Positions 1 through 63,617 are shown, numbered from the whole stretch's first letter. The stretch: DNA of 63,617 bases, filler included, from Asterionella formosa (GCA_002256025.1; 20 parts of 20 records of this genome joined end to end with filler, not necessarily neighbours in it), one strand, 5' to 3'. The notes: generated by a model from the sequence alone, not told the origin. Program-made: numbers and translations.

Positions 1-251
1 ATATGTAAGGAGTTTACCGGTAGACTATCGGTGTACTGAAAATGGAAATAAAATACACTAGCGGCATTTCCCTTTGGCATGAAATTCATACCCTATTGAT
101 GGTGCTTCGATGATGGCTGACACGATTCGGCGCCTAATGAGATACGTCATGCACAGAATAGCCATTGCCAACTTGTGACATCTTAGTAATACCACCAAAA
201 ACGAAAAGGAATAAATACAGATTGCTCAGTGATGAATGTAAAGCCTCACAG

Positions 252-1607
252 CTAAAGGGTGTACATATACTCGGGATTGCGATCTAATGGAAAAGGAGCC
301 ACGTCAACATCAAAGGGGACTCCTGTAGGTTCTTCAATGGATCCAGGGACAAAAGTGAAGAAGCCTCGCATGGGTCCATCACAATCGTTTTGTACCATGC
401 TTTGATAAGCGAAAACGCCTTGCTCAACAGCTCCGACAACAATTTGGGCTGCAGACATCCCAGAATCATCGCGATAGGTGCCCTCGCTGAGCAATGGGTA
501 TTTTCCAATGAGTCCATCTCCATCTACATTGTCTGGACGCCCCCCTCTTGTCAACCTCCAATGGCGAGTCTTGAGTTGACACGTTTCAAAGCCTCGGTTT
601 GTGTCATATTCATCATCAGTCGGTACCAATAACCTAATGCGTATCGAGTAAGCAAATATGGAATCAGAAGGACTCCATATTGATGACGCGACTACTTCAA
701 CTCCACGGGTCACTGCCCGACTTGTGTGCGGAGGGAGCTGTGGGTAATGGGATATAACTTGTATTGACCCGAATTGTTGTCCAAGTGAACCCACCTGATA
801 TTCTCCTTGTTCGAGTCTCCTGCAATATTCTTCCAACCAACATAATACACTTTCGAACCCTAATGGCGGGCAAGGATTCCGTAATGGATGACTTATATTC
901 CCAGTCAGTGGGTCTAACGCATACGATGTGCCATCCTTAGGACAGCATGTTGCAAGGGTTACGTGAGTACTCTTACGTCCCGGTCGGCTCAACATAGACA
1001 TTCTTACAAGAGAATATGCAGACCATCCTCCAAGGAGACCATATTGAGGGAGAGTATTATCATCATCTTGCCCAGAATAAAAGGCGTAAACAGCTTGAAT
1101 GGCGTCCAAACCTGCTAAATTCTGAAAGTGCGGTGGCCATTCATATGACGTCTCTCCATCACGTAACGTTAACATAATATTTCTTCCAAAGCTTCCATGT
1201 CTCATGCACCAGTGTTCCATCGTTTCCCAGAATACAGCGGCGCGGAGAAAGAAGGAGGCATTGATATTTCTGGAGTTCCCACTTGCCCCCCAAAACCGCT
1301 CGTTCGCTCGTTTCCATTGTTTCCAGCATTCAAATGGTGATGCTTGACTAACTACCGAATTTCTGCCACTAGTCCCAAAAATCGATGGGCCGCGGTCCCA
1401 GGGTTCAACTCGGAGAGTCCTCGTGGCATCGTCAAGCCCAAAATCAACAACAAGAAAATGTGCCCAGAGCAACTCAGAGTCTTCATCAATCAGCTCCTTT
1501 GATCTAGAACTAACACGACGAAGCGACAACGCATCCTGTGAATCCAGATAGGGGAGGACAATAAGGAAAGAGAACGAAGGAATATCAAGTACTCCGGAGA
1601 TAGCCAT
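252..1607 (-). CDS. F-box protein with C-terminal ApaG domain (SKIP16/FBXO3-like)
   Basis: N-terminal F-box-like segment (LDIPSFSFLIVLPYLDSQDALSLRRVS) and ApaG motifs (SRAVTRGVEVVAS, FAYSIRIRL, CQLKTRHWRL, VDGDGLIGKYPLL, F.VAPFPL). First ATG is at 1607; the ORF-track start at 1640 is non-ATG. Confidence 0.85.
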   Translation of the reverse strand: MAISGVLDIPSFSFLIVLPYLDSQDALSLRRVSSRSKELIDEDSELLWAHFLVVDFGLDDATRTLRVEPWDRGPSIFGTSGRNSVVSQASPFECWKQWKRANERFWGASGNSRNINASFFLRAAVFWETMEHWCMRHGSFGRNIMLTLRDGETSYEWPPHFQNLAGLDAIQAVYAFYSGQDDDNTLPQYGLLGGWSAYSLVRMSMLSRPGRKSTHVTLATCCPKDGTSYALDPLTGNISHPLRNPCPPLGFESVLCWLEEYCRRLEQGEYQVGSLGQQFGSIQVISHYPQLPPHTSRAVTRGVEVVASSIWSPSDSIFAYSIRIRLLVPTDDEYDTNRGFETCQLKTRHWRLTRGGRPDNVDGDGLIGKYPLLSEGTYRDDSGMSAAQIVVGAVEQGVFAYQSMVQNDCDGPMRGFFTFVPGSIEEPTGVPFDVDVAPFPLDRNPEYMYTL

Positions 1608-2097
1608 GATGAAGTTGATGAAGGAGCAGAGGAGTGACAAAACGTTGGAAGAAACGGACGAGTGGCATTATTGGTTACCGGGTATTTGCCTTGATTTTGA
1701 TATTCCTACGATGGAACCCAAGCCTACATATACCGGTATTTAAAGTATTCTTATTCACTACCGTGTCTACGGTACTTCACCCTCACGCTAGATGACCGGT
1801 AGAATACCGTATTACCTAGACTACTACTATTATGGCTGAAAGTGTATGAAGCAGTGGTTCTTATAAGTTTACCGGTGTGCATATGGTCAGTTTGTAGCAC
1901 CGCTGCATTGTACCCCAAGCGACTTCCTTTCTTGCGTCCTGCTACCTGGTACCAGTACCAGGTATACCATGGAGCAACCGCCATGGACCAAACACAAAAC
2001 ACACGAATCGTTTGCAGCAAGATTGAATTGACAATAATTGAGCAGTCTATCGGTTTATATCGCTTTCCCATTGTCTTTGATTTGCTCCTTCATCGCC

Positions 2098-4789
2098 ATG
2101 AATGCAACCCTCGATGATACTCCGACATTGGGGACCAGCAGTGATTCAATCGTTTTTGGTTTTTCTCCCATCATTCAGGTCTCTCACGACATGAGAAAAG
2201 GACGCATCGCGTCTATTTACCCAATATCTGTCCTTCAGCTCGATGGATCTTCAACACAGCTAGTTCCGGCGCCGTTTCAAATTTCCTCCGAAATCGCAGG
2301 CTACATTGCGATGAGAGAATTCAATCAACGTTCCGGAAAAATTCTCCCGGAGCTTCCACAGCTCATTGGAACGTGCAATCTCCAACTGGACACAAGGATG
2401 TATGACTCCACGCAGTCACCCATAGTGTCGGCACTGGCAATGGATCGGGCTATCAGAGTGAACCCTTCTGTTCTGACTCCTTTTCCAATGGCAGTTATTG
2501 GGTCGTTGAGATCGGCTGTCACGGGGCAGATGGCCATTTTGTCAGGGGCATTAGGGATTCCACAAATCTCGCCAGGATCCACCTCTGCGGAGCTAGACAA
2601 CAAGGATATATACCCATATTTCGGAAGAACGATTCCATCGAATCTAGGAGATGCATACGTTCTTGTCAGTTACTTGATTTCTATAAAAGTCAATTATGTT
2701 GGAATAATTTACGTTCAGGACCCGTACGGCGTGGAGTTCGTGGGAGATATACAAGGGTTTATCAACGTCAAGAATTCGCCGCTGAAAGTAGCAGCTTTCT
2801 CGTATGATCCGAATAACGAAGACTCCATCAAAATTGCGGTGAAGAAGTTAGCCGATACAAATTTCAGGTACTTCTTTGGGGCTCTGTCGCGCAATGCCAT
2901 TACCGTTGTCTTGAAAGAAGCACAAACGTTGGGCATTATTGGGACATCCGAATATGCCTGGATTTTATCAGAGACTTCTTTCAGCTTTACATCTCCTACT
3001 TTCTCGGTTGCGGATAAAGTCCTCTATGAGGCCATCGACGGGATTGGAATCATCAACCTTAATGTTCCTCAGCACCCTGCTTTTACACAAGCCATCAACG
3101 ACTTTGCAGGTGACCAAGAACTACAAGGTGACTACATACTAAGGCACGACAACACCGAAATTCTCAATTCCTATAACCTTTCGGCGCATACAACTGTGGC
3201 ATTAAGTGAACAGCAACTGTACTTCGATGCAGTTATTTCTCTGGGCTTAGCTGCTTGCAATGTCAGTACCGAATATGGCCCCTTTTTTTCTGGACCGCAG
3301 TTGTACAATGAGTGGCTGCGTACCGAATTTCTTGGAGTTTCTGGGAAAGTGCAATTTGATCCTCTTACTGGCACCCGAACTGACGGTGTGGAGTATGGAA
3401 TTTTCAACATAGTGGCAGATCCAGAAACATCGAAGTCTGGGGATTTTCGATTCAGCAGCAAATTGTCGATCTCGGTAACACGTTTTGGGAAAATTCGAAC
3501 ACGTCGCCATGATGCTTATTTTCTCAACGATTCACGAATAGAAGTTATTTCTCCCTTTGTCTATGCAGATGGATCTACTGTTCAACCTGAGGGACTGCCT
3601 CCTCTCAAAGAAAACATGAACTTGATAAGTACAGGGATCCTTACAATTGGATTGTTATTGGCGGCATTTGTTATCCTTTCATCTGTATGGTGGATATTTT
3701 TTACCTGCAGGTACAAGGACCGACCTTCAGTGAGAGCAGCACAGCCCTTTTTCCTTCATATGAATGTTGTTGGTACCTTTATCATGGGTGCCTCAATTAT
3801 ACCAACTGCCATGCAATATCCTGTTTCACAGAGTGGTCTGGATTTCGCATGCATGGCGTACGAATGGTTGTTTTCCATTGGATTCGTCACTAGGTATGTT
3901 GTGGTTGGCTTTATCCGAATGCAAGAGTCAATTTAACTCTAACAATTCGAATTCCAGTTTCAGCGCAATCTACTGTAAAGCTCGCAGACTGAATCGATTG
4001 ATGAAAAGTGCGAAGCAGTGCCGACGTGTCATAGTCAAGCCTAAAGACGTTCTCGTGCCGTTTTTCATTCTCATGACATTGAACTTAGTTGTGCTTATCA
4101 CTTGGTCAACCATTGATCCATTGGTATCCACTCGTATCTATACTGGAAATAGTGTAGATGAATTCGGAAGGTTAACAGAGAGTATTGCTACATGTGCAAG
4201 CCAAAGCAAAACACTGGAGTATACATTTCAGGCCTTCTGGTACTTGAATTTTTTCTGTGCTGTTATTGTTGCCAATTACGAGACCTATCAAGGCAGGAAC
4301 CATCCAACCGAGTTCAATGACAGCAAATATGTTGCGATTTCCATGGCGCTATTGTTGGAAGCCATTGTTGTTTCGTTGCCTGCACTTTTATTAGTGAAAC
4401 AATGGCCATCTGCCTTCTTCCTGATCAGAGCTCTTTTCGTTGCTGTATGTGCAATTGCATTATCCTTCCCTCTTTTTCTTCAAAAGTATCGAACTCGAAA
4501 CAAGAAGAGAGTGAAAGAGGCATCTTCAAGAATTGTGATGAACGCAAGCAACAGCAACGATTTAAACTCATTACCCACAGCTACGATGAACGATGTCAAG
4601 GCAGTCAAGGAAGGAATCAAAGTAGCAGTTTCGTCGGTCTGCAGCGTCAGAGTTGATATTGTCACCAAACCAAATGTAGTTGCTTCACGGTTGATGAATA
4701 CATTTTCCAATGGGACAATGTCTGATGCTCGAAATCCATCGTCGGTGGAATCGGATGTGGCCATGGAACCAAATAGATCAAGAACCTAA
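2098..4789 (+). CDS. Class C (GABA-B-like) G protein-coupled receptor: Venus-flytrap/ANF-receptor ectodomain plus 7TM; one intron 3894-3957
   Basis: Ectodomain motifs AVIGSLRSAVT, GIPQISPGSTSAELDNKDIYPYFGRTIP and FLGVSGKVQFD. TM region begins VRAAQPFFL. A 64-bp intron (AG|GTATGT...TTCCAG) joins the two ORFs in frame as FSIGFVTSFSAIYCKARRLN. TM5-7 follow (PTEFNDSKYVAISM). The 5' end is uncertain. Confidence 0.85.
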
Positions 4790-5028
4790 TGCCATTCTTT
4801 TGGGTTGGCTGACAAGAGAGATAGCGGTATCTCAATCGCTAGATCGGAAAGATTTGGTTTAGCAACCGCAGTGTAATAATAAGGAACAAAAGTCTGTTGT
4901 ACATTTATGTCGTCGCTTTGCGATACATCCTAGCAATCACAGTAAAGATAAAACATGGCCAAGTCTCCATTATACTTTGACAATAAAAACAAGGTGTCTT
5001 TGCTCAGCCACGTCGCCTTACCCAAAAC

Positions 5029-6576
5029 CTAACGAAACGTCACTTTCATCGGCATACCACCGTCGGGTCGCTGCATAAAGCCGGACCGTCTTGGTTTGAC
5101 CACCATGTAGGGATCTATTGAGAAGGAAATATCCTTGACCAATGACGCCAACACTAATGTAGCTTCCATTAAGGCAAATCTTGAGCCGGCACAAGATCGA
5201 GCGCCAGCTGAAAAAGCAAGGAACGCGTTCCTATTTGCAGGGGCAATTACGCCAGCTTGAACACCTCCCTCGCTCCGTTCCTCCCACAACCCCTCTCCTC
5301 TCATGGTTGCCCATCTTTCAGGAAGAAATTCATCGGGAGACGGAAAGTACTCGGCGTTGCGTTGAATAGCCCAAATTGGAATGAAAACAAACGTGCCAGC
5401 TTCAGCAACGAAGCCACCCTCCAGGGTCAAATCTTTGGTAAGAGTCCTGGAAGTGGCAGTGGCGGGAGGGAAGAGGCGGAGCGTTTCCAAAATAACGGCA
5501 TTGCAGTAGACCAATTCTTCGGGTTTAGGTGACGTAGAGGCAAAGACTCGTTGAATCTCCTTTAGGCACTCCTCTTCGGCCTTTGGATATTTGGCTAAAT
5601 TGTATAACGCGTAAGTGAGAGTGATGGAGGTGCTGTCGTATCCTGCAAATAAGAGACTCATGAGAATGTCTGTCAGCGTTTCACTTGACACGGCTTCAGT
5701 AGCATTGTTCGACAAATCTGAGTGCGCTTGTAACAAGTATGTCAATAGATCCGTTGGAGGATTTGTCGACATGTCCCGTCGCTCTGCGACAATATCTTGA
5801 ATAAAATCTCGAATCAATGCACGTTGCCGGTTATGCATACGATTGACTTTGGTAGGAATCCAATAAAAGGTACTTGCCAATCCTAAGGGCGACTGCAAGC
5901 GCCTATTGAACTCAACACCCAAAAAATCAAAGGCTTTGGCAATCGCGGATGGTTTAAGCGTAGCACAACAGTGCAAATCTCTTGATAATGATGTCCAGCC
6001 AAATACATCCATTGTAACCATTTTCATCAAGGGCTCCACGTCTACAACAGCCCCATCCAAGGGTCGAAGGGATGCTACCAGCACTTGTGAGGTCTCCACA
6101 ACCTCTTTTTGTGTCTGTTGGACGACGCTGGGTGAAAATGCTCTCAAAATGGCCGCCCTATGGTACTTCCATTCCTTTCCCATCAACTGGGTAATATTGT
6201 TGGCTCCTAAAAAGCGGGCCATGTGCCTTGCCATATGAGAAACAGGAGCTCGATAGTGGCTGGCATGCAAGATGGCTTTGGCGTCGAGAACATTCGTTAC
6301 GGCAATGGCTGGCTCAAAAGCCATCCAAAATCCTGTTTGGCCATGCTCGTTAGCGTATTTAATAGACAACGTCGTGAGTGACGTTTCAAAGCAAGGTTCT
6401 CCCAGCAGGGCGACGTGGCCAATAACCCAGTGCCACAGTGGAGGAGATGACAGTTGAGGGAAGGGTTTGGTGCTTTCTCGTTGACGTTTGAAGCGCAGAA
6501 GGAAGAGGTAGAGTGATGCTACGGCGGTTGCAAGGATTCCGATAGCAATAGAAGTGAAGGAGGGAGGACCGATCAT
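5029..6576 (-). CDS. Cytochrome P450
   Basis: N-terminal membrane anchor, I-helix AGYDST, ExxR (ETLR), PERW and heme motif FSAGARSCAG. Confidence 0.95.
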   Translation of the reverse strand: MIGPPSFTSIAIGILATAVASLYLFLLRFKRQRESTKPFPQLSSPPLWHWVIGHVALLGEPCFETSLTTLSIKYANEHGQTGFWMAFEPAIAVTNVLDAKAILHASHYRAPVSHMARHMARFLGANNITQLMGKEWKYHRAAILRAFSPSVVQQTQKEVVETSQVLVASLRPLDGAVVDVEPLMKMVTMDVFGWTSLSRDLHCCATLKPSAIAKAFDFLGVEFNRRLQSPLGLASTFYWIPTKVNRMHNRQRALIRDFIQDIVAERRDMSTNPPTDLLTYLLQAHSDLSNNATEAVSSETLTDILMSLLFAGYDSTSITLTYALYNLAKYPKAEEECLKEIQRVFASTSPKPEELVYCNAVILETLRLFPPATATSRTLTKDLTLEGGFVAEAGTFVFIPIWAIQRNAEYFPSPDEFLPERWATMRGEGLWEERSEGGVQAGVIAPANRNAFLAFSAGARSCAGSRFALMEATLVLASLVKDISFSIDPYMVVKPRRSGFMQRPDGGMPMKVTFR

Positions 6577-7319
6577 TGCCTTGCGTTGCGTAATGTGCGT
6601 CGTGCTGTGAGTTCGAAGGGGAACTGTCCTGAGCAGAAGGAGGTGTGACCTTCAGATTTGACTGGAACTTTGCTACGATACTCCCACTGTGGACTCAGCA
6701 AGCAAAAAGGAAGAAGTGAGTTTGTACCAGTACTATTCTTCACCTTGCCAATTATTGTGTATTTGCTTGCTTGTTCTTAGCTATGATGATATCATGACAT
6801 TGAGGAAATGTCGGAGCCATCGTATAACCAGTACTGGTACCGACCGGTATATGGGTATACACGACATGCTGATACCTTTTACCGGTAGGGTTATGAACCA
6901 GGTTTCCAGGGCGCATGCATGGATTCATACCGGGCAGCCAACAGCTACCTGGCTGGTACCTGGTATGAACAGACAGCAGTAAAACCAACAGGGTATGGAA
7001 TTAATAATATAGCACGCACACATTAGTAGAATTAAACATTTGGTAAAAGTTTTTCTCTGTGTCCGGCAACGATTGGGTTTGTCGTGATTTGCAAAGCAGT
7101 TGTTTATATCGTGATCCTTTTTTCCCTGCAGAACTCTCTATTGCAACTTTTGTTGGACACAGGGTGTTTGGTAAACCGGAGATTCTGGCACCACCAGTAC
7201 TCGGTTGTTCAACATACATATGTATTGGTCATTCATATTTCCACCATACTGTGTCTGTTCACTATTGAATGACTTTGCTTACCTGGGGCACATTGTAATA
7301 TTTCTCTGCTACCCCTAAT

Positions 7320-7545
7320 CATGTGCGGCTTGCTCCGAGTTACCAATCCATGTAAACAAGAATATACTGGTACATATAGAAAAAATAAATATTGGCAATA
7401 CTTTTTTACAAAAAAAGTTATTGGGCTTTTTCGATTTTCGCTTTTTGCTTTTGGCTATCTCAAACAAAATGCAGATGCATGAGGAACCATTTTTCTTTGA
7501 ACTATCAATTCTCAACATACATACAATGTAGAACAATGGCAACTT
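7320..7545 (+). repeat. Dispersed non-coding repeat, similar to ~18170-18360
   Basis: Shared blocks such as TTTGCTTTTG..ATCTCAA.CAAAATGCAGATGCATGAG and GTAGAACAATGGCAACT at both sites. Confidence 0.6.
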
Positions 7546-8191
7546 GCCTTTTATTTGTCTGGCTGGCATATTGTGCTGCTCAAAATATTCCAGACATACT
7601 GGGGCACCACAACTGAGTGCCAATGCTATTTATTGACATTGCAAAAATAATACCTCCAAGTTATTTGATATCCTTAACAATCATGTGTGCCAACCATTTT
7701 CTCACTGTTTTACTCATCTCCAGCTGAACAGGTAATGCTCACAATCATAGCTAGGCAAGCAAAGTGCTGTGTTTGAGGAATTAAAATTGGTTCATGATGG
7801 GGGATTGCTTAGTTGGTTAGCATGCCTTCACAGGTGGTGGGTTTGATTTGTGAATTCTCAACCTTCCTTTCTTTTTCATCTAGTCCCTAAGTGTCTGGGA
7901 ATGTGGCTAATGAACAAGAAGGACAGGTCATGTTGTACCATTTAGATGAATAAAAATGGTGCTGATCCCTGGGTTCCAACACCCAAAGTCACCATGTTTG
8001 TTGGGATGATATTGAGGTAACAAGTTAGTAGTACATGAACATCACGAAAAGCAATGCCAGGAAACGCTACCACGTGGTCTGCCCTTGTTCTAGCAAATGA
8101 GTAGTCTTAAAGTGCGTCATAGTACTATAAGCTAAGTTAATTTTTTTGAAATTGGTTCATGTCTTACTAGTATGTGCGTAGTACCATGACC

Positions 8192-8272
8192 TTTATTGTC
8201 CTGGACCCCCCAATGTACACTGCTGTGACTGAATTTGACTGATTTTACTTTAGGGGGTCCAGGACAATGAAA
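8192..8272. repeat. Inverted repeat (16-bp perfect arms), probable transposon terminal/subterminal motif
   Basis: ATTGTCCTGGACCCCC ... GGGGGTCCAGGACAAT. The same motif recurs at ~8793-8809 and 50306-50325. Confidence 0.6.
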
Positions 8273-10693
8273 AGATTTCCCTAATACTAGACCTAAGTAA
8301 ATTTCATAAGTTCTACAGGATAGCACACATTTTTCTAAGATATATTAATATGACAGTTATTTCCGTGTTGTAAAAAATGAGAGAGTTCTTCACCTTGCAA
8401 GAAAAACGCGACTTCATGTTGTTAGTATCGTTATCAATGTTATTACTTTACATCTTTTACGATTTTATTTTCCATGTCGTTCTTAATACAGGTAGAAAGT
8501 AGCAAGGCGTCGTTCTCTATTTTCGTGGAGATAATTCGTATTTTTGTCATGGTCAAGGTTGCGACAATATGATGAAGTATTCTCCAGCTGCTAACAGCCA
8601 CTAGCTACTACCTGTCTTCTCTTGTGTTTTGTATGTACAAAAGAATCGCAACATGATGGCTAAATAATTATATACTAGTGCCTACAAGGACCAAAAGAAT
8701 TATAGCACGTTACATTCACTATGACAAGAAAATGATTGGGTGTTTGGTTCCACTTCGAGAAAAATGTACAGGGGAGCAACCATAGGGGGGGAGGTTCCAG
8801 GACAATGAAGTATATGGTAAGTCCTTCCACTTTCTTGGACTTGATCAAGAATTCTTGTCTGTAAATTATTTCTCACCTATCATCATTATTCAGTTCATTT
8901 CAGGAGTGCTTCAGAAGCACCATCTCTGTATCAGTCTTCGTACTTTCGAGTAATTGAAGGATCGGTGAATTGTTGAGTGATTGGAAAGGAAAAAGCCAGC
9001 TCCAGCCAAAATCAGTGTTGCAGGTGCAAAGCTTCCGCTTGGAACAAGGGAAGGACTAGATACAGCTAATGCAAGCACAGTTGGCAAAGGATGGATCGAA
9101 TATTGAAGGTGTGTCACTTTGTGAGACCGGCTACAATTCAGTGTTTGTTTCATCTAAAAATTCGTACCAGTACGCTTCTGCTGGAGGAGTGATAAATCGA
9201 TTCAGGAAGTTTTTTACCACCAATCATGACATTGGGGTTAATGAATCTTTCTTCAACAAATTTGTTAGGAAAGTTGCCATATCCAGGAAATATTAGCCGA
9301 ACAAGTGGATAAGTGGAAGCGATAGTAAAGAGATCGCATTTTCAATGAGGAAGCCCTCCTTGGCGACAGTAGTTGCAATGGATTGATTCATGAATCTCCT
9401 ACAAAGCCGATTATTTGTACAGCCGCCAGAAAAAAGCTAGTCAAATACGATCACCCAAATGTGAGAAGCAGAAAATCAGAAAGAGTTACAGTGACATCAA
9501 AATGACCATGCAGAGGCAACCTTCATCATTGCGGTTTTCCTTAATTTCGGCATGTTTTTTCAATTATGTGGCGCAAGTATGATAATAATTAGACTAGAAT
9601 ACCGGTCTATAATTAATTAATTAAATATGGGCGCGGTGAATTGGGCTCATTTCCTAATACAATCTACCAGACTCCTGTGAAACAAACACGCAAAAAATAC
9701 TGGTGCGGCGGTCTGCAGTGTTGTGCAAGTGTACAATGAGGACCTCCAATTTTCACCACCCTTCAACTACCAGCCAGGAATAGGTACATAAGGACAAAAA
9801 GTATGACTGGATTCTTGCTCGAGGTACCCTTTGTTCGTAAGCACTAGCTAGTACCACATGATGGTAAATTATTATTTCGCTGCGATACTGGCTGCGATAC
9901 TTTTGTCTATACAAAATGCTAGAGTGTAGTCGTTGTGATCATCTGGAGAAATTTTCCTGCATCGTATTGTTTCAGCCTTGACCATGACGAAAATAGGGGA
10001 AATCCCTACGAAAATTGAGAACGATGCTTTCCTATTTGGTACACTTATCAAGCACAACATAGAAAATACAATAGTAAAAGATTTATTTTTATAACAATAA
10101 GAACATTAGCAACGAAAATTTAAGTCGCCAACGGCAAATTTTTTCTACATAATCTATATTGCAGCTGCAAAATTCAAAACGACAATGATACGAGAAAATT
10201 TGTAGACACTTTCACAGTAGCTGAAGAATGAATAAGACCACGACTATAACAATAACATAAGGTATTTATCAACTGAAAATTGATTGATTGTACTACCGGA
10301 AATTTGTGTAATCGTGGATGCAGGTATCGGCGCCAACAAATGCAATTGCTGTTCTTTGGCAGTTGACATCAAGGAAAAATGTGATAGTGGAAATAATAGA
10401 AATTGATTTTAAACTAGGGACTCTTTATTTAATTATGTTAGTGGGCCACAGCGCCTTGCTTTCTCACACGCACAGCCAACCCATCTGGAAAATATGACGT
10501 GGTCCTATGTAATTCCTGAATTAGGAATTGACAGTAAATAATAACGGCCGGCACTTGCAACCGCCCCAGCAATACGTATTGCCACGCACATCGCCATCAA
10601 TATCATAGAGGTTTATGATGTTTATTTACTCCATTCCAGCGATCTCATCAGCCAGCCAACGAATCTTTGTAACAAACATTACAAGCGCTGACC

Positions 10694-12145
10694 ATGTTGT
10701 CCTCCTTTTCCTTTCGTACGTTGACAGCTGTCTCTAGATTCAGTGCTAGAAGTCGCTTCCATGCATCTGCGTTCAACGAAGCGAAACTGAGCGTGCAGGG
10801 GCTGGCCGATCTTGTGGATTTAAAGGGACAAAATGTTCTGGTGCGGGTCGATTTAAATGTCCCCCTCGACAAAGCGGTACGTCCTCCTGCGTCGATGCTA
10901 CTCTTGATTTGAAGATTGAGATTACGGAACATGAGATACGCACAATCGGCCGCTGCCGGTCGATGTTTTACCCAGCACTAACCTTTGATCAAACGTAACA
11001 CATTTTCCCGCCCACAGGACGACGTTACTGTCACCGACGACACTCGCCTCAGAGCCATTGTCCCCACTGCCAAGTTTCTATTGGACAAGGGCGCCAATGT
11101 CATTCTATGCTCCCACTTCGGTCGTCCCAAGGGAGAAATTATTGAAACCGGCAAGAACGGACGTCTCAACCCCGTCGTCCCTCGGTTGACTGAGCTTCTA
11201 GGCCGTCCTGTCGTCAAGGTCAACGACTGCATGGGTCCCGAAGTGGAAGCGGCCGCCCAGAAATTGACATCCGGAGACGTTCTTCTCTTGGAAAACACTC
11301 GCTTCTACGCTGGAGAAACCAAGAACGACCCTGTCTTGGCGGCCGGTCTGGGCAAGCTGGCTGACTACTTTGTCATGGACGCGTTCGGGACTGCACACCG
11401 GGCGCACTCCAGCACTGCAGGAGTTGCCGATCACATGAAATATGCCGCAGCTGGATTTCTGATGGAAAAGGAACTTGTCTACCTAAAGGGTGCTGTCGAT
11501 AATCCTACGCGTCCAATGATGGCCATTATTGGTGGTGCCAAGGTCAGCACCAAGCTTCCAGTCATTGAATCCTTGTTGGAAAAGTGCGATACTATTTTGT
11601 TGGGAGGAGGGATGATTTTCACCTTTTACAAGGCTTTGGGATATGGCATTGGAGCTAGTTTGGTGGAAGATGATATGGTGGAACTTGCAGGTGAACTCAT
11701 GAAGAAGGCGAAAGACAAGGGTGTCAAGCTCCTGTTGCCAACAGATGTTGTCGTGGCTGACAAATTTTCCAATGACGCCAATACAGCCATTGCCAAAATA
11801 TCCGAAATTTCTGGGGATTGGATGGGACTTGACATTGGACCTGATTCCATTGCAGCCTTTAGCCATGAAATCTCGCTTGCCAACACAATTGTCTTTAATG
11901 GACCCATGGGAGTCTTTGAAATGCCCAACTTTGCTGCAGGCACGTTGGAAATTAGTAAAGCGTTGGCAAAGGCGACACAAGAACGAGGTGCCACCACCAT
12001 TGTGGGTGGAGGAGACTCCGTAGCAGCTGTCAATCAAGCGGGACTTGGGGATTTAGTTTCCCATATTTCGACTGGTGGTGGGGCGTCCTTGGAGTTGCTG
12101 GAAGGTAAGGAACTACCTGGGGTGACGGCATTGACGGAGGTGTAA
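10694..12145 (+). CDS. PGK: Phosphoglycerate kinase with predicted mitochondrial presequence; intron 10877-11017
   Basis: [50 protein letters not shown] and [15 protein letters not shown]. The intron GTACGT...CCACAG joins VPLDKA to DDVTVTDD in frame. The N-terminus is Arg/Ser-rich with no acidic residues before E29. Confidence 0.95.
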
Positions 12146-12622
12146 AATTCAGTGAACGCGCGTTTGAAGACCAGAGAAAATATTTGGTAGCCGCAGGCAA
12201 AATTGATCCATTAAACAAATTTTGGGATTAGTTTTATTTCTGAAAGAATCGATTATAAATAGTTACATAGAGGCAGGAGCGAGCAATGGAGTAATTTCCA
12301 CTCCTTCTGCTTCGTTTTCGCTAGCGAAGTTACGGGTCCCAACACAAGATCTAGGATTTACTTATACATGAGAAGAGTTTGAACGTGTGCACGATACCGA
12401 AGGACCTGTATGACACTGTGTAACAACGAATCCATCATTTTGACATCGCCCCATAAATGAAATGAACTCGCAAACGCTCATCCTTACAATTGAACAATGA
12501 AATATGAACTAAAAGACAGATACAAAGTTGACGCCTATCCATCAAATATGATGCACTCGTTGGCATAGAACAATTGCACCTGTAGTATTCATTTTCGAGG
12601 CACTGATAAAATATCCTTCTAA

Positions 12623-13963
12623 CTATATAGTAACGGCAGGCCCACCTTGAAGGGCCACACTTAAAATTCCCGCTTCGCTCAATTCCAGCACAAGTTCGTT
12701 CTCTTTGGATTCTTCCAACTCCTGCAGTTTCGCAACAACCTTGTTGTTGGATGGCATGACTTGCCATAGGCTCGAGCATGTCGTCGAAGGCGTGAACTTG
12801 TACACGACATGCGCTGGTAGAGGGGTTCCCTTCGGAATAAGTGTTTCAAGTGAATCTTCGTTCACTCCAAAGCCAATTGACACTGGACAGACTGTCACAT
12901 TGGGGTAAGCGGAATGTCCAAAGACAAGGTCGTCATCCAACAAAAGCTTGGCCTGCTTGGCACACCCAATGGCAATTCCTTCTTCTGCAGGGACGTTAGG
13001 TTTGCCACGAAGGGCTACAGGGAATATTTTAGATGCAATGGGTTCTAAATTCTTGCACAAACAACCTCCGATCAGGACCACATCGACGGGTTCCATTTGC
13101 GTCATTCTCGCTTCCACCTTCTGCATGACTTCACCACACATCATGTCCCATCTCGGCTTTGAAACTGCCATATGGCAGTCCATACCCTCAAACAACCCGT
13201 CAATCGTGATTGTTATCTTGTCACTTCCTAAGGCTCGTTCGGCTTCCCGTTGAAGCTTTTGTTTGGCTTTTCTACTTGCCCACACTTCCCCTCGGGGAAA
13301 CTTATGCTGACGTTCAAATTGAGTTGCCGCGAATTGAGCCAGTAGATCCACAAGTTTGGGACCCGAGACCTCTTTGAGAATTTCATGTGATACCAGTTCG
13401 AGGACTCCATTCTTGACTGCCATTCTGGTCAATTTGGTGCCAGACGCGCCACCGTCAACCACCAAAATAGTTTTATCCGAAATGCCTTTTTGCGTATATC
13501 CATGTGCCACACAAAGAGCAGCCGCGTCACTAATGAGCCCCACCACGATATCCACCTTGCGCTTCTTCTTATCAGCAATGAGGGCCTTGATTCCCGACGA
13601 CGCTGCGTCTCTGATTTGCTCCAAGTACGATTCACTGGCATTCACTGGCACGCTGACCACCACTCGAAGTTGGTCTGCCCCCACCGCTGCTGAATCCGAC
13701 GCCAACGTCGACAAATGCCCTAAGAAGGCGTGCGACGTAGGCTCGTTCAGTATTTCCTGTACAGTCACGCAGTCCGACTGGTTCTTGGCGCAAAAAACTC
13801 TGGCGGCATCTCCGAAAATAAAGGATTCTGGCGTTTCATTGACGCAAAAGGTGGGCGTGCATCGATGGCCCTGCGTGTTCGAGACAACAGCATTGTTCAC
13901 ACAGACACGGGCGTGAACGGATCCGAGGTCCAGGCCGACCGGGATCAGAGGAGGCGTCGACAT
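12623..13963 (-). CDS. Atypical, C-terminally short Hsp70-family protein (possibly HSPA14/Ssz1-like)
   Basis: VGLDLGS, VSNTQGHRCTP, VVVSVP, ILVVDGGASG, VVLIGG, EEGIAIGCAKQA and LIPKGTPLPA. About 446 aa, lacking the lid domain. ATG at 13963. Confidence 0.75.
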   Translation of the reverse strand: MSTPPLIPVGLDLGSVHARVCVNNAVVSNTQGHRCTPTFCVNETPESFIFGDAARVFCAKNQSDCVTVQEILNEPTSHAFLGHLSTLASDSAAVGADQLRVVVSVPVNASESYLEQIRDAASSGIKALIADKKKRKVDIVVGLISDAAALCVAHGYTQKGISDKTILVVDGGASGTKLTRMAVKNGVLELVSHEILKEVSGPKLVDLLAQFAATQFERQHKFPRGEVWASRKAKQKLQREAERALGSDKITITIDGLFEGMDCHMAVSKPRWDMMCGEVMQKVEARMTQMEPVDVVLIGGCLCKNLEPIASKIFPVALRGKPNVPAEEGIAIGCAKQAKLLLDDDLVFGHSAYPNVTVCPVSIGFGVNEDSLETLIPKGTPLPAHVVYKFTPSTTCSSLWQVMPSNNKVVAKLQELEESKENELVLELSEAGILSVALQGGPAVTI

Positions 13964-15028
13964 GGTGCACAAGATTCGGTTCAATTCGAGCTACACTTTA
14001 TAAAAAATGGAAATTTTGCTCTCACAATGACACGCCGATACTAGGATTAGCACCGTATACATCCGGTTCACGAATGTTTAGAGGGTTGGTCAAGGACATG
14101 ATTTTTTGACATTCTTATATTATGCATTGCGCCGCCTTTCATTATTATGCACTGGCTGATGCTGCTTTATGGATGGAGATACGTGATGGGTTATGAGTCA
14201 ATCAATTACCGGTAGGGTTTGTTGTTTGCTTCTCTACAGCTCTGTACGTAGGTTTGTTAGGGTACCAGGTACCCTGGTACCTTGTATGGGATTTAGTATG
14301 TATGAATGTATGCCAGTGATACTGAACGTTAGGGATAGGGTTGTACCGGCAAAAATTAGCCACCATGTTCTTCTTGGGGTATCCATGAGACGATAGCTAG
14401 CTACGATAGATATGTTTCAGCTAAACCCAGGTAGTTCCAGGTACCTGGTACCTACCTGATACCTGGTACTATGCTCTGGCTCAATGCCTTGACAAATATT
14501 TGCTTGCACGCTTGTTCCTGTTTGTATGTATGAAATGTCGCTACTCACTACCTGGTACCAGTTCCAGTATCTGAGCAACGAAATCGGGAACAACAGCCTC
14601 ATATCTTCATCATACAGTAGAATAAACTACCTACCATGTAGTTATACAATTATTGCATTGAATGATGGTTGCCATTGCAAACTACAGTAATAACACGGCA
14701 GCATGTATGTCATAGGACTACACTAAGTTTGTCGTTGTGTCCATTGGGATTTGATGCACTAACTACAACCAGCTCGATTGCCTACCGGTAAGCTATTTCG
14801 CGTTCTAGCATCAACAATCATAATCAATAGTGACTGAATTGTATCTGCGTTAGAATCAGATCACAATTTTTTTCCAAAAGGGCCTAACACTGAATATTGT
14901 TTGTGTTTCTCAAAGTGGAAGAGCGATGAAGATTTGTGGTTTCATTTCCCCCCTTCGCAGTAAGTATTCATGATTTATTTAAGTATATATGATTGGTGAT
15001 TCATTCATTGCCGCTGTTGACTGGCTAT

Positions 15029-15878
15029 TTATTCGTCACCTGCCGCAGCAGGACCTTTCTTCTCCTCTGCTTCAGCTTCGATTTCCTTAACGACAGCTTC
15101 AATATCTTCTTCCGGCATAATTTCCTTCTTCCCTCCACGTCTAACAATACAGATCTCCATTGTCTTTGCTCCACTATCTACAACTTCCAACAAGGCTTGC
15201 ACGGCCAATCGGACACACTTAGCTTCGTCCATCTCCGCGTCGTAATTCTTCTCTAAAAACTCCCTCAATGACTTGGCACTTCTCCCCCCAATGACTTGCG
15301 CCTTCCAGCGCGAGTGAGTTCCTGCCGGGTCCGTCTGGTATAGATCTGGAACGCCGTCCGCCGAACTGACTCCGGTCAAAAGAGTCGCAATCCCGAAAGG
15401 CCGCACTCCACCTCGTTGTGTGTACTGCTGTTGAGTCTTGGCCAGGTATCTTGCAATGTATTCAACGGAAGGAGCATCTTCCATGGTGAGGCGGTAGGAT
15501 TGAGCCTCCAGTCTGAGTTTGTTGACCAAGACGCGAGCGTCTGCGGTCAGGCCAGCGAATGCCAGAACGGTTCGATCGTCCACCGAGACAATCTTCCGAA
15601 TGGTCCTCGCATCCTGAAGTCTGTTGTGTTGGATGTGTGACAGTGTATGGTCGATTGCTGTGGTGAGCGAGATTGTAGTGGCACATAGCCCAGCAAGGCA
15701 ATACATGAAATGGTCTAACTCACTTAGCCAGAGCCCGACGTTCGACAGCCAAAATGACACAATCAATGCCCTTGATGCCCACAGCGGTCGATCCTCGACG
15801 AACCGCTTCCATGGCGTACTCTACTTGGAACAAATGACCGTCCGGAGAAAAGACTGTGATCGCACGATCGTATGACAT
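15029..15878 (-). CDS. PSMA7: 20S proteasome alpha-4 subunit (alpha type 7); intron 15621-15723
   Basis: Exon 1 (15724-15878) reads [29 protein letters not shown]. The intron GTGAGT...CAACAG joins ALAK to [10 protein letters not shown] in frame. Exon 2 has [20 protein letters not shown] and LYQTDPAG. Confidence 0.95.
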
Positions 15879-17037
15879 CTTGCAGCTACGGAAGTGGGGT
15901 TCTCAGTGGTCTAGGAAGAATGGTGAGTCGGAGCAAAAAGAAAACAACGATGCCAACAACTGCATAAATATATTTTAGCTGTACTTATGTACCGGTAGGA
16001 AGAAATAGATAACAATCATGCCTGTATCCTTGTCGATGATACATGTAGTACGGGCTCATGGCGAGGTGCCGCAGGGGCGGAGGGGATACATACCGCATTC
16101 CGGTATACCGGTATATGATCTGGATGCTTCGATCACCTTCGGCGGGGTTCTGCCAGAAACGGAGGGTGGTCAGACGGTCCGCCCACCCCACTGCCTGACT
16201 GCTGCATTGATTGGAGTCTCCTGTGCAGTGGTGCTTGCTTGTTGGTCCAATTGCAGGATTGCAGGTATACCTCATAGGATCATGCCTGGTAAAGTTGACC
16301 TGACCTAATGACACACTTTTGGAGTGAAAAGTCCTATACCATCACATGGAGTACTTTGGCATGTGCCAGTTGAAAGTGAATTGGCTAATTGTTGATCATT
16401 GTTGATGGCAGCAATATCCATTTACCCTCCCTCTTCATCCTTGAATCTCCAACAGACAGGAACTGCATTTGAGGTGCAGTGGGGCGAGAATCCTTGAAAT
16501 TCATTGTAAGTCACATGTTCAATCATTAATTCTAATGCAATGAAAGGGCCTTCCATGGAGTCAGAAAGGGAAAAATCTGGAATGAGTAAGGATTTTGTCC
16601 AAAGGTGCCTTCTTGCCTGTCAAGAAGTGCATGTGTGCAGCTAGTTCAAAATGCTCACAATTCCGTTTGATAAAGTGGAAAAACATTTCGGAAGAATCTG
16701 TAACAGAGCAGAATTCAGTTATTTCCCAGTTTTGCCATACACTGGCATCTCTAGCATATTCTGATGATGATGGCGATTGTGATTTCTGGGCGCTAGTATA
16801 TATCAAGAAAAGCCACAAAGCAGTGATGCTCCTATCAATTGTACTTAGAGATTTTGTGTAAATAAGCAGGGAAATTCTACATGGCAAGTAAAGTAAAGCA
16901 ATCATTCTTTACTTATACTTAGGAACGCTTGGAGCTGTCCTTTTCTACATCGCAGTAATCTCCGCTCACTCTGTTGCTAAAGGGATACCTACAAGTAACG
17001 CCTCCTATCGTTCACTATTTAACAAATCACAGTCGCA

Positions 17038-17607
17038 TCACTCAAAAAGTGCTCTAGCACGGGCAGCATTCTCCTTCTTTCTCTCTGCCGCCCGAATTCT
17101 GTCCTCTGCTTCTCGCTGCTTGGCAGCTTCCTTTTGTGTTATAAGACGTGCTTTCCTCGCCTCCTCTGCCTTTCTCATCGCATCAGCTTGCTTCTGCGCC
17201 TCACTACTGCCAGATACCGTCACACTTTCTGACCATGATTTTCCCAAATATGCTTCTACTCCTTCACCAAATCCCCCATTCGACGTCGATCCGTACCTAG
17301 GCATGGAGAAATCAAGGGTTTCATAGGTAGGTTCAGGGCTTCTTGTTGGCAAAACAGCGACGAGTGATGAGGACAAGAAAGGAGAGTCTTGAGATATCAC
17401 CTGAGTATTCATTGGGAGTGCGGCAGTGGCAATCTGCGAAGCTAGCGTCCATCCAATGACTGCGGGAAGTCCTACTGACAACCACGAGCTTCCTTGAGCG
17501 TGCAGCGGAGTTTTGCAAAAGGTGAAAGTCTTCTTATCTTGGTGACAAAATGCGCTGGCGCTCCGGATTGATAAGAGCGCAACTACTGCCACCGAGTAGA
17601 TCTTCAT
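17038..17607 (-). CDS. Nuclear-encoded plastid-targeted protein of unknown function, possibly thylakoid/lumenal
   Basis: Signal peptide MKIYSVAVVALLSIRSASA|F matches the diatom ASAFAP-type cleavage motif. It is followed by a transit-like segment, a second hydrophobic stretch ending in ATA and a charged coiled-coil tail. Confidence 0.7.
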   Translation of the reverse strand: MKIYSVAVVALLSIRSASAFCHQDKKTFTFCKTPLHAQGSSWLSVGLPAVIGWTLASQIATAALPMNTQVISQDSPFLSSSLVAVLPTRSPEPTYETLDFSMPRYGSTSNGGFGEGVEAYLGKSWSESVTVSGSSEAQKQADAMRKAEEARKARLITQKEAAKQREAEDRIRAAERKKENAARARALFE

Positions 17608-18890
17608 TGTTTCAGTTGCTGAGCGAGATGATTTGGTTTGTAATGACACTGGATCTATTTTAAGAAAATAATGACGACAACTTTACTGAACTAAAAACCC
17701 AGCTGCTTTTTCTATCCTCGCCTTGTTTTGGTCTTTTCTTTCCTTCTTCCCCTCGGCCGTAGTTGCTCTTGTATGGCCATGATGAAAGCGATACAGCATG
17801 TGAATCCATATGCGCATGCGTGATGTCAACATACTTTTGGCATGCTTTGTCAGTACCAGGTATTCCTGGTAAAGTCGAACCAGTGACTGCTTAAAAACCA
17901 CTATCGACCCAATGCATGTATGATTCCTACCATTCGTTTGAATCATTCGACTAAACTATAACTCGCTGATCTTAGTGGTACCAGGTACCGGTAGGTCTAT
18001 GTATTATGTACCAGGTACCAGAGTACTGTACAGCTGAACTGCCTGTCATACAAATTGTTACCTAGCTACAACTCCCCCTGGTTGAAAGTGATTACCAGAA
18101 AGGTGATTTAAAATTTCTCCAGCCAGGGCCATTTTGGCTCATACTAATTTCTCGGCTGAATCGCCTTATCCTGCTCCTTGCTCTCTGCTACAGATCCATG
18201 TATAAAATATACATATAATGTTTTGGGAGTTTTTCGATCTTTGCTTTTGACCATCTCAAGCAAAATGCAGATGCATGAGAACCCACTTTTCTTTGAACCG
18301 CCCATCAATTTTCAACAAACTTATGAAGTAGGATATAACAGTAGAACAATGGCAACTCACCATTGATTATGGATTGTGCAACTAGCTATGAAAGTGGTGA
18401 TGATGGGAATGAAGAAAATGATGGTGTGCTCAATTTGATGGCTGGAGCCATAAAAAATCGGGCAGTATGGGGCTGGTCCATGTAAATTTAACAACCGTAG
18501 AAAGTGTATGGAACAACAGCCACCGGTATTCTATTCAAGTATAATTTATGATAGTGATGTGCTTTATTCAGTTTTGTAAAAATATTTGAGCAGCCAGTCG
18601 ATGTAAAGCAGCATTGGCAATTGGTTTCAATAAATAAGCGATTGAGAGCTTATAATCATATCTATGTAACTCATAAAAAGATTGATATTTCGAGTAAGCC
18701 GATCCTCACATAGGAAAATGGTTTGTTTTCTATGTAGTCCGTCCTAAAAATAAGCTGCTTGGCAGTTGAGTCACAGCAAATCGCCGCAATTGGCTGTTTT
18801 CAGCCAGCCAGAGGGAGAACCATAAAATAATATTTCATACCATAGTATTAGTCGCAATTTTTCATTTCATCATTTGATATTGCATTCACA

Positions 18891-18968
18891 GGTTACTGAG
18901 TCCTTTTGTGGTTGCTTGAACCCTTCTTAGGTTACTGAGTCCTTTTGTGGCTGCTTGAACCCTTCTTA
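18891..18968 (+). repeat. 39-bp tandem duplication
   Basis: GGTTACTGAGTCCTTTTGTGG(T/C)TGCTTGAACCCTTCTTA, two copies. Confidence 0.9.
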
Positions 18969-19801
18969 ACCACTCCTTTCTTTGCCGTGGACACGGGGCA
19001 CTGTGAGATGTCTTTCAACCCACTGCTTCTTCGCTTCTGATTTGGATTTCTGCACAAACATTGTATTCATATCTCAATGAAAAATCTAGCATACAAGAAA
19101 CAGTGAAAAAGACAGATGAGCAACCATTGTGAGTGGTGAGGACGAGATGAAGAACAACAATGTGGAAGAAAAATGCATTGCTTATGGTTTGCCTGCCTGC
19201 TCAATTATTCCCATCCTTTTCCCGCAATATACTACACCAGTCTATGTATAATGATTGGCTTTTAATCTAAAAATAAACGTTATCATGGATTTACTAATTT
19301 ACATAAAAATATACTATTGCCGAATTCTCAAATCATGAGGCATGCAAAATTTTGTCTGGATTACAACTTCGTCACAGTAGATAGAAATTGACAATGAATT
19401 GGTAGAGAAAGATGAATTGGAAGCTTGGTTGTTAAAGCAGTGGTCCTAAAATTTACACATCCTGATGCCTCCATTGGACAATATACGTTCGTTCTGAGCA
19501 TATCGACATTCGACAAGAAGCCTTTGATTTCGGGTACATCAAATAATATATTAGATAGAAATCGGCATCAAATTGGTTGAGAAAGAAATGAATTGGAATT
19601 TAGGTTGCTACAGCACTGGTCATCATTCCACAGCAAGCACCGAAAATTTACGCATCCTGATGAAGAATTTGATCAATACTGACTAAGCATAGACTGCGCC
19701 AGCTTTTTCTGAAGTACAATGTACAAAAATTTAGTACAAAATGAATGTTGGCGAGGAGGACCGTCCGCGCCAGTTTTCTTAACGAAAAGCAGCTGCTGGA
19801 A

Positions 19802-19901
19802 NNNNNNNNNNNNNNNNNNNNNNNNNNNNNNNNNNNNNNNNNNNNTTAATTAATTAANNNNNNNNNNNNNNNNNNNNNNNNNNNNNNNNNNNNNNNNNNN
19901 N
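19802..19901. other. Artificial contig linker (N44-TTAATTAATTAA-N44); repeated at 39698, 41028, 42358, 43688, 45018, 46348, 47678, 49007, 50335, 51665, 52994, 54323, 55652, 56981, 58310, 59635, 60963 and 62291
   Basis: Identical spacer with stop codons in all six frames, separating contigs of near-equal length. Confidence 0.97.
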
Positions 19902-21197
19902 AGATAAAATGGGAGCAAACTAACAGAATTAATGGTAGTCAGAGTGAAGAATATTTGTGAACGGAAATGTTGCGAATTGTCGAGAAAAGTACCGTATTAT
20001 AGAGATTATTACTGAACAAATTTTTCTTCGTGTCGCCAGAAAATATTGTCAGTTGGCCCCAAAAATTATGTGGGTTTCTAAAATAATTATGGAAGTTGTC
20101 GAAACTATTTAAGTTCACTCCGTCCATATATATTGTATGATGCATCATATTTTTTTGTGATGTCATACCCTTAAATTATGTACGTAGCTAAATTCGTCAT
20201 ATTGGGCCACCCAAATAATTAATTTGGGTGATCATATTTGACTAGCGTTTTTTTTGTGGCGGCTGTACCAGTAATCGGCGTTGTAGATGTCCTTATGGTT
20301 AAACAGTCACCTCTACGAAGAAAGTAGAATTTATGCTCTAGTAACCAGGAATTCGTGAGTAATATATACTTAGTCAGTCTCAAAGTCAGCATTGAACCTG
20401 AAATAAATAAACTAAGAACGGTTTATAATACCCGATTTCTTGCACATCATGGGTTCTCTGGCTAGGTGACCAGAAAGGTTCACAATGGCTGACATACAGG
20501 GCTCACATCATCATTTTTTTAAGTCCAGCTCAACCAAGCGATCAAAAAATAGATTAAATTTTTTTTAGTTCGCTCGTTTTAATCTTTCAACTCTGTTTGT
20601 TACCTCTGAACTTGTTTAGGATTGATCGCCTTGATAGCATATGGCTGATATTTCCATTTTGGGTTGCTGTTGGCATTTGTTGCAGCAAAAGCAAGTTTGT
20701 CAGGAATCCTGCCCAGCGCTGACCACCACGATATGTGCGACCCTCATTCAAACAACTTTATCTTAGGAGCTTTCATTTCAACTTGTATGTGTTAATGAGT
20801 ACTTAGAGATCCTGTTTTGACAATTTACCATTGTTCAATTGTCAAAACTCATGATTTTCCTGCACACACGCACATCATCTTGCAGAATTGTCTAATTCTT
20901 TAGCATTTGCTAGATTGTCAGTTCTTAGCGGAAAAGCCACTGTTTTTTGGGTTAGTGCATTGGTCCATACACTCCGTCTCAAGATAATGGCCAAGGAAAG
21001 GAGAAAACAACTGCCTTTTGACAGGGATGCAAACAATGAGAACCTGGCTTGGCGTATTTCTCTCATCCTTAGAATCTTCGTTCAACAGAGACGCACCTTG
21101 GCCATCAGAGCGACAAGGAGTCGAATATTTGCAGATAGTTTTCTTGTTAGTTGGAAGCAATTGTCGATTTGGCTGACCACATGGAATTGACAGACAC

Positions 21198-21219
21198 AAC
21201 ACACACACACACACACACA
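21198..21219 (+). repeat. (CA)n microsatellite
   Basis: About 10 CA units. Confidence 0.85.
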
Positions 21220-24209
21220 GGCAGCTTATACCATTGATGAATTGAATTTTTTATACTTGAATGAGGAAAGGATGACCATCATGATTGAAATCTTGCTAAA
21301 TGCGAGACTCTAGAGGCTGCTTGCTTGTAATGTTTCCCTTGTCTTGTCTGCAGACTTGTCCTGTTTTTTGGCCTTTTTGATGACAAGGTCATTGACAGTC
21401 ACATACCATTGTTGGATTTCCACTGTGGGTATTTACATTCCAAGTGAAAAGAAAATGTGGCATAAAATACTACAATGCCTTTTTTGCAGTAATAGTTAAT
21501 GGAAGAATAATGGCCAAGTGTTTGGTTATCATCCTTGTTTTCCACAGGCTCCTCTACAATAAACTCACAGCTTTTAGTACAATCATTGGCTATTTGCCAT
21601 AACCTCTGTACAACATCATAGAAATAAGTACATTTTTGTAAGCATGGGAATGTGTCAGTTCATTTACTCTCCTGGTCAACATTGCTTGTTGCCAAGCAGA
21701 TTTTTAATTGTACTGATGTTTAAGTTTATTTTAATTTATGATGTTTTACCAGCAATTCCCGCTCCAGCTATCGTCTTGCCATTCGGGTACTTCTAAGTAA
21801 TTTTTAGGCTCTAAGTAATTTCTTAAGTAATTTTTATTTAAGGGCAATATGGGGCACATCGAAATTTTTGGCATTAAAATTGCCGATTTTAGCATGACAG
21901 CCAAAATAACGGTAATATGCATAGAGATGGTACGACAAGGGTAAAACACACGAGAATGATTGTAACATGCAACATCAACGAAAATTGAACATGATGTTTG
22001 GAACAACCAAAGTATGAAATGCGATGTAATAAGTAGCATCAAATGAGAAATAGAAAAAATTGTTTTGGGTTAGAAATGAAATAAAAAATAAGAGTTCCAA
22101 TGGAGATGTATGCATTGTGAATCATTGTAGTACTTACACACCAGGCAACATTGACTTTCCATCACCACACAATCGAAGACCGAAATAAGAAGGGAAAAGC
22201 TGAACCCAATCTTGACCTACATCGTTATGTAGCGTAAATGGTCTGGTTTCTGCAACCATGCGCATCGCTGTAGTAGCCTGACACCAGTAGCAGTATTTCC
22301 GCCACAGTCATTCCTCTCCGCTGCCCACCAAACAAGCAACCCTGATCATTCCATTCTGAGCAAGCGTGATCGCCACGCTGCTCCAGAACTATTGACTCTC
22401 TCTAGCTGAGAATTCATGTAGCTTCTGATACGAACTCGTAGTAGAAATGTAGTAAAGCGCGTTAGTACAAGAAAAGCATTGCTTGGCGGCAATATTGACA
22501 TCATTGTCAACGACTATACAAATCAACAAATACGATCAACAACGGCACATACCACATCTTCAATGAGTAGTCATTGATAAATGCATTGGTTCTTATGTAG
22601 ATATGTACAATCGAAACAAAAAGACAGTGCGTAACGACAAACAACGATGGAAGTGATCAAAACAAACCACGGAAGCCGATAAATACGATCTACAATCCAG
22701 ATTCAGTGTTTCGCTGTTGTACTCACCGATCCGCTTCAACTAGCATAACAAGTAGCAGACTATGGGATAAAAGAAAGACGAACGTTGCCTATTGCAAGCC
22801 TGAATAGAGCAAAGGCAGGCAAGATAGAGTGAGAACTATATTTGTGAGGACGAAATCGGGCATACGGTACGTAAAATCAATGAATATGTGAACGAATTCA
22901 ACATTTCAGGTCTCGTAAAAATAATACCGAGTCTACAGAGATAATATTATTACGTGTTCAAAGTAAGCGTTAAAGCATAGCTTAAACCATGCATGGTTGT
23001 TTTTAGTACCACGTATGTATGTAGACTAGATGACTGCCGGTACCGGTAGAATATCCATTAAGCATCATTACATACATGACCGGGGCAAAAACTTGCCACC
23101 AACATCAGATGTATCGATATCATCGTTCGTCCGACGAAATATGGACGATGCGACTACATGAATACCTCGAGAAGACAAGCAATCCAACAATCAACCGCAT
23201 CCGTTAGGCAAAGAGTCGCTACTGGCGTCATTGCGGAACTGATTTCGCTTCAAACCGGTCATGATGGACAACGATTGGCATGGTGAAAGGTGAATCGCCG
23301 GAGTCCACTTTTCAGGAGACGAACAAAAACGAGGTGAATTCTAGGTATAAATTATTAGAATCTGTATAGTATATAAAATGGTTTCCTTAAGTAGACCCCT
23401 TGCCGATTTCGGCAATCCCAGGGCTGGAAAACCGAGGGGCAATTGTCTTCAGTTGTCTTGCCAATATATGAACATATGAAATATCCAAAATATATTTTAA
23501 TGATGGGCAATATCGGACCTTTGGCAATTTTCGAGGTAAAGATAGGAAATATCCAAAATTTATTTTAAATGATGGGCAATAGTAGGCTAAAATTGACATT
23601 TATGCTAAATTTGTGGGCAGTAGGTAAGCGAATGATGCGACGATAGCTAGAGTAGGAATTGCCTCAACAATACCCTTCTCGGCGGCTACTTGCCTTCAGG
23701 AGTACAATCCCTCAACATAACATAACACAGCCAGTGCACCAGGTACCGGTACACAGGGACAGGTACGAGTCGTACCCAAAAGTACTCAACAGCTACACAT
23801 GCCTGGTACCAGGGTACCAGGTACCAGTACCAGTGCCATTACTGTATGCCTTCTCGTACACATGTGTACTCGCAGGCATGAGACCACCTCAGGCGTGTAT
23901 TGCCTTCAGCAATGCTCGATCACGACTCCGGACATTCGGTGGACTTAAAGAAGTACGTCTGTACCTGTAGTACAGTTGGTTCGAGTTGGTCGTCTCGCAA
24001 TCGACTTTTACCATCTAATATACCGGTAATATAATTCCGGTTTATCTACCGGTAGCGTGGTACATACTGTACCATACTTGGTCATGCTCGCTAATTTAGG
24101 TTTGTTTTCGGAGCAGGACAATGGAGGAACTTGATAATAATTCAGGAAAGCTCCCACTGACTTTGAGCCGATCACCACCAGGCTGTCAGCTTGTTAATTT
24201 TTTAGAAGC

Positions 24210-25433
24210 ATGACAGGAGCTCTTCGAAAACGAACGAACAAGAGGTGCAAAAAGGCGAAGAGTGACAACCAACTGAACATTATCAATGTGGTCCAAAAAC
24301 ACCCTCTGGTGGCACCTATGGAACCGACCTTATGGGAAACGTTCAAATCGCATCCGCTCGTATTGGTCTTTCCAATAATAGTTATTCCCTACTTCTTGTA
24401 TCTATCTTATTATTTCTTAGTGCTGCAGAATCCTGGTATAGTCACTCAGACTCTCGGGATATCCCTGCGACCAGCAGTGGCGGCAACAGAGGAACGCCAG
24501 TTTTTGATCGTCGGCACAATGTCAAGTGGAACTGTGCAAGTGGCATCGGATTTAAATTCCCAGCTTAATCTCGAAGTGGGACATGAATTAACAGACACGA
24601 AATGGCATTTCGTTCGCGATGGTACAGTTTCGTGGTTTCATGGTATTCGATTCTTGCCCGAACCTCAAGCAAACACAAAAATCAAGGCTATTCTGGCGAT
24701 GTGTCAAAATTTTACAGATTCAATGGGATTTCATCCAAGAATGTACAAGGAATCAGGTTGTTCGCAGTGGCAGAGATGGGGGCCTTGCTGGAGGAAGGCT
24801 TGCTTCGAGATTATAAACTCTGAATGGGGATGTGGCTTGACAAATTCGCAATCCCAAACATGCGAAACCCCTTTTCGAAGGACACTCCATCAAGTTCGAC
24901 ATCCTTTGAGAACCATAGAGTCATTAGTATCGAAGTTCTGTGTGGGAGGAGTCGAAGGTTCCGTTCATACATCGTTCTTCTCTGTCCTATCTTTCATGTT
25001 TCCAGAAAGAGATTGGAGTAACGATACCTGTATCGAAGCGGCAGCCACTTATGTTATTCTGTACAATCGTGGGATGCTGAATGCTTATAAAAAAGGCGTA
25101 ATATGGAAGACTTACAAGGCTGAGGAGACAAGTCCATGTCAGATAGCCAAGATGGCCGGAATTTTGGACATAGAATCGAGTGTGTATCCAGCCAACATGG
25201 CGAAGGTCGGCGAACGCTGCAGTGACCCATTTCACCGTGCCAATGAAGCCATGAGATCAACCAAGCACAAAATTAATGATGATTTTTTGCGCCTTGACTG
25301 GAGTGACATTATGGGTGGCCAGCATGGCAGTGTTCATTCTAGCACGGACAACAAGCTTGCACAGAATCTTTTACTTTTGGTAGAAGAACTCGGCTATAAC
25401 CCAAGTCAAACCGGGGCAGAGACAAAGAGATGA
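24210..25433 (+). CDS. Membrane-anchored sulfotransferase-like (P-loop) protein
   Basis: TM helix near the N-terminus. FLIVGTMSSGT resembles the 5'-PSB loop and LHQVRHPLRTIES resembles the 3'-PB motif of sulfotransferases. Uninterrupted 407-aa ORF. Confidence 0.6.
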   Translation: MTGALRKRTNKRCKKAKSDNQLNIINVVQKHPLVAPMEPTLWETFKSHPLVLVFPIIVIPYFLYLSYYFLVLQNPGIVTQTLGISLRPAVAATEERQFLIVGTMSSGTVQVASDLNSQLNLEVGHELTDTKWHFVRDGTVSWFHGIRFLPEPQANTKIKAILAMCQNFTDSMGFHPRMYKESGCSQWQRWGPCWRKACFEIINSEWGCGLTNSQSQTCETPFRRTLHQVRHPLRTIESLVSKFCVGGVEGSVHTSFFSVLSFMFPERDWSNDTCIEAAATYVILYNRGMLNAYKKGVIWKTYKAEETSPCQIAKMAGILDIESSVYPANMAKVGERCSDPFHRANEAMRSTKHKINDDFLRLDWSDIMGGQHGSVHSSTDNKLAQNLLLLVEELGYNPSQTGAETKR

Positions 25434-26690
25434 TATAGAACAGATAGCACCTGCACCTCTTGATATGTACAAACTGGAACATTGTCCCATCGATCAAACT
25501 TGTAGCGCACACCTACCACTTAGAGATGTGATATTATTTTAGATCATTCATTTTCTTATATGATTGCTGGGTGAAATGAGACTGAGAGATGAAATAGAAC
25601 AGATACGACATGCAGCTCTTGACATGTAAAAACTGGAGCATTGCTCTGCTATGCCCCATACATTAAGGGTCTTTCAAGTATAGGGTATATACAGTATCCA
25701 ACGCATGGTTCTGAAGAATTCCCGAGTTTATTGAAGAGCTCCACCTGAGAATGATGTCTGCATACGTCAATTATATACCGGTACACCTGAGCGTACCATG
25801 TTGCTCAGCATATGTGAGAAATTGATGCATATAATACACATGATAGGAAGAAGCTATTTCGTCCGTCTCTTTTTGATAAAACCCTAGCTGTGGGAAACCG
25901 ACGAATATTTGTGGAAATAAATCTACTTTAGATACGAACAAGACAGTCTTAAATGTTAAATAGTCTGATCTGTTATTGTGAGTAATCTACTGCAAAGCTA
26001 GAACACATACTCGTCGTTTTTTCTCGCTCAAAGCAGATCCAACCATTGCCGTCGAACACCACAACATACCCATCACATAAATGCCTGGATATAGACACGA
26101 AAACACAAGTAAGAGAATCATTTGAGATCTAACCACACCTTAAATTGGAAGCTCACGATGATTGATTGCCAAGCTTAACTTCCACCACATCCGTACCAAA
26201 CAACAACCACCAAGACCGATCTGGGAGGTACAGGAAACTCCGTACTTCCTCGCTAGGTGGAAAATTCCTTACCGGTATGTGTATTGTTTTCAAGAATATA
26301 GCATCAATATTATGAGTCACATGGACTGTGGACTCAACTATAGTCCAATGAGTCAAATGGTGCGTTCCCATGTCAAGAAGCTTGCTAACAAGATTTATGC
26401 CTTAGATCAATCAGAAGAAGGTTTACATCAACAAAAAGGGAACACAAAGAACCGGTTCTCGAAGAGTGACAAATGGGATTGAAACTTCTTTTTAGTTTAA
26501 GCTTATAATTAGGAAACAGTGAGAATTGACAGAGTAAGGTAGCATGAAGGCTAGCAGCAGAAAGAAGATAACAATACTAGTGGTACAACAGGTAAGACCA
26601 ACGTAAGAGGAACCCGCCAGACAGGAAGGAGTACGAGACCTTTTAACACGCTTTAAAGGAAGCTTTGAAGGCCCAGGCTAATCAGGAAGG

Positions 26691-27420
26691 ATGGGAAGTG
26701 ACGAAGACACCTCTGTGAGGTTGCTGATGTTCGATGAGCAAGATGCTAAATGGCACATCTGGAAAGCAAAGTTTCTCGCATATGCGTGCAACAAGAACTT
26801 TCAAACTACCTAAAGGGCAATATGATTGTGTTGTCAGATGCCGACGAGAAATGCATCCGAAGGAAGAACACAGTTGCTTACACAAGTTTGATAATGGCAT
26901 GCCAGAGTGGGCCATTCGGACACGTAAATGATGCAAGAAGTGCCAAGTTTCCTAACGGCAATGCTAAAGAAGCATGGGAAAAGCTCATTTCTACATATGA
27001 GTCAGGCAACATGGCAAACGTCATTGCCTTGTCCCACCAATGGACGAAGTGCAACTCTAGGGGAAAATGAGAACCCGACAGCTGGTATGTGGAGTTGGAT
27101 GATATCCAGGAACAATTGGACAATATGAGCTCAGCCGTTTTGGATGGTGCCTATGTGGCACACATGATCAACAACCTACCGGAAAGCTACAAGAGTTTGG
27201 TAGTAGGAAGTTCGGCCTGGCGTGCTACACGCTAACAGTAGAAGAGATTCATACAGACATCCGGGACTACTACTACCTACATGTCCGGGATGAATTCAAA
27301 ACGACCTAGCAGGCACAACATTGAACAGGCATTCTACACGAAGGGAAGTTCAAAAGTGACTGTCGTAATTGTGGCAAGCATGGCCAAAAGGCGGCTGACT
27401 GTCGCAGCGAGGGCAATAGT
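26691..27420 (+). mobile_element. Decayed Ty1/Copia gag
   Basis: MGSDEDTSVRLLMFDEQDAKWHIWKAKFLAY, GNAKEAWEKLISTYE, INNLPESYK and a degenerate zinc knuckle CRNCGKHGQKAADC, with frameshifts and stops. Confidence 0.8.
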
Positions 27421-29200
27421 GCCGACAAGACGTCTGCAATTAAAAAAAACCATGCATATAGGATCAAGGGTATCGTACGCTAAGTGGCACAGGATTTTCG
27501 TATAAATGATTATTTTGGATCAAAATTATGATCAAGGTATCCTATAACTATGATGATTTATTAATATTTTACCAACCTTTAAGTATAATGATAATAAGAA
27601 CATTATCATCACACAATGTATATCAGCTGATCAACAACATTACTCATCAACTTCATAAACCTTCTCATATTATTTTCAATTCTCGTGATTGCCCGATGTA
27701 AATTAGCTATTACTACAACGCATCCTAAAATCAGCTCAACTCTATGCTATCATGTGAATTGTTTCATCGTTAATCTATCGTAAACATGATCATAATTCTA
27801 ATCACAAGCATTGTTCAAAATAGATGGTGAAAGGGATCGTAATTTAACTATCAAATTAAGCAATGCTATCTATTATTCTACATGCCAGCGACCCAATGTT
27901 TCTCTCTCTACCTGGCTCACAGTATATTGTTCCTGTCTCGCCAATTTCTTCCTCTTTTCTGAATCTTGTGCCAAGCAATGCCTTACTAATGTTGCGTCTC
28001 TCTCCCTGCTGTTAGTGTCATTCTGAACTCGCCGACTATTCTGTTGTTTGATCGGTTTTATTGTCCTATGCAGTGACAGTACCAATGAGAAGGAACAACT
28101 TGTTAGCTAGACATGTTACACCGACACAACATCACGCCATTCCATCGTATCATCTTGCTTGCTTCACTTACCACAGCCAAATCAAAGCAAATGATGCATA
28201 AGTCTGTAATAGCAGTAAATTGTCAGTAGCTAAATTCTTGAATAGGTAAGTATCAGGTTGCTTTCCAATGTTGCCGAATAAAACTTACCGATTCATTTTC
28301 GTTACCTTAACTTTGAGAGAAGGTAAAGTGGCGTGTCCGTCAGTTATGTTCCATCAGAAGTGAATAAGTCCAATGACAAGAGCACTTACCAATTTTGTTT
28401 TGTTTTGTTTTACATTGGTGCTCCCCAACAAGCGAAACGAGCTGTTGAATCAACTGAGAAAAAAGGAAATGTGCGTTTAGTTTACAATTTGTTGTGTTCC
28501 TACCTCCCAACGATTTTCATCCAAGTACCACATTGATGGCTTCATTACCTTAAACATACTCCATCCATCGAAGGCGCAATGTGTAGAAGCCACAATGTTT
28601 TTCGTTATTGCGTAAACTTTTCCTTTCTTGTCATGTGCTTTACGATATTTCTTTTCATGAAGCAGGCATTGTTTGTTAGCTAACATGACAGAACGATTTC
28701 AAATATACTTGCCATGTATATAATTGTAAAATTTGTAAAAATATATATGTATCAAGTGTCGTAAATTTTTAAAAATCAAAGGCACTCTCAATATGGAACG
28801 TCTGGTATTGTTGAGATGATCATATTTGCATATAGATAATTCGAAAATATTCAATGCACGATATGTCCATTGTTTTCCACGACTTGGTGTACCGGTACTT
28901 TTTTTTGAAATTTTTTTGCATCGATATTTTCTACGTCTGTTAGAACAAATTATTTACTTGCAGACCATTCAAATGGTGTACTAAGTCACAACCCATTTGT
29001 ATCATTATTTATACGCAAGGATTCTGGTAGCAAATTGTTTAAGCCCCTTATTTGGGCGGGAGTTCTTCATGTGTACCGGTACATCATACAACAATAACAT
29101 TTTATCATAAATATACAGAGCACCAGTAGCAGGTAGGAAGTGATATACTGGGGATACAGGTAGTCACAGTACCAGGTAGTAAAGGGAAGAACAGAACACC

Positions 29201-29715
29201 ATATGTTCATGACTGTTGCTACTGCAGTGGGACAGCAAATCATAATAGTTTTAGGATCGTATGATCAAAAAATTGAAAAAGGATAGTCGGAGTAGTAAGC
29301 GAGCAACAGAGCACTATATGGTAACGACTGCTGCTACAGCAGCGGGACATTAAATCATCACATTTTTAGGATTGTATGATCATAAAATTGAAAAAGAATA
29401 GTCGGAGTAGTAAGCGAGCAACAGAGCAACATATGTTCATGACTGCTGCTAATGCAGTGGGACTGTAAATCATCATAGTTTTAGGATCGTCTGATCATAA
29501 AATTGAAAAAGAATAGTTGGAGTAGTAAGCGAGCGACAGAAAACCATATGTTCATGACTGTTGCTACTGCAGCGGGACAGTAAATCATCATATTTTTAGG
29601 ATTTTACAATCGTAAAATTGAAAGAGAGTAGTCGAATATGTTTATGACTGCTGCTACTGCAGCGGGACAGTAAATCATCATTTTTTTGGATTGTATAATC
29701 GTATAATTGAAAACA
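29201..29715 (+). repeat. 115-bp tandem array (about 4.7 copies)
   Basis: Units starting ATATG..CATGACTG.TGCTACTGCAG.GGGACAG begin at 29201, 29316, 29431, 29546 and 29636. Confidence 0.9.
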
Positions 29716-29920
29716 AGATATGCTATTACTCAAACTCGGTTCTGATTTTGTACATGATAATGTAAATAGCACTGTTGGTTTTATGGTATCAAATCTAGAC
29801 AGCGTAAAATATTATATGTAGTGGCTGATGATTCATTTCATTGTAGCGTGCATCATCCTGATTTTAAGATCATCGACCTTTGAGGAAGAGAACGACAACA
29901 GCTATCTAGTAGTACAAACA

Positions 29921-31830
29921 ATGTCTTCAAAAAACCATAAAAAGGTTCATGGAAACAAGCGACATGTGGCAAATACTGCCGGTATGGAACAAAGAAGCAA
30001 GTATAAATGAGTTAACAAAGAAAAAGCGAACAGGCGATTATCCAGAGGAACCCAATCGGCGACAGGGAGTTAGTGGGGGTACTACCCCATCGTCGATGGG
30101 TACCCAATCAGCTACTAGTACAAAGGCTCCCGTAACTGATACTGAAAGTGATGATGACGTTTCTTTTTCAGTTGATGATACAAGAAAAATGGCTCCTGTC
30201 GATGATACCATTAATAACTCCCGGATGCAGATGGACAACATGGTACCATATCATAAATTTTCTAATCGCACGGACCAACAAGTACATGACAAACTTAGGG
30301 AAAAACATTTTGCGCTTGCGAAAGGATATTATCATTTGGTCAATGAACTCAATCACTACAAAGGTCGTAATTTGGTTCAAAACTCGTCCATACGAGGTTA
30401 TCAAGAATCTTCAATTTCAGCAGCCTTATCAGAACGTCGTTCCCACTTAGCTAAAATGTAACCGATCCATCAATTGTAACAAAGGTTGTGAGTTGCTTTT
30501 ATTTTCAAGACCAAGAAGTTTTGCTGTGAACATGTAATTTTGAGGTTATAGTTCTCGAATTGCAGGTACTGTAAAACAGAATATCAATCAAATGTGCTTT
30601 TTTCTGGTCCCAAAAGAGAATCAAACATCCCGCCCTGCCTATCTGGTCCAAGTAGTATGATCGGCATTTCCAATCACAAACAGGATTGTTTTGCCGAATG
30701 TTGCCTGACTCGGCTATACACAGTGAAATCGGAGTTGGGCAAAGAAGTGGAGCGAGAGTGACCCAGAGCTTGGCGACTTCATATGGAATGGTTCTGATGC
30801 ACTACTTCCGATGAATCAGACCATTGAACATATCAACAAGGCACGTTTACATTATATTAAATCAACATTTGGTGGCATGTGCATTAAAATGTTGAGATAA
30901 TGTCAGAATGTATTGAATAATCAATTTAAAGGAATCTTAGGTAAGTTCTTGCAGGGCGGGAGATGCTCTGAAAACATGATGTTTTGAGTCAGTGATTATA
31001 TTCTTATCAAATATGTTTGAAATAAAAATGCTAACATAATTCATGACGCGCCAGCTGGTCTAACAGAATATAGCTAAGGATATTGATGACTTTATTAGGT
31101 GGGCGTTCACGCTTTATCGTTTTGCGCAGTCAAAGTCAAAGGACATTGACAGGGGAAGCCAGGCCAAGGATACCAAGTCTGGCGTGATGTTCTTGCTCCA
31201 GTGTATTTTATAGGCAAGACAAGCCGTGGAGAACCATTTTTAACAGGAGACAAATCTGGTGTGACCAAATTTCAACTAAGTCTTCGGGCACAATGTGAGT
31301 TGCAATCAAGAACGTTTTGTTGGTTCGCTGATCAATGCCAGTACAGAAGCCTTTTGCTTCTTGCTGCTGAAAGGAAAATTCTTATTGCAACAAAATTATT
31401 TGGCTTTCAATCCAAATACGCAGGACATTTCAGAGAACGATATTCGTCATTCTACTGATTTTGTCGACATTGCTTGGTGGGAAACCACTTATCAAAAAAG
31501 TGTGAGGGAAGAAAGTTTAGTTTCAAATGGTCTCACTGATCAATGGACTGATGATGTTGATTTACTCGGTTATTAAAAGGAAATCTACACTGGACTTTCA
31601 CAAAAGAATCGATCTGAATATGGAAGGAATCCTAGTGGAAATGCTACTTCCACAACCAATATCATTTACTCACACTCATACTTCTCATTTCCCAATGTAA
31701 ATGAAGAGGATATGCATCAATATTTTGAACCGCTTCAACCAAATGTTCCTGAGAAGAATATTAATTACAATGAACGCATTAATCAACGGGATATTGATGA
31801 CAACGTTGATTTTGAATGGATCTAATAGAA
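29921..31830 (+). pseudogene. Element accessory gene A, probably multi-exon, disrupted
   Basis: MSSKNHKKVHGNKR... is homologous to the longer intact ORFs at 54497-55514. It has frameshifts, and GTGAGT/GTAAGT donor sites conserved in both copies. Confidence 0.55.
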
Positions 31831-31999
31831 TCCAATGCGTGCTTAGTAGTTACATAATAAATATAGTTAGTGGGAGACTTCTACAATGCCATGAACAGCC
31901 ATTTAATTAGATGATCAAAGTAAACTGGTGGAAGGCAATTATCGTTAAGGAATAACATGAGTTCTAATTCGATTGGATGCGCGCATGTTTAGGGAATGT

Positions 32000-34946
32000 T
32001 TACTTGGAAGTTAAAACTGAGGAGGAAGGGGCATTTCCATTGCATTTTCAGGGAGAAAGCCGGTGTGATCTTGGAAATATGAATATTGCATGGTCTCTGA
32101 ATTCAATCCTTGGAGAGTTTTTAGTCTTTTGATGGAAGGTATCAAGCTCCATCCTAAAAGACTTTGGAAAAACGCATGGATATTTCTTTTCCACTAACAT
32201 TAGCTGGTGGTCAACTGTTGACCAAACAAATAAAGATTGATAACAATTCAAACATGATCATCCCACGCACACTCCATTATTTCGAACCAGTACAGCTCAT
32301 GGCAGGATTGTTACGTGATTACGATATCATGCAACATTTTGTATGTCACCCACAAGTGAAACTTACAACTTGTGGAGAACGCATAGATGACGAAGTAACT
32401 TCCGCGACTTGGTTTGAAAATGCATTCAACAATTCTCCTGCATCAGAAAATGGAGTGTTGAAGCAAAGACAGGGTGTCTATTTGTTGCCCTAGCAGTTTC
32501 AGTGATGGTTCACCTATTGATAAACAAATGAAACATTCCGAGCATCCGCTTTTGTTGACAATGTTAAACTTAATGTCAGAAGGAAGGAAAAAAGTTGATG
32601 GATGGCAAATGGTAACTCTTTTGCCAGACCCCCACATTGAAGTCAGTGATCTGGAGAAACAAATGAATAATAAGTTATCTGGTGACGACTTGTCCTTATG
32701 TCGACTCAAATTATACCATTCTGTTACAGGATTTCTATTGTCGCCTTTCGAAGAGGGATGCAAACAAGTCATACGATATTTGGGTTCATGGTCTTTGTAT
32801 GACAAAAGTTTATTTCCAGATTGGAATGACCATTGGTGATACAGAAGAGCAGAAAAAAATTTGTGGTTTCAGGGGTGGTAATGGATTATATCGACGATGT
32901 GTTTGTCGTGATTGCCTTGTTTCAACTGAAGATGCTGATAATCCTGATATTGGATGTGAACGTCGTACAGTGTCAGATGTTAAAATGTTTTTAAACAATT
33001 TTCTTGACAAAAATGCGCATCCCGATGGAAAATTACCATATATGTCTCCCAAACTAATGGCAAATATGCAACAGCAAATGAGTGGTGCCATGTATATCGC
33101 ACCATCCAGTCATGCCTCCACTAATAAATCATTTTTTTGGTTTGTGACAGAGGGAATATTTGGCGCAACTACATTTGAGGTTCCTCATCAATTACTACCT
33201 AGAATATTTAAGTACATTTTGGAATCATTGTACAATTATCGGACTATCCCTGAAGAATGGAAATGCTTTTTTAAAGAAAGAAAATCACCACAGCAGATAT
33301 TTCAGAGAACATCTCTGATCAGAAACGTATCACTGAAATAATATACACTGATTTAATTGATCAAGAGCAACCGAAGAAACCGTCAAAGACCGGAAAGGAG
33401 CGACAAACGCACCAGTTACCAAAAATATCTACACTGGCAAAAATCAAGAACCAACACTTGTACCAGCACCAGAAATGTATTTTTGAAACTATACTATACT
33501 TCGAACAAAGAGCTAGATATATCAATAGCTAGTCATTTGGAAAGCAAGGCAAAGCGATCGCGATATTCCAAAATTGTCATACTGATCTGGGATGACAGGT
33601 TTGTCAAAAATGTCAGGGCAAGAAATTCCCGGATTATGTCTGTTAACTATTTTTTCAATGGTGGAATGATGGGTTCAGAGAAAATGTACCTAGAAAAGGA
33701 TTTCACAATTCTGTCATGGGTATGTATATCTATCAATGACACTTTATTCATACCACAGTTTACATCAACATGTATTGACATTTTAGAGGAAAGGGTTAAG
33801 AGATTTATGTCAGTTACTAAGATTATGATTGGTCCCCAACGGGAAATGATATCTCAAATTGGCTTACGAATGGCAAGATTTCATGGAATGAAACATTACA
33901 CTCATCTGATAAGGAAGTTCGGATCTCCTCTTAATTTCTTTGGTGGATTTTTGGACTCTTTTTTGAAAGACAAATTGAAACGACCCAGTAAGCGAGTCAA
34001 TGGACAATTACATCGATTAAAGCATGATATGTATTTTAACAAGGTCATATGAAACAAGGCAGTTTGCCTTGGCACGAAATATTGTTTTTGCAAGTGATAC
34101 ATTACATACAAAAAACAAACAAAAGAAGATGAGTAAAGTAGTACATATGAATGTAACTGAGGGTATTTCAACAGAAATTGATTTCGAGGGAATGATTCAG
34201 GATACAAGGATGTTGCCTAGTATGTCGCCTGATTCACCGTCCCTTCCTGTTAAAGTTCAATTCTCTGCTTCATCATCAAATGGTCTATGGACTATAGCAG
34301 GTGTCCCTAATAAGTTTGGGCATGTATCACGGAGTAAGGATGCACCCTTTTCTCAATTGGTTCATCCTGATTTACCGACGGGGCCAACTAGTCTACGTCA
34401 AGAGCATTGCGAATTCAGCAATAGAAATAGCAAGAATAAACGTCTCGAAGATGGGCGGGGTTGGGCCTGTTTCCATTGTGAGGATTGACTTTTATTATCA
34501 TGTTAAAATTGAAAGTAACGTTCCTGGCCAAACTACTACTTTCAGATGCCATCAGCCATCCGAAATGGAATAATGATTCAAATGCAGGAATCTCTGGTCG
34601 GGAATGGTTTGACTGGGTCGAAGTGAACTGGGAGAAGGGAGATGGATCAAGTTCCTACACAGTTCCTGCAAAACTACTTCTTTGGGGAAATGTTATTTTC
34701 TCCAACACAACAACCATTCTCTTAGCGTGTATTCGTTCCTTGAAAAGTTCAGCTGACATGAAAATTCATAAATGTATGTTTTTTGCAAGAGGAGACACTT
34801 TATGCAATGATACAACTGAATTGAGCGTTGTTGAATTTCATAACATACTTTCGGCAGCATTTGTTGTTCCTGCTTTGAAATCACAGGAATCAAGGAAATC
34901 TCTGAAATCGCAAGAAGTTTTGGAACAGCCAATTACGAAAAGATAA
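32000..34946 (+). pseudogene. Plavaka-like (CMC/EnSpm-related) transposase, frameshifted
   Basis: Motifs in the expected order: ERIDDEVTSATWF, FSDGSPID..HSEHPLLLTMLNL, LYHSVTGFLL, IGDTEEQKKICG..CRDC, ARFHGMKHYTHLIRKFGSPLNFFGGFLDSFLKDKLKRP and WFDWVEVNW..PAKLLLW. Confidence 0.7.
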
Positions 34947-35049
34947 TTTTTATGTTGCCATGCCTCCACGTCATTTATGATAATCAATCGGGTGGGACCA
35001 AAAACTAACAAGCGAACGTTGATAAATATACAAGAATAATATAAATAAT

Positions 35050-37390
35050 AGTGATAATATAGTTTCACATACTAGTTAAGTTATTAGAAGGTTTTCACAA
35101 ACTAAAATGTCCTGAGGAATGATGAGATTGGATGATCCCAATGGTCCATTAGCTATTTGTTCTTTTTCACTCCCAAAGAACCTAAGATGGTCCTTCTCGT
35201 TTCGTCAGAAAATTTGCTTCTCCACTTTTCAACTGCAGTTCGATATGAGTCTGTAAACTTTTTCAATTTGATTCCAGAAGGGCTATCATATCATCAGTTA
35301 CAAAATATTATTCAACTTTTTGTCAATTATGATGCATCCAGAAATATGGCCAAGAGGTGCATGATTATACCGTCTGAAGGGAGCAACTTTTTCATTCGTT
35401 TGTTGGATCATGGATTTTACGTTGACAACATCATCCTTCTTGAAAATTAATTGCAAGGAAGTCGTCCAAAAACTTCGTTCAACATTTTTAAATCTAAATA
35501 GGAGCTCAAAATTTTGTCGATACAAAATTGAAGAAAATTTCTTATTTCCAACTGAAACATATCCTCACGAATGTTTGTCGTTGTCACTTGAGGCTAAACT
35601 GTTCCAAGATGAAAGTATGTTGACTTGGTTGGTTTGGTCAGATGTAACAGACAACAAGTAAATGGTCCACATGACCATCCACTGTCATCTTCTGGTTGAA
35701 ATAACATGGAATCATGTTCAGTGGCCATAATGATCTGCAATGGCGCCGTGCTTTGGTGCCATCATAAAAAGATTCCGATAAACCAACTTCTTCAGGTGTA
35801 TGGTATTCTTTTGGAAGATATCCTGTATCGGTACTTAACAATTCCAATTGTTTCGTGCATCCAGGGATGATGCAGTACTAACGGGCAAGGTCAAATACTT
35901 GATCATAATGTTCACCCAAACTTGCAACTTTTCCTGAATCACGGACTTGACATAATCCATCATTTATAGCAAAAAGATAATGCACAAAATGGTTGTTTTC
36001 CTCCTCGTCTGATCTTTTGCAAGAAACAATTAGCACATACAGTAGTTACTCTCATGATGAAGTGGATCACAATCACCTTGGTATATATACAGTTTGTCAT
36101 TACCCTTTTCTGGGATCTCATCCAAATCAAATATAATCTTTACATCAGTTGGATGAACTTCATGAAATATATAATGGATCATAGAGCAAGGTCATTGTTT
36201 CAAGGTGCTGTCCCAATATGCAAGATCTTTAAAATCTGAAGATGATTTTTTGATACCTTTGATTCCATAAATTACATAGGCGTAAAAGCATATTTCTTGT
36301 AGGGTACGTGTGTACAAATCTTTCCACAATTTTAGTTGTCCATGAGTTTTCGGCAAACTCAAGGAAAATGCAATTTGCTTTGGCATAATCACTCTACACA
36401 TTTCACATGCCGAGCGACTCTTCACAAAAGTAGGCTAGCTGCCTTTGGGATTGTTCTCAATGGTTTTACAAAGAAATACTATTCTCTTTCTTCCATGTTC
36501 ACTTCGTTCCCGACTCAGTGCATCAACTGCCTTAGCCAGCATGGTCATCACATCTCTGTCTGCATTGATCTAGTTCATGAATTCGAGGTCTTGATCTAGC
36601 TCGGACTTTTTCTTGAATACCTTTTCTTTTAGAAATACAATATGTTCTCTGCTCTGCTTTCATGATGTTCATCTTGATGGTCTGGACGAATAGTGAGACA
36701 TATTTCTTGGTTTTGCAACTTTTCAACCATTTCTACTTCAGAAGTGATGTCGCCCACAATTCCGCCGGTATTTTCATTCATCGCATGAATTTTTTCATCA
36801 AATGAATGAGAATCACTGAGTTCTTCTTCGTTATTATCGATTTCAGGAGAATGAGGAGCAAAATACGAAACTGGATGAAACTGTGACTCTGTAGGAATAT
36901 AGTCTTCATCCGCGATGAACAACTGTTTGGGTTTCCTTGCTCTTCGAAAGCAATCTTTCCCTCTTTTCAATCTCTACCACTTTTGAATCGCTTGGCATCA
37001 TACTTCATTATTTTTTCTGGAGTATTATGAGTCTGTTCAAATTCATTTGTTATTTGAGTGTACTCAAAGGAATCTTCGATTGATTTCATAAGTTTCTTCA
37101 TATTCTTTTCCGAAAACATAAAGTCGTGTAGTGTAAACAATGGAAGTAAGTCATGTTTCTTGTTTGACTGATCCCTTGCATGAAATCCATGAAATGCCAT
37201 TTTAAAAGGTGTCAAAGGGCCAGAAGACTATGATGTAAAACAGTGGGAGGGAAACACGGAGATTTTCGTGGCGCTTGCAGAGGTGCAGCTGGTGTGATGG
37301 TAACCGAGTGTAGTAATTGTTGAACAGAGCACAGCAGTGTAATATGCATGTTCCGCCAGCGTAGCGTTTACACAATACACATGCCGGCAT
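35050..37390 (-). pseudogene. Element accessory gene B, convergent with the transposase, Cys/His-rich N-terminus, disrupted
   Basis: Chain of short same-strand ORFs from 37390 (MPACVLCKRYAGGTCILHCC...HLCKRH) through 37215-36629, 36425-36192, 35847-35638 and 35525-35298. Confidence 0.4.
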
Positions 37391-37989
37391 AAATATAGCT
37401 ATAACAAGGAAAAACGACATGACAATGAACGTGATGGCTGGTTGTTGAGGATACCTGTATGTGATATGCATCAATCCATATCACAAATCATATTATTGTG
37501 ATGTACATATCAACACATCCGTATTCTTAGATCATATCCACCGTATAATACTATTGTATTAACTATTGGCTTTTACTGTATACATTAAAAGTCGAATTTA
37601 TACATTAAGTAACATAATTATGATATATTTATTTATTTATTGTGATGTATCGATAACGTACATCTTTTATCGTATTTTATTGTCATTGTATTATTTTAAC
37701 ATGATCATATTTTGATCAAAATTATATCATCAACACTTTAAGAAATCATCACAGTTCTATGATCAATGCATCATAGCTATGTGATATACTTTATTCAATA
37801 TTAAGTATCATACTTTGATGATATATGCATCGATGTAAACCTATCGTGATATCACATTATCATCTGATTAATCATGATGAGCGAGATGATTGGGAACTGT
37901 AGTATTCTGCATCGTACTACAGAGTATGATATTATAACACGCACTTTAGTAGCTAAGCAAGTCACTCCTGTAATGTAAACAAGTCGACA

Positions 37990-38470
37990 GTGCACATACA
38001 CACACGCTTATCAGGTTTGAGGCAACGGACAGTGGTTCCAACGAGCGAATGACGATACCACGGGTACCAATTTTTCCAGCAGCAAACCGCAATGATGAAT
38101 AAAACTTGTCCCGCTATTGATGAGGATGACACGGACACCGACTTTTCCAGGAGCAAACAACAATGAAGAGAGCCAGGCCACTTGTCGCTCTATTGATGGT
38201 AACAAAGATGCGGACAAGTTCAACAGTGAATACAAGAACAACATAACAATGAAAATGAGTCGGCAGTGTGTGTACGCACACACCAAGCAGGTTTGAGGCA
38301 ATGGACAGTTCCAACAAGCAAATGACGATACAGATATCAAATATTTCCTACGAGCAAACAACAATGAAGAGAGCCACTTGCTTTCGCTTTCTTGACGGTA
38401 TCAAAGATGCGGACAAGTTCTATAGTAAATACAAGTACAGCATGCCAAATGCAGAAACGAGCAACATGAA
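37990..38470 (+). repeat. Patchwork of internal direct repeats in the large element
   Basis: CAGGTTTGAGGCAA.GGACAG (x2), GAGCAAACAACAATGAAGAGAGCC (x2) and CAAAGATGCGGACAAGTT (x2). Homologous to 41990-42357 and 58410-58870. Confidence 0.75.
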
Positions 38471-39189
38471 AAAGAAATTGTACTCAGAATCATTCTATAA
38501 CTATAGCTATGTGGACAGTAGTCTGTTACGCACATTTTCGTATCTCCTTCTATGCTGAATCTCAATAGTAGATGTAGTATCATGTGAGAATTGAAAATGT
38601 CAACGAGAACAAGCAGAATGTGTTTGTTTACAAGTTGATTGGCAAGATTGTAATGCTGGTGGTCGACGAAACGGATTCACAATGTGCGCTGTGTGCGGAA
38701 CCATTACAAGTTCGAATGATTTCTTCTCTCCTGTAAACTCTTAATTGAATGATTATGAACAAAGGTTCACTGCACATGATGATTACTCAAAGAAATAATG
38801 ATCACATGACCAACAATTGAAGACGTCGTTATCGCAAACAATCATTCCACTTGTCATCGCTAGTATTTCGTTTTTGTTTCAAAAATCAGAGTGATGACGG
38901 ATGGAAATGACGAGCCAAATTACATAACTTCAGCTGGTACATTATCCTACCAAGAAACTCGAATACAGGAATCTAATAGAAACAATACATATAAAAATTA
39001 AATATTTGTAATCAAAAGGGTTACTATTTAAATTACAAGGGCATTTATCAAAATTATTAGATGATACAACGAAAAATTATGATCAGATGATCACAATTCT
39101 ATGATGCATCATGGAAATATGATAGTTTTTATTTGTAGACGTTGATGATTTTGATAAAGTTAGATAAATTGCTGGGAACAATTTTTCCA

Positions 39190-39697
39190 TGCTTTATTTC
39201 CTCAGATAGAACTGTTGAACTGAGGTATCACTCCCCAACAAGGTGGAAATGCCACACTATCGGCGGCGCTCTCTCAGCATTAATGCTCTCATATGCATGC
39301 CTAGGCTATGAGGCTGATCATCCATTTCGTTGCACAGGTAACTTGTTATAGTTAGAACTTCGCAACGGGAAAGAATATTCTTTGAAGTTGTTGACTTTTG
39401 ATGATGCAGACTACATCATTGTCCGTTTACATAATTCATCTTTCGCGATTACCACCTCTGCTATTGACCTTATCAGCCAATACCAGGAAACCATCCGGAC
39501 TCTATAATCTCATTCATTTTCGACTGGGCTGTCCAGGCTGGCGTGCTATGGAATCATTACTCAATGGAACAAGCGTTACGGGTCTCCTTTTGAATGTTCC
39601 TATACCAGACATATTCTCCTGTCCAATTTGTCTCAAGGAAAAACTACCCTCCTTATCCAGAGGTCCTACTGCTGAATCTCCTTTTCAAGGTAATTGG
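39190..39697 (+). mobile_element. Decayed Copia pol fragment (GAG-pre-integrase region)
   Basis: LIHFRLGCPG...SVTGL...FSCPICLKEK matches the H-RLG(H)...CxxC pre-integrase pattern. Confidence 0.55.
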
Positions 39698-39797
39698 NNN
39701 NNNNNNNNNNNNNNNNNNNNNNNNNNNNNNNNNNNNNNNNNTTAATTAATTAANNNNNNNNNNNNNNNNNNNNNNNNNNNNNNNNNNNNNNNNNNNN

Positions 39798-41027
39798 AGT
39801 TAAGGAAGTGGTAGAAATTATTGATCGAGCTCAGAAGTTATTTGAATGTTTCCGCGACTATCGTGACTCTTTGAAGAACAAGGAGACAGCCACTGCTCTC
39901 AGAAAAGGCAGGCGACTTTCCAGTGGTAAGACTGAAGTGGTATATCTTCAGTTGTTGTGTGGACTGACGCTCCAGCCACTTGTCTCGTACGAAATCGAAA
40001 CGGCAAAATATCGGATGCAAATCGAACAGTTTGCAGAGATAGGGGCCCAGTTGTGTGCTGTTGGAGTGAAAGTTGCCATGCTATGGATCGTGGCTGGGGG
40101 AATGGCAAAAGCATTTGGGTATCCTATTCCCACGCTTCCAGGTGAAGTTGTGAACAATGTCAAGAATTTTCTTGATGAAGTGAACAAATCGTCACCTGTT
40201 GAGGGTCTGAAGGAATACAAGAAGTCTGGGTTCGACCTGAACAACCAGCTGAATGATTTAAAAAAATTTGTTGAAGCTCTGGAACGTAATGGTAAGATGT
40301 GCCATTGCTTGGAAGAGTTTGACAAGGAAGCGCTGAAATCCAGCTCTTGGCAGTTTGCGCTCAAAAAATATGTGCTTCCTGATTTGGCAAATTATGAAAA
40401 GCAAGTCATATTTATCTCTGTCCACTTGAACAACAATTTTTCTGCTGACGCAGGAGAACTTGAAGAAATTGATAATGGCTTGCAAGCGATTGAAATGAAC
40501 ATGCAAGCAATTGATAATTTAATGCAACCGGTTGATAATAATTTCCAGGTCGTTCAATCCAACATCAAGGATGTGGATGTGATAACTGAAAATGAACGTT
40601 TGCTGTATGCCCAGTCTGTGACACTCCAATACATACAGTTGAGCATCGACCGAATCCCTGATTTGATGGTTCATTTCCCGTACATGTTTATCCTTCTCAC
40701 CGCTGACGATTTTCAAACATTCAAGAGCACATTGATGCCCAAGTCGTCAATGGATAAACGAGGTCGCGTTGGAGTTAAGGAAGTGGTAGAAATTATTGAT
40801 CGAGCTCAGAAGTTATTTGAATGTTTCCGCGACTATCGTGACTCTTTGAAGAACAAGGAGACAGCCACTGCTCTCAGAAAAGGCAGGCGACTTTCCAGTG
40901 GTAAGACTGAAGTGGTATATCTTCAGTTGTTGTGTGGACTGACGCTCCAGCCACTTGTCTCGTACAAAATCGAAACGGCAAAATATCGGATGCAAATCGA
41001 ACAGTTTGCAGAGATAGGGGCCCAGTT
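39798..41027 (+). CDS. Partial ORF with an in-frame 975-bp (325-aa) repeat; resembles C-terminal regions of stramenopile LRR-ROCO-type proteins
   Basis: Open across the whole contig. 39798-40052 is near-identical to 40773-41027. Motifs include FPYMFILL, VYLQLLCGLTLQP and AGGMAKAFGYPIP. The family assignment is from memory. Confidence 0.55.
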
Positions 41028-41127
41028 NNNNNNNNNNNNNNNNNNNNNNNNNNNNNNNNNNNNNNNNNNNNTTAATTAATTAANNNNNNNNNNNNNNNNN
41101 NNNNNNNNNNNNNNNNNNNNNNNNNNN

Positions 41128-41595
41128 AAGTAACAGCACCAAGAAATGATCGAACTTGTTTAAGATTGGTAGGGGAAGACATATTAATCAATGCTCGGAC
41201 TTTTTTAGACCAAGGTTTCAGTCCATTAGGAGTTGACCAATATCCTAACCAATCTGTCTCTTGGATGGCCCATTCACACTTAGATGGATTAATTGTAAAA
41301 CCCTTTGCCTGTAAACGATGTAAAATAGGGTCCAATAAATGAAAGTGATCCGAAAAATTCATTGAAAAACAACCCACATCATCAATATAAATTTCCACAT
41401 CATCTAAATCACTAAGAGTCTGTTCCACATTTTCTTGTGCAATATCAGATGATTGTTTCACCCCCATAAGGAGATGTAAATATTTATATAAACCAAATGG
41501 AGTTAAAATAACGCACAAGTTTTGACTCTCCACATCCAATGCGAAAGTATAATATTGCATGGAAACATCCAATTTGGTGAAAAATACATATCCAG
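41128..41595 (-). mobile_element. Ty3/Gypsy reverse transcriptase fragment
   Basis: LDVSMQYY, TPFGLYKY..MGVKQSSDIAQE, IYIDDVG, INPSKCEW and LKQVRSFLG. Confidence 0.9.
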
Positions 41596-41596
41596 T

Positions 41597-42357
41597 ATAT
41601 TAACTGTTGACTTTAACTTTATAAATTAAACGACAAATATATATATTAATTAACATCCTTTATGATTGCTTGATTTATATTCTATGATGTCTTGGTAACA
41701 CTTGCGTACATATTTAATCGTATTTTATTGTCATTGTATTATTTTAGCATAATCATATTTTGATCAAAATTATATCATAAATATTTTATAAAATCATCAT
41801 AGTTATATGATCAATGTATAATAACTTTGTGATGTACTTTTTTCAATATTATCAATGTAGTAACCCTAACATGATATCACAGTATCATACATGATTTGAT
41901 TGGGAAGCAACTGTATTCTGCATCGTGCTACAGGGTATATTATTATATCACGATATTTAGTAGCAAAGTCACTCCGCCTGTAATGTACTAAAGTCGACAG
42001 TGCACATACACACACGCTAATCAGGTTTGAGGCAATGGACAGTGGTTCGAACGAGCGAATGATGATACCACGGGTACCAATTTTTCCAACGAAAGAAGCA
42101 ACTTGTCTCTCTATTGATGAGGATGACATGGACATCGACTTTTCCAGGAGCAAACAACAAACAACAATGAAGAGACCCACTTATCGCTCTATTGATGTTA
42201 ACAAAGATGCGGACAAGTTCAACAGTGAATACAAGAACAACATACTATTGAAAACAAGTTGACAGTGTGTGCACGCAAACGCCAAGCAAGTTTGAGGCAA
42301 CGGACAATTCCAACAAGCAAATGATGATACAGATATCAAATTCTTCCTACGAGCAAA
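41597..42357 (+). mobile_element. Copy of the 37.55-38.35 kb segment of the large element
   Basis: Colinear similarity including the ATTTTGATCAAAAT palindrome. Confidence 0.85.
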
Positions 42358-42457
42358 NNNNNNNNNNNNNNNNNNNNNNNNNNNNNNNNNNNNNNNNNNN
42401 NTTAATTAATTAANNNNNNNNNNNNNNNNNNNNNNNNNNNNNNNNNNNNNNNNNNNN

Positions 42458-43687
42458 CAATGCAAGAGTCGTAAGGGTTTAACACAAAACCCATCTCTTT
42501 TAGGGTGTTGTGGAATAAATCATACCATAGTAGGGCAGATTTGACGCACCCATAGATCGCTTTCACTAGCCTGACGTACAACACCTTGTTTCCTTTCTCG
42601 TTGGACACAAAATTCGTGTGCTCTGGGTTCATGTTGCATAATATATCGACTGATTCACCAGTGAATTTCATGACAACGAAATCATTCATATCTGCTTTCA
42701 AATACGCACCCGCCACATCTGCTGTGGCGACATCTCTTCCTTCATGTGCATCAATCATGATGGACAACATGAGTGCATCGGTGGATACTGTTGGAGATGC
42801 CGTCTGCGACTTGTCATAAAGGGATCGCTGCGGTCTCCTGTCGGCTACTGTACGCCCCTTGAGGCGCCCGTCTCTCTTCTCTTTGATGAGGTTGATGGCT
42901 CGGAGCGCTCCCGTCCTCTGTTCCCTGGTAAGGGAGTTCGCACTTACGGGTTCGTACACATCCAGCTCCTCTAGTTGTGCAAATTCTTTCATCAGGGCGG
43001 CCTCCGCCGCTTTCCCGTGTTTCTTTATTCCCGCCTTCGCGGTCATCTGGTTCATTACATACCCAAAAATATGTTTACTTGTGTTGTCGTCTGCGTATGG
43101 CATCGTTGTTCGAAATCCGCGCAGTACGAACTGTCTTGGTGGAAAGTATGACTTGTTGCTATGCGGTGCATCAATGGCCTGCTTGAACTGTTCACTTATG
43201 GCTGCCCGGCGTTGTCGGAGATTATATGGTCTGTGTTCCTCTTCCGCCAACGCTCCTTGATCTGCCACCTCGTGGTCGTTGTCAGAACCCGTTTCTTGAT
43301 TGGCTTCTTCAATGATCGCTGTCTCTTCCATAGGCGCTCCTTGGTTTTCGTCGATAGGCGCCCCTTGTTCCAAGTGCGCTCCTTGGTTTTCGTTGTGTTC
43401 TTGTTGTATGTAGTCATCGTAGACAAGCGCGACGTCATCAATGTCGATCGTGTTTGTGTTTGGGTCTGCGGTGTCCGTCATGGGCAACTCCGTCCAATTA
43501 TGTCGGGAAATCTTTTTGCCGGTTGCGAGAGACATGAAGTGGTAGTCACCTTGGGCATTGCCAGTGGGGGTGAGGGCAATTGCCCCGAGGGAACGTGCAT
43601 GAAGGGTGTTGGATGGGTCGTTGTCTTCAAAAACTTGGACGTAGGTCCCAAACTCAATGCGCATTTGGTTGTATTCTGGGTTGGCAG
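42458..43687 (-). mobile_element. Ty1/Copia (CoDi-type) pol fragment: integrase C-terminus to RT
   Basis: FGTYVQVFE, KEKRDGRLKGRTVAD, SPTVSTDAL, DVAGAYLKA and LVKAIYGCVKSALLWY. Confidence 0.92.
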
Positions 43688-43787
43688 NNNNNNNNNNNNN
43701 NNNNNNNNNNNNNNNNNNNNNNNNNNNNNNNTTAATTAATTAANNNNNNNNNNNNNNNNNNNNNNNNNNNNNNNNNNNNNNNNNNNN

Positions 43788-44070
43788 GCAGCAACAGAAC
43801 ATGATGAACATGATGATGATGTCAATCATGGCATCATTGTTGAATCAGCATGGGGTATCTCAAACAACCACCTCCACTGACAGTGCCAATCCCACTCAGG
43901 CAATTATGAATTCAATTATTGCTTCAAACATGATTTCAATGCAGCAAACAATGCAAAGCCAAAATCCAACCTCGACAGCAGGTGCCAATGCACAACAAAC
44001 TTTGTCTGCCTCAACTCAATGTCAAACACCAAAAAACAACAGTGGTAGCAGTAGTAGTGATGATGAATAA
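43788..44070 (+). CDS. 3' end of a low-complexity ORF, probably the Harbinger accessory gene
   Basis: Met/Gln/Ser-rich tail arranged tail-to-tail with the Harbinger transposase. Confidence 0.35.
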
Positions 44071-44147
44071 CAACCTTAAATTAATTCATTCTAATATAAT
44101 GTGAAAGAAGTGGTGCTAAATAATCATGAAGGAATAATTTCTTTGAA

Positions 44148-45017
44148 TTACATGGCATATCTATTTGCATTCCAATGCAAATAGGGCATATACACTGAAG
44201 CAATTTGGTTCTGACCAACTTTGCTAGCACGAAAGTTGTAGAGCAATACAATCATTTGGAGAATTGATTTTCTCTCACCTTTTTCTTCATAACGAAATTT
44301 TTCTTTGATTCTCGGAAATGATCCCTGAATGCATCGCATTCCCCATTCCGACAGCTGTCGGATGGAGGTGGCTTGGCGATTCATACCAAATCTTTGTCGA
44401 GGATTACCATTTGCATCAACATTGTTTTGATGTGATTTCAACATTGCATTTGATTTTTTAGATGCAAATGCTGAATCCACAACTACTTTTTTGCCTGTAT
44501 CCCTGTAAACTGTTTCAATCTGATCATAGATCGATGACCAAATTGCCATGGTGGAGTCATGTAGAACACCAGGTGCATTGAAATATGAGCAGCGAATTTT
44601 TCCATCAGGCGAAAAAAGAAACAAGTTTGTCACATAGTGTTCATGGGTCTATCCATTGTAGAAGTTGTTCTGCAGTGTTTCATTTCCAGCCCGTTGCAGG
44701 GTCAGTTTCAGACCATCCATTGCTCCCCAACAATTTGTTATAAGTGGGTATTTCTGATTGATCATGGTTGCAAACAAGGTGGCTTCGTCTACAGTAGGCA
44801 GTCTCACAACGGCATCTTCATGTGTCAGCAGTACTTTTACAATCATTCGCCTTGAAAACCTCAACCAAACACTCAAAGAACCATGAGTTAATCCGAAAAT
44901 AATCTGAAGAATCATATAGGAACCACGAGTCCTGGTCCATGCTAACCCAAGCGCTAGACAACTGATGGAACAGAGGTATCTTTGCCGACCTTTCTTTGTT
45001 GTTGAATTTCTAACAAT
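44148..45017 (-). pseudogene. PIF/Harbinger DDE_Tnp_4 transposase with a premature stop
   Basis: WGAMDGLKL, FYNG*THEHYV (TGG to TAG at 44649-44651), NAPGVLHDS, VVDSAF and RQLSEWGMRCIQGSFPRI. Confidence 0.9.
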
Positions 45018-45344
45018 NNNNNNNNNNNNNNNNNNNNNNNNNNNNNNNNNNNNNNNNNNNNTTAATTAATTAANNNNNNNNNNNNNNNNNNNNNNNNNNN
45101 NNNNNNNNNNNNNNNNNGGGGGGGGGCCGGGGGGCAGCGCTTTGACTTTCACAGTCTCTCTACAGAGCTGCGACAGAAAATAATAGGGAAAAACATAGTA
45201 CCACCATAACCGTAGGTGCTACTTAAAGGTGCTGATAAAAGATGTACACGTACTACCTGGTACCGGTAGTAACTCGTCAGCCTGGCTAATTATCGCGCCA
45301 GTTAAATTCATAAAAGCAATATTATGATAACTACCGGGTAGGTA

Positions 45345-46347
45345 TGCCAGAACATTTGGTGTTCTGTTGCTCGCTTATTACTCCGACTATTGGTTTTTAG
45401 TTTTACGATCATACAATCCTAGAACTATGATGATTTATTGTCCCACGGTAGTAGCAACAGTCCTGAATATATGGTGTTCTATTGGTTTTTAGTTTTACGA
45501 TCATACGATCCTAAAATTATGATGATTTACTGTCCCTCTGCAATAGCAGCAGTCATAGACATTTCGTGTTCTATTGGTTTTTAGTTTTACGATCATACAA
45601 TCCTAAAACTATGATGATTTACTGTCCCACTGCAGTAGCAACAGTCCTGAACATATGGTGTTCTGTTGCTAGTTTACTACTCCGACTACCCCCATTATAT
45701 CTGTTACTACCTGCTACTCGTACCCTGTATATATATATGATACATTGTTATTGTCATATGATGTACCGGTACACATGAAGAGCTCCCGCCCAAAAAAGGG
45801 GCTTAAACAATTCGCTACCAAAACCCTTGCGGCATTTGAACGGTCTAAATAATTAGTTTCGACGGCCGTAGAAAATATCGATGCAAACAAATTTCAGAGA
45901 TAATACCGGTACACGTACCAGTAGTCGTGGAAAACAATGGACATATACCGGTAGTGCATTGAGTATTTTCGAATTATGTATATGCGAGTATGGCCATCTC
46001 AACCATATCAGATGTTCCATATCGAGAGCGCCTTTGAATTTTACACTTCATATATATATATATATATATTTACAAATTTTATTACTATATTCATGGCATA
46101 TATATTTTTCAAATCGTTCTGTCATGTTAACAAACAATGCCTGCTGCTTCATGATAAGATACGTCGTAGTAAAGCACATGACAAGAAAAGAAAAATTTTG
46201 CAATACATAACGAAAAACATTGTGACTTCGACACATTGCGCCTTCGAAGGATGGAGAATGTTTAAGGTAATGAAGCCATCAATGTGGTACTTGGATGACA
46301 ATCGTTGGGAGACAGGCAGCACAACGACAAATTGTTAACTATACGCA
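45345..46347 (-). mobile_element. Inverted copy of the 28.47-29.5 kb segment of the large element, including array units
   Basis: Colinear similarity, e.g. GTTTAAGGTAATGAAGCCATCAATGTGGTACTTGGATGA is shared. Confidence 0.85.
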
Positions 46348-46507
46348 NNNNNNNNNNNNNNNNNNNNNNNNNNNNNNNNNNNNNNNNNNNNTTAATTAAT
46401 TAANNNNNNNNNNNNNNNNNNNNNNNNNNNNNNNNNNNNNNNNNNNNCTGGGTCTGACGGCGATTTAGATACATAGGTAACTTTCAAATAGCACCAGTAT
46501 ATAACTT

Positions 46508-46634
46508 CTGGCGAGAAACTGCAGAAAGGAACTTCGGTTTTTTTACTATGCCAAATAAACAGATTTCCCCCGAAATTTCGAGTCTTTTTAGCATAGCTAA
46601 AAAACCGAAGTTCCTTTCTGCAGTTTCTGACCAG
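46508..46634. repeat. Hairpin / MITE-like inverted repeat, copy 1
   Basis: Arms AGAAACTGCAGAAAGGAACTTCGGTTTTTT and AAAAAACCGAAGTTCCTTTCTGCAGTTTCT around a ~40-bp spacer. Confidence 0.85.
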
Positions 46635-47547
46635 ATCCTAGATACTGACGATATATTGAGTGAACCAACACCCCTACTTTGTCCGAAGACTGTATTTAAG
46701 GTTCCTGCATTTGAACCCCTAGACAAAAATTAAAATATTGCTTAGGGTTGCCGAAATTCCCTGGAACTAAGAACTTTTATGTGCTAATTTGAATATCAAT
46801 GATTCCGTTTGAAAAATTCAAATGAGTGGAAATTTGCGCGTACGTATATAGATTCCATTTCAAATGCATAAAATATGTAAAGATAGATTCTTCATCGCTG
46901 AATGTTTTATATTGCTACTCTACCGATAGTATACCTACTCGTATCATAAATATGTTTCACATGCACGACCCGGCGGCTGCAAAATATATTTGAATGTGCA
47001 AACTATCGGTACTAAGGTACTGGTTAGCGTGCACTACCATTTACTATGACGAATGATGATCAGTTACCTGGAACCGGTAGGTCTACCCGGTTCTCGGTAT
47101 TCCTACTCCGTACGGATTCCGGTATACGGGTAAACCTACCCGGTACTCGATATTCCCACTCCGTACGGATACCGGTATACGGGTAGGATCGGCCAACACC
47201 CAAGAAAATGCTTCATGTGTATCCAGTGTGGCCGGCGTGGGATTGCACGACCTCGCAAACCGTGCCAATCGAACGGATGTAAGGATAACCAATCAGAATA
47301 TGATTATTACAGCGGGCAATTACATTGGAACTTTTTGTACACGAGATTTTACGACTACAAATTTTAGCACAAGACTACCATTCCGATGATGACGTTTCGG
47401 CGATTAGTGATTCTGATTCCGACGTTTGGGTGACCGTTGAAAAGGCCGATATTGTCGAATTTTTGGACGACGATAGCTCAACGTTGGCAGGGTTTGAAGA
47501 AGAGTTAAGTACATAGGTAATCTTCATATAGCCCCAGAAGTTAACTT

Positions 47548-47674
47548 TCGGCGAGAAACTGCAGAAAGGAACTTCGGTTTTTTTACTAGGCCAAATAAAC
47601 GAGTTAGCCCGGTAAAATCCACTATTTTCAGCATAGTTAAAAAACCGAAGTTCCTTTCTGCAGTTTCTCGCCAG
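47548..47674. repeat. Hairpin / MITE-like inverted repeat, copy 2
   Basis: Same arms as 46508-46634 with a diverged spacer; 1040 bp downstream. Confidence 0.85.
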
Positions 47675-47777
47675 ATCNNNNNNNNNNNNNNNNNNNNNNN
47701 NNNNNNNNNNNNNNNNNNNNNTTAATTAATTAANNNNNNNNNNNNNNNNNNNNNNNNNNNNNNNNNNNNNNNNNNNN

Positions 47778-48228
47778 ACAAAGAATGTCATTCTTAAATG
47801 CTGACTTTTTTAGATATATGAAGGACACTGCATTTTATTTGCCACCAAATCATCCCCCTGTAGACCTCGTTGTTGCCCTGCATGCATGCGGTGATCTTTC
47901 AGACTTAGCACTCGACTTTGCTCAAAAGAGAAATGTTTCTTTTGTTATCTGTCCTTGTTGTTACAACAAGCGTCTTGTTCCTGAATATGGCCCACCGTGG
48001 CATAAGCTACTTGGAGACAAACTTTCTCATACTCAACGTATTGCAGAAAGTGAGATTCGGACGGAAAGCTTGCGCGCCATGACGATTATAAATTCACTTC
48101 GTTTGCACTCGTATTACGGAGCCGAACTATCAGATACAAGGCCGAATCTGTCTATGGACACTTTTTCTGCAACGTATTCGCTCAGGAACGTTGTGCTTGT
48201 TGGGGGATCACAAGCCAGTATAATATAG
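47778..48228 (+). CDS. 3' part of a SAM-dependent methyltransferase (Methyltransf_32-like)
   Basis: VVALHACGDLSDLAL, CPCCYNK and YSLRNVVLVG. The 5' end is cut by the gap. Confidence 0.8.
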
Positions 48229-48300
48229 CCACGTTTGTTAATAATAATAAAAGTGAACGCGGTTATCGCTAGAGTTTAGATCTATACAACAGCATTTTGA

Positions 48301-49006
48301 TCAGCACCAAAGATGGAGACCACCAAAAAGTGGAATAGGTTTCTGCTGATCAATGTGGCCTTCTCCAATACCTAATCTTCCTGATCCTTTTCCAAAGGAC
48401 AAAGTTTTGCCATCGTGTTTCACTACTATTGAAGAATCAAATCCTGCACAAGCTTTCACAACGCCAGAACAATCAACAACCTGTGGATGCCAATCAGCTT
48501 CACCAGATACAGCATCCGTCCCCCACATATATACTTGCCCGTCTGAACATGTTGCCAGTGCATGCTTTGCACCAATACTGACGGATTTGATACTAGGTGG
48601 GTTCTCCCCATTTTTTTTAGGAGGAAAAATGATTGATGTTGGCTCATTAACAGAGGTTTGCCTTTTTCCGTGTCCCAATAGACCAAACATGCAATTTCCA
48701 AATGAAAAACATCGGCCATTCGTTGTGACAACGAAAGTAGAATTACGGCCCAAAGCGACTTGCAAGGGAACTTCCGGTCTGCTTCCCGTGGTAACAAGAA
48801 CAGAGCGGTCCACTGTTGAAAGTAACGATTTTTTATTCAGCGGTGGCTGTCCTTTTTCCCTTCTGTTGTAAGAAGGATTATAAGATAGAGTTTCGACACG
48901 ATATGGCTTAGCCAAAATACGAGGTGCCAGCACAGGGTTCCTTTCATCCGACTCAACCGGTGGTAATCCAAGAGCCCCGTGAGCTGCATCACCCCAAGTA
49001 TAAAGT
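48301..49006 (-). CDS. 3' part of an RCC1-repeat protein
   Basis: FSFGNCMFGLLGHG, VSIGAKHALA..DGQVYMWG and LSFGKGSGRLGIG. The 5' end is cut by the gap. Confidence 0.8.
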
Positions 49007-49105
49007 NNNNNNNNNNNNNNNNNNNNNNNNNNNNNNNNNNNNNNNNNNNNTTAATTAATTAANNNNNNNNNNNNNNNNNNNNNNNNNNNNNNNNNNNNNN
49101 NNNNN

Positions 49106-49361
49106 NTGGTTTGCGGTTCTTGTTTTGAACCAGTTTTTGAATATCATTTAGTAAATAACTATCAATTGAATTATCTTTGAGTTCAAGTTTAGTCAAGACA
49201 GTATTGACCTTGAGAGCCTCTGCAATGGCCTTGGCTCCGTCAACACCAATTGAATTATTAAAGAGATTAAGGAAAGTCAAATTTGGATCATTCGCTTTCA
49301 ACCGTTTGACATATTTTTCCAATTCTGTTTCTTCCTTCTTTCGACGAAAAGCTTTTAGCAT
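49106..49361 (-). CDS. 5' part of an RNI-like leucine-rich-repeat protein
   Basis: LKANDPNLTFLNLFNNSIGVDGAKAIAEALKVNTVLTKLELKDNSI. Confidence 0.8.
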
Positions 49362-50612
49362 TGTCAATGTCGTCTTGAATGTAATGAGAGTTGTCTTTGG
49401 TTTATTCGGTTTATTCGTGCGACTTCTTTGTTTGGTTCTTGTTCGTGTCTCGTCGTCGTTGTCGTTATCGTGATTAAATTCTGCAAAAATAGTTTCTCCA
49501 TTACTTGTCGTAGAATTCTACGATGCAACTCATTATTGCTCCTGCATGATAGATGGAAAATGCCGAGAATTTTGTCGATCCTCATTGGTACCAGGTACCT
49601 GGTACCAATATATAGCACATATAGCTACATATGATGCATGATGATGATGGTAATGTATACGATTGGACTACCCATATGTATGCGATCGAATTACGGGGAA
49701 TGATAGAAGGGCTTATATAAAACTGTTCGCATAAGTAATAATAACATTCATTTGCTTGTGTGTCGAATAATGTCGTTCGTGTTTGTAATTCTTGACTCCT
49801 GTCCATCACAGTACCCGAAATAATTTCTCTACGAACTGATGTCCTTGAGTTCTACATGAAAGCTCTAAATTTCTTTTCATTTTCAGTCATCACCATGATG
49901 CCGGAACTTTTGTCCATCATAATATATGTTTGTACATACATATGCCCTTCGTGATATGTGCAATATATGAGCAATAACATATGGTGTTGAAAGGGGCTTT
50001 GTGTAAATGATAAAAAGACAATATTGTTAGTCACACATATCATCTAGCGATATTTATCAATATTTCATATCGGAATATAAGTGGATCTTCTTGTATGAAA
50101 ACGTTTCATGATTGATGAGGACATTTTCAGAAAGTACGAGCTATTAAAAAATAATACACTTTTTTTACAGTGTACTGGTACACAGGTGTCAGTATAACGG
50201 TGAATGCAATATCAAAAGATAAAATGCAAAATTATGACTACGTGATATATTATTCTACTGTAGGTAGGTAGGACAGATGGTTCAGCTGTAAACCACACTG
50301 ACACTGGGGGGTCCAGGACAATGAAATGTGGTTGANNNNNNNNNNNNNNNNNNNNNNNNNNNNNNNNNNNNNNNNNNNNTTAATTAATTAANNNNNNNNN
50401 NNNNNNNNNNNNNNNNNNNNNNNNNNNNNNNNNNNGACTACTCCTATTCCTACTGGTATGAACTGATATGAGTTCATCGTTGACTGCAAGTATACTGAAA
50501 AAAAGGCTCTCTTTTCTGTCTACGGAGTACATGCTACCTGATAGAAAAACGAGGTACCACGTACCAATACGTCCAATATTACTCCGTGCCTGTAACTAAA
50601 CAGATGTCCTGG

Positions 50613-51664
50613 TACCAGTTAAAAACTGTAAGCCACCGCTACGGCGACTTTTGAACTGTAAGCCACCGCTAAACGGAGTAAACGCACGGTTTGAACTTAG
50701 TTTACAAGATACGCTATTTATTGTCACGAACGAGTTGTTCAGATTTATATAGCGAGTAAATACTTCCGTACTTGTATTGTTGCATTGTGTACATTGTTAA
50801 TTAGGTATTATCGCCCAAAGGTTGCTGTCGACGTGAAATTGCGAAAATTGGATATTTTCACGTTTACTCGATTGAGCAAGCATCACCTTTTATATACGTA
50901 TTCAGGTATGAGAATATTCCTCCGCTAGAAAACTAATTTAGTATCCTCTAAAATTTATTTAATATGACTACGACGGCATTGCGCTTTCGCTCGTGCGCCA
51001 TAATAAAGAGATAATTTCATTAATGGAAAACGTCAAATAGGAATTCCTGGTGCGCCCGAATTATGAGTACAAAAATTAAATGCAAACACACAACAATCAC
51101 CCATCACCCATCACAACACCAACACCATGACCTCGAAAGCGCCTCGACAAGGCAATGCCTTGCCTCGAAAGAAATTGTCTCCTAAAGAGTTGGTCAGTGT
51201 TCAGTTTTGTCTTAACAATGTGATTAGGGAGCTAACAATGGTGGAAAAATGCCTTATGGTGCTATTTCTAGGACAGTATCAGCTAAGCAATGCATTTTCC
51301 CTTGGATATCTGTTAACCAAGTGAAGAATGAACTAAAACGAAGTGCTAGACTAGAAGTTAAGTATAGTACTGCTACTATGTATACTACTTCTGGTTCGTC
51401 CCTCTTTCAACCATCAACTGCAACCATGGTGTCTACATTGACACCTGACCATTGTGGTCCTACTAAAACTCAACTCTTGAATGCTGATGGCAGCTTTGCC
51501 TTGTTATTTCCCAGCAATCTCATTCATAATTCATATAAAATTGTCGAGGAGGAAGAAGATGACAACAATGAAGGTGTGAGTGAGCATTATGATAGTCAGT
51601 TTACAATGGGCACTTTGGCATATGAAACTGGAAACAATGGTGTGCTTACCTGGGGAAGTTTGGA
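50613..51664 (+). mobile_element. Possible left end and N-terminal ORF remnant of a Tc1/pogo-like DNA transposon
   Basis: TA|CCAGT start, an 18-bp subterminal direct repeat AACTGTAAGCCACCGCTA (x2) and a frameshifted ORF (MPYGAISR..FPWISVNQVKN). No DDE domain is visible. Confidence 0.3.
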
Positions 51665-51764
51665 NNNNNNNNNNNNNNNNNNNNNNNNNNNNNNNNNNNN
51701 NNNNNNNNTTAATTAATTAANNNNNNNNNNNNNNNNNNNNNNNNNNNNNNNNNNNNNNNNNNNN

Positions 51765-52480
51765 TGTCTGGTATTGTTGAGATGATCATATTTGCATATA
51801 GATAATTCGAAAATGTTCAATGCACAATATGTCCGTTGCTTTCCACAACTTCGTGTACCGGTACTGTTTCTGAAAAAAAATTTGCATCAATATTTTCTAC
51901 GTCCATTGGAACTAATTATTTAGACCATTCAATTGGTGTAAGTCACAACCCGCCCATTTGTATCATTATTTAAATGCAAGGATTCTGGTAGCTAATTATT
52001 TAAGCCCCTTTTTGGCGGGAGTTCTTCATGTGTACATCATATGATCATAACATTTTATTATATATACATACAGAGTACCAGTAGCAGGTAGGAAATGATA
52101 TACTGGGGGTAGTCAGAGTAGTAAGCGAGCAATAGAGGAATTTCATAAGTTCACGACTGTTGCTACTGCAGTGGGAAAGTAAAGTATCAAAGTTTCAGGA
52201 TTGTATGATTGTAAAATTGAAAGGGGGTAGTTCAGGACAGTTGCTACTGTAGTGGGACAGTAAATCATCATAGTTTCAGGATTGTACAATTGTAAAATTG
52301 AAAGCAAGATATGCTAGTACTCAAACTCAGTTCTGATTTTGTATATGATAATGTAAATAGCACTATTGGTCTTATGGTATCATATCTAGACAACGTAAAA
52401 TATTACATGTAGTGGCTGATGATTTATTTCATTGTAGCAACACCTGATTTTAAGATCATTGAACTTAAGACAACAGTTAT
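51765..52480 (+). mobile_element. Copy of the 28.8-29.9 kb segment of the large element with a contracted array
   Basis: Colinear similarity; only about 2 array units. Confidence 0.85.
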
Positions 52481-53093
52481 TGCTCTTCTGGGCCGCAACC
52501 TTAGTACTGGTAGCTAATTCTCTTGCTCATTATCTATTTGTTACCTGGTTACCTGTATCAGGTACCTGGAACCAGGGGTACTTACCAAAAGTAAAATACA
52601 CTTTTCTAACATAGGTCTACGGTGTTGCAAGCATAAAAATATATAAGGAAAAAGTTCCTTGGCAGCGTGCAATAGACATGTAATCCACTGATGATTGACA
52701 CCACCATGATGATGAGTCAAAAATCTGTTATTATTTTCTACTTCTGCAGCTACTACCAGGAATAAAGTACAGTACCTGGTACCAGTAGTAAACAATAGCA
52801 CGTAGCCGATACATTTACAGGAGTGTATGAAATACATGGAGCAACATTGAATGAATGGTTCTCTTCGCTCCCAAGCAGTGTGCAGTCCAAATGCTATGAT
52901 GGAATCCGCAAGCGAGACCATGATGAGTCACTTTTCTACTCAGTCATTTTCGAGTACCAGGTATTAATAATACATTTAGCTATCATAATGATGNNNNNNN
53001 NNNNNNNNNNNNNNNNNNNNNNNNNNNNNNNNNNNNNTTAATTAATTAANNNNNNNNNNNNNNNNNNNNNNNNNNNNNNNNNNNNNNNNNNNN

Positions 53094-53910
53094 GTCACTC
53101 AAGACTGCAATGTTATATGTTGAGGATGCAGATGCCCAGCTAGCAATTGCCCACATACACAACAATCATTTAAACAAAGTGCGTACATTCAAGTCTATAT
53201 TTGTCAAGGTGACTACAGCTACACTAGTATTAAACCTACCATCGGTGGTTTTTCAGTGCGAAATTTCGGAGCTTTCTACAAGGTATGTACATGATCGATT
53301 GAATGTCCCAAGGTCACACCCAAGCTCCTTCAGTCCTGCGCACATCTGTACCCTTGCTATGAGCTACGTACGGCCGCAGAATGCCAATGAACAGCTCGAG
53401 TTATTTTTGAACGAGCTAGCTACCCCTCGTGCAGAAAAATTACGCAGCCTGATCAACATTGTGGTACATGCACGAGTTATGAAGAATGAAGAAAATCGGA
53501 TGTATTCTAATGCTATTGCTGCTACTACAAGTTATCAAGATTCAACAAAGGAAAATGGTTCTACTAACACAGTTTATGCAATTGGAATAACGGATGCTGC
53601 TACCATCCCCACAGCACCAAAGAAAAACCGGAAAAGTGGGTCCATAGAATTTGACGAGATTTTTGAGGTTGCAAAAACGAAAAATTCTCATGAGAAGCTT
53701 GAGTTGATCTTGAATCTTGCAAGAAAAATGGAGCGTCTCCTCCACTCAGATGTCACTGAAAGGATGCGACTCTTTGATGTAAAATTCATCAAGCCGATCA
53801 TCGCATGCTTCCTGAATCATTGCGACAGCAACAAAGACACTTTCCACAGTCTCCATCCCCAGTTCCTCCACTCAAAATTCTCCAAAGGTTGCGGATGTAG
53901 CAAAGGTTGA
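53094..53910 (+). CDS. Partial ORF of unknown function, possibly TE-derived
   Basis: Open for at least 266 codons, ending in a Cys/His cluster (CFLNHC...HPQFLHSKFSKGCGC). Confidence 0.4.
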
Positions 53911-54422
53911 TTGTAGAGTAAATTGGTTAGTAAAACAAAAGAAATTGCATGTTAGCGATAGCAAGAACCAGTGACCGCTTTCAATCATCACATTTGGTGA
54001 GTTTGCTGTTTATTTGCATTTCTGTGTGGTGATGTGCAAGATGCAACGTTGGAGATGAATATTGAAAAGGTGCACATGCGCAACAATAATATTTCAAAAT
54101 GACTTCGTGACGTCATGTCGCCGCTGCACCACATTGCACCACCATAGACCTACTGGGACTACTACCGGTATGTCTGTATTGCGTTGAATACTCCTGTACC
54201 AGGTACCAGGTACTCCTACTGGTAGAATGCAAACCGGAAGGCCTGAGCAATGATACAATGTTTCTTCCAGATGACGAAAAAATGCATCAATCTTCTTAAC
54301 AAATATAGCGGGGTTCCGAGGANNNNNNNNNNNNNNNNNNNNNNNNNNNNNNNNNNNNNNNNNNNNTTAATTAATTAANNNNNNNNNNNNNNNNNNNNNN
54401 NNNNNNNNNNNNNNNNNNNNNN

Positions 54423-55651
54423 GCAGCGAAACAGTAAATGAATTTAAGATCATCGAACTTTAAGGAAGACAATGACAACAGTTATCAAGTAGTACAATGT
54501 CTTCAAGAAACCATAAAGAGGTTCATGGAAACAAGCGACCTGTAGCAAATACTGCCGGTATGGAACAAAGAAGCAAGTACCACAATGATTTAACAAAGAA
54601 AAAGCAAATAGGCGATTATCCAAAGGAGCCCAATCGGCGATTGGGAGACGTTGGGGGTAATACCCCATCGTCAATGGGGACACTATCAGCTACTAGTACA
54701 AAGGATCCCGTAATTGATACTGACAGCGATGATGATGTTTCTACTTCAGTTATTGATACAAGAAAATTGGCTCCTGTTGATGATACCATTAATAACTCAC
54801 GGATGCAGGCGCAGATGGACGACATGGTACCATATCATAAATTTTCTAATTGCACGGACCAACAAGTACATGACAAAGTGAGGGAAAAACATTTTGCACT
54901 TGCCAAAGGATCTTATCAATTGGTCAATGAACTCAATCACTACAAAGGTCGTAATTCGGTTCAAAACTCCTCCATACGAGGTTATCAAGACTCTTCAATT
55001 TCAGCTGCCTTCATATCAGAACGTCGTTCCTGCTTACCGCTTAGCTAAAATTGAACCGATCCATCAATTGTCACAAAGGTTGTGAGTTTTATTTGCTTTC
55101 AAGACCAAGAAGTTTTGCTGTGAACATGTAAGTTTGATGTTGTAGTTTGTGAATTGCAGGTACTGTAAAACAGAATGTCAATCAAATGTGCTTTTTTCTG
55201 GTCCCAAAAGAGAATCAAACATCCCGCCCTGCCCATCTGGTCCAAGTAGCATGAAAGGCATTTCCAATCACAAACAGGATTGGTTTGCCGAATGTTGCCT
55301 AACTCGGCTATACACAGTGAAACCGGAGTTAGGCAAAGAAGTGGAGAGTGACCCAGAGCTTGCCGATTTCATATGGAATGGTTCTGATGCACTACTTCCA
55401 ATGAATCAGTCCTTTGAACGTACCAACAAGGCACGTTTAGATTACATCAAATCAACATTTGGTGGCATGCGGCCTGCATTAAAAATTGAGAGAATGTCAG
55501 AATGTATTGAATAATCAATTTAAAGGAATCTTAGGTAAGTTCTTGCAGGGCGGGAGTTGCTCCGAAAGCATGATGTTTTGAGTTGGTGATTATATTCTTA
55601 TCAAATATGATTCAATTTAAAATTGCTAACGTAATTCATGACACACCAGCT
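54423..55651 (+). mobile_element. Copy of accessory gene A region (29.87-31.06 kb) of the large element
   Basis: ORFs 54497-55048 and 55149-55514 align with 29921-30920. Confidence 0.9.
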
Positions 55652-55752
55652 NNNNNNNNNNNNNNNNNNNNNNNNNNNNNNNNNNNNNNNNNNNNTTAAT
55701 TAATTAANNNNNNNNNNNNNNNNNNNNNNNNNNNNNNNNNNNNNNNNNNNNA

Positions 55753-56980
55753 ATGTTAAATACACTTGAAGAAAACAAAACATTTTACACTGAACGTCAA
55801 TTTCAGAGAGCTAAGCGAGCTCGTGATCTATTTCATGCCTTGGGTACACCATCAATTAATGATTTCAAGGCAATAATTCGTATGAATACGATCAACAATA
55901 ATCCAGTGACTACCGATGATATCAAAATTGCAGAGAAAATTTTTGGACCTGACATCAGAACACTAAAAGGCAAGACAACTCGTCGCAAGCCGCTGCCAGT
56001 CGTGAACGACTACATCGAGATTCCTAAGGAGCTTATCCAAGCTCAACGTGAAGTGACTCTTTGCATGGATGGAATGAAAGTCAATGGACAATCATTTCTC
56101 ACAACAATTTCTCGAAACATTATGTATAGGACAGCGCAATGGGTCAAGAATCAGACAGCTGAAGTCTATCGAGATGCTTTGATTCAGGTATTCCGTGTTT
56201 ATAATACCAGAGGATTTAAAATTACAACAATCCACTGTGACAACGAGTTTCGACCTTTGATGGAACAAATTTCCAATGAATTTCAAGTCACTATGAACTA
56301 CGCAAACCCACAAGAACATGTTCCCGAAGCGGAGCGAAATAATCGAGTGATTAAAGAACGCGTGCGCGTAGCTTATCATCGATTACCTTTCAAACATTTG
56401 CCGCGACTGATGATTAAGATTCTAGTCACAGAATCTGCAAGGAAACTGAATTTCTTTCCGGCAAAGAACGGGATATCCCCGTATTACAGTCCTTGTATGA
56501 TTTTACATCAACGAAACCTGGACTATGCTCGACATTGCCAGTATACATTTGGCACTTATGTCCAAGCACATGAAGAACCTGTGTTTTCAAACACAAATGC
56601 ACCTCGCAGCCTAGATTGCATTTTTCTACGCTACAATGACAATGTGCAAGGAGGTCATGAATTGTTACACCTACCTACAAATTCATTGATCACTAGACGA
56701 ACAATTACTCCTCTACCACTTACCCCAGCAATCATGAATCAAGTACACGCCCTTGCTGTGCAGGAAAATATGCCAGATGGTCTCAAGATAGCAAATCGAA
56801 CGGGGCAACTATTTTATGATAGTGCTTGGATTGCAGGAGTGGATTATGATAATGAAGCATTTGAAGATGCACAAGATGAAGATTATGAAGATCAAGATGC
56901 TAGTGACAACGAAAGCAATGATGAAATTCTCGGAGAAGAAGACTATGATGAAATGACTCCGGATGAAATATATGAAGCAG
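55753..56980 (+). mobile_element. Ty1/Copia integrase fragment, open frame
   Basis: ARDLFHALGTPS, LCMDGMKVNG, IHCDNEF, EHVPEAERNNRVIKER and FGTYVQAHEE. Confidence 0.92.
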
Positions 56981-57080
56981 NNNNNNNNNNNNNNNNNNNN
57001 NNNNNNNNNNNNNNNNNNNNNNNNTTAATTAATTAANNNNNNNNNNNNNNNNNNNNNNNNNNNNNNNNNNNNNNNNNNNN

Positions 57081-57672
57081 ATCCATTGTCAAGTACTACA
57101 CAAAATTAGTCAAGATTTTCCCAAGAGAAACGACAGAGCAAGGCTGGAAAATGACAAAGTTTCATCAGCAGATGCATACTGTCCGAAATATCGAACGGTT
57201 TGGCAGTCCGCAAGTTTTCAATGGTGGACCAATGGAAAAAAATTTAAAATTCCTTTGCAAGTTACCAGCTAAAACATCTCAAAAACGACATCACCTAATG
57301 GACCTTCAATCTGGACAACGAATTATCGAAAACATTGCCATAGGTGTTGCATGTCGGGAATTTTTGGGAAAAGATCCTTTTGAACATGACGATACAGATT
57401 CGCTCGCCGATGATGGTTCTACTAATGAAACACCAAGCACTGGGACTGACAGTATAAGCACATCTACAGGTGGTGCACGCTTTATCTTAAAGTTACAGGA
57501 AAATAATGGTGGATTCGCTATTGCATCTGTCACTTCCAATTCGGCGACTATAAAGACATCAGGAGTTGACCTTGATTTAATTCGATTTCTAGGAAAGGAA
57601 GTGCTTCCCTTCATAACCAAAAAGTCAATTGAGGTCCTGTGTGAACACAAACGAGATTTTTATGGGAGGTAA
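57081..57672 (+). mobile_element. C-terminal part of a second Plavaka-like transposase family
   Basis: GWKMTKFHQQMHTVRNIERFGSPQVFNGGPMEKNLKFLCKLPAKTSQKR, the same motif as 33870-33990 but highly diverged. Confidence 0.7.
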
Positions 57673-57783
57673 GAAATGAATTGTTATTATCAATATTAGT
57701 ATTATTCTCATTTACTATCTAACACTAACGTCATCACAATTGTAATGTTGGTAAGTTCTTGCATATATGCCACCAGTGATTAG

Positions 57784-58309
57784 GGTACGAAACGACCTGG
57801 GGAAGGCAAAAACTCCAAGTACCGCTAGTATCCCTCCCACAGCCTCTTCAATTAGCGATCTTTCGGGCACTTCACCAGCAACTGAAAGAAGCAGCATTCC
57901 CTTAAGAAATCCAATTCGTGTTGATGGTTCTTTCCCACGGCCACCCAATGTGGCCTCGCTACCAACAAGGGAAGGAAATGTGACACCATCAGAAAATGAA
58001 CTTAATGGAATGTCAGGAAGTTCTATTAAAAGCTTATCGAATCGCTCACAAAGTTCGACTAAAACACCAACTACTTTGAACCAGGTGCAAGTTAACTGGA
58101 AATCATCGTTGGACAAGGATTTTATGAATTGTAAGCGCCAAGGGATGGCTATTCTGGTTATGGAAGCCATGACAAAACGTAAGGAACGTCATTACCTGAC
58201 AGTTCCCAAAGAACACCAAGAGATGTTAAAGGCAAACAACAACTATAAAGCATTCTACCAGATGACTATGGAGGATCTCCATGACAGTGACATTCCTGAG
58301 TATAGGCGA
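57784..58309 (+). CDS. Ser/Thr/Pro-rich multicopy ORF, near-identical to 61635-62160; probably TE accessory
   Basis: Near-identical duplicate in another contig; adjacent to the Plavaka-like fragment. Confidence 0.55.
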
Positions 58310-58409
58310 NNNNNNNNNNNNNNNNNNNNNNNNNNNNNNNNNNNNNNNNNNNNTTAATTAATTAANNNNNNNNNNNNNNNNNNNNNNNNNNNNNNNNNNN
58401 NNNNNNNNN

Positions 58410-59478
58410 TATCGCTCGCTCGTTTCTGCATTTGGCATACTGTACTTGAATTAACTATTGAACTTGTCCGCATCTTTGATACCATCAAGCAAGAGAGCGA
58501 AAGCAAGTGGCTCTTTTCATTGTTGTTTGCTCGTAGGAAGAATTTGATATCTGTATCGTCATTTGCTTGTTGGAATTGTCCGTTGCCTCAAACTTGCTTG
58601 GCGTGTGCGTGCACACACTGTCGACTTGTTTTCAATGGTATGTTGTTCTTTGTATTCACTGTTGAACTTGTCGCGACAAGTGGGTCTCTTCATTGTTGTT
58701 TGCTCCTGAAAAAGTCGGTGTCCGTGTCCGTGTCATCCTCATCAATAGAGAGACAAGTTCTTTCGTTGGAAAAATTGGTACCGTATCATCATTCGCTCGT
58801 TCGAACCACTGTCCGTTGCCTCAAACCTGATTAGCGTTTGAGTACCGGTACCCGGTATGTGCACTGTCGACTTTAGTACATTACAGGCGGAGTGACTTCG
58901 CTACTAAATTGCGTGATATAATAATATACCCTGTAGCACGATGCAGAATACAGTTGCTTCCCAATCATCTCATCATGATTGATAAGATGATACTGTGATA
59001 TCATGATAAGGTTTCATCGATGCATACATCACCGAAGTATGATACGTAATATTGAATAAAGTACATCACATAGCTATGATACATTGATCCTAAAATTATA
59101 ATGATTTTATGAAATGTATATGATATAATTTTGATCAAAATATGATCATGTAAAAATAGTATAATGACAATAAAATACGATAAAATATGTACGCAAGAAG
59201 TGTTATTGATACATCACAGAATATAAATCAAGCAATCATAAAGTATGTTAATTAATATATGTGTTTGTCGTTTAATGTATACAGTTAAAGTCAACAGTTA
59301 ATATGATAGTATTATACAGTGGATAGGATCTAAGTATACGGATGCGTTGATATGTACATCACTATAATATTATTTGTGATATGGATTGATGCATATCACA
59401 TACCGGTATCCTCAACAATCAGCCATCACGTTCATTGTCGTGTCGTCTTTCCTTGTTTTAGCTATACCGGTATATATG
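58410..59478 (-). mobile_element. Inverted copy of the 37.39-38.47 kb segment of the large element
   Basis: Colinear reverse-complement similarity. Confidence 0.85.
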
Positions 59479-59634
59479 CTCAGATCCGTTCCATTGCAAA
59501 TCTTCCTTCAATAGGTCAAACTCGTCATCCTTGAGCATTTGCCTTCCAGTGGCATCGTAGGACTGAAGCGCGTCCAGAAAGATACGCTCCTTTTCGGCTA
59601 CTGTGAGACGAATGAGTTCCCCACTTTCCGGATC
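59479..59634 (-). pseudogene. PGRL1: Fragment of PGR5-like protein 1, truncated by element sequence
   Basis: Manual translation gives DPESGELIRLTVAEKERIFLDALQSYDATGRQMLKDDEFDLLKEDLQWNGSE, matching the PGRL1 motif FLxALQS-Y..G..(M/L)..(D/E)EFDxLKE(D/E)LxWxGS. It then runs into element DNA and a stop. Not in the ORF track. Confidence 0.8.
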
Positions 59635-59734
59635 NNNNNNNNNNNNNNNNNNNNNNNNNNNNNNNNNNNNNNNNNNNNTTAATTAATTAANNNNNNNNNN
59701 NNNNNNNNNNNNNNNNNNNNNNNNNNNNNNNNNN

Positions 59735-60962
59735 ACGAATACGACCGGGACTACGAGCCTGCCGCACATCAACCTATTGACGATTTTAACCCCGCGGATT
59801 TTGATGCCATCGATGATCACGAAGTTGCCGATCTGCTCCATGATGGGCCACACCCTACGGTTTTGGACGATGCACCTCCAGTCGAGCCGAACCCAGGAGA
59901 CCCAAACACGATCGACGTTGATGACGTCGCGCTTGTCTACGATGACTACATACAAAATGAACACAACAACGAAAACCAAGGAGCGCACTTGGAACAAGGA
60001 GCGCCTATGGAAGAGACAGCGACCATTGAAGAAGCCAATCAAGAAGCTGGTTCTGACAACGACTACGAGGTGGCAGATCAAGGAGCGTTGGCAGGAGAAC
60101 ACGGACCACATAATCCCCGACAACGCCGGGTAGCCACAAGTGAACAGTTCAAGCAGGCCATTGATGCACCGCATAGCAACAAGTCATACTTTCCACCAAG
60201 ACAGCTCGTACAACGCGGATTTCGAACAACGATGCCGTACGCAGACGACAACACAAATAAACGTATCTTTGGGTATGTAATGAACCAGATGACCGCGAAG
60301 GCAGGAATAAAGAAACACGGGAAAGCGGCGGAGGCCGCCCTGATGAGAGAATTTGCACAACTAGAGGAGCTGGATGTGTACGAACCCGTAAGCGCGAACT
60401 CCCTTACCAGGGAACAGAGGACGGGAGCGCTCCGAGCCATCAATCTCATCAAAGAGAAGAGAGACGGACGCCTCAAGGGGCGTACAGTAGCCGACGGGAG
60501 ACCGCAGCGATCACTTTATGACAAGTCGCAAACGGCATCTCCAACAGTATCCACCGATGCGCTCATGTTGTCCATCATGATTGATGCACATGAAGGAAGA
60601 GATGTCGCCACAGCAGATGTGGCGGGTGCGTATTTGAAAGCAGATATGGATGATTTCGTTGTTATGAAATTCACTGGTGAATCAGTCAATATATTATGCA
60701 ACATGAATCCAGAGCACACGAATTTTGTGTTCAACGAGAAAGGAAACAAAGTGTTGTACGTCAGGCTAGTGAAAGCGATTTATGGGTGCGTCAAATCTGC
60801 CCTACTATGGTATGATTTATTCCACAACACCCTAAAAGAGATGGGTTTTGTGTTAAACCCTTACGACTCTTGCATTGCTAACTGCACAATCAACGGGAAG
60901 CAGTGCACGATTGCGTGGTATGTAGACGACAACAAGATTTCGCATGTGGACCCGGACGTCGT
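59735..60962 (+). mobile_element. Ty1/Copia RT fragment, same family as 42458-43687
   Basis: DVAGAYLKA, KAIYGCVKSALLWY and WYVDDNKISH. Confidence 0.92.
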
Positions 60963-61062
60963 NNNNNNNNNNNNNNNNNNNNNNNNNNNNNNNNNNNNNN
61001 NNNNNNTTAATTAATTAANNNNNNNNNNNNNNNNNNNNNNNNNNNNNNNNNNNNNNNNNNNN

Positions 61063-61265
61063 CCGTACATGGCAGCCTCTACAGAGCTGCGACAGAAAAT
61101 AATAGGGAAAAACATAGTACCACTATTACCGTACATGGCAGCCTCTACAGAGCTGCGACAGAAAATAATAGGGAAAAACATAGTACCACTATTACCGTAC
61201 ATGGCAGCCTCTACATAGCTGCGACAGAAAATAATAGGGAAAAACATAGTACCACCATAACCGTA
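61063..61265 (+). repeat. 66-bp tandem repeat (at least 3 near-perfect copies, running into the gap)
   Basis: CCGTACATGGCAGCCTCTACAGAGCTGCGACAGAAAATAATAGGGAAAAACATAGTACCACTATTA at 61063, 61129 and 61195. A partial unit plus the downstream ~130 bp also occurs at 45158-45341. Confidence 0.92.
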
Positions 61266-61632
61266 GGTGCTACTTAAAGGTGATGATAAAAGATGTAGAC
61301 GTACTACCTGGTACCGGTAGTAACTCGTCAGCCTGGCTAATTATCGCGCCAGTTAAATTCATAAAAGCAATATTATGATAACTACCGGGTAGTTATCATA
61401 AGAATCAACACATCACGAGCATTGATTGTCTCCAATAGTACTTAGAAGTGCTGTCACTAGTAGCAGATCACAATGATTTTGTTGTTTTAACAAACGACGT
61501 GTTAACTTAACTTTTGCCAAACCACCACCATGTGGGCCAATCGACACAATTCTGCATCGTTGTCTGATACAGACTCCATACCAGACAATCCTGCATCGGA
61601 TGGATACGACGATTATCAACTTGAGGAGTATA

Positions 61633-62290
61633 ATGGTACGAAACGACCTGGGGAAGGCAAAAACTCCAAGTACCGCTAGTATCCCTCCCACAGCCTCTTC
61701 AATTAGCGATCTTTCGGGCACTTCACCAGCAACTGAAAGAAGCAGCATTCCCTTAAAAAATCCAATTCGTGTTGATGGTTCTTTCCCACGGCCACCCAAT
61801 GTGGCCTCGCTACCAACAAGGGAAGGAAATGTGACACCATCAGAAAATGAACTTAATGGAATGTCAGGAAGTTCTATTAAAAGCTTATCGAATCGCTCAC
61901 AAAGTTCGACTAAAACACCAACTACTTTGAACCAGGTGCAAGTTAACTGGAAATCATCGTTGGACAAGGATTTTATGAATTGTAAGCGCCAAGGGATGGC
62001 TATTCTGGTTATGGAAGCCATGACAAAACGTAAGGAACGTCATTACCTGACAGTTCCCAAAGAACACCAAGAGATGTTAAAGGCAAACAACAACTATAAA
62101 GCATTCTACCAGATGACTATGGAGGATCTCCATGACAGTGACATTCCTGAGTATAGGCGACTTGATAAAAAAAGATTCAAGAAATATTTCATTGAGTGCT
62201 ATGCTGAGACATCGGGCAATTTCTCTGCTTACAATATAAGGGAACGAGCTTGCCATACTGAGGAGCTGAACAGAAGATATGCTGCTGCAA
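61633..62290 (+). CDS. Second copy of the Ser/Thr/Pro-rich ORF, with its own ATG (MVRNDLGK); 3' partial
   Basis: Open to the contig end; near-identical to 57784-58309. Confidence 0.55.
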
Positions 62291-62390
62291 NNNNNNNNNN
62301 NNNNNNNNNNNNNNNNNNNNNNNNNNNNNNNNNNTTAATTAATTAANNNNNNNNNNNNNNNNNNNNNNNNNNNNNNNNNNNNNNNNNNNN

Positions 62391-63547
62391 GCAGCTTCAG
62401 TCATCCGAACGACGACGACAACGAAGGCATAAGTGGCACCACGAAAGAATCTCCTGGCAATCACATGTCAACAAACTCAATCACGAGATTGCTTTCGAGA
62501 AGACATACAGAATGTCACACAGAGCATTCAAAAAATCACCTCCATGCTGGAAATTCAGATTGCAGGGAATTATTTCAAATGTGGCACTTCTGAGCCCATA
62601 ATTCCCGAAATTGTGGTAGCCATTGGTTTGCGATGGCTGGCTGGTGGCAGCTACATCGACATTCGTCATGCCTACGGTTTTAGCATTGCTTCACTTTATC
62701 GATGTCGTGATTTATTCATTGATGCTGTACTAAACTGTGAAGAACTCGAAATTATTTTTCCAAAAGAAAAAGAAGAATTTCTCAAATTGGCTTCCAGCTT
62801 TGAATGCAAAAGCTCAGAGGGCATGATGAGAGGATGTGTTGGTGCTATTGACGGCTTCCTTGCCACCATCAACCGCCCGACTATAGTTGAAAGTGGCAAC
62901 AACCCTGGTTCATTTTTTCCGGTCACTACATGACTTATGGAACCAATGTCCAGGCTGTTTGTGATGCTGACTCAAGATTTATTTATTTTGGTGTGATTGC
63001 ACCGGGAAAATGCAGTGACCAAGTAGCTTTTGAACGAAGTTCCATTTTCGATCCAGTTGCAGCATTCAACACAGGTTTTTATCTGGTCGGCGATGCAGCT
63101 TACACATTGTCTGATATAATGCTTGTTCCCTTTGTTGGCTCACAACGTGATGATCCAACACAGGATACATTTAACTTGTCCCTTTAACAGCTGAGGATAA
63201 GAATAGAAATGTCATTTGGTCTTCTTCAGACAAAATGGTGTGTTCTGAAAAAAAACCTATCGACAAGTTTGGAAACATCTGCACGCATTCTTGATTCATG
63301 TGCTCGACTTCATAAATATGTGATTAATGAGAAGATAATTGATAACGAGATTATGGATGATAATCGAATACTTACAGAGATAGTTCCAGTCAGTTTGTCA
63401 CCCCTTGGTTGGGGCTACTTGCCAACTGTGGAACCATTGTGTATATTGCCTGGAAGCTCTGTGATGCGAGATGTGATTCTTACCAGATTGCAAACCTTGG
63501 GCTTGCAACAACCTCCTGTGAATATAGAGAGGAGAAGGAAAGAATAA
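62391..63547 (+). pseudogene. PIF/Harbinger DDE_Tnp_4 transposase, disrupted
   Basis: GLRWLAGGSYIDI, GCVGAIDGFL, NVQAVCDA, APGKCSD, LVGDAAY and RIEMSFGLLQTKW. Frameshift near 62920 and stop at 63185-63187. Confidence 0.9.
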
Positions 63548-63617
63548 CACGAAATAAATTTAATGTAGACAAATATATATTTTATTCATTATTTGGATTT
63601 AATCTGATGTTTCACCT

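Follow-up and report, generated by a model that had tools for sequence, protein, structure and literature searches.

The window, the whole stretch of 63,617 nucleotides of DNA of the freshwater diatom Asterionella formosa analysed here, consists of 20 contigs joined by N44-TTAATTAATTAA-N44 spacers (1-19801, 19902-39697, then 18 of about 1.23 kb). Its genes include a cytochrome P450, an Hsp70-like and a proteasome-subunit ORF. A Pfam scan of 67 ORFs also matched copia, RVT_1 and two PIF/Harbinger DDE_Tnp_4 fragments, the latter being the only DDE transposase fragments. Short units, each a C..G core between two TA dinucleotides, are grouped upstream of several ORFs, as listed here:

1676..1964, five core units, three of them stacked, in a 397-bp divergent spacer between two ORF starts
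6725..7372, five core units upstream of the cytochrome P450 ORF
14207..14790, six core sites and decayed units upstream of the Hsp70-like ORF
15990..15997, TACCGGTA, some 110 bp upstream of the proteasome-subunit ORF
17854..18017, four core units upstream of the ORF at 17038-17649
23041..24054, seven core units, three of them stacked, upstream of the ORF at 24210-25433

We determined the location of 41 sites, all in the two long contigs. ORFs account for 28% of the bases there but hold a single site, and 29 of the 41 fall inside the 15.7% of sequence directly upstream of six ORF starts, while two convergent 3'-3' spacers contain none. Taken over all sequence the units number about 1 per kb, and upstream of genes their density is about 4.7 per kb. 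Such a concentration is equally expected of a selected regulatory site.

The words themselves are strongly over-represented. TACCGGTA occurs at 27 sites in 61,717 bases, against 0.58 expected (mean of 100 second-order Markov simulations), and is the top over-represented 8-mer of the window under a third-order Markov expectation; TA-flanked CC..GG words lead both the 8-mers and the 9-mers. TACCWGGTA is found at 20 sites in the window (0.55 expected) and TACCSGGTA at five (0.13 expected), so that any of the four bases may occupy the centre of a 5-base core, with 20 W and 5 S. TA lies on both sides of 27 of the 110 CCGG and 20 of the 98 CCWGG occurrences. Cores that fit a CCA prefix and a TGG suffix are enriched 47-fold (CCGG), 36-fold (CCWGG) and 6.4-fold (CCAG/CTGG), whereas the non-fitting cores CAGG/CCTG reach only 2.4-fold. 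The core CCATGG between TAs has no site in the window.

Part of this excess might be secondary, if slippage or short templated copying during repair had multiplied a few founder units of the GGTACC type locally. The stack TACCAGGTACCAGGTA (54197), the arrays at 14263-14286, 14442-14468 and 23807-23829, and the 37 occurrences of GGTACC in the window against 11 expected would all suit such copying. As the source of most units, however, it is improbable: isolated units at 29074, 58843 and 15990 have no nearby template, and stacks often mix orientation and core type (for example CCTGG-CCAG-CCAGG at 1943), which simple slippage does not give.

The earlier note had drawn attention to precise micro-insertions between copies of a large element. 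Repeats do exist, but because the window is made of spacer-joined contigs their copies sit on separate contigs; they are diverged, with 72-89% identity, and to call them copies of one large element is inexact. We scored insertions between copies in three-way alignments of two non-coding families, A and B, and of five others, C to G. The units examined were:

28890..28897, also 45904-45911 and 51856-51863, TACCGGTA, common to all three A copies
29074..29081, TACCGGTA, copy A1, also in A2 (45764-45771); plain TA in A3 (52033-52034)
29155..29162, TACAGGTA, A1 only; GGTA in the other two copies, with a G/A difference adjoining TA
29170..29178, TACCAGGTA, A1 only, a clean 7-bp insertion with TA duplication
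45916..45923, TACCAGTA (TACTGGTA on the other strand), A2 only
45946..45953, TACCGGTA, A2 only
58843..58857, TA-CCGG-TA-CCCGG-TA, two stacked units, B2 only; one TA in B1 (about 37997) and B3 (about 42007)
59465..59472, TACCGGTA, exactly at the homology edge of family B
45254..45340, TA-CCTGG-TA-CCGG-TA and TACCGGGTA, with a copy at 61305-61391, 98% identical

Families A and B yielded seven units of the form TA to TA-C..G-TA in 1,970 aligned columns; families C to G yielded none in 3,311. Of the 43 indel blocks spanning at least 3 bp, 6 showed an exact TA duplication, accompanied in four blocks (five units) by a C..G core. The aligner split or shifted two further units, which are visible in the pairwise and three-way alignments. 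At three of the seven units one extra base difference is required at or beside the TA, which is not surprising given the 20-28% divergence between copies. With seven units in about 2.0 kb and the excess of TACCGGTA described above, the polymorphic TA micro-insertions between repeats are borne out more strongly than first stated.

The individual cases proposed previously fared differently. Alignment bears out the stacked double unit at 58843-58857, against a single TA in both other B copies, and the unit at 29074, for which polarity is ambiguous because the third copy (45764-45771) carries TACCGGTA too. Within the proposed pair at 29155 and 29170, the second is clean and missing from both other copies, while the first is unique to A1 but needs the G/A difference beside the TA. 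The units at 45946 and 45916 are both unique to A2, but the other copies have GA/AA and TT there instead of TA, implying one extra substitution each. The unit at 59465 had also been counted as an insertion but is not scorable as one, since its flanks do not align at the edge of family B homology. TACCGGTA at 28890, being present in all three A copies, predates them. In the comparison of 45254..45340 with 61305-61391, homology between the contigs stops at the second unit. ACTTGC, considered as a second recurrent insertion (28956, 41700), was set aside as a coincidence because it showed no enrichment (37 occurrences, 35.6 expected).

Six of the seven units are confined to one copy, with two copies lacking them, a polarity that presupposes a single source from which the copies radiated. 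This distribution argues against the reverse view, namely that the palindromes are ancestral and plain TA represents precise 6-7 bp deletions between two TAs. That view would accommodate the 29074 unit, present in two of three copies, and the 15990 unit, missing in three sequencing runs in a comparison without an outgroup, but deletion alone could not create a 47-fold word excess, and we regard it as very improbable.

Variation also exists among populations. When contigs of public runs were aligned with the window, those of runs X1, X4 and X7, from three studies, were 6 letters shorter at 15990 and carried plain TA in place of TACCGGTA. Among the matches listed, gap totals in six long pieces were 6, 6, 7, 7, 7 and 18, and in two others 23 and 24; contigs of X4 and X7 bear 18 extra letters somewhere within the Hsp70-like upstream region at 14207..14790. 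Parts of the window left uncovered by X4 and X17 are uninformative. Of the triplet of occupied, empty and footprint alleles proposed for such sites, 15990 displays the empty and scar states, and no allele with an element still inserted appears among the matches listed. Searching metagenome_contigs with the Hsp70-like protein gave 114 pattern matches and no relatives, and a 24-base word of the proteasome gene had no match in metagenome_contigs or genome_contigs, so that these collections offered no homologous loci of other strains or species for alignment.

We propose, with a probability of roughly 55%, that the micro-insertions are excision scars of a Tc1/mariner-type cut-and-paste element that targets TA and carries CC(A)...(T)GG at its tips. 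A Tc1/mariner/IS630-type transposon with tips 5'-CC(A)...(T)GG-3' would insert at TA and then excise, repeatedly, each insertion duplicating the TA. On excision, the outermost two or three bases of each end of the element would stay behind on the flanks and be sealed by end joining as TA-CC-GG-TA or TA-CC-W-GG-TA, and CpG decay or point mutation could later produce CCAG, CTGG and similar forms. Insertion would prefer accessible DNA upstream of genes and non-coding parts of retroelements, selection would purge scars from coding DNA, and re-insertion at the TAs of old scars would generate the stacked units.

Several features are consistent with the footprint origin suggested by the earlier note: TA duplication, (quasi-)palindromic C..G cores, the 6-7 bp size, stacking, and presence or absence among populations. 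The duplicated TA contrasts with a single TA at empty sites, including the empty allele at 15990, and the cores are palindromic, as expected if they are formed by element ends, but no element with such ends was found in the window. Enrichment of both 4-base and 5-base cores fits variable end joining rather than a fixed half-site spacing. The simplest tip model predicts neither the CCSGG cores (5 sites) nor the absence of a CCATGG core (0). The micro-insertions, with their TA duplication, enrichment and promoter bias and a single population polymorphism, were observed; we infer the transposon as maker, its tip sequence and its cut geometry.

Excision footprints of Tc1 and Tc3 in Caenorhabditis elegans take the form TA-CA-TG-TA, and that of Sleeping Beauty is TAC(A/T)GTA. 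The diatom units resemble these in the duplicated TA, in a (near-)palindromic core such as the first bases of both inverted ends would give, and in a net gain of 5-7 bp; they differ in that the core is CC..GG instead of CA..TG, no parent element is known and units are often stacked. Some mariner-type inverted repeats begin with CCAGG or TCAGG (Mos1), and Mos1 scars consist of TA, three bases and TA. Tips of the Mos1 kind beginning with CCA/CCAGG would yield the observed CC, CCA and CCAGG cores, but the window yielded no repeat of this kind. Seidl et al. (2012), citing Eide and Anderson (1988), present taCATGta as a Tc1 footprint and call worm footprints rare (PMC3520976), in contrast to the diatom densities reported above.

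The TA-flanked elements with CC..GG terminal inverted repeats that would be the source of the scars did not emerge from the window: in its 61.7 kb, no element with TA-CC..GG-TA ends 40-9000 bp apart and matching inverted repeats was found. Where 12 or more of 16 end bases matched, the pairs were only chance or footprint-chain ones, and general inverted repeats were mostly contig spacers, the real pairs at 8421/10113 and 46507/47675 having no CC..GG tips. When the 20 bases after every TACC were clustered, only known repeats and stacks shared sequence, and a 22-base word suggested by a loose end at 7203 has a single occurrence there. The Pfam scan of 67 ORFs revealed no Tc1/mariner transposase domain; the PIF/Harbinger group duplicates TWA, not TA. 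The ORF at 24198-25433, lying between dense clusters, shows a hydrophobic stretch near its N terminus and lacks features of a transposase.

With no parent element within the window, an origin without a transposon deserves consideration, in which recurrent staggered TA breaks in accessible DNA would be filled in, duplicating the TA, extended by a few C residues at each 3' end and joined into CC..GG cores. The freedom of the central base in 5-base cores would suit such repair, as would the promoter bias if breaks occur in open chromatin. Yet the W bias of that base and the constant CC/GG look as if a fixed sequence had served as template, specificity for TA is the signature of a single transposon superfamily, and we know of no end-joining pathway that adds a constant CC to both ends. 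We consider this route rather unlikely.

The excision-scar reading must also be weighed against function, an issue that arises because TACCGGTA is a published oomycete promoter motif (PMC3597505). Neither this motif nor the upstream concentration of the sites figured in the earlier note. Roy et al. (2013) describe M94, TACCGGTA, and M93, TACATGTA, as over-represented motifs of P. infestans promoters (PMC3597505), and Bharti and Thines (2023) report ATACCGGTAT upstream of 206 Plasmopara genes (PMC10031896). Binding of PsMyb37 to TACATGTA was shown by yeast one-hybrid and gel shift, and of these two oomycete motifs TACATGTA is the only one with a reported binder (PMC11134190). As has been suggested for this word in oomycetes, TACCGGTA could be a selected cis-regulatory palindrome bound by a dimeric factor, its abundance in promoters reflecting function and not a mutational process; the upstream concentration and the empty convergent spacers accord with this, being the over-representation expected of a transcription-factor site of the M94 type. 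Taken alone, this explanation appears unlikely. It leaves unexplained the origin of the units as 6-7 bp TA-duplicating insertions, even within decaying retroelement copies, and their head-to-tail stacking; the near-equal enrichment of 4-base and 5-base cores departs from a fixed half-site spacing, and the 15990 site is not fixed. The two readings are compatible if scars were later put to use.

A second stramenopile lineage shows the identical 8-base palindrome in excess upstream of its genes, and the oomycete sister motif TACATGTA is built like the classic Tc1 scar. In oomycetes these motifs have been treated as transcription-factor sites, and a footprint origin of TACATGTA was considered and dismissed for its abundance and conservation (PMC3520976), whereas the diatom word is seen arising by TA-duplicating insertion. 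Unlike in oomycete promoters, TACATGTA is not enriched in the diatom window (2 against 2.2 expected). We tentatively suggest, as a possibility, that promoter words of stramenopiles are written by a long-lived, highly active cut-and-paste element or its tamed descendant, whose scars (TACCGGTA in the diatom, both TACATGTA and TACCGGTA in oomycetes) pile up in open upstream DNA and are then read by Myb-related factors. If so, a promoter motif that ranks among the most abundant in oomycetes would, like its diatom counterpart, have been born as a transposon scar, an origin rejected in print in 2012.

The finding ties a mutational process to a published, unexplained promoter motif of oomycete plant pathogens, and if the link holds it would be a clear case of regulatory words derived from transposon excision and not from transposon sequence itself. 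Transposon scars are usually deemed rare curiosities. In this genome sample, a single type would supply the top over-represented word and form the chief class of small indels in promoters, one that still varies among natural populations.

The top-ranked 8-mer of the window, under a third-order Markov expectation, is TACCGGTA, and related words head the 9-mer list. These words belong to a class of short palindromic or nearly palindromic units, TA-C..G-TA, that was counted over the 61,717 non-spacer bases and compared with mean counts in contigs simulated under a second-order Markov model (100 simulations; 60 for TACATGTA and TACCATGGTA).

Observed and expected counts of TA-flanked words
TACCGGTA: 27 observed, 0.58 expected
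TACCWGGTA: 20 observed, 0.55 expected
TACCSGGTA: 5 observed, 0.13 expected
TACCAGTA/TACTGGTA: 14 observed, 2.18 expected
TACAGGTA/TACCTGTA: 6 observed, 2.46 expected
TACATGTA: 2 observed, 2.2 expected
TACCATGGTA: 0 observed, 0.1 expected

TA lies on both flanks of 27 of the 110 CCGG and 20 of the 98 CCWGG occurrences, and stacking with shared TAs is frequent, as in TA-CCTGG-TA-CCAG-TA-CCAGG-TA (1943) and TA-CCAGG-TA-CCAGG-TA (54197). Separately, the palindrome TAGCTA occurs 31 times in the whole window against about 10 expected (maximum of 60 simulations, 18), an excess partly due to repeat copies.

The window is not one locus: positions 1-19801 and 19902-39697 are followed by 18 contigs of about 1.23 kb, with N44-TTAATTAATTAA-N44 spacers between contigs (19802-19901 and 18 further places), so that repeats within the window are between-contig repeats. 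The earlier note had described TA micro-insertions distinguishing copies of a large element; these copies are diverged repeats (72-89% identical), each on a different contig. Three-way alignments of two repeat families, A (28.5-29.3 kb, 45.6-46.3 kb reversed, 51.8-52.2 kb) and B (37.4-38.5 kb, 58.4-59.5 kb reversed, 41.6-42.4 kb), bear out the first four of its five examples, while the fifth (59465) falls exactly at the homology edge and is not scorable as an insertion. Seven alignments, from which the internal tandem array at 29176-29714 was excluded except in family G, gave 43 indel blocks of at least 3 bp. Six of these are exact TA duplications, with cores C, C, CCGG, CTGG, CCGG and CCGGGTACCGG. 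The aligner used for this count split or displaced two more units, TACAGGTA at 29155 and TACCAGGTA at 29170, which are clear in other pairwise and three-way alignments. Families A and B hold seven C..G units in 1,970 aligned columns; families C to G, mainly coding parts of retroelements, hold none in 3,311. Six of the seven units are carried by one copy and lacking in two, and three call for one additional base difference in or next to the TA, which is no surprise in copies that have diverged by 20-28%. The micro-insertions at TA are real and striking.

Two unrelated places (28956-28961 and 41700-41705) carry the hexamer ACTTGC as an insertion that their sister copies lack; as a word it is not enriched (37 observed, 35.6 expected). 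Contig-to-contig homology stops at or a few bases from a TA-C..G-TA unit in two cases (45332-45345/61383-61396; 59465-59472), which may reflect rearrangement at excision breaks, or chance. TACCGGGTA forms the centre of a near-perfect 29-bp palindrome at 61373-61401 (flanks ttatgataac / gttatcataa).

Of the 24 public DNA runs listed, 20 contain the DNA of the window; they span 16 studies and bear labels of algae, freshwater or lake metagenomes. Contig 1 (1-19801) was compared with Logan contigs from four runs. Six letters are missing at 15989 in the runs X1, X4 and X7 (one contig each, full depth), and TACCGGTA at 15990 of the window is therefore plain TA in all three. Further differences, obtained by arithmetic on long pieces, give lengths only and not the inserted letters.

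Length differences from the window in public runs
X4, 14113-18355: +18 letters, -6
X7, 14173-14849: +18
X7, 1718-2373: +7
X7, 16493-17907: +7
X4, 7262-7827: +7
X4, 62-6943: +17, -6

The first row implies that 11 of the 12 core sites of that span are common to X4 and the window, and the added letters in X4 and X7 probably represent further units. The core sites are real, mainly fixed and in part polymorphic.

The gene set is eukaryotic and intron-poor, and the best named relatives of its phosphoglycerate kinase are diatoms (Grammatophora oceanica, 85%, then Attheya, Thalassiosira, Striatella and Fistulifera). Together with the labels of the public runs, this marks the DNA as that of a freshwater diatom. 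Public assemblies also contain a PGK relative at 93% identity.

Genes in the window
phosphoglycerate kinase (PGK)
cytochrome P450
2038-4789, family-3 GPCR (ANF receptor + 7tm_3)
proteasome subunit
Hsp70-like protein
copia-type reverse transcriptases
44151-45017 (-), PIF/Harbinger-type transposase fragment (DDE_Tnp_4), small contig
62433-63544 (+), PIF/Harbinger-type transposase fragment (DDE_Tnp_4), small contig

The window holds 72 core sites, 41 of them on the two long contigs. Only one of these 41 (25025) lies inside the listed ORFs, which cover 11,032 of 39,597 bases, while 29 lie upstream of six ORF starts, within 6,198 bases (15.7%); the two convergent 3'-3' spacers of the long contigs contain none. 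This promoter bias would be accounted for if the core words were regulatory sites, a reading that explains neither the form of the insertions nor the stacking of units and the varying length of their cores.

Excision scars of Tc1/mariner-type transposons are marked by a TA duplication flanking a short palindromic core, as in TA-CA-TG-TA for Tc1/Tc3 and TAC(A/T)GTA for Sleeping Beauty. Element tips of the form CCA...TGG would account for the core spectrum: the enriched cores match CC+GG, CCA+GG, CC+TGG, CCA+G and C+TGG, and the tip-mismatched CAGG/CCTG are barely enriched. CCAG/CTGG could alternatively be CCGG after CpG decay. No parent element was found in the 62 kb of the window, and without it the central step is unproven; its absence there is not decisive, since a low-copy element active over very many cell generations could produce scars that far outnumber its copies. 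We consider transposon excision, by a parent element yet to be found, somewhat better than an even bet (probability about 0.55). The small contigs carrying the DDE_Tnp_4 fragments show no visible element ends.

Words of this kind are described in the oomycete literature. Promoter motifs of P. infestans include TACCGGTA (M94) and TACATGTA (M93, 4150 promoter hits) (Roy et al. 2013, PMC3597505). TACATGTA lies upstream of 12,070 Phytophthora genes, and a Tc1 footprint origin for it was weighed and dismissed for its abundance and conservation (Seidl et al. 2012, PMC3520976). It is bound by PsMyb37 (2024, PMC11134190), and 206 Plasmopara genes have ATACCGGTAT upstream (Bharti and Thines 2023, PMC10031896). 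A limited literature search found no publication on such units in diatoms, nor one reviving a scar origin. Scars put to use later as regulatory sites would reconcile both readings, and the link from the diatom units to an unexplained class of promoter motifs is direct and testable.

Several further features were observed. The family-3 GPCR is split into two overlapping frames (2038-3936 and 3764-4789), to be explained by an intron, a frameshift or faulty assembly. At 6611-10576 and 17848-19801, depth in the public runs exceeds that of neighbouring genes by factors from 20 to about 1000, marking these regions as high-copy repeats. Among them is a small hairpin-like inverted repeat (8194-8271); the word forming its arm, GGGGGTCCAGGACAATGAA, is found again at about 8790 and at a contig end, 50335. 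The contig at 39798-41027 has ends of 255 bp that are 99.6% identical (39798-40052 and 40773-41027) and one frame open from end to end (409 aa, no Pfam match), and looks like a tandem or circular coding unit of 975 bp.
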